From: Candidatus Bathyarchaeia archaeon
GTDB taxonomy: Archaea > Thermoproteota > Bathyarchaeia > 40CM-2-53-6
Direction: 5' to 3'
DNA length: 64,000 bases
Assembly: GCA_049513715.1 (NCBI GenBank)
Contig: JBEKVV010000002.1
Location: 96,001 to 160,000, forward strand
Notes under the pieces: generated by a model
Databases searched by the model: none
The model's input: only the letters and a program-made list of their open reading frames with translations
Told to the model about the DNA's origin: nothing
Position numbers and translations under genes: made by a program
Part shown: piece by piece, positions 1 to 64,000 of the stretch
Position numbering within the stretch: the first letter of the stretch is position 1
Layout of the letters: each line of letters starts with the position of its first letter

Positions 1-1
1 C

Positions 2-439
2 AAAGGGCCAGTTCCTGAGGAGGAGTACACGATCCCGCTTGGAAAAGCGGATGTGAAACGGAAGGGAGATGACGTGACAATCGTGGGAATATCACGCCTT
101 GTTGGCGAGTCGCTCATAGCTGCAAAGAAGCTCGAAGAGAACGGTATCTCAGCGGAGGTGATTGATATTCGAACATTGCAGCCTCTAGATTTGGGAACGA
201 TTGTGGAGTCGGTTAAACGGACGTCAAGATTGATTGTTGCATCCGACGACATCAAAACAGGTGGAGTCGGGGCAGAGATATCGGCCTCAGTCAGCGAAGC
301 TGCCTTCGATTACCTTGACGCCCCAATCATGCGCGTTGCATGCCCTGATACTCCAATCCCATTCTCCCCACCCCTCGAACAGGAGTACATGCCCAACGCC
401 GACAAGATAATCCAAGCCGTAGACAAAGTGATGGGTTAG
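2..439 (+). CDS. 2-oxoacid/acetoin dehydrogenase E1 beta subunit, C-terminal part (5' truncated by window)
   Basis: Transketolase C-terminal motifs EVIDIRTLQPLD, AFDYLDAPIMRV, PIPFSPPLE; followed by an E2 gene. Confidence 0.9.
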   Translation, partial: KGPVPEEEYTIPLGKADVKRKGDDVTIVGISRLVGESLIAAKKLEENGISAEVIDIRTLQPLDLGTIVESVKRTSRLIVASDDIKTGGVGAEISASVSEAAFDYLDAPIMRVACPDTPIPFSPPLEQEYMPNADKIIQAVDKVMG

Positions 440-448
440 GGATTATTG

Positions 449-1606
449 ATGCCAGAAGTTCTAATGCCCCGACTCGACCCGGGAATGCAGTCCGGCAAGA
501 TAGTTGAGTGGCTGAAAAAGGAGGGGGAGTACGTCAAGAAGGGCGAAGCCATTCTCGTTGTTGAGGGCGAGAAGACTACCTTTGAAGTGGAGGCGCCCGA
601 CAGCGGAGTGCTTAGCAAGATCTTAGCTCCCGTAGGAACCGATGTGGAAGTCTCCCGACCAGTAGCAATAATCGGCGAAGCCTCAGCTCAGCCCCAAAGC
701 CCCCTAACAACTCAGAGTCAAATCAAGCCAGAGTCGCCTCCGCGAATGGAACAGAAACCTACGACCCAAGCTGATCGCGTCATCGCGTCTCCCGCGGCCC
801 GAAGGTTGGCTCAAGAGCATGGTGTTGACCTAACGAATTTGAGTGGAACTGGGCCAGGGGGTCGAATATCGCGAGAGGACGTTCTCGCGACAGTACAGAA
901 GACTACTGCTGCCGCCTCCACCGTTACCAAGTCCCGACAGCCAAGCATCTTGCGCAAGGCCAAGCTGGAAGGCATTCGGAAAACAGTCGCGGAGAGGCTG
1001 GGGTTCAGTGCAAGAACAGCCGTTCCTGTCACTTTGACAATGGAAGCAGACGCAAGCAAACTCGTGAATCTCAAGAACCGAGAGAACCATGTTTCCTTCA
1101 CGGCGCTGGTTGTGAAGGCTGTGGCGAGGGCCTTAGAATCACATATTGTGATTAATTCTACTATCGAGGGCGACGAGGTTACAACCTACTCCGACATCAA
1201 CATTGCCGTCGCAGTAAACACCGAGCAAGGACTTGTGGCACCCGTCATTCAGAACGCGAACAAGAAGCCCGCTCGAGAGATCAACTCAGAGATTGACGCG
1301 CTGTCGCAAAAGGCGAAGGAGAACCGGCTCACGGTGGAAGAGTTGACTGGAGGAACGTTCACCGTGACGAACCTCGGCGCTTACGACATTGAATCATTCG
1401 CTCCAGTGATTAATCCACCACAATGTGCGATTCTCGGGTTGGGGCGAGTCGCGTACAAACCATTCGCTGTGGGAGACCGGGTCTCGTCCAGGCCGACGAC
1501 CTTACTGACGTTAGTGTTTGACCATAGGATAGTGGACGGGGTTCCGGCGGCAAAGTTCCTGCAGGAATTGAAACGCAACTTAGAGGAAGCTGAATCTCTG
1601 TTCTAG
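449..1606 (+). CDS. Dihydrolipoamide acyltransferase (E2)
   Basis: Lipoyl domain VEGEKTTFEVEAP, E3-binding ASPAARRLA..GTGPGGRI, catalytic FDHRIVDG. Confidence 0.95.
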   Translation: MPEVLMPRLDPGMQSGKIVEWLKKEGEYVKKGEAILVVEGEKTTFEVEAPDSGVLSKILAPVGTDVEVSRPVAIIGEASAQPQSPLTTQSQIKPESPPRMEQKPTTQADRVIASPAARRLAQEHGVDLTNLSGTGPGGRISREDVLATVQKTTAAASTVTKSRQPSILRKAKLEGIRKTVAERLGFSARTAVPVTLTMEADASKLVNLKNRENHVSFTALVVKAVARALESHIVINSTIEGDEVTTYSDINIAVAVNTEQGLVAPVIQNANKKPAREINSEIDALSQKAKENRLTVEELTGGTFTVTNLGAYDIESFAPVINPPQCAILGLGRVAYKPFAVGDRVSSRPTTLLTLVFDHRIVDGVPAAKFLQELKRNLEEAESLF

Positions 1607-1718
1607 GCTACCTATTTCCCACGCGCAGGCTTGAAGTGGGGTGATTTTTTTGGCCCACTTCAGTGGAAAAGTGTGGGTGGTGTCCAGGGGGGTTGTTTCG
1701 AGAATGCCAATTCGGGTG

Positions 1719-2774
1719 TCATGTGGGCGGGCGGAGCGCGATCTTCAACGCTTTTCCATTGCCCATCAACTCCAACGCCTCACTGGCTTTGTGAAGTGGC
1801 ATTTCATGTGAGATGAGGGGCTTGATTGAGACCTGCCCTGAGGCTATTAGCCGAAAGGCTCGTTCGACTGCGGCGGGTGTGTGATGAAACGCTCCTTGGA
1901 TGTGAAGTTCACCGTAATGGATTTTTTCAGCGTTGAAGGAGACACTCGTCCCCGATGCACAACCCCCGAAGAGCAGGACGGTTCCGCCCTTACGAGCTAG
2001 GCCGGAGGCCGATTCCCAGGTTTCGCGCCTCCCAACCGCCTCCACAACAACATCCGCACCCCTTCCCTCAGTCAGCGCCAAGACTCGGTCATTCAGATTC
2101 TCCTGCGATGAATCTATTGTTTCATCAATTCCCATTCCCTGAGCCTCTTGCAACCTTTGCCGCACAACATCGCACAACACGACCCTCTTCGCGCCACGTA
2201 AGCGTGCGAGTTGGGCGTGCAGCAACCCAATCGGGCCTCCGCCGATTATCACGACAGCTCCGCCCGGATACGACTTGATCAGGTCCCAGCCATGGACAAC
2301 ACAGGCTAACGGCTCTAAGCTCGCAACTGTCTCCAGCGGGACGCCATCGGGAATCTGAAACGTATTCTGGCGCACGATTTTTTCAGGAAGTCGAACGTAC
2401 TCAGCGTAGGTACCCGGCCACGTGAAACCAACGAGGCTCTCGTTCAAGTGCTCGCAGAGGTTGGGTTGATGGTTTAGGCAGTAGAAGCATTTGTTGCACG
2501 GGGCCGAGTTGGCGGCCGCAACCTTCATGCCAACCTTGAACTTCTCAACCCCGCGGCCAACCGCCGTCACCGTGCCCGCGAATTCATGTCCCATGATTTG
2601 CGGGGGTTTCGCGAGAGGGTGCCCCCGTCGGTACATCTTAACATCGGTCCCACAGGTGAGGGCTACAGCGCTGCGAACTACAAGCTCGCCGTCGCTAGGC
2701 TCCGGAATGGGTACTTGCTCTGCTTTCAAGTCTCCAGGTTTGTAAAAACGCATAGCGAGCATGGATTGTGGCAT
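1719..2774 (-). CDS. Zinc-dependent alcohol/polyol dehydrogenase (MDR family)
   Basis: CGTD, GHEFAG, structural Zn CNKCFYC..C, GGGPIG. Confidence 0.93.
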   Translation of the reverse strand: MPQSMLAMRFYKPGDLKAEQVPIPEPSDGELVVRSAVALTCGTDVKMYRRGHPLAKPPQIMGHEFAGTVTAVGRGVEKFKVGMKVAAANSAPCNKCFYCLNHQPNLCEHLNESLVGFTWPGTYAEYVRLPEKIVRQNTFQIPDGVPLETVASLEPLACVVHGWDLIKSYPGGAVVIIGGGPIGLLHAQLARLRGAKRVVLCDVVRQRLQEAQGMGIDETIDSSQENLNDRVLALTEGRGADVVVEAVGRRETWESASGLARKGGTVLLFGGCASGTSVSFNAEKIHYGELHIQGAFHHTPAAVERAFRLIASGQVSIKPLISHEMPLHKASEALELMGNGKALKIALRPPT

Positions 2775-2818
2775 GAGAAAAACGAGAACACTCCATTTGG
2801 TATTAAGCTACGCAGCCC

Positions 2819-3847
2819 TCATTTGTTTTCAACTATCACTTTGGCTGAGTCGAAACCTTTCTCCGCGATCTGGAAGGCTTCTTGAACCTGACCCAGTGGC
2901 AGCCTATGAGTGATTAATTTAGTCGGTGTAATGCGTTTCGATGCGATCAGGTCTAAGGCGATTTGCATTTCAGCTTCTGACGTAGAGTAACTGGACTGAA
3001 ACCGAACCTCTTCGAGAAACAGTTGACTTAGGTCGAAAGACGCTAGGGCCCCCCTTGCTGGCGCCCCGAAGAGTACGACACACCCGCCTTTACGCACGGA
3101 ACTCACTGCTTGACCAATTGCCTTCGGGTTACCTGTGGCGACGATGGCATAATCAACGCCGCCTTCAGCTGCTGACAATGATATCGCTTTTGGCACGTCG
3201 TCAGTCTGTGGGTCAAAACTCACATACGCCCCGTTTTCCTCCGCCATTCTTCTTCTGTTTTTCAGAACGTCGATCGCGAATATGGGTGCGACACCGTAGA
3301 GTTTCAGCAGTTGAAGGTGGGTAAGCCCAACCGGCCCAACACCGAAGACCGCTGCACTATCCCCAGCCCTTACACCTGCCTTCATCAAAGCCCTGACGCA
3401 ACAGGCCGTCGGCTCTATTTGCGAACCTTCCTCGTAACTCATCGATTCCCGGAGCCTGTAAACCGTTCCTCCACGGACGAGTGACTCTGGAACCCGGAAG
3501 TATTCTGCGAAGCCGCATGGGTCAAGGTTACTCTTTGGGTAGGAACCGCAGAGAGTTTCGAGGCCGTTCTTGCAGTAGTAGCAGCTCCTGCATGAGATGT
3601 GGTGATGGACCGCAACTCTATCACCTTTCTTGAAATCATGAACGCTACTCCCAGTCTCTTCAACTTCCCCAGCCACCTCATGTCCGAGAACCGGGGGCGT
3701 TATGTGGTCGCCATGCACCTTCTCAAGGTCTGTCCCACAGATGCCACAAGTTTTCATGTGCACCAGAATCTCGTAATTGGCGATGCGGGGAATAGGCACG
3801 TCTCTGAGTTCAACGGTGCTTTTCGCAGAGATTGATGTGGCCTTCAT
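2819..3847 (-). CDS. Zinc-dependent alcohol/polyol dehydrogenase (MDR family)
   Basis: CGICGTD, GHEVAG, CRSCYYC..C, GVGPVG. Confidence 0.93.
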   Translation of the reverse strand: MKATSISAKSTVELRDVPIPRIANYEILVHMKTCGICGTDLEKVHGDHITPPVLGHEVAGEVEETGSSVHDFKKGDRVAVHHHISCRSCYYCKNGLETLCGSYPKSNLDPCGFAEYFRVPESLVRGGTVYRLRESMSYEEGSQIEPTACCVRALMKAGVRAGDSAAVFGVGPVGLTHLQLLKLYGVAPIFAIDVLKNRRRMAEENGAYVSFDPQTDDVPKAISLSAAEGGVDYAIVATGNPKAIGQAVSSVRKGGCVVLFGAPARGALASFDLSQLFLEEVRFQSSYSTSEAEMQIALDLIASKRITPTKLITHRLPLGQVQEAFQIAEKGFDSAKVIVENK

Positions 3848-4044
3848 GGAGTATCAATCAGGTGCGTACATTCAAAAGCATATGCGGAGGTATACTTTGG
3901 CTTTCCTCCGACCGAACCTTCACTTCCTTTGGCCTGCGGTGGCCCCAACTCCTAGGTCATTGGTGGTGATGAGGAGAATCCACCCTCGTGGATCTCCACA
4001 CAAACAGATTTTTAGGTAGAAACGTAGAAGTCCGCGTTTCAGTT

Positions 4045-4141
4045 GGGCCCGTAGTCCAGCTGGTTAAGACGTCGCCCTCACATTCGGAGAATTATATGAG
4101 AACGGCGGAGATCCCCGGTTCGAACCCGGGCGGGCCCACCA
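4045..4141 (+). tRNA. tRNA-Val(CAC) with 20-nt intron at 37/38 (4083-4102) and encoded CCA
   Basis: Acceptor GGGCCCG/CGGGCCC-ACCA, T-arm CCCGG-TTCGAAC-CCGGG, anticodon stem TCGCC/GGCGG, anticodon CAC at 4079-4081, BHB central helix CTCA/TGAG. Confidence 0.95.
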
Positions 4142-4180
4142 CTATTGTCAAATGACATTCGCCGGATTAGGGTTCGTTTT

Positions 4181-6847
4181 TTACTTGAGTTTCAGTTCCA
4201 CAGTAACACCGTCTTGTTCCCGTTTGGTTGTGAAGCCTAATTTCTCGCACAGGTTAATCATGTTCGTGTTTTCGGTCATCACGATGCCGTAGATGGCTTC
4301 GACATTCTTGTCTCTGGCGACTTCGATTAGCATGTCCACTAGTTTGATGCCCAAGCCTTTGCCTTGGTACTTGTCGGCAACTACGACCGCGAACTCTCCA
4401 CGTTTCTTGTTGGATTCAAGAATCAGTCGGCTTACGCCAATCTCGATCCTACGGTCTCCATCGCGTGTTTCGGCAATGAACGCCATCTCCCGGTCATAAT
4501 CGATGTTGCAGAAACGCACCAATGCGTCGTGGGGTAGGTCCTTGATGATTTGAAAAAACCTAAACCTGCTGGTTTCACTGGAGAGACCTCGGATCAATTC
4601 GAGTTCCATAGGCTCGTCCTCCGGCCGAATGGGACGGAGGGTGACTTCTGTTCCGTCCTTCAACCGCCAGGGTATAACATATTTCGATGGGTAGGGCATG
4701 ATGACAAGGTGGGAGTAGGCCTCAGCGTGGGCCGGAACATTCGGGTCGAGAATTATCCTTGCATCAACGACTACCAGTTTACCCTCGGAAACTACGAGGG
4801 GGTTGATGTCCATTTCAGCGATTTCAGGGAAATCGACGACTATGTTCGAGAAGCGAACCATCACCTCTTCCAGCGCCCTCACGTCAATTGGGGGTTTGTT
4901 TCTGAGGCCTTTTGAAAGAGCTTGGTAGATTCTCGTTTCCTCAATTGTTCGGTGCGCCAGAACTTGGTTTAAGGGCGGCAGCCCGATCGAAACGTCTTTC
5001 CAGAGTTCTACGCCGATCCCGCCCATACCAAATAGAATGATCGATCCAAAGTCCCGGTCCTTCTTTGATCCTACAATTAGCTCATAGTCAATGCTCTTGA
5101 CCATTTCTTGTACGTATACGCCGTCGATCCTCGCGTCAGGTTTCGCTTTCTTAGCGCGGTCCATAAGCAACTGATACTTTTCTTTGAGCGTCTGCGCGCT
5201 ATCAATTCCGGAGATTACCCCTCCCATGTCAGTTTTGTGCAAAATGTCTTGTGACGCAATCTTGAGAACAACGGGATAACCGAGTTCCGACGCGATCAAG
5301 GATGCCTGTTCAACATTTTTAGCTAGGCGCCCTTTCGCGCGGGGAATGTGGTATGCGTCGAGGAATCTGTCAACCTCGGGTTGTGTGAGGGCTGTCCTTT
5401 GTTTGGCCGCTTTGTGGACCATGACTTTGAGATGGCTTTTCGGTGGTGAGAAGTCTACTGAGAGTTCTTCTGGGGTCTGGTAGAGTAGGTCTAGGTTTTG
5501 TCGGTAGCGGTACATGTACATGTAAGTTCTGACCGCTTCCTCTGGAGTTGCGTAAGTTGGCACATCGTTTTTGTGGAAGATGTCTCGGGCCTCTCTAACG
5601 CTGTCCTCACCCATCCAAACGGTAAGCATTGGCTTCCGCCTGTCAGCGGCAATCTTCGTTACCGTTTCAGCGAGTACGGTAGGTTGTGTTGTGCCCTGGG
5701 GGGTATAGATGACCAGCAGGCCGTCGACACTCGGATCTGCAATACACGCTCTCACAGCGGTCTCATACCTCTTGGCGTCAGCGTCTCCAATTATGTCAAC
5801 GGGGTTTCCATGACTCCAATACGGTGGAAGGCTCGCGTCCAGCGTCTTCATCGTGTCGTCCGAGAGTTGAGCCAGCTCGCCGCCGTGGCCAATCACAGAG
5901 TCAGCGCCCAACACTGCTGGTCCCCCTGCGTTTGTCACAATGGCTAGCCTCGGGCCTGCGGGGAGAAATCTGGAATCCAAAACACTGGCACAGTTGAATA
6001 GGTCTCCAATCTCGTCAACCAACACAACCCCAGCACGTTTGAAGGCAGCATCGTATACGGCGTAATCGCCCGCCAGTGCACCCGTATGCGAGGAAGCAGC
6101 CTTAGCGCCTGCTGCATGTTTCCCAGCTTTTATTACAATGATTGGTTTGGTGCGGGCAAAGCCTCTCGCTGCACTCATGAACTTCCTTGCATTGCCCACT
6201 CCTTCCATGTAGATGATGATGCTTCGAGTGTTAGGGTCCTCACCGAGGTAGTCGATTAGGTCGCCGTAATCGATATCAAGCGTTGAGCCTAACGATGCGA
6301 ACATACTAAACCCTATTCGAGTGCTCACAGCCCAGTTCAGGATCGCGGAGCCAAGAGCGCCGCTCTGCGAAACGAAAGCGATCTGTCCGGGTGCCGGGTT
6401 GTCTCTGAGGAATGTTGCGTTGAGACCGATTTGTGGTCTTAGAATTCCAACGCAGTTCGGCCCCAAAACACGTATGTCGTACTTGGCTTGAATCCGCCGG
6501 ATTTCTTCTTCCAACTTGGCGCCTTCTGCGCCTACTTCACGGAATCCGGCTGATAGTATGACGACGCCTGCCACACCTGCTTTTGCGCATTCCTCCACAA
6601 CCGCCGGTACGGTTTTGGCTGGAGTGGCGACGACCGCTAAATCAACATGCTCGGGGACTTTGGAAATGCTGGGGTAACACTTGAGCCCCATAATCGTATC
6701 ACGCTTGGGGTTGACGGGAATAATTTTCCGTCGGTCCTTGCCAAGCAACAGATTCTTCATGATCGATTGGCCGACTGATCCGTCAGTCTCCGATGCTCCA
6801 ATAGCCGCGACGACCTTGGGGTTCAACATCTTATCGATATTGGCCAT
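4181..6847 (-). CDS. Acetate--CoA ligase (ADP-forming alpha+beta) fused to C-terminal GNAT (Pat/YfiQ-like)
   Basis: GPNCVG, SQSGALG, SSHTGALAG, NPVD, HKTD, DINPL, then GNAT motif QGKGLG; start chosen at ATG 6847 after GGAGG. Confidence 0.93.
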   Translation of the reverse strand: MANIDKMLNPKVVAAIGASETDGSVGQSIMKNLLLGKDRRKIIPVNPKRDTIMGLKCYPSISKVPEHVDLAVVATPAKTVPAVVEECAKAGVAGVVILSAGFREVGAEGAKLEEEIRRIQAKYDIRVLGPNCVGILRPQIGLNATFLRDNPAPGQIAFVSQSGALGSAILNWAVSTRIGFSMFASLGSTLDIDYGDLIDYLGEDPNTRSIIIYMEGVGNARKFMSAARGFARTKPIIVIKAGKHAAGAKAASSHTGALAGDYAVYDAAFKRAGVVLVDEIGDLFNCASVLDSRFLPAGPRLAIVTNAGGPAVLGADSVIGHGGELAQLSDDTMKTLDASLPPYWSHGNPVDIIGDADAKRYETAVRACIADPSVDGLLVIYTPQGTTQPTVLAETVTKIAADRRKPMLTVWMGEDSVREARDIFHKNDVPTYATPEEAVRTYMYMYRYRQNLDLLYQTPEELSVDFSPPKSHLKVMVHKAAKQRTALTQPEVDRFLDAYHIPRAKGRLAKNVEQASLIASELGYPVVLKIASQDILHKTDMGGVISGIDSAQTLKEKYQLLMDRAKKAKPDARIDGVYVQEMVKSIDYELIVGSKKDRDFGSIILFGMGGIGVELWKDVSIGLPPLNQVLAHRTIEETRIYQALSKGLRNKPPIDVRALEEVMVRFSNIVVDFPEIAEMDINPLVVSEGKLVVVDARIILDPNVPAHAEAYSHLVIMPYPSKYVIPWRLKDGTEVTLRPIRPEDEPMELELIRGLSSETSRFRFFQIIKDLPHDALVRFCNIDYDREMAFIAETRDGDRRIEIGVSRLILESNKKRGEFAVVVADKYQGKGLGIKLVDMLIEVARDKNVEAIYGIVMTENTNMINLCEKLGFTTKREQDGVTVELKLK

Positions 6848-7046
6848 TTCCTCCAACCTGCTCCATGGTTGAGTTCTGCAATTGCTGCACAGCCCACCCT
6901 CAAATAACAACCACGCGTGAGTTCCCTTACTGGGAATCTTCCTAAGCTAGGCCACAGTCAGAGAATTCACACCGTGAAAAACAGGACGAATTCCTCTTGC
7001 CAGTTAATGATAAATTGTCTACGAAAGACTGGTAACGGATCGCACC

Positions 7047-8033
7047 TTGGATAGAACCGCCGTTGGATTCAACCCAAATACGAGTGGGACAGAAGCCGCA
7101 GAATATGCCCGTATTGCAGAGAAGCATGGTTTCGAATCGTTCTGGGTTCACGAGAACCCTTTCATCAAAGACGCCGTGTCCCTAATGGCAAGCGCCATTT
7201 CCGCAACAAAGACCATCAAAATAGGTTCGGGTTGCGTAAGTGTAGTAACTCGCCATCCTTTGCTTGTTGCGTCGACTTTCATATCCCTAGATGAAATGTC
7301 CGGCGGAAGAGTACGGATGGGCGTAGGCCTCGGCGGGTTTCCTTGGCTACCGAAGATTGGTGTGAAAGTCTTCCCGGTTCAGGAAACTAAGCCCCTCAAA
7401 CGTATCAAAGAATTCCTCACAATAACTGACAAACTCCTTGGAGGAGAATCAATCTCCCTCGATGGCGAATTCTTCAAGGTCACTGATATCAAACTAGACT
7501 CTAAACCAAAACACCGACCACCGCTCTACCTTGCAGCTTTTGGAGAACGCTTGCTCAGGATGGCGCCAAAGTTGACAGAGGGGGTTATCATTTCACCTGC
7601 GCTAATGACGCCAGAGATCACTGGACAGAAAGTGCGTTTCGTGAGGGAGGAAGAATCTTCCGGAAAAAGAACTGACGTCGCATCGTACGTGCTCACAACG
7701 GTCTCAAAAGACTTGGAGAAGGCACGTCAGGCAATGAAATCCTATTACTTCCTAATCTATCAAGTGGCAGATGTCCTCAAGCCGGAAATATTCGAGCCGT
7801 ATGGATTGAAGATAGAGGATCTGGAACCGATTAAGAAGGCTTGGCGAAAGAAGGACTTGGCAGCCGCGGCGCGGGCGATGCCGGATGAGGTTATTGAGGC
7901 TTTGACCTTAACGGGTGACCCCGACCATTGCATCGAGCGGCTGAAGGATTACAGGAGAGCTGGTGTTGACCTTCCAATCCTGATGCCGATAGGCGACATC
8001 AAAACTGCCATAGAATCCTTCACGATACAATGA
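7047..8033 (+). CDS. LLM-class flavin/F420-dependent oxidoreductase
   Basis: AEKHGFESFWVHE, TRHP, SLDEMSGGR, PPLYLAA, Mer-like length. Confidence 0.88.
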   Translation: MDRTAVGFNPNTSGTEAAEYARIAEKHGFESFWVHENPFIKDAVSLMASAISATKTIKIGSGCVSVVTRHPLLVASTFISLDEMSGGRVRMGVGLGGFPWLPKIGVKVFPVQETKPLKRIKEFLTITDKLLGGESISLDGEFFKVTDIKLDSKPKHRPPLYLAAFGERLLRMAPKLTEGVIISPALMTPEITGQKVRFVREEESSGKRTDVASYVLTTVSKDLEKARQAMKSYYFLIYQVADVLKPEIFEPYGLKIEDLEPIKKAWRKKDLAAAARAMPDEVIEALTLTGDPDHCIERLKDYRRAGVDLPILMPIGDIKTAIESFTIQ

Positions 8034-8060
8034 GCCTCAAACTGCGCGGTCCTTACAATC

Positions 8061-8669
8061 ATGAACAAATTCCACTCAGCGGCATTATCACTGGCTTTAG
8101 CGACTGGTTTGTGGATTCTTGTATTTCTCGTGCGGCCGTTCAATTTCTGGGTCATGCTCAGCCTTTCAACGCTTCTCCTGATGGCCATTTCCATTCTTGT
8201 TAATCGTGAAAGAATTACGGGTCATCTGAGTTTTCGATGGCTATTATTGGGCGTGCTTAGTGGCATTGGCCTTTACTTGTTCTTCTATGCTGGATTCGTG
8301 TTGACGAAGTCCATTCCCATTTTCAATGAGGGCATAGCTCACGTCTACAATTTCCGAGCGGCAACACCGTCCGTGATGATTGCGATTCTTCTTCTCTTAC
8401 CGATCTCTCCTGGCGAGGAGATCTATTGGCGTGGGTTGATTCAACGGAGGTTCATGGAGAGAATCGGCGGGCGGGCTGGTTTCCTATTCACCGCCAGTGC
8501 TTATGCGTTGGTACACTTGCCCACATTGAATCTCCCACTAATCCTGACGGCCTTGATAGGGGGGCTGGCTTGGGGCTACATCTACAAGGCGACCGGCAGC
8601 CTAGTCCCCACTATTATCTCCCATGTACTATTCGACCTACTCATCTTCGTGATAGCCCCCTTCAGCTAG
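8061..8669 (+). CDS. CPBP (Abi/CAAX) intramembrane metalloprotease
   Basis: EEIYWRG, YALVH, SHVLFD motifs in a hydrophobic protein. Confidence 0.9.
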   Translation: MNKFHSAALSLALATGLWILVFLVRPFNFWVMLSLSTLLLMAISILVNRERITGHLSFRWLLLGVLSGIGLYLFFYAGFVLTKSIPIFNEGIAHVYNFRAATPSVMIAILLLLPISPGEEIYWRGLIQRRFMERIGGRAGFLFTASAYALVHLPTLNLPLILTALIGGLAWGYIYKATGSLVPTIISHVLFDLLIFVIAPFS

Positions 8670-9577
8670 CCGAGAAGGAGCCCTAAGGCAAGAAGCACGC
8701 CGAAAGCGGCCGACATTGCAAACGTCGTCTGAGTCAGTTTCACGTAGTGTAAGGGGGATTGCGCGGGTGTCCGGTAGAGATTGGTTTGAGTAACAAACAG
8801 GGGCACAGTAACCAGAACCAGTAGCGCGGTGACTGGAAGCAGCCTCAGGGCTACTGCGCAGACAATTATCGCAAATGAGGCCGCGGTCAGGGTGAATGCA
8901 GTCGCCATCGCCTTTTTTCTACCGGCTGTCACGGTAAAGCTCCTCTTCGATCCTTTTTGGTATGCATCAAAGAAGATCTGGTCGTGGTTGATCAGAATCG
9001 AGGTAGTCAAGAAGCCCAATGGAATTCCCAACAAGAGGGAGAGGGTAGAAACGTAGCCGGTCTGCACGTAGAAGCTCCCTATGATCGGTAGAACGCCAAA
9101 CGAAAGGAAGATTCCTAGCTCGCTGAGACCTAAGCCTCGATACCCCAATCGCAGTGGAGGCGCTACATGGAAGTAAGCAAAGAATAGTCCAATGCCTCCT
9201 AATAGAAGGATTATTGGGCCTGTAGCTATCGTCAGATAGAGCCCGATGATTGTTGCAGCAGAAAAGAAAAGATAAGCAACCATACGGGCCTGCTTGAATG
9301 TCATCAGTCCACGCGGCAGTATTTTCCAGCCTGCGAAATCTGGTGGAAACATCTTGTTCGAAATCACATCGACTCCGCTTTGATAGTCGAACGTGTCGTC
9401 TATTGCGTTCGCGCCGAGGTGGAGGAAAATTCCACCGAGAACAACGATGACGAAGAGGAATGGACTGAACCTACGTTCAGTCCACCATGCGAGCACACTT
9501 CCAACTAAAACGGGAGTGAGAATTACGGGAAGGAACTGAGCTCTGCTCAATCGGAAGATTCGTGACGCCAAAGCCAT
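8666..9577 (-). CDS. UbiA/MenA-family prenyltransferase
   Basis: NAIDDTFDYQSGVD, PPLRLGYRGLG.E, multiple TM helices. Confidence 0.88.
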   Translation of the reverse strand: MALASRIFRLSRAQFLPVILTPVLVGSVLAWWTERRFSPFLFVIVVLGGIFLHLGANAIDDTFDYQSGVDVISNKMFPPDFAGWKILPRGLMTFKQARMVAYLFFSAATIIGLYLTIATGPIILLLGGIGLFFAYFHVAPPLRLGYRGLGLSELGIFLSFGVLPIIGSFYVQTGYVSTLSLLLGIPLGFLTTSILINHDQIFFDAYQKGSKRSFTVTAGRKKAMATAFTLTAASFAIIVCAVALRLLPVTALLVLVTVPLFVTQTNLYRTPAQSPLHYVKLTQTTFAMSAAFGVLLALGLLLG

Positions 9578-9628
9578 CTATGGAGCATCCTGTTCGAACT
9601 AGTTTTCGTGAAAACCCCGGGCGGTGTA

Positions 9629-9880
9629 CTATTGAGTGGATGTTATCAACCCGTTACGGGGCAACTTCAGCTGGAGGATTCCAGAGTAGTTAACTGCTTC
9701 AGCGTTGTCGACCTTCACATAATCGCCCGTCTGAACAGGTTTGACTAGGTTTCTGTAATTGTACCTGACAAATGTGCGCCCAGTCTCATCTTCAAGAACA
9801 AGCATGAATTGGTTCATGTCGACGATTTTGCCCTCGATGTGAACGCCCCTCATTCCGTTTCGAATCTCGTCAATTCTCAT
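9629..9880 (-). CDS. Small OB-fold protein (SSB/RPA-like)
   Basis: IDEIRNGM..V.IEGKI, LEDETG, GDYVKV.N....YSG.LQL. Confidence 0.75.
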   Translation of the reverse strand: MRIDEIRNGMRGVHIEGKIVDMNQFMLVLEDETGRTFVRYNYRNLVKPVQTGDYVKVDNAEAVNYSGILQLKLPRNGLITSTQ

Positions 9881-10282
9881 TTCAAATCAACCTCAAGGTG
9901 CTGCGAGTGGGACATCCGATCTTGGAGATCAATCCGAGACTAAGCTTTACGCTTCGTCTCCTCCTTAGGTGGTGGACCATGCCGACGCCAGTACCAATAG
10001 CTACTTTTCAAACAAAGTCACCACCGCAAACCCCAATCTTCTCATCTTGAAGCGCTTTATGGCCGCCGTTATGTAACCTTCTCGGTTTGACCATCGCGAG
10101 CCGATTTCCACGCAAGAAGCAGTTGATTTTGCAAATTTCTGTTTCCTAAGCCATCCTCTCGCACAACATGTCCTTGTGATATAGGTTTAATTACGTTCAC
10201 GCACTCACTACGCCTCGGTACGCTGCGGATTCTACTTCTGAGTACTATCTGACGCGTAACTAAACTGCAAAGTGGTGTAAGT

Positions 10283-10426
10283 ATGAGTCAAGAAGGATAC
10301 GGCGGCCGAACTATGTACAAGGTCACATGTTCTGACTGCGGCGCTGAAACCGAAGTCCCGTTCAAGCCGACGCAAGGCCGTCCAGTATATTGTAGAAACT
10401 GTTACCAAAAACACAGACGGTACTAG
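10283..10426 (+). CDS. CxxC-x17-CxxC small zinc-binding protein (47 aa, absent from ORF track)
   Basis: Hand translation MSQEGYGGRTMYKVTCSDCGAETEVPFKPTQGRPVYCRNCYQKHRRY. Confidence 0.92.
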   Translation: MSQEGYGGRTMYKVTCSDCGAETEVPFKPTQGRPVYCRNCYQKHRRY

Positions 10427-10527
10427 ATCGCATAATACGCGACGGTCGTCTGCGTCCCCTTTCTATCCAGCCTTTTGTTTCCTTTCTATCGTTAATAGGG
10501 CACACATCCATTACTCGTTCATCTAAT

Positions 10528-11148
10528 ATGCGAAGAGCACCTGAGGACTCTGACTTGGAATTTGAGAAGGCCGTGCGAAAGCGGAGAATGGTTCGCAATT
10601 TCCAACCAAAACCTGTTCCGAAGAACTTAGTTGAGAGCATTCTGGAGTTAGCGCAGCACTCCCCTAGCGCAGGATTCAGTCAGGGCTGGGGTTACGTCGT
10701 AATTACCGATGCATATCTGCGCAAGAAGGTTGGGGATCTGCAAGGTGAACAGGATTTCTACGCCAAGAAGCGATTTCACAGGTTTGTATCAGAGGCGCCC
10801 GTCCTGATTATTGCTTGCACCAGCGAAGAGCTCTACCACGAGCGGTACCGTGAACCTGACAAGCTCAACGAAGACGGAACGGAAATAGAGTGGCCTACCC
10901 CGTACTGGCATTTCGACATAGGTTGTGCCTGCATGCTGATTCTACTCGGAGCAGTTGACAAGGGCTTGGCGGCAGCTTTCACCGGCGTATTCCGTGTCCA
11001 AGAAATGAAAGCGCTGCTCCGGATTCCAGAGCACTTCCACCCTGTCGGTGTGATTTCACTCGGGTATCCGGCTGAAGACATCAAGTCTCCTTCACTCAAG
11101 AGAGGGCACCGCCCCGTCAGCCAAGTAGTCCACTACGAACATTGGTAA
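10528..11148 (+). CDS. Nitroreductase family protein
   Basis: RKRRMVRNF, SPSAGFSQ, GLAAAF.G, ISLGYP. Confidence 0.9.
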   Translation: MRRAPEDSDLEFEKAVRKRRMVRNFQPKPVPKNLVESILELAQHSPSAGFSQGWGYVVITDAYLRKKVGDLQGEQDFYAKKRFHRFVSEAPVLIIACTSEELYHERYREPDKLNEDGTEIEWPTPYWHFDIGCACMLILLGAVDKGLAAAFTGVFRVQEMKALLRIPEHFHPVGVISLGYPAEDIKSPSLKRGHRPVSQVVHYEHW

Positions 11149-11163
11149 CGGAATGGTGTGGGC

Positions 11164-11952
11164 TCAGAAGACTTTGTAGATTGGCGAAGATAAGCAAGTG
11201 ACTCCGCCGTCGCCTTTGTAAAACTCCGAAACATCCGCTTCGATAGGCTTGTAGCCTGCCTGTTCCAGTTTCGCTCTGGCCCGCGGGTAGCCGGATGGAA
11301 TCATCACTCGACTGTCTCCCAGGTACAAGGCGTCTGTTGCGTACACTTCTTCCTTTGGAATGGTAACGAATCTGAATCCCAGGAATGAGTCTTGATCCAG
11401 CAGGTCAGGTGCGATGATCATTGTGCGGTTGTTGAGGTAGGCGCATCCGCAGAGAAGATGGAAAAGGCTCGTTTTCAACGGAATCACCTTTCGTTGCTTC
11501 AGCGCTCCAGCGAGCTGCCGAGCTCCATCGGCGTTTGTCCGTGAAGACTGCCCGACGAAGATCTCTTGCTCGGTGACCACGATGTCGCCCCCTTCAAGGG
11601 TGCCGGGTTCATGAACAATAAACGGCGGCCCCACCGCTACCCTTCCTTTCTCCAGCTCCCCCAACAGAGCTTTTTCTTCACCCCTGCGGGTTATCTCGCC
11701 GAACCTTCCGATCACAGAACAACCCTTGCCGAGCACGCCGGGGTCCTGCATGAATACCGAATCTGGAAAATCCTCTAAAGGGGAGAGTTCTACGACCTCC
11801 ACGCCGCACTCCTTGAGTATTGAGATATAGTTGCGATGCTGTTCCTTTGCTAATGTTACATCGATCTTGTCTCTGTCGGGATTTGAGGAAACGCACTTCA
11901 CGTAGCTATTCGACGGCCTCCGAACGAATGCGCAATCAAACAGCCTGCCCAT
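11164..11952 (-). CDS. Dimethylarginine dimethylaminohydrolase / amidinotransferase family
   Basis: FPDSVFMQD, RRGE, LEGGD, SRTN, FHL, GDGGVTCLS. Confidence 0.9.
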   Translation of the reverse strand: MGRLFDCAFVRRPSNSYVKCVSSNPDRDKIDVTLAKEQHRNYISILKECGVEVVELSPLEDFPDSVFMQDPGVLGKGCSVIGRFGEITRRGEEKALLGELEKGRVAVGPPFIVHEPGTLEGGDIVVTEQEIFVGQSSRTNADGARQLAGALKQRKVIPLKTSLFHLLCGCAYLNNRTMIIAPDLLDQDSFLGFRFVTIPKEEVYATDALYLGDSRVMIPSGYPRARAKLEQAGYKPIEADVSEFYKGDGGVTCLSSPIYKVF

Positions 11953-12060
11953 TCGAGTATCGCATTTACATACCACCGGGACGAGCTTATCGCTCTTCTG
12001 TCACAGATGGATGTTGAGCGTCCCCCGATGAACTGGAAAAACCTCTAGGCCTAGGTCGTT

Positions 12061-13239
12061 TCATTCTGGAAGTCTAGGGAAATTCGATAAGTACTCTGCG
12101 CCTCTCGTCGTGTCTAGGATGTCGTCTTCTATTCTGATTCCTCCAATTTTCTTACCATAGATTCCTGGTTCCACGCTGTGGACCATGCCGGGTTGAAGGA
12201 TGTCTTTCGATTCGATGTGTAATGCTGGGATCGGCTCGTGTACGCTGACGCCGATGCCGTGACCGAGTCGATGAACAAGGTATGCGGAGAGCCCATGACG
12301 TTGGATCACCTCGATTGAGGTTCTTGCGATTTCTGCAGCACTCACTTCAGGCTCGATGGCTTCGATGGACGTCCTCTCCGAATCCAAGACGGCCTCAAGA
12401 AGCATCCTCTGTTGCTTGCTCGGTTTTCCAACCGTGAATGTTCGAGTCGTATCAGAGCTGTAGCCATCAACAACCACGTCAAGTTCCAACATCACCAAAT
12501 CCCCCCGGCGCATCTTTCGCTTAGTGTTTCCGATCACGTACTTGTAAGCCTCGGCAGTCAATGGCCCAGAGGCGACGTATGCGCATGCCACGACTCGGTG
12601 GGCGTTGTGCTTAAGCACACCCTCCGTAATGATTTGGTGTTCTATCTTCGCAGACAATTCAATCTCAGTCAACCCTGCTTTGATGTTTGTCCGGAATGTT
12701 TCCAAGCCGATTCTTGCGACACGGTTCGCTTTTCTCAGCGCTTTCACTTCTTCTTCCGTCTTTATGGACCTCGACTTCACCAGCAGCGCCGTTGAATCTT
12801 TCAAATTGTAAGCCTCGAGCTTCTGCTTCAGAGTGGCCAGAGTCTTTTCGCCGAGCACGTTCATCTCGTACCGTAAAGGTGTTCCAAGGACCAATTCCCA
12901 CCCATGCTCAACGCCTACGTTTCCGGAGTTGATTCCGAGGTCTGACAACGCTTTACGGACGTAGTCCGTGCCCATTTCGAGGGCGCTTCCAAGATGCTCG
13001 TAATTTTCGGGTTTGTAGAACCTCACATCCTGAACCCAAGTCGGCGGGAGAGTCTCCCCGCCGGGATGGATGAGGATCGGGTCTTTCTCAAGAGGAAAGA
13101 CCAGGTAGCTTAGCCCTCGGCCGCACCAGGCCGATGAAAGGTACGTGACGTTCTCAGGGATCCGCAAAATCAAAGCTTCGAGCCGCTCCTGCCGCATCGC
13201 TTCTCGCACACGGCCGAGTTTCACTCCGTCCCTCTGCAA
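12061..13239 (-). CDS. Xaa-Pro peptidase (M24)
   Basis: GYSSDTTRT, HRLGHGIG.SVHEP, SVEPGIY, GIRIEDD. Confidence 0.93.
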   Translation of the reverse strand: MQRDGVKLGRVREAMRQERLEALILRIPENVTYLSSAWCGRGLSYLVFPLEKDPILIHPGGETLPPTWVQDVRFYKPENYEHLGSALEMGTDYVRKALSDLGINSGNVGVEHGWELVLGTPLRYEMNVLGEKTLATLKQKLEAYNLKDSTALLVKSRSIKTEEEVKALRKANRVARIGLETFRTNIKAGLTEIELSAKIEHQIITEGVLKHNAHRVVACAYVASGPLTAEAYKYVIGNTKRKMRRGDLVMLELDVVVDGYSSDTTRTFTVGKPSKQQRMLLEAVLDSERTSIEAIEPEVSAAEIARTSIEVIQRHGLSAYLVHRLGHGIGVSVHEPIPALHIESKDILQPGMVHSVEPGIYGKKIGGIRIEDDILDTTRGAEYLSNFPRLPE

Positions 13240-13353
13240 TCTTCAAACGCCTAGGCGGCCTGTGTTTTCCTTCAATGTTAAGACTTTTCTGAAGGCGGAG
13301 AGAACAGCTCGTAGGGAAGCGGTAGTTCGTTATTTTGAGTGGAGGTCTGAGGT

Positions 13354-14217
13354 ATGGAAGAACGTCACGTCGAAATGCCGTCCGAATGGAAGGGAATTGT
13401 GCCAACAGAGGTCTTTATTGAAGAAGGTAAGCGGCTCGTCGAGGAAGCCTCGAAACGAGACTTACCCTTGAGGATGCTCGGGGGCGTTGCGATTCGAATT
13501 CATTGCGCAGAATTCGCAGACTTCGCAAAGAAACTGACACGGCTTGGTGAGGGGCAGCAGGAGTACACCGACCTCGACTTCATGTCTTACTTCAAGTTGC
13601 GCAAGAAGATGCCGGAGTTCTTCAGTGAAATGGGTTACGAGAAAAGACCCACGACCATGTCCACCGCAGCAACCCAACGCCACATTTACTTCCACCCGAA
13701 GGGCTGGTTCTCTGTCGATGTCTTCTTCGACAAATTGCTCGCAGCCAACCACCCACTGGATTTCAGAGGACGGCTGGACCTTGATTCCCCAACGATAACG
13801 CCAATCGACATGTTGCTCGAAAAGTTGCAGATAGTCTTCCCAGCCGAGAAGGACGTGAAAGACGCCATGTTGTTGCTCCGGGCGCACGAAATAAGCTCAG
13901 GTGAAGAGAAGAATAAGTTGAACGCGAAACTTGTCGCGGAACTGGTTTCGTCGGACTGGGGCTTCTGGTACACTGCCACAACAAACATCAAAGGACTACA
14001 TCAGCATGTTCTCGACTTGCAGAATCTGATTGAAGAAGACAAGCAAGATATTACGTCGAAGTTGGACGCACTTCTGCAGGCGATTGATGCCGAGCCAAAG
14101 AGCACAGGGTGGAAGATGCGTTCAGTCATCGGGGCCAAACGCCAATGGTACAACCCAGTTGAAACCGCCCAGACTGTAGGCGAGTTTGGAATCTGGAAGC
14201 TCCGAGAAAGAAAGTAA
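13354..14217 (+). CDS. Uncharacterised protein, putative Pol-beta-type nucleotidyltransferase fold
   Basis: LGGVAI...YTDLDF (GG..DxD) and a later VDVF. Confidence 0.6.
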   Translation: MEERHVEMPSEWKGIVPTEVFIEEGKRLVEEASKRDLPLRMLGGVAIRIHCAEFADFAKKLTRLGEGQQEYTDLDFMSYFKLRKKMPEFFSEMGYEKRPTTMSTAATQRHIYFHPKGWFSVDVFFDKLLAANHPLDFRGRLDLDSPTITPIDMLLEKLQIVFPAEKDVKDAMLLLRAHEISSGEEKNKLNAKLVAELVSSDWGFWYTATTNIKGLHQHVLDLQNLIEEDKQDITSKLDALLQAIDAEPKSTGWKMRSVIGAKRQWYNPVETAQTVGEFGIWKLRERK

Positions 14218-14298
14218 CCGTTCACTTAACGGTTCGGTGCTCTAAGGGTATATATTCGCCGAGCTTTTCGATAGCGTCTTCAAACGGAAGTCTGCCCT

Positions 14299-15699
14299 AT
14301 GGAAGACGTACTGAAATCATTGACTAACCGAGCTCTCGACTTGGGCGCCCAATATTCAGATGCAAGATTTCAAGATCTTAGGCAGACGCTTGTCGTTGTG
14401 GAGAATGGGGCAATCCGCAGTTACGAATCAGATAAGCTGACTGGAGTCGGCATTAGGGTTCTGGTCGGTGGGGCTTGGGGAATAGCCTCCTCCTCAGTTC
14501 TGACCAAAACTGTGATGAGGCAGAAGGTGGCGGAGGCAGTTCGAATGGCTAAAGCCGCCAAGAAGTTAACCCGAGCTGTTCAACTAGCCAAAGTGAAGGC
14601 TGCCGACGCCACGGTCAAGCTCCCCATTAAGACCAACCCTGATGATGTCCCTCCCGACGTCAAAGTCAAGCTTCTCCTTGAAGCCAACAAAGCAGCCGTC
14701 ACAGGACCAGAAATCAAGAACTCAACCTCACGGTTGGGCTTCCACCACGACGTTCGAATGTTCGTATCATCGGAGGGCGCGAACGTCAGGACGGACATAA
14801 CCATGTCCGGTTTTGGACAACTCAGTGTCGCTCAAGCGAATGGGTCTATGGAACGCGTTCCGGAACAAAGGTCTCAGTGCGCTGGTTACGAATTCATCGA
14901 ATCTGGCGACTGGAACACGTTCTCTTCTGAAGTCTCCCACCTAGCGGCAAAGGTTGTGATCGCGCCAATGCCGCCCGCTGGAACCTACCCTGCGGTTCTA
15001 GACCCAGAACTCATTGGCCTGTTCTTGCATGAAGCGCTTGGCCACGCATCAGAAGGAGACCTAGTCACTTCCAAGGAATCAGTTCTTGAAGGCCGTGTGG
15101 GAGAAACCATCGCCAATGAAAATGTCACGATGTACGATGATGGTGCGATTGATGGTGGTTATCAGGTTCCTTTTGACGACGAAGGAGTTCCGAAGACCAA
15201 GACCACCATCATAGAAAGAGGTAGGTTGCAGGGCTTCCTCCTGTCACGAGACACAGCACCTGAACTGCAATTGGAACCGACGGGCAACGCTAGAGCCCAA
15301 AACTTCGAGAACAAGCCGATTGTTCGCATGACGAACGTGTACATGCAGCCGGGGGACTTCCCATTTCAGGACCTAGTTCGGGAGATTGATTACGGCTTCT
15401 ACATTCGTGGCCGAGGTAGCTTGGGGGGGCAGGTCGATGTGGGAGGAGGGACATTCACCTTCCGCGCCGGCCCATCCTACTTGATTGAGAAAGGCGAAGT
15501 GAAACACATGGTGCGAGCTGTCACTTTGGCTGGAAAAATCCTCGAAACGCTCAGGACGATCAATGCGGTGGGCAAAGACTTCAGCGTAACTACGAGTGTT
15601 TTCGGCGGATGCGGCAAAGATGGCCAGCTGGCAAAGGTCGGTGACGGAGGCCCACACGTAAGGTTGGGCAAGCTTACGATAGGAGGAAGAGCTGATTGA
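14299..15699 (+). CDS. tldD: TldD metalloprotease
   Basis: HEALGHASEGD, FDDEG, TGNAR, RMTN, GCGKDGQ. Confidence 0.93.
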   Translation: MEDVLKSLTNRALDLGAQYSDARFQDLRQTLVVVENGAIRSYESDKLTGVGIRVLVGGAWGIASSSVLTKTVMRQKVAEAVRMAKAAKKLTRAVQLAKVKAADATVKLPIKTNPDDVPPDVKVKLLLEANKAAVTGPEIKNSTSRLGFHHDVRMFVSSEGANVRTDITMSGFGQLSVAQANGSMERVPEQRSQCAGYEFIESGDWNTFSSEVSHLAAKVVIAPMPPAGTYPAVLDPELIGLFLHEALGHASEGDLVTSKESVLEGRVGETIANENVTMYDDGAIDGGYQVPFDDEGVPKTKTTIIERGRLQGFLLSRDTAPELQLEPTGNARAQNFENKPIVRMTNVYMQPGDFPFQDLVREIDYGFYIRGRGSLGGQVDVGGGTFTFRAGPSYLIEKGEVKHMVRAVTLAGKILETLRTINAVGKDFSVTTSVFGGCGKDGQLAKVGDGGPHVRLGKLTIGGRAD

Positions 15700-17066
15700 C
15701 CAAGATTCTTGCCGCAGCGGAAGCCGCCGTCAAACTCGCCATGAAGAGGGGCTTCGACGAGGCCGAAGCTTTCAGCACAAAAACAACCCGACGTGAAATC
15801 ATATACCGCAACGCGATCGAGGCGACAATGAGCAACACGATCGCGGGTCTAAGCATTCGGGGTGTCGTGGACAAACGAATAGGGTTCTACTCGGTTTCAT
15901 CATTGGAGCGAGCTGACATAGAGAACGCCGTCGAGCAATCGTTGAAGATTGCGAAGGCCAACACACAGGACCAAGACTGGAAGTCGTTAACCCGCAAGCA
16001 TGGAAAAGCCGCAGTGCAGAAAGTCTTCGACAAAAGGATTGAGAGCCTCTCGGCTAAAGATCTCGTCGGGGAAGTCCAACTAGCGGTTGACACCGTCACT
16101 GAAGTGGATTCGTCGCTTTCGATTACGCGAGGAATTCTTTCAACCACTATTGTCTCCAATGCAATCGCGAACAGCCACGGATGCAAACTTGAGAGGAAGG
16201 AAACCTTTGCCTCTACTTGGATTGCGGTAACTGCAGGTTCTTCCGGAAAGAAAGGCATAGGCCACGAAGCGAGACAAACACGGTCTTGGAAGAGCTTGAA
16301 CACCGAGCATATTGCTGAAACTGTTGCCGAGCGGGCCTTGAAGATGGTCAACGCAACTTCAATTTCGAATGGAAAGATGGACGCTGTCTGGAGAAACGAT
16401 GCCTTCGCAGCCATACTCGACGCAATGCTGACTCGAACAGTGACGGCAGACGCTGTTCAAAAGCACAGGTCACCTTGGGTGGGGAAAGTTGGCCAACCCG
16501 TTGCCAGTGAGCAGGTATCCCTGATCGACGAAGGAAAAATGCCGGGCGGCCTTGGCACACGACAATTCGACGATGACGGAACACCGCAGAGAAGCACACC
16601 CGTAATCGAGAAGGGAGTTTTGAGGGGTTTCCTATACGACGTTTACACTGCGTCCAAGGAAAACCGACAGTCCACCGGCAATGCCCGCAGAGAAGGTGGG
16701 CTATTCTCCACACGCCCGAACTACACGCAAGCGCCATTCCCATACCCAAACAACCTCATATTGAAACCCCAAACCGCAGCGCCAGAAGAGGTCATAAAAG
16801 AAACTGGGAAAGGAGTCTACATCGTAGAGACCATAGGCGAATGGCTCTCCAACCCAATCAGTGGCGACCTCAGCGCAGCCATCAGCAGCGGATTCAAAAT
16901 CGAAAATGGAGAGCTCGGAGCCGCGGTCAAGGGCGGTATCGTGACGGCGAACTTCTTCGAAATCCTCAAAGGGAAGATGGATTTGAGGGCGAACGACTTA
17001 GACAGCTCAGGAGCCGTCTACGCCCCAACAACCCAAGTGCTCGACATGACAATCGCTGGAGAATAG
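15696..17066 (+). CDS. pmbA: PmbA/TldE partner subunit
   Basis: FDDDG, STGNA, no HExxxH; overlaps tldD stop. Confidence 0.9.
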   Translation: MTKILAAAEAAVKLAMKRGFDEAEAFSTKTTRREIIYRNAIEATMSNTIAGLSIRGVVDKRIGFYSVSSLERADIENAVEQSLKIAKANTQDQDWKSLTRKHGKAAVQKVFDKRIESLSAKDLVGEVQLAVDTVTEVDSSLSITRGILSTTIVSNAIANSHGCKLERKETFASTWIAVTAGSSGKKGIGHEARQTRSWKSLNTEHIAETVAERALKMVNATSISNGKMDAVWRNDAFAAILDAMLTRTVTADAVQKHRSPWVGKVGQPVASEQVSLIDEGKMPGGLGTRQFDDDGTPQRSTPVIEKGVLRGFLYDVYTASKENRQSTGNARREGGLFSTRPNYTQAPFPYPNNLILKPQTAAPEEVIKETGKGVYIVETIGEWLSNPISGDLSAAISSGFKIENGELGAAVKGGIVTANFFEILKGKMDLRANDLDSSGAVYAPTTQVLDMTIAGE

Positions 17067-17213
17067 ACTAGAGAAGGATGGGAAGGTGGCATCTGACGGT
17101 TTTGTTGTTTTGTTTTGCGAGTATCATGAATCTGTTCGGCCGGCTGAGGTAGGTCGCCGTGATAATGGTATTGCCAAGCTTCATACGTTCGTTCCCTAGC
17201 TTTGAACCAATGA

Positions 17214-17753
17214 TTGGCATTGACTAAACATAAGATCCCTTTGGGCCTCGGGAATTGTGTTGAAGTTCTGGGGGTTCTCCTCGCAATCTATCTTTTGGTT
17301 CTGGCGGCGGACGCATCAAATCTCTATCTCAGGTTTTTCATGTACTTGATTTCATGGGGATGCTTCCTATTCTTTCCCCATTGTTTGGCGCATTTCCTCG
17401 TAGGTTCCACTGTTGGTGTACGTTTCAAATTCTATTACTTGGGAAGGTCGGGTGTCAGCAAACTCAGATTGCCCGTGGTGAGCTTACTTGCTGCGCGTGC
17501 TCCGGTTCTGACGTTGGTGGTTGACCTCAAGTCCTTGAGTGCAGTGAGCCCTGGCCGACGGGCGGTGATGTATGCTTCAGGTGCTGCTGCCTCAATGATT
17601 CTCCCGTTCATAGTCGTGGCGGCCTCTTTTCCTCATCTGCCTCTTCCGCTGACTGCTGTTTTTGTCCTTTTTTCCGTTGCCAACCTCACCTTCGACCTAT
17701 ATTACAGCCCCAAAGCAGGTGATATATCCAGAGGACGAGCAACCGCAAGATGA
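17214..17753 (+). CDS. Membrane protein with M50-peptidase-like HxxxH motif
   Basis: PHCLAH in a TM segment, ASGAAAS, N..FD...PKAGD near C-terminus. Confidence 0.5.
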   Translation: MALTKHKIPLGLGNCVEVLGVLLAIYLLVLAADASNLYLRFFMYLISWGCFLFFPHCLAHFLVGSTVGVRFKFYYLGRSGVSKLRLPVVSLLAARAPVLTLVVDLKSLSAVSPGRRAVMYASGAAASMILPFIVVAASFPHLPLPLTAVFVLFSVANLTFDLYYSPKAGDISRGRATAR

Positions 17754-17826
17754 ATGATAGGTATTTGTGAAGTCCGAGGCCATTCTTAATTATCGGATTT
17801 TTCATGTGGGAACCAGTGACGTTTAC

Positions 17827-18804
17827 ATGAATTATCGCCGTTTAGGAAGTGCAGGCCTGAAGGTCAGTGAGCTTTCCTTGGGTGCCTGGGTTACGTACGG
17901 CGGGCAGGTGGGCGAAGACGCGGCTTTGAAGTGTATGTCCGCGGCGTACGACGCTGGGGTCAACTTCTTCGACAACGCAGAAGCGTACGCCAGCGGAAAT
18001 GCTGAGACGGTCATGGGTAATGTGATTAAGAAGTTGGGCTGGCGTCGCGAGAGCATAGTCGTTTCCAGCAAAGTCTTCTGGGGCGGAGGGGGACCTAATG
18101 ACCAAGGGCTCAGCCGCAAGCACATTTACGAAGCCTGCCGAAACTCCATGAAGCGCCTCCAACTTGACTACTTGGACCTGTTCTTCTGCCACCGACCAGA
18201 CCCTACAACGCCCATTGAGGAAACGGTTCGTGCCATGGACGACTTGGTTCATCAGGGTGAGATTCTGTATTGGGGAACCTCGGAGTGGAACGCGGCTGAC
18301 ATAATGCGCGCCCACGGTATCGCCCGAGAACAGCACCTGACTCCCCCGCAGATGGAACAGCCGCAGTACAATATGTTGCACCGGGATCGAGTGGAAAAGG
18401 AGTACCTGCCACTCTACCGGGAAATCGGGTTGGGCACGACCATTTGGAGCCCGCTCGCCTCGGGTTTACTTAGCGGAAAATATAACGATGGAATTCCTCC
18501 CAACACTCGCGCCTCCCTGAAAGGGTACGAATGGTTGCGGCAATACCTCCTCACACCGCAAAACATTGAGAAGGTGAAACAGCTACAACCACTAGCCAAA
18601 GACCTCGGATGCACCATGCCTCAACTGGCCTTAGCTTGGTGTTTGAAGAACCCGAACATAAGCACGGTGATAACAAGCGCAACCCGACCTGAGCAGGTTG
18701 TGGAGAACATGAAATCGGCGGAAGTTGCTCAGAATCTGTCCGCAGAGCTGATGGAGCGAATCGACGGTATTTTAGGAAACAAACCTCAGCCTGATGAAGA
18801 CTGA
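17827..18804 (+). CDS. Aldo/keto reductase (Kv-beta-like)
   Basis: [43 protein letters not shown]. Confidence 0.95.
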
Positions 18805-18870
18805 GCGCTTGAATCAAGCAATGCCCTGAGCTTCCTGAAGTCTTCTTTAACCAATGTTTTATATTACTGA

Positions 18871-20046
18871 ATGACGCTATTCAGCTGTCGGTTTACGCTT
18901 ATGACCAACGGCTCATTTCTGAATGGCAAGATAGGGAAACCGTTCGTTGAAGCCAACCAATCTATGAAGAAATTCCTTGACAAGGTGGACGCAGAATCAA
19001 GTCAGGAAAGTTACTGTTACGCGATATGGCAGTATTCGCAGTGGGCTAAGAGAACGCCCGACCAACTACTAGCGGAAAGAAAGGCTGAAGATGAAGCCAC
19101 TCAAACAAAGAAAGCCACGAACGGCTACAACGCATTGGACCTAGCTCAAGATTTCATCAAGCACGGCGAAATAGACACGGTTAGAGAATATCCAACCGGC
19201 ACAAAGACTGAGAGAACCATTAGGATCCATGAACTCAGCCGGAAGCGCAGAGAGCTACTATACGCGGCCATTCGGGCATTCTACAAACACAATCGAGTTG
19301 CCCTACCTGCAGAGAAATTCAAAATTGCAGAGAACCACACCGATCAGAACGCCGTCGAGCCAAAAACAACCTACATGACCCTTGACCAGGGCAGGGACAT
19401 AATGAAAGCATCGAAGAGTCCCTACCGGGAATTATTCGCCTGCCAGATATACGGCGGACTGGGAAGGCGAGAGGTTCTACTGATAAACGCGATGTGGCCT
19501 CGGCTGAAGGAACAGATGAAAGGCAGAGACTGGAACGGTACCATATTACAGTTAGATTACAACTTCAGGAAAAGCAATGAAGGCGAAGACTCGAAGTTCT
19601 TCACGTTCATACCCGCCAAGATCCTTGAACCCTTCAAGGACGCCCCGATGCCCTTCACAGTGAAAGGTAAACCGATGCAGGGCTGGCACCTATACAAGGT
19701 ATGGCATAACGCATGCAAAAGGGCAGGGGTCGAGGACGGGGTTAGACCTCACCTATACAGAGATTTGATGATGACGGATGGATTTGTCAACGCCAAGATA
19801 CCTCAAGAATACTTGCAGTTCATGACAGGGCATACAGTGGATAAGAACTACTACCTGCAGTTGGCGAAGAAGCCTACGAAGGTTCTTGAGGAATGGCAGA
19901 AGTGGAGAGCCTACATTGAAAGCGAGCTGCTCAATGAGGCTACGCAAAAAGAATTGGAAACTAGAGATCTTGAAATGCAGGCTTTGAAGCAGCAAATCAA
20001 GACGCTTGAAGGCCGGTTCGAGGTTCTGATGCGTGAGAAAGCCTAG
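18871..20046 (+). CDS. Tyrosine recombinase/integrase (start may be 18901 or 18964)
   Basis: RPHLYR (HxxR), MTGH, downstream YY, N-terminal TPDQLL core-binding region, C-terminal coiled coil. Confidence 0.85.
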   Translation: MTLFSCRFTLMTNGSFLNGKIGKPFVEANQSMKKFLDKVDAESSQESYCYAIWQYSQWAKRTPDQLLAERKAEDEATQTKKATNGYNALDLAQDFIKHGEIDTVREYPTGTKTERTIRIHELSRKRRELLYAAIRAFYKHNRVALPAEKFKIAENHTDQNAVEPKTTYMTLDQGRDIMKASKSPYRELFACQIYGGLGRREVLLINAMWPRLKEQMKGRDWNGTILQLDYNFRKSNEGEDSKFFTFIPAKILEPFKDAPMPFTVKGKPMQGWHLYKVWHNACKRAGVEDGVRPHLYRDLMMTDGFVNAKIPQEYLQFMTGHTVDKNYYLQLAKKPTKVLEEWQKWRAYIESELLNEATQKELETRDLEMQALKQQIKTLEGRFEVLMREKA

Positions 20047-20055
20047 TGGATTCGT

Positions 20056-20718
20056 CTACATCTCCTGCCTCAGACCCGGGACTGGGTCAAACGCAAGGTA
20101 ATCCTCGATGAACTTTGCATCTAGTCTGCTAGTCTGGCGCTCTAGTCTTCCTTTTGGAAAACGATTCAGAAAATAGACTAGGTAATCTCTCGCCGAAGCC
20201 TGAACTGCCTCGCGGTGCTTTAAGAGAATGGGTGCTTCTTGCCCCAAGTTGTACCAATCATTGAGCATCATCTCCGTTGCCACGCGGATCCAATTGCCTG
20301 CGACTTTCGGATTACGAAATCTTGAGGCCCAGACATGTATTGCTATCATGTCAAATAGTATCCAGATGAACTTGTCATAGTACCCTATTGCTGCATGTTC
20401 TCCTTTAGCAGCGTACTTCGCGTGGAGGGCAAGTTGTTTCTCAAGAATCTCCTTCGCTTCTCGTTTAGATGGCGTGCTCGGCATGTTAAGGCCGTATATT
20501 ACGGTCGGAGGGTGCGACTCCGTTTTCACGTTTCGTCGAATTGACCCTTCATTCTCACCGTCCTTTAGGTAGCGACTCAGGGTTGTGGGACTGAGTCCGT
20601 CAGCCTCGGCCTTCTTCTTGAGTTCGCTCCAAGTCTTGCCTGATTCCCCCGGAGGCCCGAGATAACCTCTGATCTTCTTCTTGATTTCCTCTTGTTTCTT
20701 GTATGTGGGATGTACCAT
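20056..20718 (-). CDS. Winged-helix transcriptional regulator
   Basis: TWSELKKK....LSPTTLSRYLK....G.I.R.......PP.V.Y.L. Confidence 0.75.
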   Translation of the reverse strand: MVHPTYKKQEEIKKKIRGYLGPPGESGKTWSELKKKAEADGLSPTTLSRYLKDGENEGSIRRNVKTESHPPTVIYGLNMPSTPSKREAKEILEKQLALHAKYAAKGEHAAIGYYDKFIWILFDMIAIHVWASRFRNPKVAGNWIRVATEMMLNDWYNLGQEAPILLKHREAVQASARDYLVYFLNRFPKGRLERQTSRLDAKFIEDYLAFDPVPGLRQEM

Positions 20719-20750
20719 GTAGTTCGCACTTCGGTACTAAGTAGCGTTAA

Positions 20751-20770
20751 GCATACCCGCCTATGTATGC
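20751..20770. promoter_or_regulatory. Palindromic operator candidate between divergent wHTH and RHH genes
   Basis: GCATAC-N8-GTATGC directly after TTAA. Confidence 0.45.
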
Positions 20771-20798
20771 CTTGCGCACAAAGGGTTTGTTGATGACG

Positions 20799-20972
20799 AT
20801 GACTGATACAACATTAAGAGTCTCCAAGGAAGTTCGAGACGAGCTGGCAAAGCTAGGCTCCAAAGAAGACTCTTTCGATGCGATTCTGCGACGACTACTT
20901 GAGCGCTCCGAGGAAGGCGCTGAACTCACCCCTAGAAAATCGAACCCATACAGGAGAGGCGGCAGGGAATGA
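20799..20972 (+). CDS. Ribbon-helix-helix / antitoxin-like DNA-binding protein
   Basis: TTLRVSKEVRDELAKLG...SFDAILRRLL. Confidence 0.8.
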   Translation: MTDTTLRVSKEVRDELAKLGSKEDSFDAILRRLLERSEEGAELTPRKSNPYRRGGRE

Positions 20973-21112
20973 CTCCGCAAGACCTCGGCAAGCGAGTTTT
21001 CAGACTTTTGAACATCACGAAAGGTGATGAAATCATTTTCTTTCGCGACAAAATCACCGGCGGCATCTTAGTCGCCAAGGGAAAGGAAGGAGGGGACCAG
21101 AGCAATGTCTGA
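20969..21112 (+). CDS. Small AbrB-like protein (47 aa, absent from ORF track)
   Basis: MTPQDLGKRVFRLLNITKGDEIIFFRDKITGGILVAK...; ATGA overlap with upstream gene and overlap with next start. Confidence 0.55.
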   Translation: MTPQDLGKRVFRLLNITKGDEIIFFRDKITGGILVAKGKEGGDQSNV

Positions 21113-21332
21113 GACTACCGAAAATTTGGAAGACGCTATCCGCTTGAGAATGGGCCTGCCTAGAAAAGCAACCGCGCCACAACAAAGTGACGATCGCAGC
21201 TTTGACCAAAAAATGCGAGAGGTTCAGGAACTTCCACAGCAACACTACCAAGACGCGGATGAGGCTGAGGTCCCGCTGCCCGAACTTGAAGACCAAATCA
21301 GGCGCCGATTTCACTTGAAACCTAAGGAATGA
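21105..21332 (+). CDS. Hypothetical protein
   Basis: GGAGG RBS; repeated LED.IR.R motif at both ends. Confidence 0.6.
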   Translation: MSETTENLEDAIRLRMGLPRKATAPQQSDDRSFDQKMREVQELPQQHYQDADEAEVPLPELEDQIRRRFHLKPKE

Positions 21333-21338
21333 GCTCTA

Positions 21339-21644
21339 GTGAAGCGCCACAGACGATCACAGGTCAGAAAGCGAACCGTTTGTAATACTCGCGAGCCGAC
21401 CGGGAGCGGTCGCAATACTCTGCCGGATTCCTCCCTGTCCCTACGAGGGAAGAAACCTCCTACTCCGCAGTCGCCGAATCCAGCTATCTTGGCGGTACTA
21501 ACTGACATCGAGGAGAAGTTGGCAAGTGCCCTCATGGACCTGAACGTTCAAAGTGCGAGGTTGACAATCGTTCACGACTTTTTGAAAGTCTCAGTTCAAC
21601 GGGAAACCACGATGACGGATCAGGGGGCTACATACATCGTCTAG
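21339..21644 (+). CDS. Hypothetical protein (true start probably downstream)
   Basis: C-terminal half is amphipathic helical; co-oriented with the operon. Confidence 0.4.
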   Translation: MKRHRRSQVRKRTVCNTREPTGSGRNTLPDSSLSLRGKKPPTPQSPNPAILAVLTDIEEKLASALMDLNVQSARLTIVHDFLKVSVQRETTMTDQGATYIV

Positions 21645-21726
21645 CGAGTCAATGGAGGTCATGGACTGAGAATCCTGTCAGGACACCGCCACTGGAATGG
21701 CGGCATCCCTCATGAAGGTATAGAAC

Positions 21727-22230
21727 ATGGAAGAATCAGCTCAAGTTGATAAAAAGAATTGGGGTTCCCCTTGCGAAGACTGTGAAGGTACGGGCAGGAA
21801 TGCCGTGGGCGGTGTATGCTCAAACTGCCGGGGGCTGGGTCAAGTGAGCCTGTTCGATTCGAATCTGCTACCGATAGGAGGTCGGAAGGTTACGAGAACT
21901 CTCACAGAGACAAGTGAGCCGGTTCCACCGAGTAAACCCGTTGAAGAGCCAGCGTGGAAAGCAAACCAGAAATTCCGCGCCTTCGCGAGAACTGAAAGAG
22001 GTTACGCGATCGTCAGTTCATGCGCCGAAGCCGCAGCCAGCGATGTCCGAAGCAACATAGAAGCCCTCCGCAGCGGTAATCTTAGCGTCGCGGAATGGAA
22101 AGCCCGCCAGATATGGCTCAAGTACTGGCTGCTGCATCGCTACCCAGATCTGCCCGAACCTTTGCGACATGAAGCCGAAGATTTCAGAGACCTTCCCTAC
22201 ACACCACGCCGGAAACGCGCCACAAAATGA
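21727..22230 (+). CDS. Hypothetical protein with DnaJ-type Zn finger
   Basis: CEDCEGTG and CSNCRGLG. Confidence 0.7.
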   Translation: MEESAQVDKKNWGSPCEDCEGTGRNAVGGVCSNCRGLGQVSLFDSNLLPIGGRKVTRTLTETSEPVPPSKPVEEPAWKANQKFRAFARTERGYAIVSSCAEAAASDVRSNIEALRSGNLSVAEWKARQIWLKYWLLHRYPDLPEPLRHEAEDFRDLPYTPRRKRATK

Positions 22231-22389
22231 GGCGAAACAGTTGAAAACCATCCATGCGAACACATTTACATTATCACACCCTCTCTCTCGCTCTCTGAGG
22301 ATAAGACTATGCCCTGCCCGGGCTGAGGGCGCGGGTGTGCTTGTAGGTCTCCTTCCGTTAGTCAGGTTACCGTTGGAGGGCTTTATTGA

Positions 22390-22767
22390 TTGAAGTCTGT
22401 GGTACACAAAACGACTAGGCGGGAGGGTGGTCAACCGGGAAATCGGAATGCGTCCAAACGAGTTGCCATGCCTGAGTGGCTGAACCTTGAGGAGCCTGCA
22501 TCGGTTATCAAATTCATACGGACGATTTTGATCCCGTACACGCTCGCGGGGCGAATTGGCACGCGCCAATCATCCGCAATAACTACAGCATGCAAAGTTC
22601 TCTTGGATTATGATGCTGACCTCCAGCACCTGGAAGAAATGAAGGAGGGCTTGGCCCGGATGGAGGAAGAAATGAAAGAGTTTGACGCGAAGCTGCAGCA
22701 GCATCGAGCCGCCATGAAACCAGTAGGTTCTACAACTGATGACACAATCAAACCGAGCGCAAGCTGA
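22390..22767 (+). CDS. Hypothetical protein with GGQPGNxNA motif (terminase-small-subunit-like)
   Basis: GGQPGNRNA near N-terminus, C-terminal coiled coil, GGAGG RBS. Confidence 0.55.
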   Translation: MKSVVHKTTRREGGQPGNRNASKRVAMPEWLNLEEPASVIKFIRTILIPYTLAGRIGTRQSSAITTACKVLLDYDADLQHLEEMKEGLARMEEEMKEFDAKLQQHRAAMKPVGSTTDDTIKPSAS

Positions 22768-23002
22768 ATCCGAGGACCAACTTCAACACCTCAGGGCTTG
22801 GTCGATGGAAATCATAGATAGAATGATGCGGGATTGGAGGGTTCTTCAGCCGCTTGCACTCAAACGGCAATATGCTGACTTAATCATTGAGATGATAGAA
22901 GCACGTGTCGGCGCAGATCCGTACCCTGAGGGAATACTTCGCAAACTGAACGGATACCTAGAAGAACTTCAACCTTGGATTGGGAAGGAGAACGTTCGAT
23001 AG
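22739..23002 (+). CDS. Hypothetical protein
   Basis: Overlaps upstream gene, helical composition. Confidence 0.55.
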   Translation: MTQSNRAQAESEDQLQHLRAWSMEIIDRMMRDWRVLQPLALKRQYADLIIEMIEARVGADPYPEGILRKLNGYLEELQPWIGKENVR

Positions 23003-23053
23003 GTTAGCAGCTTCTGATTTGGATTCAGCATCGTTAGAGCAATGCGTTTGCGG

Positions 23054-23485
23054 TCATGGGTGAGCGAAGTACCAGAACCATGCTGAAACTAGGATGTATA
23101 CTACTCCCGCAATGAGAAGACTGAACAATACTGCATAGGTTTCAATTGCCCTATGCGAACGATTCATTTGCCAATGGCCTGTCTCTACGTAGTCTATCCA
23201 CGCCTGAGGCGTCATGGCAGGATTTTCCCAAGGGAAACTTATCCACTTGACCGCAAGACCTCGCAGATGATACACTGCAAATCCTCCACCGATGAGAAGC
23301 AACAACGCAATTGCATCAGTGAGCGCAAAGAGCGTCTTGTAACTGGGTATATCCTTGGTAACGAATGGGAGGGTTGCTAAGACGATGACGATGGCAAGGG
23401 TAGCCCCCAAGATTTCCCATGCCAATGTATTGTAGTAGCAGAACATCTGAATCCTATTTTCGGTCTTCAGCGTTTCCGCAGACAT
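23054..23485 (-). CDS. Hypothetical membrane protein (3 TM)
   Basis: Three hydrophobic segments. Confidence 0.65.
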   Translation of the reverse strand: MSAETLKTENRIQMFCYYNTLAWEILGATLAIVIVLATLPFVTKDIPSYKTLFALTDAIALLLLIGGGFAVYHLRGLAVKWISFPWENPAMTPQAWIDYVETGHWQMNRSHRAIETYAVLFSLLIAGVVYILVSAWFWYFAHP

Positions 23486-23498
23486 AATGAACTGCCCT

Positions 23499-24434
23499 TC
23501 ATGTCTGGGCAGTGCCGCACTTGGAGCAGAACTCTGAGCCGATAGGAATCACGGCTCTGCAATTCACGCAGAATTGATTCTTAGTTTGGGCAGCACTTAC
23601 CGAATCAAACGCATTATTGGGGCAAAGCCAAGTCGTGCCTGCTGTTCTCTCTGGATGGGTCTTGTTATCGAGTCTGCCTTCAGGCCCACGAAAAGCATGG
23701 TACAATTCGCATTCCTTAGTGAACGCAGCCTCTGGAGAATCGAAATATGCGAATTTGAATGAATCATATTTGCCGATATGCTCCTTCAGTTTAGCATTGA
23801 TGTCTGAATCAGAACGGCCAAAATATTTGACGAAGAAAGTTTTACCCGGCTTGTGGCCAAGAGCATACACACCGGGCGAACCGGTGCCAACTTCTTCATT
23901 TATTGCCTGCTCATCGAGTGGAAACGGCCCCTGCAAACCAGTACTTGGTTTGTATTCATGTAATTCTCTGACAGTCTGTCTAGTCCTGTTAGACCTCACC
24001 TTGATTACGGTCGCTATCCCTGCGACCATTATTAGAAGACTTGCAGCCAGCGCCAGATAAGCTCCTGAACCGAGGCTGACCGTCACATCCGGGGTGGTGA
24101 GCTTTTCGGATTCACTTGCGAGAAAGCTCATCTCGTATCCTGTTTGCAACAGCACGATGAATCCTAAGACGACGTCCCCAAGCCCAGTCGATGAAGTCTG
24201 CTTCTTGAGCAGTGTTGCCAATGCGCCCACCACAGCGACTCCGAGAAAAATCATGCTAGAGATTCCCCCGAAAAGTTGCAGTAAAGACGAGCTTCTCTGA
24301 AGGGTTATTCCAATATCTGGCAGTGGAGCAGCAAACGTTACCCAAGGAAGAAACACACTAACGGCCATCATTACATATCCAAGTAATGCGACGAGCCCCT
24401 CTGGCCCCATCTTCGTCTTGACTTCAGTCAACAA
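23499..24434 (-). CDS. 4-TM membrane protein fused to GIY-YIG-like domain and C-terminal zinc ribbon
   Basis: FLPW TM block; PGVYALG...YFGRS..INAKLKEH...E.E...LDN; FCVNC...FCSKCG. Confidence 0.7.
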   Translation of the reverse strand: MLTEVKTKMGPEGLVALLGYVMMAVSVFLPWVTFAAPLPDIGITLQRSSSLLQLFGGISSMIFLGVAVVGALATLLKKQTSSTGLGDVVLGFIVLLQTGYEMSFLASESEKLTTPDVTVSLGSGAYLALAASLLIMVAGIATVIKVRSNRTRQTVRELHEYKPSTGLQGPFPLDEQAINEEVGTGSPGVYALGHKPGKTFFVKYFGRSDSDINAKLKEHIGKYDSFKFAYFDSPEAAFTKECELYHAFRGPEGRLDNKTHPERTAGTTWLCPNNAFDSVSAAQTKNQFCVNCRAVIPIGSEFCSKCGTAQT

Positions 24435-24976
24435 ACCACTTGCTATGTTTTAGGTTTGAATAGGCTTAACATTTTGCATGTCGTACGTAATTTCCGGTAA
24501 ATGAAGTCTAGAGGCAAGTCAATAGACCGAAGAGTTGATAGGCCAAGAACGCAGCGTGGATCGAAGATCCGAGATTGTGAGTTCATTGTGGGAAACCCCG
24601 GTTTAACCTTGTCCTTCCCTTTACAGTCTGAACATGCATAAGCGGACAGCGCAAACAGTCATATCTGCTGATGCCCACAATTCTGGGGCAGGTCATAAGT
24701 CCCTTGGCTGTGGTTGCGATACGTTGCCCAACATGCGGCTCTGCGGCGGCATCGACTACTAATCCCAATGAGTACACATGTACACACTGCTGAACCCGTT
24801 TTCAAATTGTCCGACCCTCTGACGCCACAGTAGTAACGGACATCCGAGCGCACCACTGTCCCATCTGCGGGAGACCAGTTCAAACAACACAAGGCTTTCG
24901 GTGTACAGAGTGTGGCGGGGTTGACTTCTGCGAATCCTGTGTTACGGCCGTTCCAAGTCTCGGTGGGCATCGTTTC

Positions 24977-25372
24977 ATGTGTAGACCATGCGTTCACCAA
25001 AAGAACTGGGACTGTGCAACCTGTGGAGACTACGCATCATTGACCTGCGCCAGTTGTTCCAACCGCTCATGTGATAAACACTACACAAGGACTTTCGGAA
25101 TGGCGACTCGCGGACAGAACGAGCTGAATTTCTTTGAATGTGCGCAATGTGGTGGCAAACTTTGCACCAGCTGCGTGGAGATCAGGAAGGGATTCTTTTC
25201 CGAGAAACTCTACTGCAGGAAATGTCGCAGCGAACTAGAGCCCATAACTGAAGTTGGCCGAACCTGCCAATTCTGCAACCTGATAATCCGACGGAGCGAA
25301 TCTCTCTGCGGCTACTGTGGAAAGTCCCAGAATGTCGAGTCCGCGTCACTTGGCACGAAGACAATGGTGTAA
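24977..25372 (+). CDS. Cys-rich multi-zinc-finger protein
   Basis: Many CxxC pairs (CATCG, CASC, CAQCG, CTSC, CRKC, CQFC, CGYCG). Confidence 0.7.
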   Translation: MCRPCVHQKNWDCATCGDYASLTCASCSNRSCDKHYTRTFGMATRGQNELNFFECAQCGGKLCTSCVEIRKGFFSEKLYCRKCRSELEPITEVGRTCQFCNLIIRRSESLCGYCGKSQNVESASLGTKTMV

Positions 25373-25485
25373 CGAAAAACCAGCCTGACCAAGCAGCCTA
25401 GTGGGCTGTGATTTCGAGGCCAATTCCGCCCGGTCGCCCAAAAATCATGAGAAGTTGAGCGGAAAGTCGACAACGCCTAGGAGGC

Positions 25486-25833
25486 CTAGAGTTTTGCGCC
25501 GCAGTGACCGCAGTAAGCTAGATTCGCTTGAGTTCCTTTCCCGCACTGGGTACAATACCTTACGGGTGTCGCTTGTTGGAGAGGTGGTGCTGTAACATCT
25601 TTCTCTGTCTTCTTTCCTCTTCGCCATCTGACTATTTCACCCACGATACCTGCAGGTATTCCAAAAATCATTCCCAACCCCGCAACGTCAACAAGCGCAT
25701 AGACCCCAGACGGCGCGGAGGGTCCACCTGCCGCCTCCGAGATTCCGTAGATTACTCCGAATCCGAGGGTGAAAATGAACCAGAAGAAAGTGCCAATCAC
25801 GCAAATGATAAAACCCCAAACGATTGGGCGCAA
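25486..25833 (-). CDS. Membrane protein with C-terminal zinc ribbon
   Basis: 2 TM segments then YCTQCG...YCGHCG; start set at TTG 25833 after GAGGT. Confidence 0.7.
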   Translation of the reverse strand: MRPIVWGFIICVIGTFFWFIFTLGFGVIYGISEAAGGPSAPSGVYALVDVAGLGMIFGIPAGIVGEIVRWRRGKKTEKDVTAPPLQQATPVRYCTQCGKGTQANLAYCGHCGAKL

Positions 25834-25846
25834 TGCAATAAACCTC

Positions 25847-26605
25847 TTAGGAAATAGTTCTCGAAATTTGGTCACGACTTTTTCGTATTGCAAACCCACA
25901 TAGAGACAGGGCTGTCGCCAACATGACTGCTGGCCACGTGGTCTCTGGGATACTTGCATACTCGGTGCTTTGTGTGTCAAGGGTCATCTTAGTGGCTAAG
26001 TTGCTTCTGCTGGCACTCATGAGTGTAAGTTTGAAGGATTGTTGGGTGTGCGGTTGAACGGTAGTCGGTTCAGTGAACGTGTAACCCACGTCGACCACTT
26101 TGCCGTCGGCGTCAAAGAAGATGGCTACGACTTTCGTGTATTCGCTGATTGTGTCGCCGTTGTTCTTGACTTCGCCGACTATCTCTAGATATCCGAGGCT
26201 ATCCTTTGATGAGGAGGTATTGATAATTTCTAGGGCAGTGGTCAATGGTTCGCCTATCTGGAACTCGATTGTGAGTGTGTAACTTCGAATATTCGCCGAC
26301 TTCGCCGTGTCATATTCGAACACGTCAAAGCCTGAGGTAACACCGGGGGGCAGGCGGTCGAGCAACGTGTAAGTGAAGGCAGTGTCCACTACGGCGCCGT
26401 TCTGGTCTTTGAAGGTGGCGTCAATGCGCACATATCGTAACCAAATATCGCCGGTGTTTTGCACTTCCCCCACCACATGTAGGTAACCAAGTTCATCGAA
26501 GTAACTACTAGTGTTGCTCTGAATGACGGCGCTTGGAGAAGCCGCCACATGGGGCAAGGCGAATAGGAACAGTAGGACTAAGGTCACGGGGATGAACCTC
26601 TTCAT
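25847..26605 (-). CDS. Secreted tandem FxLYD-type Ig-like protein with PEF-CTERM-like anchor
   Basis: Signal peptide MKRF..; two repeats of GYL..VGEV.N.GD....V....F.D..G.VVD; IPE + TM + RKSR tail. Confidence 0.8.
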   Translation of the reverse strand: MKRFIPVTLVLLFLFALPHVAASPSAVIQSNTSSYFDELGYLHVVGEVQNTGDIWLRYVRIDATFKDQNGAVVDTAFTYTLLDRLPPGVTSGFDVFEYDTAKSANIRSYTLTIEFQIGEPLTTALEIINTSSSKDSLGYLEIVGEVKNNGDTISEYTKVVAIFFDADGKVVDVGYTFTEPTTVQPHTQQSFKLTLMSASRSNLATKMTLDTQSTEYASIPETTWPAVMLATALSLCGFAIRKSRDQISRTIS

Positions 26606-26991
26606 AACCTCAAACCTAGGAGTTTGTAGGAGATTGAATGCTCTTAACACTTGCCAAATTCTCCCCATTTTCCTGAAAAGTGTGCATTGTCTATAGAAAC
26701 GCTATTGGCCACTCAATTCTCGATAATACAGGAGGGAAGAAGGGAGCTTCCTCAACCACTCTCCCGGGCTGCAACCTTTCCAGTTCCACCGCAGGCCTTG
26801 CATTCCTCAAAGTACCCTCTCGTTCCAACGATATGCCAATGCCCAAAAGCGCCTAGGCACGACAAGCAGGTTTCTGATTCTTTCTCAGTCATCTAGACCA
26901 CACGGTGTAACGTCTAGGTTCTCGGTGATAGCCGATGAGAACAGAAAAGTAATGAGCTGAGAGGCTACCAAAAGTACAGTTCTTAAACCAA

Positions 26992-27522
26992 TTAGCCGTT
27001 CTTGATTCCGGTCAAACGTTCCAGTTCCACTGTTAGCTTCTCGCAATTTGACTTGAAGTAGCGCCAGTGCTCATCGAAGACATCGGTTCTGAGACGAATC
27101 CACGGAGCAGAGCCAGTCTGCATATCCGAAAACGAACCTGCAAACTCATGTGTCTCGAAGTCAGATCTGAGCCTCCCCAATTCCGTCGCGCTGAGATAGT
27201 ATCCGAACCGCTCCACCATCCTACGGATTTCCTCGAACTCCTGAGAGGTAAGAACAAAAGCCCACTCTGCGCCGGCATCATTTGAGTCGGCCCTTTTAAC
27301 GACCGACGTCCTGACTATGGCTCTAGCCTTCTCGTTGCGTGCCCGGTCCAGAATCTCCAACATTGGAAAGTAAATCTTCTCAAGTTTGCGTTCGATCGTA
27401 GCCTTCTTTCTATCGTTCTTAGCTTCATTAATGGTCACCGCGGCAAAGTAGACCAACGCAAAAGTGGCCACCGCTTCTACTATTGAAACTGTAGCCAAAA
27501 TCCAATCTGTGACTTGCACCAA
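26992..27522 (-). CDS. Hypothetical protein with N-terminal TM helix
   Basis: DWILA...LVYFA TM then LEKIYFPM. Confidence 0.7.
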   Translation of the reverse strand: MVQVTDWILATVSIVEAVATFALVYFAAVTINEAKNDRKKATIERKLEKIYFPMLEILDRARNEKARAIVRTSVVKRADSNDAGAEWAFVLTSQEFEEIRRMVERFGYYLSATELGRLRSDFETHEFAGSFSDMQTGSAPWIRLRTDVFDEHWRYFKSNCEKLTVELERLTGIKNG

Positions 27523-27738
27523 TTCAAGTCAACTGCCACATTATCTAGCATATGCAATGTAAGAGGATTGTTCTGAAACTCACCTGTCAGAGAAGAATGA
27601 AACTATGCCCCAACGCAGGAACAGTGGGAAAGCCTGGATGTCGAAAGAGGGGTCAACCAGTGTGTGGCCAACTCTCCCTTGATTTGTTCTACGCGCGCTC
27701 CCCAAAACGTAAAAAGCAGTTAACAATCAGCCTGCATT

Positions 27739-28032
27739 ATGGGAATTTGTCGAGCGTGTCAAACTGTCTTAGACGAAGGTGACCGGTTCTGCCGAGTTTG
27801 TGGAAACAATGTTTCAGGGTCGCAAGGCTTTCCCTATAGCCATCCAGCGCTCTATTGTAATCCTGAATTTATAGCTCAACTAGCCCTCACAGTTGCTAGT
27901 GCTGCTAGTGGAACAATTGCCGGGAACGCATGGTCGAATTGGCGGTCAAGAGCATACTGTGCTAGTTGTGGGATATGGTTTCCAAAGTCGGAGCGGTTTT
28001 GCGATCGATGCGGCGCACGTCTCCAAAGCTAG
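27739..28032 (+). CDS. Double zinc-ribbon protein
   Basis: CRAC..RFCRVCG and CASCG..RFCDRCG. Confidence 0.75.
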   Translation: MGICRACQTVLDEGDRFCRVCGNNVSGSQGFPYSHPALYCNPEFIAQLALTVASAASGTIAGNAWSNWRSRAYCASCGIWFPKSERFCDRCGARLQS

Positions 28033-28175
28033 AACATCACGCTACTAGATTCTTCCGCTTCTAGTCCTACTTGAGGTACTCGCGCGGCGGTAACGTCAAC
28101 TCTTCGGTTGCTAAGGAAAAAAATCTCCGCTTGTAAAAAGTCGGTTGTTGTGGTAACTACCCAGTTGTTAGAAAA

Positions 28176-28688
28176 TTATTGAGTCCTCGAATCCAGAATA
28201 TTTTTCAATTTGTCGCGAGCTTCGGGGGGAATCTTTGCCTTTTGTACCGCTTGATGTTTGACGTAGTACACTGGGTCACCATTCATATCATATTTGCTAG
28301 TTCGTGAAACCATCGTGACGACTAATTTCACGCCTAAGATAACTCCCTCTGACGATTTGTATTCGTTCCACTCTTCTTTGACTGTATCGAACGGTATATC
28401 TTCAGCAACTACGGAGTTGGCGATTTCCTGAATTGGGTAAGACTGGGTGTCTTTCGCACCTTTGAGTTCCTTCGGCACGGAAGTGGTCAAGATGATATTT
28501 GCCCCCGCTCCAAAGCGGGCATTTCCCTCTGAATCGAGTCCTTCAAGGAAGAATTTCAACAAGATTAGCTTGACTTTGAGCGCGACATCGACCGTATCCT
28601 TGATTGTGTATATACTCCAACCCTCTTTGACAGTATCAAAGTTCAACTCGACTGCGCTAGGGTCGGGTACAGTGGGCTCCAATGTCAT
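28176..28688 (-). CDS. Hypothetical protein made of two tandem homologous domains
   Basis: FDTVKEGWSIY...LKVKLIL repeated as FDTVKEEWNEY...LGVKLVV. Confidence 0.8.
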   Translation of the reverse strand: MTLEPTVPDPSAVELNFDTVKEGWSIYTIKDTVDVALKVKLILLKFFLEGLDSEGNARFGAGANIILTTSVPKELKGAKDTQSYPIQEIANSVVAEDIPFDTVKEEWNEYKSSEGVILGVKLVVTMVSRTSKYDMNGDPVYYVKHQAVQKAKIPPEARDKLKNILDSRTQ

Positions 28689-28788
28689 TCTCTCTGAGAC
28701 GGTTAATGAGGCAACTATTTAAGAAATCGACCATATGTTCGTCTTCTAGGTCATTTTCATATCTCAGATATTCACTCATGACGAGGTT

Positions 28789-29469
28789 GTGCCATTGACA
28801 ACATCCAATTTCGATATTCAAGGCTACGAACTCGTAGGCTCGCAGGTGCTCTACGTTCATGGTCTTGTGTTCCCGATACAATCAGGTTCGATTACCGGAA
28901 CTAGTTCCAAGGCTCAAACAATCATCGTGAACACATCTGGGTTCTCAAATGATCTTCGCGTTTACCCTGTGCCTCACATGGGAACGTCTCATATTGTCTA
29001 TACAGATCAAATAGTGCAGGTCGGAACCCCTCAAGAATGGCACTCAGTTAGTCTTTTAGATCGCCCATCTAGATTCTGGAACTGTTCGATTGAATCATTC
29101 ATTTTTCCATTAGCTGATACAAGCAGAAGTTGGAATGCGATTCGTTTGCCTGCTCGACTAGCAGATTACTCAGATGCGCAAGCTGTCGCATGGTTCGCTT
29201 CTGAATCCGAACTAATTGACTCTGTGAGTAACCTGTGTAATGCCGTTGATTCTGAACTTAGAACAAGAAAGCTTAGATTTTCCAATTCGATAACGACATT
29301 TTCCGACCCTGAAGAAGATGATGATAACTCGCTTATTGTTGAGTATAAGATTGCCAACAAGCATTATGACGAAGTTATCAAGATTTGGAATGCAATCTCG
29401 CTTAAGGTACTGACGGGTTTACCGGAAAATGTACTCGACAAGGTCACTTTGACGATGGAAGACGAATAG
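28789..29469 (+). CDS. Hypothetical protein, putative HEPN partner (start uncertain)
   Basis: Stop lies 1 nt before the HEPN start; acidic FSDPEEDDD motif. Confidence 0.6.
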   Translation: MPLTTSNFDIQGYELVGSQVLYVHGLVFPIQSGSITGTSSKAQTIIVNTSGFSNDLRVYPVPHMGTSHIVYTDQIVQVGTPQEWHSVSLLDRPSRFWNCSIESFIFPLADTSRSWNAIRLPARLADYSDAQAVAWFASESELIDSVSNLCNAVDSELRTRKLRFSNSITTFSDPEEDDDNSLIVEYKIANKHYDEVIKIWNAISLKVLTGLPENVLDKVTLTMEDE

Positions 29470-29470
29470 A

Positions 29471-29842
29471 TTGTTTGCACCTAGCGACTTTCTTGCCTAT
29501 GCTAAATCAATCCCCATTACAGATGAGAAAAGTGCTCGGACTTGCATAGGCCGTGCCTACTACGCAGCTCATCTTTCCGCTAGAGAAAAAGTTCGGTCAC
29601 GCTATCCGAATCTATTTCAGCCTTTTCGCGGGTGCAGTAATGAGCACTCTGTAGTAAGAAACAAGTTAGCAAGGGATTTGAAGAGACCCGACATCACTCA
29701 GAACCTCAGACAATTAGTGCGAAAAAGAGTTCGGGCAGACTACGACATACGAAATTACATCTCCTCCAACCATTTCACAAATGAGGCAACTAGAGCAATC
29801 ATCCTCTGTGATACAATCCTAAAATCTCTCAGCACTGTTTGA
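29471..29842 (+). CDS. HEPN-domain protein
   Basis: R..IGRAYYAA, H.VV, RVRADY. Confidence 0.85.
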   Translation: MFAPSDFLAYAKSIPITDEKSARTCIGRAYYAAHLSAREKVRSRYPNLFQPFRGCSNEHSVVRNKLARDLKRPDITQNLRQLVRKRVRADYDIRNYISSNHFTNEATRAIILCDTILKSLSTV

Positions 29843-29974
29843 TTCTCCTCACTAGCGGCTCGACCCACTTCACGTATTCTTGTTCTTCTCGTTAATTGCG
29901 AGTTCCTTCAGAATCCCAAATCAGATTCGCAACCCTTCCTAGCAACCGACAAGTTGACGTTACCCGCGCGGCGG

Positions 29975-30208
29975 CTAGGGGCGGCGCTTTCTCCCCGTTC
30001 CGTTGCATTCTTGACACGTCCACTCCTGAAACATCCTCACATTCAAACTAGGAACCTTTCCTTCCCTTTTGCAAGCTGGGCAGTAGTCTTCTTGGAGGAT
30101 TCTTCCTTTACCTCCGCAGACCTCGCATATCTTGAAGTAACCTTTGTCTCCGACTTTGTACCAGTGACCGAGGCCGCCTATACATTCTGGGCAAACCTGT
30201 TCGGTCAA
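29975..30208 (-). CDS. Stand-alone DnaJ-type zinc finger protein
   Basis: CPECIGG, CEVCGGKG, CPACKREG, CQECNGTG. Confidence 0.75.
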   Translation of the reverse strand: MTEQVCPECIGGLGHWYKVGDKGYFKICEVCGGKGRILQEDYCPACKREGKVPSLNVRMFQEWTCQECNGTGRKRRP

Positions 30209-30354
30209 TGGAGAATCCTCGTGACAGCATCTAGCTTCAACGGAACAATCGTTCCGCCCATTTGAAGTTCATACCAAAGGTTACAGCGAAGGCAATGTAG
30301 TAACGGAAAACCGTCTTGGCCGAGTAAATCCACGTCGCAATTGGGACATTTCAT
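30205..30354 (-). CDS. Small zinc-ribbon protein (49 aa, absent from ORF track)
   Basis: MKCPNCDVDL...HCLRCNLWY...; stop overlaps the next start. Confidence 0.7.
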   Translation of the reverse strand: MKCPNCDVDLLGQDGFPLLHCLRCNLWYELQMGGTIVPLKLDAVTRILH

Positions 30355-30455
30355 TTTGAATCACGGGCCAATCGTTCTCGTAGTTGCGACTTAAGCGGGG
30401 AACCTGACTGAAACTCAACGGTCAGAGAAGAATGAAACTGAAGTCAGGATATTGT

Positions 30456-31067
30456 TTATTTAGATTCCTCTTCTTCCAAGTATTTCTCTCCTGCTTGCAA
30501 ATGCGCAACGTATCCATCCAGTGATCTCACCGGCACTCGATTTCTATGTTCCCAAATATCCCTCGCGCATGCTTGGAGCATTGGAATCACATCAATTTTC
30601 AGAAAGAGATCAATGTTCTCGCGAGCCGCGGATCTTTTGTGGATTCTTACGATCTCGTCAAGTGCAATTATGAATTGAACTGAGATTCTTGCGATCTGAC
30701 GACCAACAAACTCTCTTAGACGAGTTGGATCGGACATGGTCTCAAGGGACTCATCAATACCCTTTTCTTCGTTGGTTTGGTGTGTCCATTTGTTTATGTC
30801 ATCTATCCTGTTTCTGTAAGCAGTCTCGAATGCTCTTCTGCCTTCTACGGCAGGAATCTCGTGACTTGGGTTCGCTCTGTAGAATCCATCCTCTTGTAGC
30901 ACATATCCGTTGCCAACCAGTAGTTTCAGGTATTTGGCTAACGTCGGCTTGCTGATGCCCGAGCGTCGCCATATTTCTGACCACCTAATGCCCGGCTTCT
31001 CCTCAGACAGTAGGTTTAGGATTCGACTTGGGTACTGACCTTCAATTGCATATCCTTTTCTTGCCAC
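30456..31067 (-). CDS. Winged-helix transcriptional regulator
   Basis: RILNLL....GIRWSEI....GISKPTLAKYLK.L...G.V....G.Y. Confidence 0.78.
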   Translation of the reverse strand: MARKGYAIEGQYPSRILNLLSEEKPGIRWSEIWRRSGISKPTLAKYLKLLVGNGYVLQEDGFYRANPSHEIPAVEGRRAFETAYRNRIDDINKWTHQTNEEKGIDESLETMSDPTRLREFVGRQIARISVQFIIALDEIVRIHKRSAARENIDLFLKIDVIPMLQACARDIWEHRNRVPVRSLDGYVAHLQAGEKYLEEEESK

Positions 31068-31148
31068 GAATATGCCCTCAATGGTTTAATTTACTATCAG
31101 TTAATTTAATCTAACCCTTTATATGTATTTGGTTCATTTAATCGAACC

Positions 31149-31418
31149 ATGCAAGAGCTTGTGGAGAAGAAGCTATGCGGTGCTTGCGGACGAGTTATTC
31201 TGCGGAACCTGTTCTATCTGAACGACTTTGCTTATCACTACGGCTGTGCCAAGAATACTGAGCAATTCGGACGTACTATTGCAACATGCCTAAGTTGCTT
31301 CAGCCATATTACTGCTGAAAATCTCGTGACTTGTGAATTTGGTGATCATAAGTCACGGGTTTGCGGGTTTTGTGGAAGTCTACAACTCCTACTCCGCGCA
31401 ATTCCGAAGCGCGATTAG
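31149..31418 (+). CDS. Zinc-finger protein
   Basis: CGACG, HYGC, CLSC, CGFCG; TTTTATAT and GGTTC-N8-GAACC upstream. Confidence 0.65.
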   Translation: MQELVEKKLCGACGRVILRNLFYLNDFAYHYGCAKNTEQFGRTIATCLSCFSHITAENLVTCEFGDHKSRVCGFCGSLQLLLRAIPKRD

Positions 31419-31421
31419 GCG

Positions 31422-32057
31422 GTGACGAACGTGGAGAGCCGTGAATTGCACGATCTGAGGATGGATACGGCCTCAACTCTGGACATACTCAGAGAGACAA
31501 AATGTCACATGGTTCAAAGAGCTGAAGAAGAAGTGATTTCGAAGCTGCCGTCACCCTCTCGTCTCGCGCCGATGCTGGTCTGTCTTGCATTCATACCCAA
31601 AGCCTTCCCATTGGAGAGCAGGCGTATCTTCGAGATCCTTCATCGACTTGCGTTCCTAGGCGGGGTCAAAGAACTCGTAGAGAACCACGGCTGTTTACTT
31701 CCGCCTCAAGGATTTGAGAAAAGGATTGGAAATGGTGTAATGGATGGTGAGCTTGTAGACCCCTCTGGTAATTCTGTCACGCTTGAGGCCACCGGAGCAG
31801 ATAGGATAAAGATCCAGAAAATCATTCAAGCCTGCCTCTACAAACCCAATGCGGAAAGGAGTGTTTGGGTCTCTTCAATTAGCGAGACAATGGAATGCCC
31901 GCGTTTCCTCATCCGAGCGATAAACGCAAAAGCCTCCGAACTTGTGGCCTTCAAGAATCAATATCCCCAGCTTGCTTCGCGTCTCCAAATGCCTCACCCA
32001 GACGTTTGCCCGCTATGCGACAATAGTGCGTGTCCAAACTGGAAACCTAGACAATAG
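31422..32057 (+). CDS. Hypothetical protein, possible PD-(D/E)XK-like fold with C-terminal Cys motif
   Basis: MDG.L........LEAT; CPLC...C. Confidence 0.5.
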   Translation: MTNVESRELHDLRMDTASTLDILRETKCHMVQRAEEEVISKLPSPSRLAPMLVCLAFIPKAFPLESRRIFEILHRLAFLGGVKELVENHGCLLPPQGFEKRIGNGVMDGELVDPSGNSVTLEATGADRIKIQKIIQACLYKPNAERSVWVSSISETMECPRFLIRAINAKASELVAFKNQYPQLASRLQMPHPDVCPLCDNSACPNWKPRQ

Positions 32058-32336
32058 GGAGGTGAAACAACCACGCAAGAACACTTCGACGTGTACACCC
32101 ATGAACGCTACGAGGTCTGCGAAACATGCGGCAACCCCCTCTCAAAGGATGATGATTCAGAAACATGCCAAACATGCGGGCATGAATTACTACCACCATA
32201 ACCACATTTCTCGGAGACTTCACACATAGCGAATCAACAAGAGTAATCACGTAATTACCTGCTGGAAGCTAGGTGGATCCTGGGTTAAGGCCACGAAGTA
32301 CAGTGCGGGCCACTGGCGCATACCACACCTAACCCC

Positions 32337-32903
32337 TTAAGGTAGAGTGTTCAGTAATCTTTTTAACTGTTTAAAATCTTCTTCCATCACCTGCCTCAAG
32401 CTGGCAGTGTAGAGGGCGGCGGCTGGATGGTACATGGGAAAGTAGGTTATGGGCCCTTCATCGAAGGGTATCCCGTGCAATCCTGTGACAGATTTCTCCG
32501 AATCGATGAATGCTCGGATGGCGGAGTTGCCCATTGGGCAGACAACTTGGGGTCGGATTAAGACAACCTGCCGGTCTAAGTACGGCCTGCAAGCGGTTGT
32601 TTCGTCTTTTCTAGGAGGCCTGTTGTTTGGCGGCCTGCATTTGACAACGTTGGTGATATAGACATCTTCGCGTTTCAGGTTAATTGATCCCAGAAGCTCT
32701 GTGAGGAGTCTTCCAGCCGCACCAACAAACGGGCGACCTTGGATGTCCTCTTCCCCACCGGGGGCCTCGCCCACAAACATCACCTTGGCCTTCTTGGCTC
32801 CTTCACCGGGGACGGCGTTCTTTCTTGTCTCGCAGAGCCGGCACTTCGTACAAGCATTTACCTCCGCTGCCACTACTTCAAGCGAATCTTCCGTCCGAAC
32901 CAA
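32337..32903 (-). CDS. udg: Uracil-DNA glycosylase family 4 (Fe-S)
   Basis: CTKC, GEAPG, PFVG.AG, N.VKCRPP.NR, YHPAA; start set at TTG 32903. Confidence 0.95.
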
Positions 32904-33001
32904 CTCTCCCCGGCACTGACGAGTTGATTCCTTGCGGGCAACGCACTGTATATATGTCTCTTTTCGCTTCACCAAGCGAACTCAATTCAAGGGACAGTTC
33001 A

Positions 33002-33166
33002 ATGCCCATTACTGATGTCGTGAAGAAGCAACTCGCGCAAAAGATTAGGTTGCATTACAAAGTCTGCAGGGACTGTGGCGCACGAAACCCAGGCCCCTCA
33101 AGCCGATGCAGGAAATGCCACGGCCACAACCTTAGATGGAAGAAACGCGAACTCGGCGCCAAGTAG
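33002..33166 (+). CDS. rpl40e: 50S ribosomal protein L40e
   Basis: MPITD...KVCRDCGARNP....CRKC...NLRWKKRE. Confidence 0.95.
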   Translation: MPITDVVKKQLAQKIRLHYKVCRDCGARNPGPSSRCRKCHGHNLRWKKRELGAK

Positions 33167-33305
33167 GTTTAGGGTTCCTTGAGGTTCTTAATGCTGGCAG
33201 CGTGGCCAGCATCCCACCCGCACCCCGCACTCAAAGGTCAGGGTTCGAATTGTTTACTGGGTGACGATGCATAGAGAAACGCCGAATCGAGGGGTCTAGA
33301 GTTTA

Positions 33306-33545
33306 ATGGTCGATCTTCGAAAATTGTCTGAACAGATTCTTGATTTCTTCCACAAAGAGGATGAGAGGCGAGGCCGACTGAATATTCACATAGCTACGTT
33401 GTACAAGGCCTTCGAGAAAGAAGCTCCGTACGAAGTGATTCAACGCGCAATAGCGTTCTTGGTAGATAGAGATCTCATCGCACCGTCCAGCTACGGCCTT
33501 ACCGCCAAAGGCAGACGAGTACATGGCTTGAGACGAAAGGTCTAG
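33306..33545 (+). CDS. Small winged-helix-like hypothetical protein
   Basis: I.RAI.FLVDRDLI....YGLTAKGR. Confidence 0.6.
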   Translation: MVDLRKLSEQILDFFHKEDERRGRLNIHIATLYKAFEKEAPYEVIQRAIAFLVDRDLIAPSSYGLTAKGRRVHGLRRKV

Positions 33546-33694
33546 GATTCTGTCGGATGCGATTGCCCATTTCCGCCGAATAATATCGCCGAATCAATAG
33601 GAAGAGAAGCTAAGCTTTCCTACTCGAATCTCAGAACCGCAATTACGAGGCCAAACAATAATCAAAACGGGGAAGGAATCGTGGGCTAAGCCGC

Positions 33695-33994
33695 CTACGC
33701 GATTCCCATTTGGGCCTTGGCTTCTTCACTCATCTTGTCTGGGCTCCAAGGCGGGTCGAAAACTAAGCTTACTTCAGCGTCCTTAATGCCATTCAACGCC
33801 TTCAGCTTCGCCTTGACCTCATCAGCAATCATCCCACCCATCATGCAGCCCGGCGCGGTCAGGGTCATTTTGACCCCCACTTTCTCGCCGTCAATGTTGA
33901 TGTCGTAAACCAGGCCTAAGTCCCAGATGTTGAGAGGAATCTCTGGGTCGTAACAATCCTTCAATACGGTAATGACTTCGTCTTTCGTAACCAT
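33695..33994 (-). CDS. DUF59/SufT-like Fe-S assembly protein
   Basis: DPEIPLNIWDLGLVY, MTLTAPGC, FDPPW. Confidence 0.93.
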   Translation of the reverse strand: MVTKDEVITVLKDCYDPEIPLNIWDLGLVYDINIDGEKVGVKMTLTAPGCMMGGMIADEVKAKLKALNGIKDAEVSLVFDPPWSPDKMSEEAKAQMGIA

Positions 33995-34119
33995 ACTACT
34001 ATTCACCCCCACGATTCGGCCTTTGCTTTCTCCTACGGTGGAACTCCGCGTCTTCCTTACCTATTAATCTTAGTTTGAACTCGCGGCAAGTCGGATATCC
34101 GAATGGGGTACCCTTATTG

Positions 34120-35286
34120 CTACTTCTGCTTCGACCATGCTATTGGCATGGCTCCGGGAATTGGTTCAAGCAGTTTCGCTGCGTTAACCCTGACCGCGCT
34201 GGTTATTTCCTCGAATAACGGGTTCACGTAGTCCTCAATCTTCCCCGCGTCTGCTAGCCTCGCGATTTCAGGGTCTATTGGAATGGCGCCCAGGTACGGA
34301 ATTCCCGCTTTCTTTGCTGCTTCTTGGGCTTTGCTTGGGCCGAAGATTTCGGTTTTCCATCCACAGTGTGGGCAGATGGCGTAGCTCATGTTCTCCATCA
34401 AACCCAGAATCTTTACCGCGGCGAGTTGTTCGCTAAGTGTTTTGGCCATGTTGATTGCTTTCCCAACCACCATCAACGCCAAATCCTGCGGGGTCGTCAC
34501 CACGATCACTCCCTGCAATGGGAGTGATTGGAAAACAGTAAGCGGGGCATCAGACGTTCCCGGAGGGAGATCTACCAGCAGGAAGTGTAGCTCTCCCCAT
34601 TCTATGTCTTGAAACATTTGGCGGATGACGCTGTTGATGATTGGGCCGCGGACTATGACGGGCATTTGCGGTTCCTCGAGAATTAGGTTCATTGAGACGA
34701 CCTTGATTCCCAATCGGCTCGCTGCTGGTAAGACGTGTTTGTCCGCTGTGACGAAGAGCGGGCCTTTGAGGCCAAACATCTTCGCTATGCTGGGCCCAGT
34801 TATGTCCGCATCAAGAATTCCAACCTTGTACCCCAGCCGTGTCAGCTGAACAGCTAGAAATCCTGTCACGAAGGACTTACCTACTCCGCCCTTTCCAGAC
34901 ATGATAGCGACGACATTTCGGATGCCTTTCCTCTCTAGGCGGTTGATGCCAGGAGGCATACCCGATCCAGTAGCTGGCGCTTGTCCTTTTTGCGCGGCCA
35001 TCCCAGACTGAATCTTAACACGAAGTTCCTCAAGCTCCTGCTTGGTCATGACTGTTGTATCGACGTCTACGTGCTTGATCCCAGGTACCGTCAGCAGGGT
35101 CTTCTCAATGTCGCCAGAAATTGTTTTGGAAAGGGGGCATCCGCCAACAGTTAGGGCCACCTGGACTTTGACCTTGTCGGCTTCGATGTCGACCTTCTTG
35201 ACCATTTGGAGGTTGACTATCGAGATGTGAAGTTCTGGGTCCATGACGTCCTTCAGTTTCGCCATGACCTCGTCTTTTGAAACCAC
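34120..35286 (-). CDS. Mrp/ApbC/Nbp35 Fe-S carrier ATPase with N-terminal DUF59
   Basis: DPEL..TV.GCP, SGKGGVGKS, DLPPGTSD, ENMS..CPHC. Confidence 0.95.
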   Translation of the reverse strand: MVSKDEVMAKLKDVMDPELHISIVNLQMVKKVDIEADKVKVQVALTVGGCPLSKTISGDIEKTLLTVPGIKHVDVDTTVMTKQELEELRVKIQSGMAAQKGQAPATGSGMPPGINRLERKGIRNVVAIMSGKGGVGKSFVTGFLAVQLTRLGYKVGILDADITGPSIAKMFGLKGPLFVTADKHVLPAASRLGIKVVSMNLILEEPQMPVIVRGPIINSVIRQMFQDIEWGELHFLLVDLPPGTSDAPLTVFQSLPLQGVIVVTTPQDLALMVVGKAINMAKTLSEQLAAVKILGLMENMSYAICPHCGWKTEIFGPSKAQEAAKKAGIPYLGAIPIDPEIARLADAGKIEDYVNPLFEEITSAVRVNAAKLLEPIPGAMPIAWSKQK

Positions 35287-35405
35287 TGTTCTATTCCTCG
35301 AGCTTTCCGGACACAGGAAAAGCGTGCCATATTAATCGTTGTTCGATGCGTGTACTCTGGAAATGGTGTCTGTTGGATGATTAACGTAACATTCTGGTTC
35401 GGGTT

Positions 35406-36725
35406 TTAGGGGAGCAGTCGTTCTGGTGTTCTTGGGAAGAGTGTTGTTTCCCTCACGTTTTCTTTGCCCAAGAAGCTCATGGTGAACCTCTCTATTCCTA
35501 GGCAAAAGCCGCCGTGTGGTGGGACACCGAATTTGAAGGGCTCGGTGAACCATTTCATGCCTTCAGGGTTCACGTTCTTCTCTTTCATTTGCTCCATGAT
35601 TTTCTCGTGCCGGTGTTCCCTCTGTCCGCCTGAAGATTGTTCAACGTCTCTGTAGACGAGGTCTACGCTTCGTGCCCATTGTGGGTCGTCGTCTACGCGC
35701 ATTACGTAGAAGGGTTTCACTTTGAAGGGGAACCTGTTGATGAAGAAAATCTCAGCACTGTGTTTCTCTTTGACGTATTTACAGAGGATTTTTTCTCCTT
35801 CCTTATCGATGTCGTTACCGTAAGGAATCTTCTTTCCGTACTCCTCGAGGATTTTGTAGATTTCTGGGAATCTCAATTCAGGAAAGGGTGTGCTTGGGAT
35901 CTCTGGTGCTACATGCGCTCGTTCCAGTTGACCGGAGCATTCGTCCTTTACCTTCGTCATTGCTGCAACGATGAGCTCCTCCTCAACTCGCATCATGTCT
36001 GTTTCGTTGTTCATGAATCCGAACTCCACGGCCATGCCCCTGTGCTCGCAGAGGTGTTGGGTTGTGTGGGATTGTTCGGCTCTCCAATTTGGCCCAAGGT
36101 CGTAGACTTTGTCAAAGCCTGCAGCGATGCACAATTGTCTGTGTAATTGTGGGTCTTGTCTGAGGAATGCTTCTTTGCCGAAATAGTCAGTTTTGAAAAC
36201 TTCTGAACCTCCCTCCGATGTTCCGCCCAGGAGGCATGGGGTGAATACTTGCATGTACCCGTGTTTGTTCAGGTACTCAACCATTCCCTCCACGAGTTTC
36301 GATTGTATTTGGAATATTGCGAGGTTCTCTCTTCTTCTAAGGTCGATTACTCGCCAATCAAGGCGTGCGTCAAGGTTTGACTCAATATTACCGGAAATGT
36401 CTAGAGGTGCTGCTGCTTGGGCTTTCACAATCAATTCAATTTTGGTTGGAGTTATTTCGGCGCCAACCTTCGCGATTCGCTCCTTCACCGGTATGCCTTC
36501 GACGGCGATGACATCCTCTTTTCCTAGTGTCCCGGATTCCTTGAGAATTTCCGGGGTTGCCTTTGATTTGATAACGGTAACTTGCGCAACGCCATGACTG
36601 TCCCTGAGCAAAATGAAACGTGCCTTTGCCAGGTCCCTTATGTCATGGACCCAACCTGCAAGCACGATCTTCTCTTCTTTTGCGCCTTCAATCTCGTCTG
36701 TGTAGTGTGTTCGTTTGAGCGTCAA
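35406..36725 (-). CDS. aspS: Archaeal-type aspartate--tRNA ligase
   Basis: AGWVH.IRD, RLDWR.IDLR, SEGG, SGGQREH, PPHGG..LGIER, FPR.P.RL.P. Confidence 0.9.
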   Translation of the reverse strand: MTLKRTHYTDEIEGAKEEKIVLAGWVHDIRDLAKARFILLRDSHGVAQVTVIKSKATPEILKESGTLGKEDVIAVEGIPVKERIAKVGAEITPTKIELIVKAQAAAPLDISGNIESNLDARLDWRVIDLRRRENLAIFQIQSKLVEGMVEYLNKHGYMQVFTPCLLGGTSEGGSEVFKTDYFGKEAFLRQDPQLHRQLCIAAGFDKVYDLGPNWRAEQSHTTQHLCEHRGMAVEFGFMNNETDMMRVEEELIVAAMTKVKDECSGQLERAHVAPEIPSTPFPELRFPEIYKILEEYGKKIPYGNDIDKEGEKILCKYVKEKHSAEIFFINRFPFKVKPFYVMRVDDDPQWARSVDLVYRDVEQSSGGQREHRHEKIMEQMKEKNVNPEGMKWFTEPFKFGVPPHGGFCLGIERFTMSFLGKENVRETTLFPRTPERLLP

Positions 36726-36828
36726 GGGCAGCCTTTCCGCTTAACGTTCGAGGCTGGCGCTATTAACTAGATATGTCAGGCGACGTTCGGTAATTGTGGT
36801 TGCGAGGATTCTTCCGCGGTATGCTGCG

Positions 36829-37689
36829 TTACTTTAGCAGTTTCGCGATTTCCCCGGGTCTAAGAGCAATCTTCACACCAGCATCTCGTAGTGATTGGAT
36901 CTTTGTTTCAGCCGTACCTGCTTTTCCAGTGATGATGGCGCCTGCGTGGCCCATTCGTTTTCCTGGTGGTGCAGCTCGTCCAGCAACGTAAGCCGCGATC
37001 GGCTTAGGGTATTTCGTTTTCTTGACATACTCCGCTGCCATCTCTTCAGCGTTGCCGCCGATTTCACCGATCATGGCGATTGCTTTCGTCTGAGTGTCAA
37101 TCCTGAACATCTCGAGGACGTCGACAAAGTTCAACCCCACGACTGGGTCGCCTCCGATACCGAGGCATGTGGACTGCCCGAGGCCTGCGTTAGTTAGGCT
37201 TGCGGCTATCTCGTAAGTTAACGTTCCACTTCTGGATACGAGGCCAATCTTACCGGGTTTGAATATGTGCCCAGGCATGATGCCGAGCTTGCATTCGGAA
37301 GGAGTAATGATGCCTGGCGTGTTCGGACCGATGATCGTTGTGCCTTTGAGCTTGGCCACCTGCATGATTTGAATCTCGTCTTTGACTGGTATTCCCTCGG
37401 TGATCACGATTATTGGGTTTAGGTCAGCTGCTATCGCCTCGAGCACCGGGTCCTTCGCGAAGGGGGCCGGAACGAAAACGATGGAAGCGTTCACACCGAA
37501 CTTGTCCTTCGCCTCCTGGACGGTATCGAAAACTGGGAGCCCTTGAGACGTCGTTCCTCCCTTTCCGGGTGTAACGCCTGCAGCGATCTTGGTACCGTAT
37601 TCAAGCATGAGTTGCGTGTGGTAGCTTCCCTGTCCTCCAGTAATGCCTTGCACTATTGCCTTCGTTTCTTTTCCAACTAGAATTGGCAT
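36829..37689 (-). CDS. sucD: Succinyl-CoA synthetase alpha subunit
   Basis: QGITG, GVTPGKGG, GPNTPG, SRSGTLTYE, RMGHAGA. Confidence 0.96.
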   Translation of the reverse strand: MPILVGKETKAIVQGITGGQGSYHTQLMLEYGTKIAAGVTPGKGGTTSQGLPVFDTVQEAKDKFGVNASIVFVPAPFAKDPVLEAIAADLNPIIVITEGIPVKDEIQIMQVAKLKGTTIIGPNTPGIITPSECKLGIMPGHIFKPGKIGLVSRSGTLTYEIAASLTNAGLGQSTCLGIGGDPVVGLNFVDVLEMFRIDTQTKAIAMIGEIGGNAEEMAAEYVKKTKYPKPIAAYVAGRAAPPGKRMGHAGAIITGKAGTAETKIQSLRDAGVKIALRPGEIAKLLK

Positions 37690-37691
37690 TT

Positions 37692-38837
37692 TCACTTCAC
37701 CTTGGCCGCTAATTCCACGGCCTTTGCCGCTGCATCCTCCATCGTATTTAGAGAAGGAATGTTGGCGGCCGCGAGTATCTTCTGCCCTTCCTTTTCATTG
37801 GTGCCTACTAGGCGTATTACCATGGGTTTTGTTATGCCCATTCTCTTCTGAATATCTAGAATGGCGTTCGCGACGTCGTCGCATCGTGTGATGCCGCCCA
37901 TTATGTTGATGAAAAGCACTTTGACTTTAGGGTTGGCGAGCACAATTTCCAATGCTGCCGCAGTTCTAGCTTCATCTGCCCCCCCGCCTACATCGCAGAA
38001 GTTTGCGGCCTTGCCTTTGCAATCCAATATCATGTCCAATGTCGCCATTACCAGCCCCGCACCATTCCCAATAATCCCAACATCGCCGTCAAGCTCAACA
38101 TACGCGAGCCCCTTCTCTCGGGCCTTCACCTCGAGTGGGGTCATGTCTGGTTCGAATGTCTTCATGCGTTCCAAGAACTTGGGGTGCCTGAAGAGTGAGT
38201 TGTCGTCGACGAGAATGCGCAGGTCCGCGCAGACCAGGTCGCCGCTCTCAGTTTCGATGAGCGGGTTGGACTCGATCAGCTCCGCGTCGAGGTCTAACGT
38301 TATTTGGAATAGCTTGCCGATGACCGACATTACCTGTCCCATCTGCTTTCCTGAGTACCCAAGTTGTTTGGCAACCATTCGACTTTCGAATTCCCGCAAA
38401 CCGAACAGAGGGTCGATCTTGCGGCGGATTATTTTCTCAGGATGTGCTCCGGCAACCTGTTCGATGTCAACTCCACCCTCAGTTGAACATAGAATCGTGT
38501 AGCACCGTGAAGCACGGTCTACTACAATGCTGACATACCGTTCATGCTTGCTGGCCAGTCTCTGTTCGACAAGAACCTTTGCAACTTTCTCGCCCTTTAT
38601 TGACATTGAGAGCAGGGATTGAGCAACCTGAGCTGCCTCGTCACTGCTTGAGGCAGGCTTGATTCCTCCGGCCTTTCCGCGCCCAGCAACGAGAACCTGA
38701 GCCTTCACCATGGAAGGTTGGTTCAATTTCGAGAAGGCGTCTTTCGCCTCTTGAGGAGTTGAGGCAACGAAGCCCTTCGGGACTGGTAGGCCGTACTCTT
38801 GTGCTATTTGTTTGGCTTCATATTCGAACAGTTTCAA
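37692..38837 (-). CDS. sucC: Succinyl-CoA synthetase beta subunit
   Basis: MKLFEYEAK, KAQV..GRGKAGG, GNGAGLVMATLD, GGITRCD, RL.GTN. Confidence 0.96.
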   Translation of the reverse strand: MKLFEYEAKQIAQEYGLPVPKGFVASTPQEAKDAFSKLNQPSMVKAQVLVAGRGKAGGIKPASSSDEAAQVAQSLLSMSIKGEKVAKVLVEQRLASKHERYVSIVVDRASRCYTILCSTEGGVDIEQVAGAHPEKIIRRKIDPLFGLREFESRMVAKQLGYSGKQMGQVMSVIGKLFQITLDLDAELIESNPLIETESGDLVCADLRILVDDNSLFRHPKFLERMKTFEPDMTPLEVKAREKGLAYVELDGDVGIIGNGAGLVMATLDMILDCKGKAANFCDVGGGADEARTAAALEIVLANPKVKVLFINIMGGITRCDDVANAILDIQKRMGITKPMVIRLVGTNEKEGQKILAAANIPSLNTMEDAAAKAVELAAKVK

Positions 38838-39069
38838 TTTTAGTCAACGCTCGCGTGACGAATCGGCCTTAGACTGTTCAGTTCAGTAATAAAACAGTCG
38901 CCGAATTTTCGCAGTCACAATTGATTGCCCGCGCCCGAAGTTTGGTGAAGAAGCGGCGTTTGAAATGCATCATCTTCAAATAGGCTGGGGACCTCGTGCT
39001 CAAACATAGCGCGGGTACCAGAGCGCTCGGTTGAAGGGCTGTCCCGGGAAACAGATAAGATGAGACCGA

Positions 39070-39585
39070 ATGGTAAAGACGATATTAGACGCTTTCTGCG
39101 TGAAGTCCGGCATACTCTGCAGACGTTGCGAGGAGAAACTGGACAAGGGCCAAATCACAGAGCTGGACTTGAAGGTTATTCAGAGAATTGTGGAACTTGA
39201 GAAAGAGAACCCCGTGCTTGAAGACGTGACTTACCACAGGGCCGTTGAGGCCGATGACATGATGGTTGTCCTTGTCGACAAGAAGGACATGCCGAAATTG
39301 TTGGGTGGGGGAGCGAAGGTGGTTAGGGATCTCAGTGAGACATTCGGGAAGAGAGTGAAGCTCATCAGTTTCGGTGGTGACGACCGGGGATTCCTCGAAG
39401 ACCTCTTCAGCCCATTATCGATTCTCACGATAAACACAATTTGGATTCCGGATGGCACGACGGAGACGAAGGTCATCTTGACTGGGAGAGAGCCGAGGAA
39501 TATGCCTGTGAACTTGGACATGGTGCGCAAGATTGCCCAAGATTTGAAGGGCATGACGCTTCGCGTTGAATTCGAGCGCAATTAG
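39070..39585 (+). CDS. Archaeal NusA-like KH-domain protein
   Basis: FC.KSGILC..C, LLG.G.K, LF.P..I..IN.IW.PDG. Confidence 0.8.
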   Translation: MVKTILDAFCVKSGILCRRCEEKLDKGQITELDLKVIQRIVELEKENPVLEDVTYHRAVEADDMMVVLVDKKDMPKLLGGGAKVVRDLSETFGKRVKLISFGGDDRGFLEDLFSPLSILTINTIWIPDGTTETKVILTGREPRNMPVNLDMVRKIAQDLKGMTLRVEFERN

Positions 39586-40922
39586 GCTTTCAGGTCGTAT
39601 CTTCGCCCTTTGGTGGGTTGCTCTATGGCCGTGATGTCGGACATGTACTTGGCGTAGAGCCCCGGATATTCTGTGTGGATCGGAAACAGTTTCTTCGGTT
39701 TGATTTTCTCAACCGTCTTCTTCAGCTCGCTTGGCATTATGTGCCCTGAACAGTGGACATGGTACATTGGCAATCCGAAATGATCCAACCAGTTCTGTAA
39801 GCGTTGAAATTCGAACTCTTGCTCCTCATTGAATGGTTCCGACATTGATAGAACGAAGACGCTGCCCGGGTCTGGCCGGATGTCGACGAGTTCCTTGAAA
39901 TCTGGTGTTGAGAATGCTACAATGAACTTTCCTTGGTTTTTTCTGAGTTCTTGACTGTCGATCGTCGTGGCGTGCTTCATCACTTCTTCCTCCCAACCGT
40001 AGTACCTTTTCTTTGCTCTCCTGAACACGACCAAGTTTTCTTCGGATTCGGCTATTTCGGGTAGGTTTAGGGTTCGGTCTTTTGCGAGGTCGCTGAGGAT
40101 GTGTGCCTGTTTTAGTGAGATCGCTAGGACTCGGTCATTCTCTTTTGCCACTTGGTAGAAGGTCCGCACTCTGTCAACGTCGACGTTTGAGAAGTTGGCG
40201 AGGACAATGTTCTTCGTTCCGGACACGATCGAGTTGAGTTTCGATTCCACCTCCGGCTCGCTCGAAACTTCGCCGCCGAGAATGTTCGTTCCCTCTGCGA
40301 GGAATACTGCTGGGTCTGCCTTGGCGGCCAATTCAACGAAGTCGCTTGTCATCTGAGGTTTAGTTCCATGAAGTCTGAAGTCAGCTGAATACACAACCGA
40401 GCCTTGCGAGGTTTTCAGTATGAACCCATACGCGCCTGGAATTGAGTGGTCAACATGGCAGGGCGTGACTTCGATGGAGCCGATCATAAGGGATTTGCCG
40501 GTCCTGAATGTCTGGAGCTCGACTCCGCGCATGTCTGATTCGAAGTGGCGGACCTTTGAAGCTGATACAGCTTTCAGTATCTGTGCGCAGGTCTCGCCGC
40601 AGTAGATTGGAATGCTCCTCTTCAGGAAGGATGTGTATCCCCAATGGTCGCCGTGCGCGTGCGAGAGGACTACGGCATCGATTGAGGGTTTTGAGTCTTC
40701 GAACTCGTAAATTCCTTTGATGGTGGGGAGAATGCCCAACTCAAGGAGGTCTCGTTCGTCGCCGGGTGAAAGCATCGGGTCGAAGAAGAATTTCCGTCGG
40801 TCTGAGTAGCTCATTCCAAAGTCGAGCATTACCCGCGTGCCTCTGTCTTCTATGAGGATCTTATTTCCACCGATTTCGTTCACGCCGCCGTAGAAGGTGA
40901 TGCCGGCCTGGGTTGTTGGCAT
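39582..40922 (-). CDS. Metallo-beta-lactamase / RNase J-like protein
   Basis: GGVNEIGGN, SHAHGDH, VDHSIPG, DFR.HG, HCSGH, PIHTE. Confidence 0.9.
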   Translation of the reverse strand: MPTTQAGITFYGGVNEIGGNKILIEDRGTRVMLDFGMSYSDRRKFFFDPMLSPGDERDLLELGILPTIKGIYEFEDSKPSIDAVVLSHAHGDHWGYTSFLKRSIPIYCGETCAQILKAVSASKVRHFESDMRGVELQTFRTGKSLMIGSIEVTPCHVDHSIPGAYGFILKTSQGSVVYSADFRLHGTKPQMTSDFVELAAKADPAVFLAEGTNILGGEVSSEPEVESKLNSIVSGTKNIVLANFSNVDVDRVRTFYQVAKENDRVLAISLKQAHILSDLAKDRTLNLPEIAESEENLVVFRRAKKRYYGWEEEVMKHATTIDSQELRKNQGKFIVAFSTPDFKELVDIRPDPGSVFVLSMSEPFNEEQEFEFQRLQNWLDHFGLPMYHVHCSGHIMPSELKKTVEKIKPKKLFPIHTEYPGLYAKYMSDITAIEQPTKGRRYDLKA

Positions 40923-40972
40923 TTACCGCACGATTCTGCCCTGTGAGGGGGCTTGCTTATATCAAGTGAGCC

Positions 40973-41797
40973 GTGGGACTAAGGGCTGCGATAAAGAGTT
41001 ATGAATTGCCGCGTCTCCTTTCCGACTGGAGCGTGGTGGAGTTGCTTCGGGCTGTCGTCTTCGACTTGGGTGATACACTAGTTCACTTGAGTCGTCCTTG
41101 GGATGACGTTTTCCGCGACAATCTTAAGGCAGCCCACAGCTACCTCACAAAGTTGGGGTTGAAGCTAGATTTTCAGCAATTTGCAGAAACATTCATGCGG
41201 CAATTCAATGACGCATCTGAGAAGGCGGGTCTGTACAAAGTCGAGATCCCCATGCAGGAAATCATCGCAAAGACCCTACGTAAAGCCAAGTTGGAAGTTC
41301 TGGGAGTAGACTTGGTTCAGAATGCGATGATGGAATTCTACCAGCCGGAAATTGAAGCTTGGCAACTTTACCCAGACACGATTAAAACATTGGAAACCCT
41401 GCGCGAGCAAGAATTGAGGATGGGCCTGATATCGAATGCGAAGAGCGATTGGTTCGTCAGCGCGATTCTTGAAAAGTTCAACCTTCGGCAGTTCTTTGAT
41501 GTAGTGATAACATCTGCCGAAATAGGGCTAAGAAAACCACGGGCGGATATTTTCATGAAAGCGCTAAGTTCACTGAACATCAAAGCTTCAGAAGCTGTCT
41601 TCGTTGGCGACTCATTGCATGCAGACATCCTAGGTGCCAGAGCGGTTGGAATACAATCAATTCACTTGGTACGAAAACCCCTGGATGACTGCCACGTTCC
41701 TGACCGCTATGTCGGTGTGGCAAGCCTTACTGAGGCCTTGGACCAGATTACCAACTGCCAGAATGCCTCACTTGGCAACGTTCGAGATCTTAGATGA
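40973..41797 (+). CDS. HAD-superfamily hydrolase (start probably ~41033)
   Basis: FDLGDTL, ISNA, RKP..IF, VGDS..AD. Confidence 0.9.
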   Translation: MGLRAAIKSYELPRLLSDWSVVELLRAVVFDLGDTLVHLSRPWDDVFRDNLKAAHSYLTKLGLKLDFQQFAETFMRQFNDASEKAGLYKVEIPMQEIIAKTLRKAKLEVLGVDLVQNAMMEFYQPEIEAWQLYPDTIKTLETLREQELRMGLISNAKSDWFVSAILEKFNLRQFFDVVITSAEIGLRKPRADIFMKALSSLNIKASEAVFVGDSLHADILGARAVGIQSIHLVRKPLDDCHVPDRYVGVASLTEALDQITNCQNASLGNVRDLR

Positions 41798-41810
41798 GAT
41801 TTGGTTCCGG

Positions 41811-42284
41811 TCATGTGTCGAAGAACTCGGCGAGTTTGGTTTGAGAAGTGCCCTTCGACTCGCGAATTAATGATTTGAATTGTCTCTCCACGACCGTCTT
41901 TGCCTGCTTGATTGTGGCTCTCCTTTTCGGAGGAATGAGTGCGTGAAATGCAGAGCCCTGATGTTGCCAAACCCCAAAACCAGACCGTTTGAAACGAGCG
42001 AAATATCTGCTTCGCGTGACGCGGTATCGGTCTGCGACAATCACCACGTAGTTGAACGCTGTCGCATAGGCAGAGCATTGTTTAAGCCCTCGCCGGATGG
42101 AGTCAGTTCTTGACTTGTATTCGAACGCGCAGTAGTCTTGGCCCTTGATTGCGGCTACATCCACCCAGCAGTGGTTGGGGGTTGGGCAGAATACCTCGCT
42201 AGGGTGAACGGTGTAGCCTTGTGTTTGGAGGAATGCGATTAACTGTTTCCTTGCGGCGGGGTATCCTCGATGACATGTTGACAT
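41811..42284 (-). CDS. PD-(D/E)XK nuclease-like protein
   Basis: E.......VDVAA......FEYK.....G..Q...Y. Confidence 0.7.
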   Translation of the reverse strand: MSTCHRGYPAARKQLIAFLQTQGYTVHPSEVFCPTPNHCWVDVAAIKGQDYCAFEYKSRTDSIRRGLKQCSAYATAFNYVVIVADRYRVTRSRYFARFKRSGFGVWQHQGSAFHALIPPKRRATIKQAKTVVERQFKSLIRESKGTSQTKLAEFFDT

Positions 42285-42607
42285 GATTCGATGGAGGTTG
42301 CAGGTGGTGGCTGTAGAAACTTTTCGATACCTTTAGGTTCTTTTTGGCTTTCGGGCGTCTTGATTCTTTCAATCTCCGCGGCTAACTCTAGAAGCCGTAT
42401 ATGGTGGTCAAACAAAATTGACATGAACACCGCTTCGAGCACGACAGGCCTGACTGCCATGCCTCCAGCCGAAGCGTAGAGCTTAGACCGCAAAAGCATG
42501 TTCTCAAAAATGTCTTTCTCGGGTTTTCGTAACGCGTCCCTGAAAGGTTTCCATTTTGCGATTTCCATGTCGATTGCCATCCGATAGGAAGGAATCGTAC
42601 GTCCCAT
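42239..42607 (-). CDS. Small helical protein resembling the PolB2-operon-associated family (arCOG07300-like)
   Basis: MGRTIPSYR..E...W..FR.ALRK..K..F. Confidence 0.7.
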   Translation of the reverse strand: MGRTIPSYRMAIDMEIAKWKPFRDALRKPEKDIFENMLLRSKLYASAGGMAVRPVVLEAVFMSILFDHHIRLLELAAEIERIKTPESQKEPKGIEKFLQPPPATSIESCQHVIEDTPPQGNS

Positions 42608-42732
42608 CAAAGTCACCGCGTAGGTTCTGGTACGTGAGAATTTAGGTGGAAGAGAGAAGTGAAAGTGACAGAGCTCAGCGGCAACTGGTTCAGGGTTACG
42701 ACGGCCGAAACGGATATCGCAGGGCGTGATAG

Positions 42733-43236
42733 ATGAATGGAGCAACCGTTGGTGTCTGTTTGAACGAGGAAGATCTCGTGCCAAAGAACTTCAGTTGGCT
42801 CGAGCCATCTAAACTGGCCGGATGTGCCCGGCCAGAAAGTGAAGCGGAGTTGAAGGCCGTGAGGGAGCAAGGGATTCTTGCTATCGTCTCGTTGACTGGG
42901 ACACCACTCATCCCAGATGTTGTACGCCGGCTAGGTTTCGATTATCTGCATTCACACATGTCCGGGTCGCCGACCACCAAGCAATTGGAAGAGCTGGTCA
43001 AGTTCATAGAGCGCGAAAACGCCCAATCCAAACCTGTTTTGGTTCATTGCGGTGAGGGTAAAGGGCGTACTGGAACAGTCTTGGCTGCTTACCTGGTGAA
43101 ACATGGCCTAGGGGCTGATGATGCCATTCGATTAGTACGCGAAAAGCGGCCGGGGTCGATTCAAACGATCGAACAAGAAAATGCGCTAAAAGAATTCGAG
43201 AAAATTCGCGATTCCAGGCAACCCACACCCACTTGA
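42733..43236 (+). CDS. Dual-specificity protein phosphatase
   Basis: NFSW, HCGEGKGRTG, RPGSIQT.EQ. Confidence 0.92.
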   Translation: MNGATVGVCLNEEDLVPKNFSWLEPSKLAGCARPESEAELKAVREQGILAIVSLTGTPLIPDVVRRLGFDYLHSHMSGSPTTKQLEELVKFIERENAQSKPVLVHCGEGKGRTGTVLAAYLVKHGLGADDAIRLVREKRPGSIQTIEQENALKEFEKIRDSRQPTPT

Positions 43237-43281
43237 GTTAGTGTGTGCTGAAGAAGGGGCTTTTGCGGCCGTGTCAGGTTC

Positions 43282-43614
43282 TTAGACTGACTGCCCAACG
43301 ATGTTTAGAATTTGTTGTGCAATGTTCGCATCGTTGGTGCTGATGTTTTCTTCTGGTGGGATTACGATGGACCAATCCATCATGATTTGGCCGTCGTTGC
43401 CGTATTGGAAGACTGATTGAGCTTTCAGTATTCCGGTCTTTTTCATCAGGTTCTGGGAGGCTAGCAGGAGCTGTAGTTGCTTCGTACCGATCGCGAAAGT
43501 TGGTGGGCTTGTGGCTTGTACAAGTTGGGGTAATTGTGGTAGTGCTGCCAAACCGACAGCGCTTCCAAGCAGGATCTTTGCCGCCTTCGTGAAGAAACTT
43601 CTTCTGTCTGACAA
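43282..43614 (-). CDS. Small Tat-exported hypothetical protein
   Basis: DRRSFF twin-arginine motif plus hydrophobic stretch and VQA cleavage-like site. Confidence 0.6.
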   Translation of the reverse strand: MSDRRSFFTKAAKILLGSAVGLAALPQLPQLVQATSPPTFAIGTKQLQLLLASQNLMKKTGILKAQSVFQYGNDGQIMMDWSIVIPPEENISTNDANIAQQILNIVGQSV

Positions 43615-44181
43615 GATACGTCGAAATGTAATTGGTATTTCCGGTAATATCCTTTCCGAGGAAGGTAGGCGTCCATGGATGGTCTTGGCCGTCCGATAAT
43701 GTCAAGAATGAGCAGAACAGTCGGCACAAATCCACAGAGTAGAATGCATGGGGTTGTTACTCTGTTGAACCGCCATCATTAATGTTTAATGTTAAACGTT
43801 AGAACCCCTTTGGTTCCATTGGCCGTTTTCGATCTCAGAACGACCACTGGGCCAGCAGTCTACTGGAGCAGTTTCTTGATGAAATTGAGCAAGCATCAAC
43901 GCCATATGAAGTTGATGGTGAATCCTGAACGAAAGATGGGGAGCCAAGATCAACCCAGTGCTGTTCAGGTGATGGGTCGGAGCGTGGTTGTTAATGGTCT
44001 ACATGTTTCGAGGCTGCGTGTCGAATTCGCGCTAAGGTTTGTGGAGGGATTGATGTTTGCGAATTGGAAATTTGCGACAACGAAAATTCCGGGGTGCCTC
44101 GCAGGCTGGCCGGGTCGGTTTTCAGAACCCTATTAAATGAGGAGAAGGCTGTTCTCACAAAATCTCACACTGGTGATTGAT

Positions 44182-45663
44182 ATGTCCCAAGGCGCCTACG
44201 GCCACAGCTCCGAGCGAGTTCCAATTAACAGGGTAGACACGTACATTTGGGAGATTCCGAAGGATTCTCAGCGCGGCATGCGTGTTCCAGGCCGAATATA
44301 CGCCGATGAAGCATTGATTGGCAAAATGCGAACCGACGCCACACTCCAACAATGCGCAAACGTCGCAACCCTCCCCGGACTCTACAACTGGTCCATTACG
44401 ATGCCAGACGGCCACGAAGGCTACGGGTTCCCGATAGGTGGAGTCGCAGCAAGCGACTACGACGAAGGCATCGTAAGCCCCGGGGGTGTCGGTTACGACA
44501 TAAATTGTGGAGTCAGATTGATCCGAACGAACCTGACGGAAGCTGATGTTCGTCCGGTTTTGGGTAAATTGTTGGATGCTATGTTTGTGAATGTTCCTTC
44601 TGGTTTGGGTAGTCGAGGGAAGGTTGGGAGAATTTCTGCTGGGGATTTGGAGAAGGTTACGCGTGAGGGTGTTGAGTGGGCCGTTGACCACGGTTACGGT
44701 TGGGCAGAGGATCAGAAGCATTGCGAGGAGAATGGTTGCTTGGAAACCGCAAACCCCGACAAGGTTTCTGGAACAGCCAAACAGAGGGGGAGCCCACAGC
44801 TCGGCAGCCTAGGGAGCGGTAACCATTTTCTTGAGATTGAGAAGGTCGACAAGATCTTTGATCAGCCTGTGGCAGAGAAGCTGGGGATTCGAAAGGAGGG
44901 TCAGATTCTGGTTCTGGTTCATACTGGTAGTCGTGGGTTCGGTTACCAGGTGTGCAGCGATTACCTGCGCGTTATGGAAAGGGCGGTACACAAATATGGT
45001 ATCAATTTGCCGGATAGGCAATTGGCTTGCGCCCCAGCCAAAAGTAATGAAATTGAAGATTACATCGGTGCAATGTCGTCGGCGGCGAATTTCGCTTGGG
45101 TCAACCGACAGATGATCACTCATTGGACGCGGGAGTCTTTCGAGAAAACCTTCGGAAAATCCGCTGACCAGCTTGACATGGGCTTGATTTACGATGTGGC
45201 CCACAACATCGCTAAAATCGAGGAACATGCAGTGGACGGTGGAATGAAGAAAGTCTACGTTCACCGCAAAGGAGCCACACGAGCATTTCCGCCAGGACAT
45301 CCGGCAGTTCCTGCGGAGTACCGGGAAATTGGCCAGCCGGTCTTCATTCCTGGCAGTATGGGTACTGCGTCTTGGGTTCTGATTGGGGCACCGAAGGCTA
45401 TGGAACTCAGCTTTGGTACCACGGCCCACGGTGCGGGTAGGTCCATGAGTCGAACCGCAGCGAAGAGACGAAACCCTGCCCGGCAGGTAGAAGAGTTGCT
45501 AGCGAAGAAGGGAATTATGATTCGAGCTGAGAATTTCGGGACAGTGAGCGAAGAGGCTCCTGAGGCGTACAAGAATGTGGACAGTGTGGCTGAGGTGAGC
45601 CACCAGCTCGGCATAGCGACCAAAGTGGCAAGGCTAGTCCCGATTGGTGTAACGAAAGGTTAG
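44182..45663 (+). CDS. rtcB: RtcB RNA ligase
   Basis: MPDGH.GYGFPIGGV, GYDINCG, GSGNHFLE, HRKGAT, HGAGR, EEAP.AYK. Confidence 0.97.
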   Translation: MSQGAYGHSSERVPINRVDTYIWEIPKDSQRGMRVPGRIYADEALIGKMRTDATLQQCANVATLPGLYNWSITMPDGHEGYGFPIGGVAASDYDEGIVSPGGVGYDINCGVRLIRTNLTEADVRPVLGKLLDAMFVNVPSGLGSRGKVGRISAGDLEKVTREGVEWAVDHGYGWAEDQKHCEENGCLETANPDKVSGTAKQRGSPQLGSLGSGNHFLEIEKVDKIFDQPVAEKLGIRKEGQILVLVHTGSRGFGYQVCSDYLRVMERAVHKYGINLPDRQLACAPAKSNEIEDYIGAMSSAANFAWVNRQMITHWTRESFEKTFGKSADQLDMGLIYDVAHNIAKIEEHAVDGGMKKVYVHRKGATRAFPPGHPAVPAEYREIGQPVFIPGSMGTASWVLIGAPKAMELSFGTTAHGAGRSMSRTAAKRRNPARQVEELLAKKGIMIRAENFGTVSEEAPEAYKNVDSVAEVSHQLGIATKVARLVPIGVTKG

Positions 45664-45706
45664 TTTACCGCGATTTTGCGGCGGTAGTGTTGTTGTTCGA
45701 GTCAGC

Positions 45707-46126
45707 CTAGGCTTTGATGACCACTGTCTTGGCGAATCGGTCGCCGAGCCGCTGTTTCTTATCTGACCGTGCGATGAGAATGATTCCGATGATATAGAAG
45801 AATGGTAGAGCATCGATTATTCTGAGTATGTTGCGGACGATGGCTGCGCCGAACCCACAAGCTGACCCATCCTCACGGACGACCTTAATTTTGAGAAGTT
45901 TCTTGCCAACTGTTGCTCCCATTGCTCCCTCGAGGACGACGAAGTACAGGAAAGTGATCAGACCGTATGCGCCTAGGAATGGGGATGCAGCTGCCCCTTG
46001 GTAATCAAACGTGAACGAACCTGACATTGCGAATCCAACGAGGAAAAATAGGATGAACAGGATTACGCCATCGACGATTTGCGCCACAAGCCTGGTTCCG
46101 ATACTTTGGTACTTATTGGCAGTCAT
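45707..46126 (-). CDS. RDD family membrane protein
   Basis: RLVAQIVD, T.GK..LKIKVV, QRLGD.FAKTVV. Confidence 0.9.
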   Translation of the reverse strand: MTANKYQSIGTRLVAQIVDGVILFILFFLVGFAMSGSFTFDYQGAAASPFLGAYGLITFLYFVVLEGAMGATVGKKLLKIKVVREDGSACGFGAAIVRNILRIIDALPFFYIIGIILIARSDKKQRLGDRFAKTVVIKA

Positions 46127-46331
46127 GCCCGACAAAAGCCTGCTATCGCATAAGAAGATTTGCAGTCGACTCAACCTCAGTGTATAGCATAGTCTAGACA
46201 TCTTTTCTGCAGGCCAATGAAAGCTGAAGTCCAGGTATGGGATCAGAATCGGGGTTTCTACGGCTTTTTTTCCGATCAATCTAAAAGCGCGCGTAGGTTC
46301 AACTGACTCAGCGTTAACGCTTGATTGGGCT

Positions 46332-46598
46332 ATGGTGACCGACTTGGGTGGGAAGCTGCGGCGTCACGGAATCTGGTCAGTTCTCGTACCAGTCGATGTT
46401 ATGATGGTGATTTTGCTGATTCTCTTGAACTTCGAGAGCAAGTCCGGCGTGACGATAGCGGACAGCGGGATGAAAGTTGAAGCTGTCGCCTTCACGGCTT
46501 TGTTGACCGTAGGATTACTAGCGCCATTCGCCTGGCGATGGTGGCTTAACCTCAAGAAATCCCCTGCCGCTCCAGTAGAGGTCAAGGTTGAGAATTGA
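46332..46598 (+). CDS. Small 2-TM membrane protein
   Basis: Two hydrophobic segments; overlaps next gene start. Confidence 0.55.
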   Translation: MVTDLGGKLRRHGIWSVLVPVDVMMVILLILLNFESKSGVTIADSGMKVEAVAFTALLTVGLLAPFAWRWWLNLKKSPAAPVEVKVEN

Positions 46599-47266
46599 AA
46601 CCCGAATGGGTCACGTTTGATTGTTATGGAACTCTGGTTGATTGGGAAACAGGAATCAGAACTGTTCTCAATCAGATAATCAGTGAGAAGAAGGCCAAAG
46701 TGCGCATTGACGATTTGCTGAAGGCCAGAGAAGACGCTGAGTTTGAACTGATTCAAAGCCCATACAAAAGTTACAGGGAGTTCTTGCACCTTAGTTTGCA
46801 GGAGGCCTGCAGGCGGTTCCACGTACCTTACTCTCCCCGGGACGGGGTGAGGCTGGCCGAGTCGATTCCAACATGGCCGGTCTTCAAAGAAACCAAACCA
46901 GCACTCGAACAACTCGCAGAGAAATGCAAGTTGGGGATCATTTCAAACATTGACACGGACATAATCGAAGCGACCAAAGCCAAGGTCGGAGTCCAGTTCG
47001 CGTTAACGGTTACCGCCCAAGAGGTTGGGGCCTACAAACCAAGCACAAAGCCTTTCGAAGTGACCCTGCAAAAACTTGGTTGCCCACCTGACCGGGTCCT
47101 TCATGTTTCATCCGGTTTCAAGTACGATATTCCACCCGCACACAGGATCGGTTTCAGCACGGCTTGGGTAAACCGAAAGAAGGAAGCTAAACCTTCAGGC
47201 CTGCAAGCCGATCACGAGTTCAGGAGCCTCACCGAACTGGCCGAATATGTCACTGAGACCTCCTGA
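46595..47266 (+). CDS. Haloacid dehalogenase type II-like HAD hydrolase
   Basis: TFDCYGTLVDW, ISN.D, YKP, LHVS. Confidence 0.9.
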   Translation: MKPEWVTFDCYGTLVDWETGIRTVLNQIISEKKAKVRIDDLLKAREDAEFELIQSPYKSYREFLHLSLQEACRRFHVPYSPRDGVRLAESIPTWPVFKETKPALEQLAEKCKLGIISNIDTDIIEATKAKVGVQFALTVTAQEVGAYKPSTKPFEVTLQKLGCPPDRVLHVSSGFKYDIPPAHRIGFSTAWVNRKKEAKPSGLQADHEFRSLTELAEYVTETS

Positions 47267-47422
47267 GCCCCTGACAGCGAAGAGACCGCCTTGCTCCAAG
47301 CCACTCAACGAGTGGCCAAGCAACCTGAAAACTAGCCAGCACCACAAACTCGAATGTAGTACCCTAGTAATACATTCGAAATAATATCCCTACCATACCC
47401 CCCAACATACCCCTATGCTGGA

Positions 47423-47453
47423 GTGTATACACCCAACGTTTGGGTGTATACAC
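47423..47453. repeat. Perfect 14-bp inverted repeat with self-palindromic arms
   Basis: GTGTATACACCCAA-CGT-TTGGGTGTATACAC. Confidence 0.85.
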
Positions 47454-47582
47454 CCTGACAAGGAAGGTGTGTGATGTCACCTCACTCTCGGGCGAGACTT
47501 GGGTGCTGGCTGTTACTGTCACACTCGGTTAGACCCCTCTAATACTACATTCGCATTAGTTCGGTTTGGTTGTTGTTGGTCT

Positions 47583-48101
47583 TCATTTTGTTGCGGGTTG
47601 TTTTCTGAGGTGAGCGGGTAGTCTGCCTTTCTGCATCATCTCTTTGCCCCGCTTGATGATTGGGTTGGCGGGGTTGATTTGCAGAGCCTTTGCGATTGAT
47701 TGCGAGGATGCTTCAGCCTTTCCGGTCAAGTATTGTGCCCACGCAAGGTTGAACCAGGCGTACTCATTGTTCGGGTTCACTTTGACCGCTCGCTCCAACG
47801 TCGGTATGGCATCATGGGCTTTCCCTAGGTCGATGAGAGCCCACCCTTTGCTCACGAGCGCGATGTCATCGTCAGGATTCAGAGTTAAGCTCCGTTCCGA
47901 GTGTTCCAAAGCGTTTTCCGAGTATTTCCATTCCCGGCGAGCGTTGGCGAGTCTGTTGAGGGCATAGGCCTTGAGGGCAAGTGCTTGGCTGTTTTCGGGT
48001 GTGACTTTGATGATGCGGTTGAGCTGCAGGATTGCTTGCTCGGGTCTGTTCTGCGAATAGAGCAAATAGAATATTTCATCTCGGAGGTTTGATGGTTTCA
48101 A
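47583..48101 (-). CDS. TPR-repeat protein
   Basis: Repeated A...P.N..A...(K/L)(A/G)..L pattern. Confidence 0.88.
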   Translation of the reverse strand: MKPSNLRDEIFYLLYSQNRPEQAILQLNRIIKVTPENSQALALKAYALNRLANARREWKYSENALEHSERSLTLNPDDDIALVSKGWALIDLGKAHDAIPTLERAVKVNPNNEYAWFNLAWAQYLTGKAEASSQSIAKALQINPANPIIKRGKEMMQKGRLPAHLRKQPATK

Positions 48102-48375
48102 GGCTGCGACGTCCTCCTGAGGATAAACTTCTTGATGGGCATATCGGCCTAAGAGATAACTGTCTGTTCACCAGAGGTGGACGCCGCATTATTGGAGTTT
48201 AGCTGTTCCTTTTCCAGTTCGATTTTCGGCAAGCCTTCTGTCAATTCAAGGATAGCTCTCACACTTGAGTCGAACATTCGCAGTCTGGTTTCGTTTGGTG
48301 GGCTGGTATTTCTAACACCCCGACAAAAGGCAGATGAAGCGGCCTTGATGATCAACCACCCAAGGGCGTTAGGCT

Positions 48376-48585
48376 TTGACCCCAAAGGAACGCGAGTTAC
48401 TTCAGGGAATGGCTAATTGCTACAAAGCGTGCCACGCGACTTTCGAAGAAACAGTGGGCATGGTTGGGTCTGCCCGAGGCCTCACCTCTGCTGAAGTCAA
48501 GGAAATGTTGGAACGATTGAAACATGAAGGTGGGGAGGAGTACATGGCGCTTAGGCGAAAGCTTCCTGGCGATTTCCCACTGTGA
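48376..48585 (+). CDS. Small hypothetical protein
   Basis: GTGA overlap with next gene; CYKACH. Confidence 0.6.
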   Translation: MTPKERELLQGMANCYKACHATFEETVGMVGSARGLTSAEVKEMLERLKHEGGEEYMALRRKLPGDFPL

Positions 48586-49499
48586 GATTGGAGGCCTCAC
48601 GATTGACAAAATGCTCAGTATGCGGAGAAGCATTCGCTAGGGGAGACTACAGCAGCCTTGCAAGCCACTTGTATGAATTTTCTGAAAGAAGCGATGTGGA
48701 GCACGTGATGTGGCTGAACAAGAACATCACGAAGAAAAAAACGAAGGCGGCAGAGCTTTCACAACTGATGGGTGAATACTTCGACACGCATGACGACCTG
48801 AAAGGTTGGATTAAGAAAAGATTCATTGAGAGATTCTACGGACCCAACCCACACCCCTTCGTGCTCGCCCTCCAACACCCCTCAAGGGCCACGCTGTTAG
48901 GCTACGTCGTGGAGCACCAACATTTCCTGAGGCAGTGGACTCGTTCGTGCGCTTACATTATTGCGAAAACCGATAAGGTCGACGTTACGCTTTACGAACT
49001 TGACAACATAAACACCGAATTCGGCGGCAGTGGTGTCGGAAAACCGTCGCATTATGAGCTGCTGTTGCGAATGGGCGAAAGCCTGGGCCTGCCAAGGGAA
49101 AAAGCCCTTGCAACACCACCGCTACCTGATACGGCTTCGGCAATCAATACCTGGAACAGTATCGCCGAGAAGGACCACTGGTTGGAGACGATGGTGGCGA
49201 TGCATGGGCTCGAACTGATAGCCGACCGGAACCTAACGAACGAAGGGGCCTCGGTTCACTACTTTGACCCTGAGGTCCTGAAGGGCAAGGACGTAACGGA
49301 AGGAACCAAGAACTTCCTCAGGGAAGGCTACGAGGCCGACGTCAAGCACTCTGAAGAAGCCCTGAAACTTGTTGACAAGTACTCCGCAGAACTCGGTATA
49401 ACGGAGAACGTTCAGGCAACGTTCCTAAAATCCATCCATGCCTTCGACTATTACTTAATGGCCCGTTTGGAGAGAGGGAAGCAGTTTGAAGGTTCCTGA
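48582..49499 (+). CDS. C2H2-Zn-finger fused PqqC/TenA-like (heme-oxygenase-fold) redox enzyme
   Basis: CSVC...HL......H; N..TE......SHYELL, HGLE, AD.KH. Confidence 0.75.
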   Translation: MRLEASRLTKCSVCGEAFARGDYSSLASHLYEFSERSDVEHVMWLNKNITKKKTKAAELSQLMGEYFDTHDDLKGWIKKRFIERFYGPNPHPFVLALQHPSRATLLGYVVEHQHFLRQWTRSCAYIIAKTDKVDVTLYELDNINTEFGGSGVGKPSHYELLLRMGESLGLPREKALATPPLPDTASAINTWNSIAEKDHWLETMVAMHGLELIADRNLTNEGASVHYFDPEVLKGKDVTEGTKNFLREGYEADVKHSEEALKLVDKYSAELGITENVQATFLKSIHAFDYYLMARLERGKQFEGS

Positions 49500-49782
49500 A
49501 GGCTGCGCCATTTGCGGGGCCACGTGGGGCAACCACTGGGCCGAGGTGGAAGACCAACGAATGTTCTTCTGCTGCAAGATTTGTGAAACGGAATTTCGCA
49601 ACATGATTGACCAAGTCAAGGCCAGGACCGGCTGGAGCACAATAGATGAAATCAAAATTCAAGGAGACCAAAGGAGCAGGCTGTGCACAGCGTTCTCCGG
49701 CAATAACACATACAAATTCACCATTAGCTTCAACTCGCAGGGGGGAATTCGAACCTTCGAAATAGGCCCTTCCCAAGCTTAG
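49486..49782 (+). CDS. TA0938-family zinc-binding protein
   Basis: GCAICGATWG......MFFCC.IC. Confidence 0.8.
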   Translation: MKVPEGCAICGATWGNHWAEVEDQRMFFCCKICETEFRNMIDQVKARTGWSTIDEIKIQGDQRSRLCTAFSGNNTYKFTISFNSQGGIRTFEIGPSQA

Positions 49783-49794
49783 GCCAACTGCAAG

Positions 49795-50254
49795 GATGAC
49801 CAGACAAGGTTTTTGGATTGCTCAAGAAGTAGCTGACACGAAGTACACCGCCGACCTAAGGCCACTTTTCAAGCTAGGCAAAGCGATTACAGAGAAGCAG
49901 CCTAAGACGCTCGTATCTGATGGTGCGATGAATTTCCATGTGGCATACAAAAGCGAGTTCCGCACAGCTAGGCTTGAGAACCGAACAGAACACATACGAC
50001 ACCTCAGACTCTAAGGCGATTACAATAACAACAAGATGGAGCGCATGAACGGGGAAATCCGAGACAGAGAACGAGTAATGCGAACCTTAGAAAGGAAAGA
50101 CACACCGATACTCACTGGTATCCAGATATTCCACAACTACATAAGACCGCACATGGCACTGAAAGGGAAACCCCCTGCGGAAGTTGCAGGAATCAAGGTT
50201 GAGGGGGAAAACAAGTGGCTCACGATAATTCAAGACGCAAGTCGAAACGGGTAG
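49795..50254 (+). pseudogene. IS6-like DDE transposase C-terminal remnant
   Basis: Closely parallels 52752-53215 (FWIAQEVADTKYTAD...KWLTIIQ); extra T near 49810 and in-frame TAA at 50012-50014. Confidence 0.92.
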
Positions 50255-50375
50255 TTCTCTCTCACTTCTTGTTTGTCGAACTATATACGTGCACTTGGTA
50301 ACTTATGAGGGGGTTGATCCTCGTTGCGTAAAGTCTAATTGCCATTATACAAATGTGCGTAATGTGCGTTGATAG

Positions 50376-50900
50376 TTGCCAGATGCTAAGCCTGTACCGT
50401 TGAAGACGCTTGACAAAGACGCAGAAACAGGCCTAATCGTCGAGAGCATTAGCGGCGAAAAGGTCGTTACATTCCGAACCAAAACCTTCCTGCAATTGAT
50501 GGATAGGCTCATGGAATTACTAGGGGGCACGGTTGGTGCCACTGTCCTTCATCAGATGGGTATCGACGTAGGTCGAAGCTTGTTCGGCTATTTGAAAGAC
50601 GAAGTGAAATCTGAAAGCGATCTGGCCAGTGCGATGGACATTGTGATGGCGGAAAGAGGTTGGGGAAGATGTAGGGCAATAGAGAAGCTTGAGATGAGAG
50701 GTTTAGCATACAGCATAAGAACCGAAGGCAATCCGATTTCTGGTACGCATGGGAAAAATGAGCCCATGTGCCACTTCATCCGAGGAAACTACACAGGCTT
50801 TCTTGAAGCATACCTACACAAGAAGGCAAAAACTAGCGAACAGGTCGCTTGCACAGCACTCGGCGCACCATATTGCACCTTTGAAATAACATTCGCTTAG
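50376..50900 (+). CDS. V4R-domain protein
   Basis: GWG, P.CHF.RG..G, C.A.G.PYC.F. Confidence 0.85.
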   Translation: MPDAKPVPLKTLDKDAETGLIVESISGEKVVTFRTKTFLQLMDRLMELLGGTVGATVLHQMGIDVGRSLFGYLKDEVKSESDLASAMDIVMAERGWGRCRAIEKLEMRGLAYSIRTEGNPISGTHGKNEPMCHFIRGNYTGFLEAYLHKKAKTSEQVACTALGAPYCTFEITFA

Positions 50901-51027
50901 TGGAAGATCGACAAGCTCACAATACTGGATGGCCCATCAACCGTGAAGGTAACGTTACCTTACGTAAGGTAACGTCACTTCTGCGTTTGGTGAAAGCATC
51001 TCGTAGCTGTGTAACAATTCGTTTGGT

Positions 51028-51513
51028 TCAGTAGCGTCTTTCGTAGCGAGAAAGTTTAATCTTCGCCTTGGCTGGCCTGAGAATTGTGCGTTGTATGCGT
51101 TCCCTGAAAGTTATGTCAAATTTCAAGAAGACTGAATCCCGACCCAGTACAGTATACGGTATAGCCTCTGGATTGACTGGGACGAAGACAGGCATGTCTG
51201 CGAAAGTTGCTATATTATTTCCCGCTTTCAAGACCTCGATGGTGAGGTTGAAAATCACTGTGTCGAACCCGCCGCCTGCACCTATAGATGGTGTTGCCTT
51301 TTTGGGGTCTATTTGGAGACCTAAGATTTCTGCTAGGTCTGTTGGGACGAATGTATTGGTCGCTCCTGAATCAACAAGACCTAAAGTTGTTAGACTTGCT
51401 GTTGCTGTCCTAAGTCTGACATGGAGAAGCGGAACCCTAAACGCTCGCTTAAGCAGGGGATGATAATATGAAAGATAACGATTTACTACAGCACCTTTGA
51501 AAAGAGAGGACAA
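51028..51513 (-). CDS. Retropepsin-like aspartyl protease
   Basis: LVDSGAT, A..LGL, VLGRD. Confidence 0.85.
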   Translation of the reverse strand: MSSLFKGAVVNRYLSYYHPLLKRAFRVPLLHVRLRTATASLTTLGLVDSGATNTFVPTDLAEILGLQIDPKKATPSIGAGGGFDTVIFNLTIEVLKAGNNIATFADMPVFVPVNPEAIPYTVLGRDSVFLKFDITFRERIQRTILRPAKAKIKLSRYERRY

Positions 51514-51519
51514 GTTAGG

Positions 51520-51714
51520 TTACAGCAGCATTACGGTGTCGGACGGAATTTTCATAACGAATGGCTCCTTGTCTGGATACCTTCGTTTGGCTTCCGCGAA
51601 CACTTCTTTTCCGCTGTCACCAGATGCAACAAGTTCCTTGCCAACGAGCGCAATCCATTTGCCTACATACTCGCGTAGATCGCCCATTGACATTAGGTAG
51701 TTCAAATAGTCCAT
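51520..51714 (-). CDS. DUF5678-like small protein
   Basis: Y.GKWIAL....VASG......A...YP...P....IP. Confidence 0.85.
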   Translation of the reverse strand: MDYLNYLMSMGDLREYVGKWIALVGKELVASGDSGKEVFAEAKRRYPDKEPFVMKIPSDTVMLL

Positions 51715-51784
51715 TTTTCTCTACTCCTGAAAAATAACAACTGTACATTTAACCCTGTTGTTCGCCTATCCAATGTTACAGTCG

Positions 51785-51982
51785 TTAATCCTCTTTCCTT
51801 CTAACAGTTTTAGACGGGTCGGCGCTAATCCAGAGAACAATGGCTTCCTCGACAGCTTCCGAGATGTTGCCTTTTTTCATGCCTTTACGCTTGAAAACCT
51901 CTTCTTTGAACCGCTTTTCTCTGTCTGCTGGCAAATACACATCTATTCGAGATTTGCCTTTTGGGACGCTTGGAGACACCAT
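51785..51982 (-). CDS. Ribbon-helix-helix DNA-binding protein
   Basis: RIDVYLP...KRFKEEV......KGNISEAVEEAI.LW; divergent from the transposase. Confidence 0.8.
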   Translation of the reverse strand: MVSPSVPKGKSRIDVYLPADREKRFKEEVFKRKGMKKGNISEAVEEAIVLWISADPSKTVRRKED

Positions 51983-52090
51983 CTAGCCCTCAGAAAGCAT
52001 ATAGACACATTACCACTTATAACCTTTACCCCCTTACCACCAGCTTTATCTAGGAAAGAGGCGTATAGGTGTTTAAGTGGTAAACCACCA

Positions 52091-53215
52091 ATGCAAGTCC
52101 TCAGAACTCGTGAAGAAAGGGGCCGAATAATTGCCGAAAAGTCTAACCAAATTGTTCGATTGGATGAACGGTTCTACCGTGTAACTTCTCAGTCTGGCAA
52201 TGGAATGTATGATGTGACCAAGCGCAAGGTCGGTGGATGGTTATGTACTTGCCCCGACTTCGAGTTTCGTAACGTTCAATGTAAGCACGTTTGGGCTGTC
52301 CAATTCAGCCTAGCCGTAAGGAAAGAGGTCGAGGCTAGAGTCATTGAGCCAATAACAGACATACACGCTTGCCTATTCTGCAAATCCGAGAACATAATTC
52401 GCTGGGGCTTACGCCACAACAAGTACGGCGACATTCAGAAATTCTCCTGCAAATCATGTGGCAAATTCTTCACGATCAATCTAGGCTTTGAGAAGATGAA
52501 GCACAGCCCTCAAGCGATAACGACAGCCATGCAACTATACTTCTCAGGCGAAAGTCTACGGAATACGGCTAGATCGCTACGCTTGATTGGAGCGCAAGTG
52601 AGCCATCAGACAATCTACAGGTGGATAGCCAAGTACACGACATTGATGGAGAAATATCTGGACAAGATTACGCCTCAAGTCTCGGACACTTGGGCCACAG
52701 ACGAATTATTTCTGAAGATTAAGGGGAACATGAAGTATCTCTACGCTATGATGGATGAGCAAACACGGTTTTGGATAGCTCAAGAGGTTGCGGATACGAA
52801 ATACACGGCTGACGTTCGACCACTATTCCAACTCGCCAAGCAAATCGCAGGCAAGCAACCAAAGACGCTCGTCTCTGACGGTGCGGCCAATTTCCATGAA
52901 GCATACCTGAAAGAGTTCCGCACAGCCAAACTTGAGAACAGAACCGAACACATACGACACATCAGACTAGCAGGAGATTACAACAATAACAAGATGGAGC
53001 GCATGAACGGGGAAATCAGAGACCGAGAAAAAGTGATGCGGGGCTTAGAAATCAAAGACAGCCCAATACTCAAGGGCGTACAAATCTACCATAACTTTGT
53101 GAAGCCGCACATGGCACTAGACAACAGAACACCCGCTCAAGCAGCGGGAATAGAAGTCAAGGGCAAAGACAAATGGCTAACAATCATACAGAACGCTAGT
53201 CAAGAGAAAACCTAA
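52091..53215 (+). CDS. IS6-like DDE transposase with N-terminal SWIM and CxxC zinc fingers
   Basis: CTCPDF..CKH (SWIM), CLFC..CKSC, HTH VSHQTIYRW, W.TDE, SDG, NN.MER. Confidence 0.92.
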   Translation: MQVLRTREERGRIIAEKSNQIVRLDERFYRVTSQSGNGMYDVTKRKVGGWLCTCPDFEFRNVQCKHVWAVQFSLAVRKEVEARVIEPITDIHACLFCKSENIIRWGLRHNKYGDIQKFSCKSCGKFFTINLGFEKMKHSPQAITTAMQLYFSGESLRNTARSLRLIGAQVSHQTIYRWIAKYTTLMEKYLDKITPQVSDTWATDELFLKIKGNMKYLYAMMDEQTRFWIAQEVADTKYTADVRPLFQLAKQIAGKQPKTLVSDGAANFHEAYLKEFRTAKLENRTEHIRHIRLAGDYNNNKMERMNGEIRDREKVMRGLEIKDSPILKGVQIYHNFVKPHMALDNRTPAQAAGIEVKGKDKWLTIIQNASQEKT

Positions 53216-53246
53216 TCCCAGTTCTCGATAAACTTAGGAAGTCTTG

Positions 53247-53480
53247 TCAAGTCTTGTTCGGCGACTTGAGGAGAGCTATCCAGTCAAGCGCCCTCTTCTT
53301 CACCTCACCAACCGAGGCTTTTTCACCGATTTCGATTAACGCAGGTATAGCAGTTACACCAAATGCGGCGACAGCGTTAACTGCTGATACTCTAGCTTCA
53401 TAATCTGCCCATTTCGCATACGTAGGCATAGATTGTAGAGCTACCCCCTTCAGTCTATCTATCTGCTCCTTCTCTGACAA
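53247..53480 (-). CDS. Small HEAT-repeat-like protein (transposon cargo)
   Basis: R.SAV.AV..FG..AIPAL.E......VK..AL. Confidence 0.6.
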   Translation of the reverse strand: MSEKEQIDRLKGVALQSMPTYAKWADYEARVSAVNAVAAFGVTAIPALIEIGEKASVGEVKKRALDWIALLKSPNKT

Positions 53481-53679
53481 TGCTGAGCACTTCCTCTATC
53501 CCTTTTCTATATGGATGATTCATGTACCATGCCAGAAAAGCCTTTGCGTCATTTCCATCCATTTTGAGTATGATCTCGAAGAAGCCAAGCTCGTTCCGTA
53601 GATGCCTCGTCACACGCCATCTTAACCACCGATTTACAAACGCTCTACGCCACCGACCAAACGGTTTGTTACAGCCCAA
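53455..53679 (-). CDS. Hypothetical protein (transposon cargo)
   Basis: ORF overlapping the HEAT-like gene; no recognisable motif. Confidence 0.35.
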   Translation of the reverse strand: MGCNKPFGRWRRAFVNRWLRWRVTRHLRNELGFFEIILKMDGNDAKAFLAWYMNHPYRKGIEEVLSIVREGADR

Positions 53680-53709
53680 AAAAATCGGTCTACCAAACTA
53701 AGACGTTAC

Positions 53710-53756
53710 GTTACCTTACGTAACAAAATTTATATCTGTCTGTTACTAATGGTAAC
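53710..53756 (+). promoter_or_regulatory. hsp20 promoter with GTTAC-N5-GTAAC palindromes on both sides of the TATA box
   Basis: AAAA-TTTATA at ~53725-53734; GTTACcttacGTAAC 53710-53724 and GTTACtaatgGTAAC 53742-53756. Confidence 0.65.
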
Positions 53757-53777
53757 AAAGTGTAAGTGAGGTGAAGC

Positions 53778-54395
53778 ATGAAAATGTCATCAGACGATGA
53801 GTTCTTCCCCGATTGGTTTAGGTCGCGCCGTGGGCGCAGGTCGCCGTTCGGTTGGATGGACCGTTGGTCAAGTGGTTTCGACGAAGTGTTCGAGCGCATG
53901 TTCCAAGACATGGCTAAAGGCATGCCCAAAGACTTCATGAACGAAAAGAAACTTCCAGACGGGTCCACCGTTCGCCAATTCGGCCCCTTCGTGTACGGTT
54001 ACTCTATGACCATGGGCCCAGACGGGAAACCCATAATCCAAGAATTCGGCAACGTCAAACCATCCAAACGGCCAGGCGCATTCGGCATCGAGCAACCCGC
54101 CCTAGAGCCGGCAGAGGCCAGAGAGCCATTGGTCGACGTGATCAATGAGGCCGAACAAGTGCGCGTTCTCACTGAGCTGCCAGGCGTAGAGAAATCCGAC
54201 ATCAAGACCAGCATAGCCGAAGACACGCTAACCATCAAAGTGGACTCAGCGGCCCACAAGTACTACAAGGAAGTCCATCTCCCATCAAGCGTTGACCCCG
54301 ACAGCTCCAAAGCGTCCTACAACAACGGCGTCCTAGAAATCATACTCCGAAAGACGCACCCAAAGCCTCGGGGCAGAGAAATCAAAATCGACTAG
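53778..54395 (+). CDS. hsp20: Archaeal small heat-shock protein Hsp20
   Basis: GPFVYGYSMT.GPDGKP.I.EFGN, REPLVDV, ELPGV.K, Y.NGVLEI. Confidence 0.96.
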   Translation: MKMSSDDEFFPDWFRSRRGRRSPFGWMDRWSSGFDEVFERMFQDMAKGMPKDFMNEKKLPDGSTVRQFGPFVYGYSMTMGPDGKPIIQEFGNVKPSKRPGAFGIEQPALEPAEAREPLVDVINEAEQVRVLTELPGVEKSDIKTSIAEDTLTIKVDSAAHKYYKEVHLPSSVDPDSSKASYNNGVLEIILRKTHPKPRGREIKID

Positions 54396-54430
54396 GAGAG
54401 CAGCGCCTCTCCAGCCCCCCTTCTTTTCTT
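54395..54430 (+). terminator. Hairpin plus pyrimidine tract after hsp20
   Basis: GGAGAG-N6-CTCTCC then TTCTTTTCTT. Confidence 0.55.
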
Positions 54431-54540
54431 GCGTTTCTATCGTCCCAGCTGCAATTGATGTTACCTCGTTTTGAGAACGAACGTTGAATGTTAGAGAAAA
54501 AAGAGGATTGGAGTGCCTGTTGGCTCTGGCTCTAGTTGTT

Positions 54541-54933
54541 CTACTTCTTGGGTTTTAGAGCGGCGGATCCTACGATTCCAACCAAACCAAGAAGTGCGGT
54601 AACTCCACCGATGGACTCCATTACTAAACCATGCGGTTGCATTATTGGGAACAATGGGCCGCCAGGTGCGAGAAGGGCGAAAACGATGCCCAGTACGACG
54701 CTTAACACTGAGATTCCTACAGTCACTTTGCTAACCTTCTTGTATACCGCAAGACCGCTGAGGCCGAAAAATATCGCGAATGCTCCTCCGATGTAGTGTG
54801 TATTGGCGTGCGCCTCAACAGACATCATGTCGCCCTCCATCACTGGCACATAGAGCGGCCCAGCAGGAGAGAAAAGGTAAATGATGATCCCGGCTAGGAG
54901 CACACCGATTGCCAAATCATTTCTCGATACCAT
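54541..54933 (-). CDS. 4-TM membrane protein with internal repeat
   Basis: P.GPL..P.M..H....IGG repeated twice. Confidence 0.7.
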   Translation of the reverse strand: MVSRNDLAIGVLLAGIIIYLFSPAGPLYVPVMEGDMMSVEAHANTHYIGGAFAIFFGLSGLAVYKKVSKVTVGISVLSVVLGIVFALLAPGGPLFPIMQPHGLVMESIGGVTALLGLVGIVGSAALKPKK

Positions 54934-55003
54934 GTGAAATCAGCCCTAACCGTAGCAATTCCGCGGTGTTGAATAATCAAACTCGAGCTCTGCGACCCAA
55001 GAT

Positions 55004-55474
55004 TCAGAGTTTGCTCAGGGCAGCCTTGATTTCCTCGTAGTTCGGCTCTCTACCTGGGTCCTCGGAGGTCCATTTGTAACGTACTACCCCTTGTTCGTCG
55101 AGAATGAATACGGACCGCTTTGCAACAGTGTACCCCTTCAACCCTGCGAAGTCGTTGTGGAAGAGGTTGAATTTCCTAACGGTTTCCCTCGAATAGTCGC
55201 AAAGGAGAGGGAAGGTCAGTTTGTTCATGTCGGCGAAAGCTTTGTTCGTCCATGGATCGTTCACACTAATTCCCACAACCTGGGCGTTTAGAGCTGTGAA
55301 GCCCTTCAACGAATCCCGAAAGCTGCACATTTCGCGCGTGCATACCCCCGTGAAGGCGCCCGGGAAGAACGCCAGCACAGTCTTCTTCCCAAGGAAATCT
55401 TTCAACGAGCGCTGATTCTTATCCTGGTCAGGTAATTGAAAATCAGGCGGCTTCTGCCCTTCACTCACAGACAT
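55004..55474 (-). CDS. Peroxiredoxin (BCP/AhpE-like)
   Basis: FFPGAFTGVCTREMC, KRSVFILD. Confidence 0.92.
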   Translation of the reverse strand: MSVSEGQKPPDFQLPDQDKNQRSLKDFLGKKTVLAFFPGAFTGVCTREMCSFRDSLKGFTALNAQVVGISVNDPWTNKAFADMNKLTFPLLCDYSRETVRKFNLFHNDFAGLKGYTVAKRSVFILDEQGVVRYKWTSEDPGREPNYEEIKAALSKL

Positions 55475-55545
55475 TTCTGACTCACAGTCATAGCGAAAGT
55501 ATACCTGGAATTAACTGTTACTCGGAATCTGCCAAGATCCATTGG

Positions 55546-55863
55546 TCACTTACTCTGAATTGTTACTTCGAAATTTCTTCCAATCTTAAGTTCGTGCCAG
55601 TCTCTGTCATGGGATACGTCGCGCATGCTTCGAATCCGGATTAGGTCCTTCGTGGATTCACCTTCATCAACCAATCTGAGATCAATGGCTCCGTCGTAGG
55701 CGGCTTCTAGCTGCTTATATGCCCACTCGCTGTGTACCCCTCTTAGTACGCCGTCTATGCTTGTAGATTTGCGCGTGTAGGATGAGGGAATCGCTCTGGT
55801 AAGGGCGAATTCTATCCATGCCCTTTCATCGTTGAATCGGGCTTGGGCTGAAGCATTATCCAT
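55546..55863 (-). pseudogene. C-terminal fragment of a RAD55/KaiC-like ATPase
   Basis: LRIMDN, GVHSE..Y..LE...DG.IDL, IRIRSMR; no Walker A, in-frame TAG just upstream. Confidence 0.65.
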
Positions 55864-55958
55864 GATTCGGAGGTTGCGCTATTCCCATCAGCGCCGGGCT
55901 CTGCACACGATGACAAAGAATTCCGATACGATGTCGGTTGCGACATGAGTCGCCTAAT

Positions 55959-56516
55959 TCATTCTTCTAATTTGGAAGAGAATGACTCTGAGATTGTTGG
56001 GTTTGAACTGGCACGACGAATTAGCTCAATTCTGTCTCCGGCTCCTAGATCACCTTCTTTTACAACAGAAAGGTAGAACCCACAACGGCCGCTTGCCTGA
56101 AATCTCCTAACCATTTCCATTGTTTCGAATTTGACCCCTAGCTTGTAACATGGAAAACGGGGTTGTGTAATCTCCATACTGGCCGTGCCGATACTAAACT
56201 CATCTCCGATACGTACGCTGTTTTCCAGAAGTCCTTGTGTTGTCAAGTTCTCACCAAACATTCCCCAAGGTAAGGCCTCACGACCCAACTCTACTTTCCA
56301 GTAGGCGTAGTGTTCTGAGGGATACGCGTAGACTGCCTTCATGGGTCCCCCATGAACCGTAGGGTCGGCCTGTTCATCACCCTCCACCCCTAGCCTCCGC
56401 ACCTTTACCCGACCGGCGACCGGTTCTTTGAAGATGCCAGTAGTCACGTTCCGGTCTTGCCCGTGAACCTTCCCAGCTTTTCCCACATTAACGGAGACAA
56501 CAAATCCGTCGATCAC
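55959..56516 (-). CDS. MOSC-domain (YiiM-like) protein
   Basis: GDEQAD..VHGG..KAVYAY, FGENLT, QPR.PCYKL. Confidence 0.92.
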   Translation of the reverse strand: MIDGFVVSVNVGKAGKVHGQDRNVTTGIFKEPVAGRVKVRRLGVEGDEQADPTVHGGPMKAVYAYPSEHYAYWKVELGREALPWGMFGENLTTQGLLENSVRIGDEFSIGTASMEITQPRFPCYKLGVKFETMEMVRRFQASGRCGFYLSVVKEGDLGAGDRIELIRRASSNPTISESFSSKLEE

Positions 56517-56615
56517 GAGTGGTAACCTAACCTCGGCATGTTGCTAGAAGGTTGACTTGTGCCGTTCCATCTGGACAGCTTTGCATTTTCGTGGTTGTGG
56601 CAATTCGCAGCACAG

Positions 56616-57026
56616 TTAGGGAGGCGTTGTTTGACCTGGTGCGGGTAGCCCCTTGAAGGTTGGGTCAATCTTTGCTACCAGACTCCACGGGAGGATCCAA
56701 GGGTTCTGAATCTCTCCGCTGACTTGAATTTTCTTGGCGTTCAATGCGTCAATGAGCTCCCTCAACCCTCCGCAGATGGGATTAACGTAGTCCTTGTGAG
56801 GGCCTGTCGCGATTGCCTCCAGGTTCACGAATCTCACGGACTGCGGGCTAGCCTTCTCTATCTCGTCCAACAGGCTCTTGACGAATTTCTTCTCAACCGC
56901 GTCAAACACCTGACCAGGGAGCATGTGGTGAAGCTGCGCCGTAGGCTGAGTGGCTTCGAAGTTGTACTGCTCGAGCAACTTGTTCACAGCAACGCCGTCG
57001 ATCACGTACTCGTTCGCTTGGGACAC
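56616..57026 (-). CDS. Hypothetical protein
   Basis: Plausible composition from GTG 57026 (VSQANE...). Confidence 0.55.
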   Translation of the reverse strand: MSQANEYVIDGVAVNKLLEQYNFEATQPTAQLHHMLPGQVFDAVEKKFVKSLLDEIEKASPQSVRFVNLEAIATGPHKDYVNPICGGLRELIDALNAKKIQVSGEIQNPWILPWSLVAKIDPTFKGLPAPGQTTPP

Positions 57027-57188
57027 AAAGACACCCGACCGAATTACGGACCCGCCTACACACAAAATCACCGTAATAGACGTTTTCCAGTGGCCAGAGC
57101 GATAAAGTGCGAAAGGAGCTAAACATTGTAATGTCCCAATCCATGAAAGTGGAATACGCATAATTCAGTCTCCTGAGATGTAGAGAGC

Positions 57189-57770
57189 ATGCGCTTCCTC
57201 GTAAGACTCGAAAACAAACAGTATTCCCCCGCCGACAAGAGGCGGCTCACTATGGTCGCATACAACGTAGTCAAAGGCCTCGGGGCTGATATCGGAAACC
57301 TTCGCGTCAGCAAATCCGCTATAGAACTCGATCTCTTGCTGGAATCCGAAGCGAACCTAAAGGATGCGATGGTGTTTCTGGAGAAAAACATAGGCCCAGC
57401 GGTTACTCTGAGAAAATTGGATGTTGAAGGCCCGGAAATTGGTGAACGAGAAGCTGTCAGGCTTGGGCTTGAGTTGTTCAATGGGGAACGGTACTGGGAG
57501 AGCCACGAAGCACTTGAGGTAGCTTGGAGGAAGGCCTCAGGTACCGAAAAGGAAATCCTTCAAGGCATAATTCTCTTAGCCGCGGCACTGGTTCACCTTC
57601 AGAAGGACGAGCCCGACATAGCACTGTCCGTGATGAGGCGCGCCCAAGAAAAATTGGAACGCCATGCAGGGAATTATGGCGGAGTGGACCTCGATACGAT
57701 CAAGTCGCAGGTCAGTGTAATGCTTGCCGCTTCTCAACCGAAGTTCTTCAAGATCGACCTTGGTGCGTGA
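57189..57770 (+). CDS. DUF309-domain protein
   Basis: LFN..RYWESHE.LE..W, LQG.I.LAAALVH. Confidence 0.88.
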   Translation: MRFLVRLENKQYSPADKRRLTMVAYNVVKGLGADIGNLRVSKSAIELDLLLESEANLKDAMVFLEKNIGPAVTLRKLDVEGPEIGEREAVRLGLELFNGERYWESHEALEVAWRKASGTEKEILQGIILLAAALVHLQKDEPDIALSVMRRAQEKLERHAGNYGGVDLDTIKSQVSVMLAASQPKFFKIDLGA

Positions 57771-57775
57771 CTGGT

Positions 57776-58315
57776 TTATCGCGCTCGAGTGTAGTCCAGC
57801 GCGCGAAAGAGTCCGCACACAGTTTTAGCATCATGTATCTCGCCAGATCGCACTTTGTCCAATGCGAGAGTGATGGGCAGTACCTCAACCTTGATGTGCT
57901 CGTCTTCCTCAGTTTTCTTCACAGACTGCTGGAGCTTCTTCGCGAGGTAGAAGTGAATCTTCTCGCTGCTATAGCCCGGCGCAACATAACACTCTAGGAT
58001 CTTGCTTAGTTCGTTGCACTTGTAACCCGTTTCCTCCTCTAGTTCACGTCTAGCGCAGATTTCAGGTTCCTCACCGATCTCTAATGTTCCAGCGGGGATC
58101 TCCAGCAAATCCGAGCCTATTGCATACCGGTACTGCCGGACAAGAACGACCTTGTCATCATTCAGGATCGGGACGATTGCAGCTGCGCCGCGATGTTCGA
58201 CTACTTCACGTACAGTTGCCCGACCATTCTCCAATGAAACCTGGTCAACTCGCAGGTTCAGAATTCGCCCCTCGTAGAGCCTAGAAGAGGATGTGCGCTT
58301 CTCCAATTTGACCAA
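57776..58315 (-). CDS. NUDIX hydrolase (ADP-ribose pyrophosphatase-like)
   Basis: REVVEH.GA, QYRY, EIPAG.....E.P...A.RELEEETG, DAKT. Confidence 0.93.
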   Translation of the reverse strand: MVKLEKRTSSSRLYEGRILNLRVDQVSLENGRATVREVVEHRGAAAIVPILNDDKVVLVRQYRYAIGSDLLEIPAGTLEIGEEPEICARRELEEETGYKCNELSKILECYVAPGYSSEKIHFYLAKKLQQSVKKTEEDEHIKVEVLPITLALDKVRSGEIHDAKTVCGLFRALDYTRAR

Positions 58316-58610
58316 CTGACTTTGAGGCTGTGCCCGCCATAAGAGACGTTCGGCGGTTTCAAGTTCCAGTCTTGAAGAGAGCGGCGAATCGCAGTTGCGA
58401 CACTGGTGCACCCAAACCCGCCTTGTCATCGGATTCACGGAGAAGGTAACTCACCAAAGCTTGAGTCGCTAGGGTTCCAGAGTGTGTATGATTCTGACGG
58501 TATCGTCATACGTTTTCCAGCCAGCTCGAATAAATCAGAGGCGAATTGCGGTTTGGTACTGTTTTTATGGACAACGCCTTACTGGTAGCAACAATAGGAT
58601 TCGTTAACAA

Positions 58611-60419
58611 TTGACACAGAAACTCATTCCGGATACATCAATAATTATTGATGGAAAGGTTCCGAACATTATTGCCAAAGAAGAGTCCACAGACATAGAG
58701 ATCATAATCCCTCGAGCAGTCCTCGACGAACTTCAGGCCCAGGCTTCAAAGGGCCGCGAGCCAGGTTTCGTTGGTTTGGAGGAAATCAAGAAGCTCCGAG
58801 TGTTCTGCGAGAGCAAAGGGATCAAACTCACGTTTCTGGGAGAACGGCCAGGCTTTGACGACATCAGGCTCGCACGAAGTGGACGCCTAGACGCACTCAT
58901 CACCGACGTCGCCAGAACAGAGAACGGAATTCTACTCACCGCAGACTACGTGCAGGCTCTGGTAGCGGAAGCTTCCGGCGTGCAAGTGAAGCATGTCCCC
59001 GGTATAGTCAGGACTACAGACCTAACGTTTGAGAAACTCTTCACACCCGATACCTCTAGCATTCATGTAAAGGAAGGAACGAAACCGCTAGCTAAGCGGG
59101 GTAAGCCCGGTAAGTTTGAGCTAGTAACGATCTCAGAATCGCTCAGCACAACCAGCGAGATTGAGCAGATAATTCGTGAGATCACCGAAGCCGCTAGGGC
59201 CAGCCGGGAGGGCTTTGTGGAAATCAACAGGCCGGGGGCCATGGTAATTCAACTTGGCCGCTTCCGCATCGCCATCACAAGGCCCCCACTTTCAGACGGG
59301 TTAGAGGTAACCATCGTTCGGCCGGTGGTGAGCTTGACCCTTCAAGACTACAAGCTCTCAGAAAAACTGATGGAGCGGCTTGGAACTCGCGCGGAGGGCA
59401 TCCTGATTTCAGGACCCCCAGGGTCTGGTAAAACAACTTTCGCGTCTTCATTGGCAGAATTCTATTGGAAGCAAAACAAGATCGTCAAGACACTTGAGTC
59501 ACCGCGAGATTTGCAGGTCGGCCCTGAGATTACTCAATATGGTCCGTTAGAGGGCGATTTCGAAAAGACAGCTGAGATTCTCTTGCTCGTCAGGCCTGAC
59601 TACACGGTCTTTGATGAAATCAGGAAAAGTAAGGACTTCATGATTTTCGCAGACATGCGCTTGGCTGGCGTGGGCATGATTGGTGTTATTCACGCGAGTG
59701 AAGCGATCGATGCAATTCAGCGCTTTATCGGGCGAGTTGAGTTAGGTATGATCCCGCACATAATCGACACAATCATTTTCATTCAATACGGCGAAGTGCG
59801 AAACATATACACGCTAAACCTAACCGTAAAGTGTCCCACAGGCATGACCGAGGCCGACCTCGCTAGACCTGTAGTTGAGGTTCAAGACTTCGAAACAGGA
59901 GCTCTGCAGTTCGAAATTTACACTTTCGGAGAAGAGAACGTAATCATCCCAGTTTCGGACGCGAAGCCAGCAACAAGTGGCGCGCGGAAGCTTGCTGAAG
60001 AACGGATTCTGCAGGAAATCAGAAAGTTCGACCCTGACGCGGAAGTCAAAATGGTCTCAGACAACAGAGTCCAAGTACGCGTGGATAACGAAATCGTGCC
60101 AATCATCATCGGAAAGAAGGGCGTAACCGTCACCAAACTCGAGGAGAAGCTTGGCGTTAAGATCGACGTTGAACCTCTCGCAGCGAACGTGTCAGGAAAA
60201 GAGGTACGCTATGAGATCAAGGAAGTGGGTAACCGTATTGATCTGGTCTTCGGCGAAGAACTCACAGGTGAGGTGGCCAATGTCTACGTCGGGGACGAAT
60301 ACCTTTTCTCCGCAACCATCGGCAAGAGAAGCCAGATTCACGTTTCAAAGAAATCTGATTTGGGACGCAGCCTTCTAAGAGGTCTGGTTTCCAAGCAACG
60401 AATCAGGGTCATGATTTGA
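58611..60419 (+). CDS. PIN-ATPase-KH protein (PINA, Holliday-junction branch-migration ATPase family)
   Basis: PDTSIII PIN, GPPGSGKT, ESPRDLQ, RPDYT.FDE, IIGKKG KH. Confidence 0.92.
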   Translation: MTQKLIPDTSIIIDGKVPNIIAKEESTDIEIIIPRAVLDELQAQASKGREPGFVGLEEIKKLRVFCESKGIKLTFLGERPGFDDIRLARSGRLDALITDVARTENGILLTADYVQALVAEASGVQVKHVPGIVRTTDLTFEKLFTPDTSSIHVKEGTKPLAKRGKPGKFELVTISESLSTTSEIEQIIREITEAARASREGFVEINRPGAMVIQLGRFRIAITRPPLSDGLEVTIVRPVVSLTLQDYKLSEKLMERLGTRAEGILISGPPGSGKTTFASSLAEFYWKQNKIVKTLESPRDLQVGPEITQYGPLEGDFEKTAEILLLVRPDYTVFDEIRKSKDFMIFADMRLAGVGMIGVIHASEAIDAIQRFIGRVELGMIPHIIDTIIFIQYGEVRNIYTLNLTVKCPTGMTEADLARPVVEVQDFETGALQFEIYTFGEENVIIPVSDAKPATSGARKLAEERILQEIRKFDPDAEVKMVSDNRVQVRVDNEIVPIIIGKKGVTVTKLEEKLGVKIDVEPLAANVSGKEVRYEIKEVGNRIDLVFGEELTGEVANVYVGDEYLFSATIGKRSQIHVSKKSDLGRSLLRGLVSKQRIRVMI

Positions 60420-60422
60420 AAG

Positions 60423-61685
60423 TCAGGAGACTAGCACCTTTACGTTGGAATCGGCCAGTTTGCGGGCATACGCCTCAATCTCCTTGGCCAATGTGTTAAT
60501 CTGCTCGTCGAGTTTGCGTTCGCTATCCCGCACTCGTTGGAGCTCTGCCTGCAACTCCTCCTTCAGGTTACGGGTTGCCCGGCCTTTCTTGAGTAATTCA
60601 CGGTATCTTTGTACGAGGCTGGATGTTTCAGCGTCAGCCAATTGGTCATCGTGAACGCGTTTGAGTTCCTTCGCTTGAGCGTGAATCTTTGCGAGAAGGT
60701 CCCCTGATACAACTTGCTCCGCTCGCTCAACGACTTTCTTCGCCTCGCGTTGCTTGAGCGCTAATTTGCCACTTGATACTGCCTTCGATAGAGCGGACAT
60801 TACGGCCTTCAGGCCTGGTAATCCGTCCTGCTCTTTCAGGAATGTGGCGAAAGGTTTCCTAGTGTACTCCTTGGCTCGTTCGCGGACTTCAATCGGAGTC
60901 GGGTATTCGCCGCGCTCGGATATTGACATGAGCCTCTTGAGTGGCCTCCCGAGCCTGCTGAACCCGGTTCTTAGCAGTTCGCTTCTGAGGTCGCGCAGTT
61001 GAGCGTCGATTTGCATGTAGTCTTTGATTTTCGGGTTCTGGCGTATTCTTACTGCCTCCTGCTTGAGCGAGTCTATCTCTGTTTGGGCTTCCTCAAGTTT
61101 CCCTTCAGCTGCGTTCTTCTGTGCAGTTATGGAATCACGTGTGCCCTGGACCCGGGTTAGTGATTCAATTCTTGTATCGAGGTCTTCTAGTGAGTGAAGG
61201 AGTGCGCCGCGGCCGATTAGGAATGTGTGGAGTTCGTCGCTGAGCCGCCGAACTTTGTCTATGTTGCCGCCTAGTGTCATCATGTCGAGGATGTAGTATG
61301 GCCTGATCTGGTGAAGCCATTCTTCTCTGACTCTAGCGGCCTCCGTGGCGAACTTCGATGTATCCCGCTGGAGGGCTCTGAGGCTGACCGTATCCTTCAC
61401 TACGGGAACATTGACGCCCGTGCATATCCCTGAGATGATGCTCGTCAGGCGTCCAACGGCCTTAGCCGCTCTATACTGTGCCCTATTGTCGCGCTTCGAT
61501 TCCATATCCTGTTCGGATTTGCGACCCAGTTGCGCGCAATATTCCGGGAGAGAAGTCAAGACGCGACTTGTCTCGGTCAAGAGTTTATCGCTCTCTCTTT
61601 CTACATGTGCAAGTTCGGATGAGATGGACTTCCGGACCCAGTCGCGTAGTTTGCTTACTGGAACTTGTTCGGTCATTGAGGACAC
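60423..61685 (-). CDS. Long coiled-coil hypothetical protein
   Basis: Heptad-rich, FSRL.RPL.R motif, no Walker motifs. Confidence 0.75.
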   Translation of the reverse strand: MSSMTEQVPVSKLRDWVRKSISSELAHVERESDKLLTETSRVLTSLPEYCAQLGRKSEQDMESKRDNRAQYRAAKAVGRLTSIISGICTGVNVPVVKDTVSLRALQRDTSKFATEAARVREEWLHQIRPYYILDMMTLGGNIDKVRRLSDELHTFLIGRGALLHSLEDLDTRIESLTRVQGTRDSITAQKNAAEGKLEEAQTEIDSLKQEAVRIRQNPKIKDYMQIDAQLRDLRSELLRTGFSRLGRPLKRLMSISERGEYPTPIEVRERAKEYTRKPFATFLKEQDGLPGLKAVMSALSKAVSSGKLALKQREAKKVVERAEQVVSGDLLAKIHAQAKELKRVHDDQLADAETSSLVQRYRELLKKGRATRNLKEELQAELQRVRDSERKLDEQINTLAKEIEAYARKLADSNVKVLVS

Positions 61686-61758
61686 TGAGGTCTGCGGATG
61701 AGAGTGGTCGCAGGTATGACCGTGTCTTTTGGGTATAAGTGGGTTGTTTTCGGGGAGC

Positions 61759-63474
61759 CTAACGGGCTTCTTCTCGCAACGTTATCAGAATCGTTTCCAT
61801 GGTTTCTTGCGCTCGGTCAATGCGCTTGTTTATGTCTTTGACCATGGAATCGTAGGTTTCCCGCGTGAACTTTGCAGCCCTGTATTGGCCCCTTATTTGA
61901 TTCATGCTTGCTCGTGAAGCGTCTATTTCGGCCTCTGCTCGGTCGATTCTGCGTATCAAATCCTCGTACCTTGAACTGATTCCGCGTAGCTCGCTCTTCA
62001 CTTCCATCAAGGATTTGTTCAATTCGTCGAGCCTTAGTTCCATCACTTTCGATCTCCTTCTAAACTCGTGCTTGACCAAGCTTCCCCTGCTCACGTCCTC
62101 ATCCATTATGACTAACTCTCGAGTCAATGCAAGCCTCTCGTCATAGAGGCCAACAAACTCTCGAAGCCTTTCAACGGGGATTGGGACTTCCACCTCAGGG
62201 CCGCGTTGGATTTTGAGGACCACCGCTGCTGCGAAGATGATTATTTCGAGCGCAAGTATCCAAGGTAAGACTGGGAAGGCTGCCCAGAATGCTGAGTAGC
62301 TGAATGTCAACCCGAACGAAAGGGGATTGAGGTCGGTGACTCTTTGAAGGTTAATCGTTCTGTCGTTCTGTCCGATTTGAATGGGGTTTGCAACGGGTGA
62401 TTGCGGGATCGTCTTCAACTCACTGAGTTTGAACCCGCTCGGCGCATCAATATTGACTGTTGCTTTGTCGAATATGAAGTCGTCTTGGTTGTTGAGAAAA
62501 CTCAGTGTGAGGTTGTAGGTTCCCCACCAGTTCAACTGTTTCAGGTACTTTGACTGTGGAAGGTTGTATGTTAGAGTGAAGTTGAATGATTCTTGCGTCC
62601 TGATGCCTGAGCCATACCTTGGTGACACTGTGACTTGTGCTGGGATGCCGGGGGTTTGGGGAGTAGTCCACAGGGCGCCAACCACGTCATACGCCATTAC
62701 ATTGTTCGCACCGTCGGGTAGGGTTATCGAAAAAGCTGTAACATCTGTCGAAGGGTTGTAGATGTAATACTGATCCTTCACGCGTAGTGAGCCGTCGTTG
62801 CCAATCATTATGTCTCGTTGCGCCCATCTTATGTTAAGGATGTCCTGGTTGACGGTGGCATAGGGCGCAACAAACTCTTCCTTCGAGTAGGCCTTCCATG
62901 GCGCATAATAGCGAACCGCAGCTGGGATACCCGCAACATCAGTTACTCCGTAGGTCGTGTTGAGGGGGAACTTGAAGTTGGACGCGGAGGCAGAGATGAA
63001 AGTGACGTTCGCCAGGTGTGCATCTTGCGTCAGAACGGGGGCCGCTGTAAAGTTAAACTCAAACCCACCTGAAACTGGGGTTATGACGTTTCCAAGAACT
63101 GACGATACTGTGAAGAAATATCTCTGTTCAGAGGTAAGGTCATTCGCGAAGTGGACCCGCATCATATAGAAGTCTGATGTCTGGTTCACGTCAGGATCTA
63201 TGGTAAGCTCGTGTCCTTGGTTGTCCTTTGCGTCAACGTAGTACACGTTGTTTTGGAATTTACGGGCAAAACCTACATCAAGGTATGAAACGGGTGTGGT
63301 TCCATTATTGAGTAACTTGAAGTCGTCGGTAACATGCACGACACCGTATTGCCCGCTCTTCATTGTGCGCACTATGTCTATGACGAGTTTAGGTTGATCT
63401 TGCGCATGAAGCGGAACCACAACCGTGGCGGCAACCATTAGCAATAGGAATGCTACGATGATTTTGGACTTCAA
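61759..63474 (-). CDS. Single-pass membrane protein with ribophorin-I-like architecture
   Basis: Signal peptide, two beta-rich repeats (R.......G...V.D.....N), TM, cytoplasmic coiled coil. Confidence 0.6.
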   Translation of the reverse strand: MKSKIIVAFLLLMVAATVVVPLHAQDQPKLVIDIVRTMKSGQYGVVHVTDDFKLLNNGTTPVSYLDVGFARKFQNNVYYVDAKDNQGHELTIDPDVNQTSDFYMMRVHFANDLTSEQRYFFTVSSVLGNVITPVSGGFEFNFTAAPVLTQDAHLANVTFISASASNFKFPLNTTYGVTDVAGIPAAVRYYAPWKAYSKEEFVAPYATVNQDILNIRWAQRDIMIGNDGSLRVKDQYYIYNPSTDVTAFSITLPDGANNVMAYDVVGALWTTPQTPGIPAQVTVSPRYGSGIRTQESFNFTLTYNLPQSKYLKQLNWWGTYNLTLSFLNNQDDFIFDKATVNIDAPSGFKLSELKTIPQSPVANPIQIGQNDRTINLQRVTDLNPLSFGLTFSYSAFWAAFPVLPWILALEIIIFAAAVVLKIQRGPEVEVPIPVERLREFVGLYDERLALTRELVIMDEDVSRGSLVKHEFRRRSKVMELRLDELNKSLMEVKSELRGISSRYEDLIRRIDRAEAEIDASRASMNQIRGQYRAAKFTRETYDSMVKDINKRIDRAQETMETILITLREEAR

Positions 63475-63576
63475 CCTCAGCTTAGCTCCGCTTTCATCGG
63501 GTTACCGCGATTAGACTGCCCCGTCAATGCGAAGTTCAATATTTATTCATTCTGCTAAGGCCGGGCACTATCAAAA

Positions 63577-64000
63577 TCACAAGAATTTCGAGCGCCAGTC
63601 ATCAGGGACATCCCGCAGCTTCTTTGCAGGGATTCCAACGAAAACTGTTTTGGGCGGAACATCCGAGTTGACCATGGCTTGGGATCCGATAACCGCACCT
63701 TCACCGACCGTCACACCTGGGAACAGGAGTGCATTGGCGCCGATGCTTGCCCCTTTCTTGACTGTCGGTCCAACCAACCTGAAGGGCTTTTGGGCAACAT
63801 ACTTGTCGTTTGTGAAAACGCAACAGGGACCCAGAAAAACAGCGTCTTCGACCGTGGAAAAAGTGCATATGTAGACGCCCGTCTGAACGGAGACTTTGGC
63901 GCCTATCTTACTCCACCCGTCCACCACGGTGTTCGTTCCGAGCTTTGACCCACTCCCAATGCTCACTTCCTCTCTAACCATGACGTTGTGGCCGAACTGG
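63577..64000 (-). CDS. Hexapeptide-repeat N-acetyltransferase (WbpD-like), 5' truncated by window
   Basis: VFLGP..VFTND, GASIGANA..PGV.VGE.AVIG. Confidence 0.9.
   Translation of the reverse strand, partial: QFGHNVMVREEVSIGSGSKLGTNTVVDGWSKIGAKVSVQTGVYICTFSTVEDAVFLGPCCVFTNDKYVAQKPFRLVGPTVKKGASIGANALLFPGVTVGEGAVIGSQAMVNSDVPPKTVFVGIPAKKLRDVPDDWRSKFL

Follow-up and report, generated by a model that had tools for sequence, protein, structure and literature searches.

The window analysed here, a 64,000-nucleotide stretch of the Candidatus Bathyarchaeia archaeon metagenome-assembled genome (MAG) GCA_049513715.1 (contig JBEKVV010000002.1, forward strand, 96,001-160,000), carries three members, E1, E2 and E3, of a large group of archaeal IS6-like DNA transposons (Table 1). 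The host genome is a 2.79-Mb MAG that is 99.4% complete, with an estimated contamination of 8.8%. A preliminary description of this DNA had distinguished autonomous, decayed and transposase-free forms, and all three are real (E3, E2 and E1, respectively). The five 24-bp ends that it reported at 28089 (+), 29964 (-), 50959 (-), 50968 (+) and 53715 (-) are letter for letter as claimed, both 8-bp target site duplications (TSDs) are exact, and the elements are indeed IS6-like, with GG tips and 8-bp duplications, and far longer than canonical IS6. The 24-mer pattern used to search for ends was derived from those five ends themselves, so its recovery of them in the window is circular. The 8-mer GGTAACGT offers a check that is less so: the window contains 7 copies of it, with 0.89 expected, and none of 100 shuffles attains that count. 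No published description of this transposon group was found in the literature.

Table 1. Features of the three elements and the adjacent promoter, in window positions.
Feature	Position	Strand	Detail or basis
E1 left TSD CGCGCGGC	28081-28088		Direct reading; identical to 29965-29972
E1, transposase-free cargo element, 1876 bp, MIC-like	28089-29964		Paired ends, exact 8-bp TSD
E1 left bipartite end	28089-28149	+	Tip GGTAACGT; CGGTTGCT at positions 17-24; second copy CGGTTGTT at ~54-61
E1 passenger ORF, 170 aa, no family	28176-28688	-	Without Pfam or NCBIfam match
E1 passenger ORF, 226 aa, no family	28789-29469	+	Without Pfam or NCBIfam match
E1 passenger ORF, 123 aa, HEPN-like (lead only)	29471-29842	+	R-x5-H motif, atlas look-alikes
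E1 right end	29941-29964	-	24-mer match
E1 right TSD CGCGCGGC	29965-29972		Direct reading
E2 transposase relic	49796-50254	+	Begins at ~residue 221; in-frame stop 50012-50014
E2 passenger, V4R domain protein, 174 aa	50376-50900	+	Pfam V4R, E 3.3e-9
E2 right end	50936-50959	-	Tip is palindrome GGTAACGTTACC; inner motif CGGTTGAT
E3 left TSD TTACGTAA, also the 8 bp flanking the E2 tip	50960-50967		Direct reading
E3, autonomous element, 2748 bp	50968-53715		Two 100% identical genomic copies
E3 left bipartite end	50968-51027	+	CGTTTGGT at positions 17-24 and again at 53-60
E3 passenger, retropepsin-like aspartyl protease, 161 aa	51028-51513	-	Pfam Asp_protease_2, E 7.7e-7
E3 passenger, DUF5678, 64 aa	51520-51714	-	Pfam, E 1.4e-15
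E3 small ribbon-helix-helix-like gene ('regulator slot')	51785-51982	-	Divergent from transposase; same-slot similarity
E3 divergent control region	51983-52090		Three TTACCAC/GTGGTAA sites
E3 transposase, 374 aa	52091-53215	+	SWIM (CxCx9CxH), second Cys4 Zn ribbon, HTH region, DDE core
E3 two overlapping ORFs, 77 and 74 aa, different frames	53247-53679	-	HEAT-like by eye only
E3 right bipartite end	53656-53715	-	Inner-motif analysis
E3 right TSD TTACGTAA	53716-53723		Direct reading
TATA box TTTATATC of hsp20 promoter	53729-53736	+	5 bp past E3 duplication; then operator-like GTTACTAATGGTAAC
hsp20 gene, promoter a recurrent landing site	53778-54395	+	Pfam HSP20

E1 occurs once in the host genome, its two ends share 22 of 24 positions, and no transposase was found inside it by tblastn, Pfam or NCBIfam. 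Its 170-aa ORF has a 30%-identical homologue that is cargo of another element (L054). For the 123-aa ORF, 21 of 30 language-model atlas matches fall in a set whose cluster has PF05168 HEPN in 11% of members; with these look-alikes and an R-x5-H motif, and no Pfam or NCBIfam match, the HEPN label given earlier is kept as a lead. The same holds for the claim of toxin-like cargo, which draws on this ORF and on a PIN protein in a neighbouring relic.

E2 is a decayed element, truncated at its 5' side and nonsense-bearing. Its left end is lost, and the relic adjoins a host ORF ending at 49782. What is left of the transposase reads as two 72-aa ORFs and matches residues 227-371 of the E3 enzyme at 76% identity (tblastn). 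Homologues of its V4R passenger are also found in neighbouring elements (36% in L011/L012, 68% in G019).

E3 carries at least three passenger genes besides its transposase. The regulator-slot protein has no Pfam match of its own; its ORF shares 44-50% identity (tblastn) with the ORFs in this slot of L018, L021 and L082, and among same-slot relatives the L021 ORF (41% in alignment) matches RHH_6 and that of L015 matches RHH_1. The control region contains a 10-bp perfect inverted repeat, TTACCACTTA/TAAGTGGTAA. The 77- and 74-aa ORFs, with no Pfam or NCBIfam match, are possibly one frameshifted passenger gene. The earlier labels V4R, protease, DUF5678 and SWIM-DDE transposase are all borne out by Pfam matches.

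Ends, transposases and cargo across the family

Scanning the 2.79-Mb genome with a weight matrix built from the five ends, as the preliminary description had proposed, yielded further ends that are paired and have 8-bp duplications, rather than the unpaired, duplication-free ends unlinked to the transposase that it had named as evidence against a family. They include a second E3 copy (C2:73001-75748, duplication ATCCCGAG) and elements at C3:1570-4235 (CTTTCGGC) and C4:198559-201627 (AACTTAAC). The second E3 copy splits a gene into a half encoding a KaiC-like ATPase with TPR and a half encoding TPR; its removal restores a 701-aa ORF, and in a sister genome (G015) the ortholog, 706 aa long and 87% identical, is uninterrupted. 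We show that an autonomous member moves as a whole unit, giving an 8-bp duplication. E3 moved recently, its two copies being identical and having different duplications; the same protein is encoded on contigs of exactly 2748 bp in other assemblies.

The 24-bp repeat of the earlier account is present but falls short of the full ends, which are bipartite and phased and extend over at least 60 bp. In each end, a GG tip is followed at positions 17-24 by an 8-bp motif specific to the lineage, of which a second direct copy lies deeper inside by one to three helical turns. The inner motif of the element itself is repeated (at least 7 of 8 letters, direct orientation) in 79 of 114 ends, against a mean of 4.3 (maximum 10) for unrelated motifs and 0 in reverse orientation, and the repeat begins at no positions other than 42-44, 52-54 or 62-63.

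The E3 transposase matches Pfam DDE_Tnp_IS240 (E 1.7e-13) and SWIM (E 7.5e-6), and its residues D204, D263 and E303, together with C52/C54/C64/H66, are invariant in 10 sequences. The best NCBIfam model, transpos_IS6, is covered over its whole profile at 110.6 bits, below the cut-off of 125, and identity to bacterial IS6 transposases is only 25-33% over the core. The host genome contains three intact transposase lineages, E3, C3a (79% identity) and C4a (68%), each with its own inner end motif. E1 fits none of them: its ends are alike to those of E3 at only 19 of 24 positions and to those of an element with a 66%-identical transposase (L020) at 21-23 of 24. Its right end recurs at 24 of 24 positions in two same-genus genomes, in a 4508-bp autonomous element (G019) and in 186-bp MITEs (G012), two of four of which have exact duplications. 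The putative autonomous partner of E1's end type was found only in a sister genome, and no transposase of that sub-lineage was found by tblastn in the host's 99.4%-complete assembly. The idea that one SWIM-DDE transposase mobilises interchangeable cargo is not supported as stated, given three intact lineages with their own inner motifs and E1 ends that fit another sub-lineage.

Genome contigs yielded 263 relatives, from Bathyarchaeia, Nitrososphaeria, Methanoperedens, Thermoplasmata and Asgard MAGs, of which 79 loci were kept. A pair of inverted repeats with GG tips, flanked by an exact 8-bp duplication, surrounds the transposase in 53 of these 79 loci (2031-8093 bp), which are not independent, the hsp20 site being repeated across many related genomes. 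The same architecture is found at 34 of 77 metagenome loci (2169-6280 bp), some on contigs that probably come from the host organism itself. Boundaries are lacking in 26 of the 79 and 43 of the 77, many of which are short contigs; non-GG pairs (L024, L057 and L059) were excluded prior to counting. Further transposase-free elements with exact duplications lie at C1:494348-496719 (2372 bp), C4:201636-204973 (3338 bp), C3:181573-182408 (836 bp) and C1:872324-872687 (364 bp).

That each element carries different passengers, as first described, was upheld by all-against-all BLASTP of the ORFs of 13 host elements or fragments, in which the transposase is the sole common ORF. Among cargo ORFs of other genomes, 25 of 150 have a Pfam match, and these are heterogeneous: ArsR, NYN, GNAT, glyoxalase, SET, GmrSD+HNH, type I restriction-modification S and M subunits, ParB-DUF488 and MazE are included. 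Most cargo ORFs belong to no known family, and the roles given here are predicted.

Relation to known systems

We compared the group with the IS6/IS26 family (IS26, IS257/IS431, IS6100 and IS240) as treated in two reviews (PMC7986276; PMC6807381). Shared are the IS240/IS6-type DDE core, the 8-bp duplication and GG tips that have a G at position 7; the tip seen across the archaeal family, GGTTCTGTCAAG, fits the consensus quoted in one of these reviews, 'GG..cTGTt..caaa' (PMC7986276). In the host genus, GGTAACGT takes the place of GGnnCTGT as the tip. IS6/IS26 elements are 0.7-0.9 kb long with one gene and ends of 14-20 bp, whereas the archaeal elements span 2-8 kb, have several genes and bipartite ends of at least 60 bp, add a ~190-aa N-terminal SWIM and zinc-ribbon extension to the transposase, fall below the NCBIfam cut-off and show a strong target preference. 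The archaeal elements are best read as distant IS6 relatives, for which the IS6 model is the best match yet stays below its cut-off. Harmer and Hall hold that even the archaeal and long zinc-finger groups already catalogued as IS6 do not belong in the family (PMC6807381). The long zinc-finger branch (the ISCpe7 group; clade h of Varani 2021, clade VII of Harmer and Hall 2019) shares the N-terminal zinc-finger extension on an IS6-type core. The ISCpe7 group and ISDsp3, set apart here by their descriptions only, are bacterial (Clostridia, Dehalococcoides), 1.2-1.5 kb long and carry at most one passenger; in its account of the family, one review gives ISDsp3 as the sole catalogued IS6 member with a passenger gene (PMC7986276).

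E3, with passengers inside one IS end pair, fits the transporter IS (tIS), a term used in that review (PMC7986276). E1 fits the mobile insertion cassette (MIC), having IS ends, passengers and a target duplication and lacking a transposase. MIC231 of Bacillus cereus is an example of the latter. Both are descriptive classes rather than families, and here they occur with MITEs and single-site stacking in one archaeal lineage. As to targeting, the retrotransposon Ty3 integrates at Pol III start sites via TFIIIB, and Tf1 at Pol II promoters. The likeness lies in landing in a fixed register to a promoter element bound by TBP while sparing the gene; Ty3 and Tf1 use retroelement integrases, whereas the archaeal group has a prokaryotic DDE transposase, for which any tethering factor is putative.

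Landing upstream of TATA boxes

Beyond the preliminary description, we find bipartite phased ends, landing 5 bp upstream of a TATA box and stacking at the same 8 bp. Target choice is non-random, and we show the pattern: the duplicated 8 bp usually end 5 bp upstream of a TATA box. TTTAWATA (at least 7 of 8 letters) starts at offset 5 past the duplication in 27 of 115 flanks (22 of 106 after dereplication) and at any offset beyond 10 in at most two. At 6 or more of 8 letters and offsets 2-8, it is found in 52 of 116 flanks, corresponding to 43 of 58 elements, against 6-16 of 116 in each of thirteen control windows. An outward ORF usually starts 25-55 nt past the TATA box. In metagenome data, the TATA flank recurs in 27 of 34 elements, and the strict test on 48 flanks gives six at offset 5, one at offset 3 and none elsewhere. 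The staggered cut is usually set in this register, and the BRE/TATA promoter is therefore left intact. An element tip sits at the same hsp20 spot in 16 of 18 same-genus genomes. In all three host stacks (E3/E2, C3a/C3b and C4a/C4b), the promoter-proximal element has the intact transposase.

Targeting is not absolute. The one demonstrably recent insertion, the 100% identical second E3 copy, lies inside the KaiC/TPR gene, and no TATA-like flank is seen in 15 of 58 elements; among older copies, survivorship could therefore account for some of the bias towards promoters. A landing anywhere, after which insertions persist long enough to be seen only where they lie directly before an intact promoter, is nevertheless unlikely as the full account: selection explains an intergenic position, not a single-base register, which the metagenome data replicate, nor the re-use of exactly the same 8 bp by different elements (AACTTAAC, used three times at C4, and TTACGTAA, used in several genomes at the hsp20 promoter). 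We give still less credence to guidance by ends, in which the transposase, sitting on a resident tip or a tip-like host hexamer (GTTACC, the hsp20 operator half), captures the adjacent 8 bp. It would account for four tip-to-tip junctions in the host genome with exactly 8-bp spacing, for the ~25 of 106 dereplicated flanks that start like another end, and for GTTACC at the would-be tip position of the apparently empty hsp20 site in two genomes (G002 and G003). However, a TATA flank without any adjoining end is found in 21 elements, and the TATA rule is still followed in most of the family, where tips read GGTTCTGT. Guidance by ends also predicts roughly equal use of both resident ends, whereas among the 17 of 57 transposase-bearing elements that adjoin another end, 13 have the TATA box at their opposite flank, two are sandwiched, and only two have neither.

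The extra genes might instead be conserved accessory transposition functions, as in Tn7 or Mu, which we regard as improbable. The slot divergent from the transposase does hold a small DNA-binding gene in many elements, of at least five unrelated kinds (RHH, AbrB/MazE-like, Zn ribbon and two families without known fold), and the DUF5678-protease pair is seen again downstream of the transposase in L076. Against this, the host elements have only the transposase in common, recognisable cargo is metabolic, regulatory or restriction-type and varies between elements, and transposase-free and 186-364-bp forms retain exact duplications. An IS26-style pseudo-compound transposon, two direct-repeat IS copies around captured DNA, is the usual mode of gene carriage that a review gives for IS6 members (PMC7986276). 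It is very hard to credit here, where each element has a single transposase gene and inverted, not direct, ends, with an exact 8-bp duplication around the whole unit, and where E1 contains no IS copy at all.

We consider it highly probable that these are archaeal IS6-like cargo transposons, with E1 moved in trans, landing before TATA boxes and stacking. An autonomous member encodes one transposase, combining a SWIM zinc finger, a Cys4 zinc ribbon, an HTH and an IS6/IS240-type DDE core, usually with a small divergent DNA-binding gene and variable passengers on either side, and its chemistry is presumably an IS6-like copy-in with cointegrate resolution. E1, which keeps its ends and lacks a transposase, was probably moved by a cognate enzyme of another sub-lineage, which would reside in a sister genome and not in the host. 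The promoter may be read through its sequence, a bend or the TBP/TFB complex. Repeated landing on the same 8 bp would give tip-to-tip stacks with 8-bp spacers, in which the youngest element lies nearest the promoter; new cargo and composite elements probably arise from stacks of this kind.

Elements in the window and in the rest of the host genome

A preliminary description had placed five 24-nt ends in the window, and we located every one of them where it had been placed, with GGTAACG as the first bases of each. The exact 8-bp target-site duplications that it had assigned to the two complete elements, E1 and E3, were borne out as well. Because the 24-nt pattern was derived from the same five ends, its statistics are circular, and the tip 8-mer (the outermost bases of an end) is the fairer check: GGTAACGT has seven copies in the window against 0.89 expected, and none of 100 shuffles reached seven. 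Features of these elements, and of related ones elsewhere in the host assembly (11 contigs, 2.79 Mb), of which the window is C2:96001–160000, are collected in the table.

Coordinates of the IS6-like elements of the host genome; positions without a contig prefix (C1, C3, C4) are those of the window.
Feature	Position	Details
E1	28089–29964	Three ORFs, transposase-free
E1 duplication, CGCGCGGC	28081–28088 and 29965–29972	Exact
E2 (relic)	Right end at 50959	Only the right part survives: transposase relic, V4R gene, right end
E3	50968–53715	2748 bp; at least four ORFs besides the transposase
E3 duplication, TTACGTAA	50960–50967 and 53716–53723	Exact
E3 transposase, 374 aa	52091–53215	Pfam DDE_Tnp_IS240 and SWIM
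E3 small ribbon-helix-helix-like gene		Divergent from the transposase
E3 DUF5678 gene and retropepsin-like aspartyl protease gene		Strand opposite the transposase
E3 two overlapping small ORFs		Downstream of the transposase
Intact transposase relative, 79% identity	C3:2152–3261	Within C3:1570–4235 (element C3a); duplication CTTTCGGC
Intact transposase relative, 68% identity	C4:199768–200865	Within C4:198559–201627 (element C4a); duplication AACTTAAC
Transposase-free element	C1:494348–496719	2372 bp
Transposase-free element	C4:201636–204973	3338 bp; KaiC-like and SRPBCC cargo
Transposase-free element	C3:181573–182408	836 bp
Transposase-free element	C1:872324–872687	364 bp

Between the ribbon-helix-helix-like gene of E3 and its transposase (window 52010–52083) lie three TTACCAC/GTGGTAA sites, including a perfect 10-bp inverted repeat; the regulator encoded by E3 itself may use them as operators. 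A scan of E3 for sigma-70 promoters and terminators gave nothing above shuffles, the sigma-70 model not being relevant to archaea. A DUF5678 and aspartyl-protease pair 33 to 34% identical to that of E3 recurs downstream of another element's transposase (related locus L076, 6191–6721), so that the two genes together behave as one mobile module. The transposase relic of E2 begins at about residue 221 and carries an in-frame stop, and its left side abuts a host ORF, as if the left half had been removed by an adjacent deletion. A Cys-rich 98-aa ORF (window 49486–49782) lies directly 5' of the cut-off transposase, and the truncation point falls 13 nt past its stop codon.

Searches of E1 with tblastn, Pfam and NCBIfam found no transposase. 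As to the HEPN cargo proposed for this element, the 123-aa ORF has an R-x5-H motif and HEPN-type look-alikes in a protein atlas, but Pfam and NCBIfam gave no match and a PDB sequence search returned only designed helical repeats (E 0.05 or worse), and we treat the assignment as a lead. DNA to the right of E1 (window 29987–30106 and 30373–30443) is repeated in the host genome (C1:9918–10036, 83%; C1:490802–490854, 91%; C1:381272–381334, 82%) and is unrelated to the IS6-like ends.

Besides the two intact relatives of the E3 transposase, the host genome holds seven further transposase fragments, not counting the E2 relic, and four transposase-free elements came to light when it was screened generically for GG...CC inverted repeats bordered by identical 8-bp sequences. 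Among 13 elements or fragments compared by all-against-all BLASTP, the transposase and its antisense shadow ORFs were the sole ORFs in common. On C4 (198551–204981), two different elements stand in tandem, 3069 bp with a transposase and 3338 bp without one; AACTTAAC occurs three times, and a TATA-like box lies beyond the transposase-bearing element. A further contig, C9 (20.8 kb), which showed no transposase match over its whole length, has a tip-to-tip junction at 1794–1941, one end of which contains CGGTTGATGG three to four times.

A second copy of E3 (C2:73001–75748) is 100% identical across 2748 bp and is flanked by another duplication, ATCCCGAG; both copies contain the protease, DUF5678 and downstream ORFs. 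Removal of this copy and one duplication in silico restored a 701-aa ORF, whose halves are a KaiC-like ATPase with TPR and a TPR part, and in G015, a genome of the same genus, the orthologous ORF is uninterrupted (706 aa, 87% identity). Contigs exactly 2748 bp long in other assemblies encode the E3 protein. As to cointegrates, simple insertions with duplications alone were observed, which is compatible with resolved cointegrates and not diagnostic. For E1, a 4.1-kb query spanning the element found no conserved flanks in 40 relatives, the 24-bp end being the sole match, and thus showed no empty site; no ORF spans the reconstructed site of E1.

That a single enzyme mobilises all of these elements, as the preliminary description had it, is unsupported, because the ends of E1 fit another sub-lineage. 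They match those of E3 at 19 of 24 positions and agree at 21 to 23 with those of L020, an element whose transposase has 66% identity to that of E3, and the right end is matched at 24 of 24 in two same-genus genomes. In G019, the E1-type end belongs to an autonomous element of 4508 bp, which is flanked by the duplication TGACGTAA and encodes a transposase that shares 64% identity with that of E3; in G012, it delimits 186-bp MITEs, with exact duplications in two of four. E1 is single-copy in the host genome, which has no transposase of its cognate type, so E1 would be either stranded there or cross-mobilised.

Relation to IS6, structure of the ends and cargo

We regard these elements as very probably IS6-like transposons. 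Their catalytic core, tips and duplication are of the IS6 kind, but the elements do not share the compactness of that family and score below the NCBIfam cut-off. Against Pfam DDE_Tnp_IS240, the E3 transposase reaches 51.4 bits (cut-off 27); its best NCBIfam model, transpos_IS6, is aligned over profile positions 1–202 of 202 at 110.6 bits, below the cut-off of 125, as are the scores for C3a (103.3) and C4a (111.3). In a 10-member family alignment, D204, D263 and E303 are invariant, together with the SWIM ligands C52/C54/C64/H66 and a second Cys4 set, and residues 94–128 of the E3 transposase resemble the IS1/IS1595 zinc-binding domain. As in IS6/IS26, the inverted repeats start with GG and have G at position 7, and an exact 8-bp duplication is present in E1, both E3 copies, C3a and C4a.

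The IS6/IS26 family is compact (about 0.7 to 0.9 kb, with long clades to 1.5–1.8 kb) and has the transposase as its sole gene, whereas E3 measures 2748 bp and its relatives 2031–8093 bp; the ends here also reach a second motif copy at about positions 43–63, which is not a family trait. An IS26-type pseudo-compound transposon, with two direct IS copies, does not fit the one transposase gene per element and the inverted ends. E3 qualifies as a transporter IS (tIS) by holding passenger genes within a single pair of IS ends, moved as a unit, and E1 resembles a mobile insertion cassette (MIC) in combining IS-type ends and a duplication with passengers and no transposase, as do the 2372-bp and 3338-bp transposase-free elements. 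A plasmid collection yielded bacterial IS6 cores only, at 25 to 33% identity, and no close annotated relative. In the text available from Varani et al. 2021 (PMC7986276), the IS6 family spans 0.7–0.9 kb, its long clades h and i are zinc-fingered and come from Clostridia, and ISDsp3 is the sole member with a passenger gene. The available part of Harmer and Hall 2019 (PMC6807381) presents the 37 catalogued archaeal members, and likewise the long bacterial ones, as only distantly related to true IS6/IS26, and as lacking experiments.

The 24-bp terminal repeat that was said to unify the family is present at the five ends, but it is only the outer half of a longer end. An 8-nt inner motif at positions 17–24 varies by lineage (CGTTTGGT, CGGTTGCT, CGGTTGAT, CGTCGGAT and others), and an element's own motif is repeated further in, in direct orientation and with at least 7 of 8 matches, in 79 of 114 ends; for unrelated motifs the mean was 4.3 (maximum 10), and for the reverse orientation it was 0. 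Start positions of the second copy are restricted to 42–44, 52–54 and 62–63, in steps of about one helical turn, and each end may carry two predicted transposase-binding sites. Transposase identity and end similarity are related with a Spearman's rho of 0.14 over 1540 pairs, and end similarity climbs clearly only above 70–80% protein identity, which argues weakly for strict co-evolution of the two.

The transposase has 5411 homologues at E ≤ 1e-5 in a large protein collection. A scan of genome contigs confirmed 263 relatives, with 79 loci kept, the hosts being Bathyarchaeia, Nitrososphaeria (including Nitrosotalea devanaterra and Nitrosocosmicus), Methanoperedens, Thermoplasmata and Asgard MAGs. 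Boundaries were called by script as an inverted-repeat pair around the transposase with at least 15 of 24 matches and identical 8-bp flanks. GG-tipped pairs with an exact 8-bp duplication were obtained at 53 of the 79 genome loci (2031–8093 bp), leaving out the non-GG pairs of L024, L057 and L059 and 23 loci without boundaries, many of them short contigs; among metagenome loci, 34 of 77 had an exact 8-bp duplication. The family tip consensus, GGTTCTGTCAAGTCTT, of which the window's GGTAACGT is a local variant, fits the IS6 consensus in the available text of Varani et al. (PMC7986276).

Cargo is diverse. A Pfam scan covering 150 of the 198 listed cargo ORFs found matches in 25, to heterogeneous families: regulators (ArsR/HxlR, RHH, MazE), NYN, GNAT, glyoxalase, SET, a proteasome-like subunit, a C39-like peptidase, GmrSD with HNH, type I R-M S and M subunits, ParB-DUF488, DUF3800 and CBS. 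A small DNA-binding gene usually takes the slot divergent from the transposase, and these genes fall into several unrelated kinds; one conserved accessory regulator was rejected, since an alignment of 23 small ORFs from this upstream slot had a mean column identity of 18% and not one column that was invariant. Sixteen internal end-like sites, about twice the genome background and some with the inner motif too, occur in 12 of 57 examined elements (e.g., L084, L022, L027, L086 and C4a). Together with the stacking of elements, they suggest a source of cargo in which neighbouring elements fuse as their inner ends decay, the composite inheriting cargo and dead transposases.

Position of insertions relative to TATA boxes

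Of 115 flanks read outward from the duplications, 27 have a TTTAWATA (at least 7 of 8 matches) that starts at offset 5 (22 of 106 after dereplication), and no offset above 10 has more than two. A looser rule (at least 6 of 8, offsets 2–8) was satisfied by 52 of 116 flanks, representing 43 of 58 elements, against 6 to 16 of 116 in thirteen control windows. An outward ORF typically starts 25–55 nt past the box, which therefore looks like a real promoter, with the element just upstream of the BRE. The TATA idea was formed on the genome set and then tested on the 77 metagenome loci, a set that partly repeats the same sites, probably from the same organism: 27 of the 34 elements with boundaries followed the rule, and in the strict test on 48 dereplicated flanks, the box stood at offset 5 in six, at offset 3 in one and elsewhere in none.

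Existing ends are another possible reference for insertion: junctions at which two tips face each other across exactly 8 bp occur four times in the host genome and often elsewhere. Another end adjoins 17 of the 57 elements that carry a transposase; of the 17, 13 have a TATA box on the other side, two are sandwiched and two have neither, which favours promoter-referenced over end-referenced target choice. In all three stacks of the host genome, the intact transposase is in the promoter-proximal element (E3 over E2, and C3a and C4a over their neighbours C3b and C4b). Association with promoters could also reflect the survival of insertions rather than the machinery that makes them, a rival to targeting. 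The box is absent beside 15 of 58 elements and the fresh E3 copy lies inside a gene, both of which speak against strict targeting. On balance, we consider it fairly likely that the transposition machinery itself, and not survival, is responsible for the targeting.

The hsp20 site and the meaning of the family

In the window, the right duplication of E3 is followed by CAAAA, then TTTATATC, then GTTACTAATGGTAAC, then hsp20. Orthologs of hsp20, 77–82% identical, adjoin different elements in five related loci (L012, L013, L022, L023 and L029) and in G019. The hsp20 upstream regions of 30 related genomes (L104–L133) were inspected; 18 of these genomes are of the same genus, and 16 of the 18 have an element tip (...GTTACC) exactly 8 bp before N5-TATA. 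An operator-like palindrome, GTTAC-N5-GTAAC, lies on both sides of the TATA box (window 53724–53760) and is most evident in three distant genomes (G025, G032 and G040). The hsp20 site of G002 and G003 is apparently empty, yet it has GTTACC at the tip position, within an operator-like GTTAC-N5-GTAAC. The GGTAAC tip of this genus's elements thus rebuilds the upstream half-site of the operator, which is supplied by whichever element occupies the site. This identity of tip and operator may reflect mimicry, insertion guided by a pseudo-end, or chance. In metagenome loci L170, L172, L181 and L203, different elements occupy another recurrent landing site, which has the flank AGGTCTTTATACGGGT and the duplication GTCGCCAC or its complement.

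A joint reading, which we put forward tentatively and think rather unlikely to hold in full, is that the transposase senses the pre-initiation complex or a TBP/TFB bend, that promoters are stacking and fusion sites yielding cargo, and that GGTAAC tips rebuild the hsp20 operator. The SWIM/zinc-ribbon transposase would read the archaeal pre-initiation complex, or the TBP/TFB bend on BRE-TATA, and cut at a fixed register just upstream of the promoter complex. Every newcomer would use the same 8 bp, making promoters into stacking sites, where stacked elements would lose their inner ends and fuse, gaining or swapping cargo and shedding transposase-free cassettes. With the GGTAAC tips of this genus, an inserted element would remake the upstream half of the hsp20 operator, and heat-shock control would stay intact. 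Such promoter-complex-guided insertion would be a prokaryotic counterpart of Ty3/TFIIIB targeting.

Full-text literature searches gave no account of cargo-carrying or TATA-targeting archaeal IS6-like elements, some of which could be listed in ISfinder or supplementary tables. According to the available portion of Krupovic et al. 2019 (PMC6563490), thaumarchaeal IS-like transposons have one or two genes, and passenger-gene transposons are among the classes not detected in archaea. The words 'passenger', 'promoter', 'TATA' and 'SWIM' are absent from the accessible text of a 2026 survey of IS elements in 17,237 archaeal genomes (PMC13343696). In contrast to what is available of PMC6563490 and PMC7986276, we find hundreds of relatives in at least five archaeal lineages, with cargo as the rule. 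Standard IS callers would give only the 1.1-kb transposase, missing boundaries, cargo and transposase-free cassettes. The single-base TATA register raises the testable question of how a DDE transposase finds an archaeal promoter, and it offers a possible tool for placing DNA beside promoters without breaking them. Through their cargo, these elements are probably one of the main channels by which genes, those of restriction type among them, spread in soil and peat archaea.
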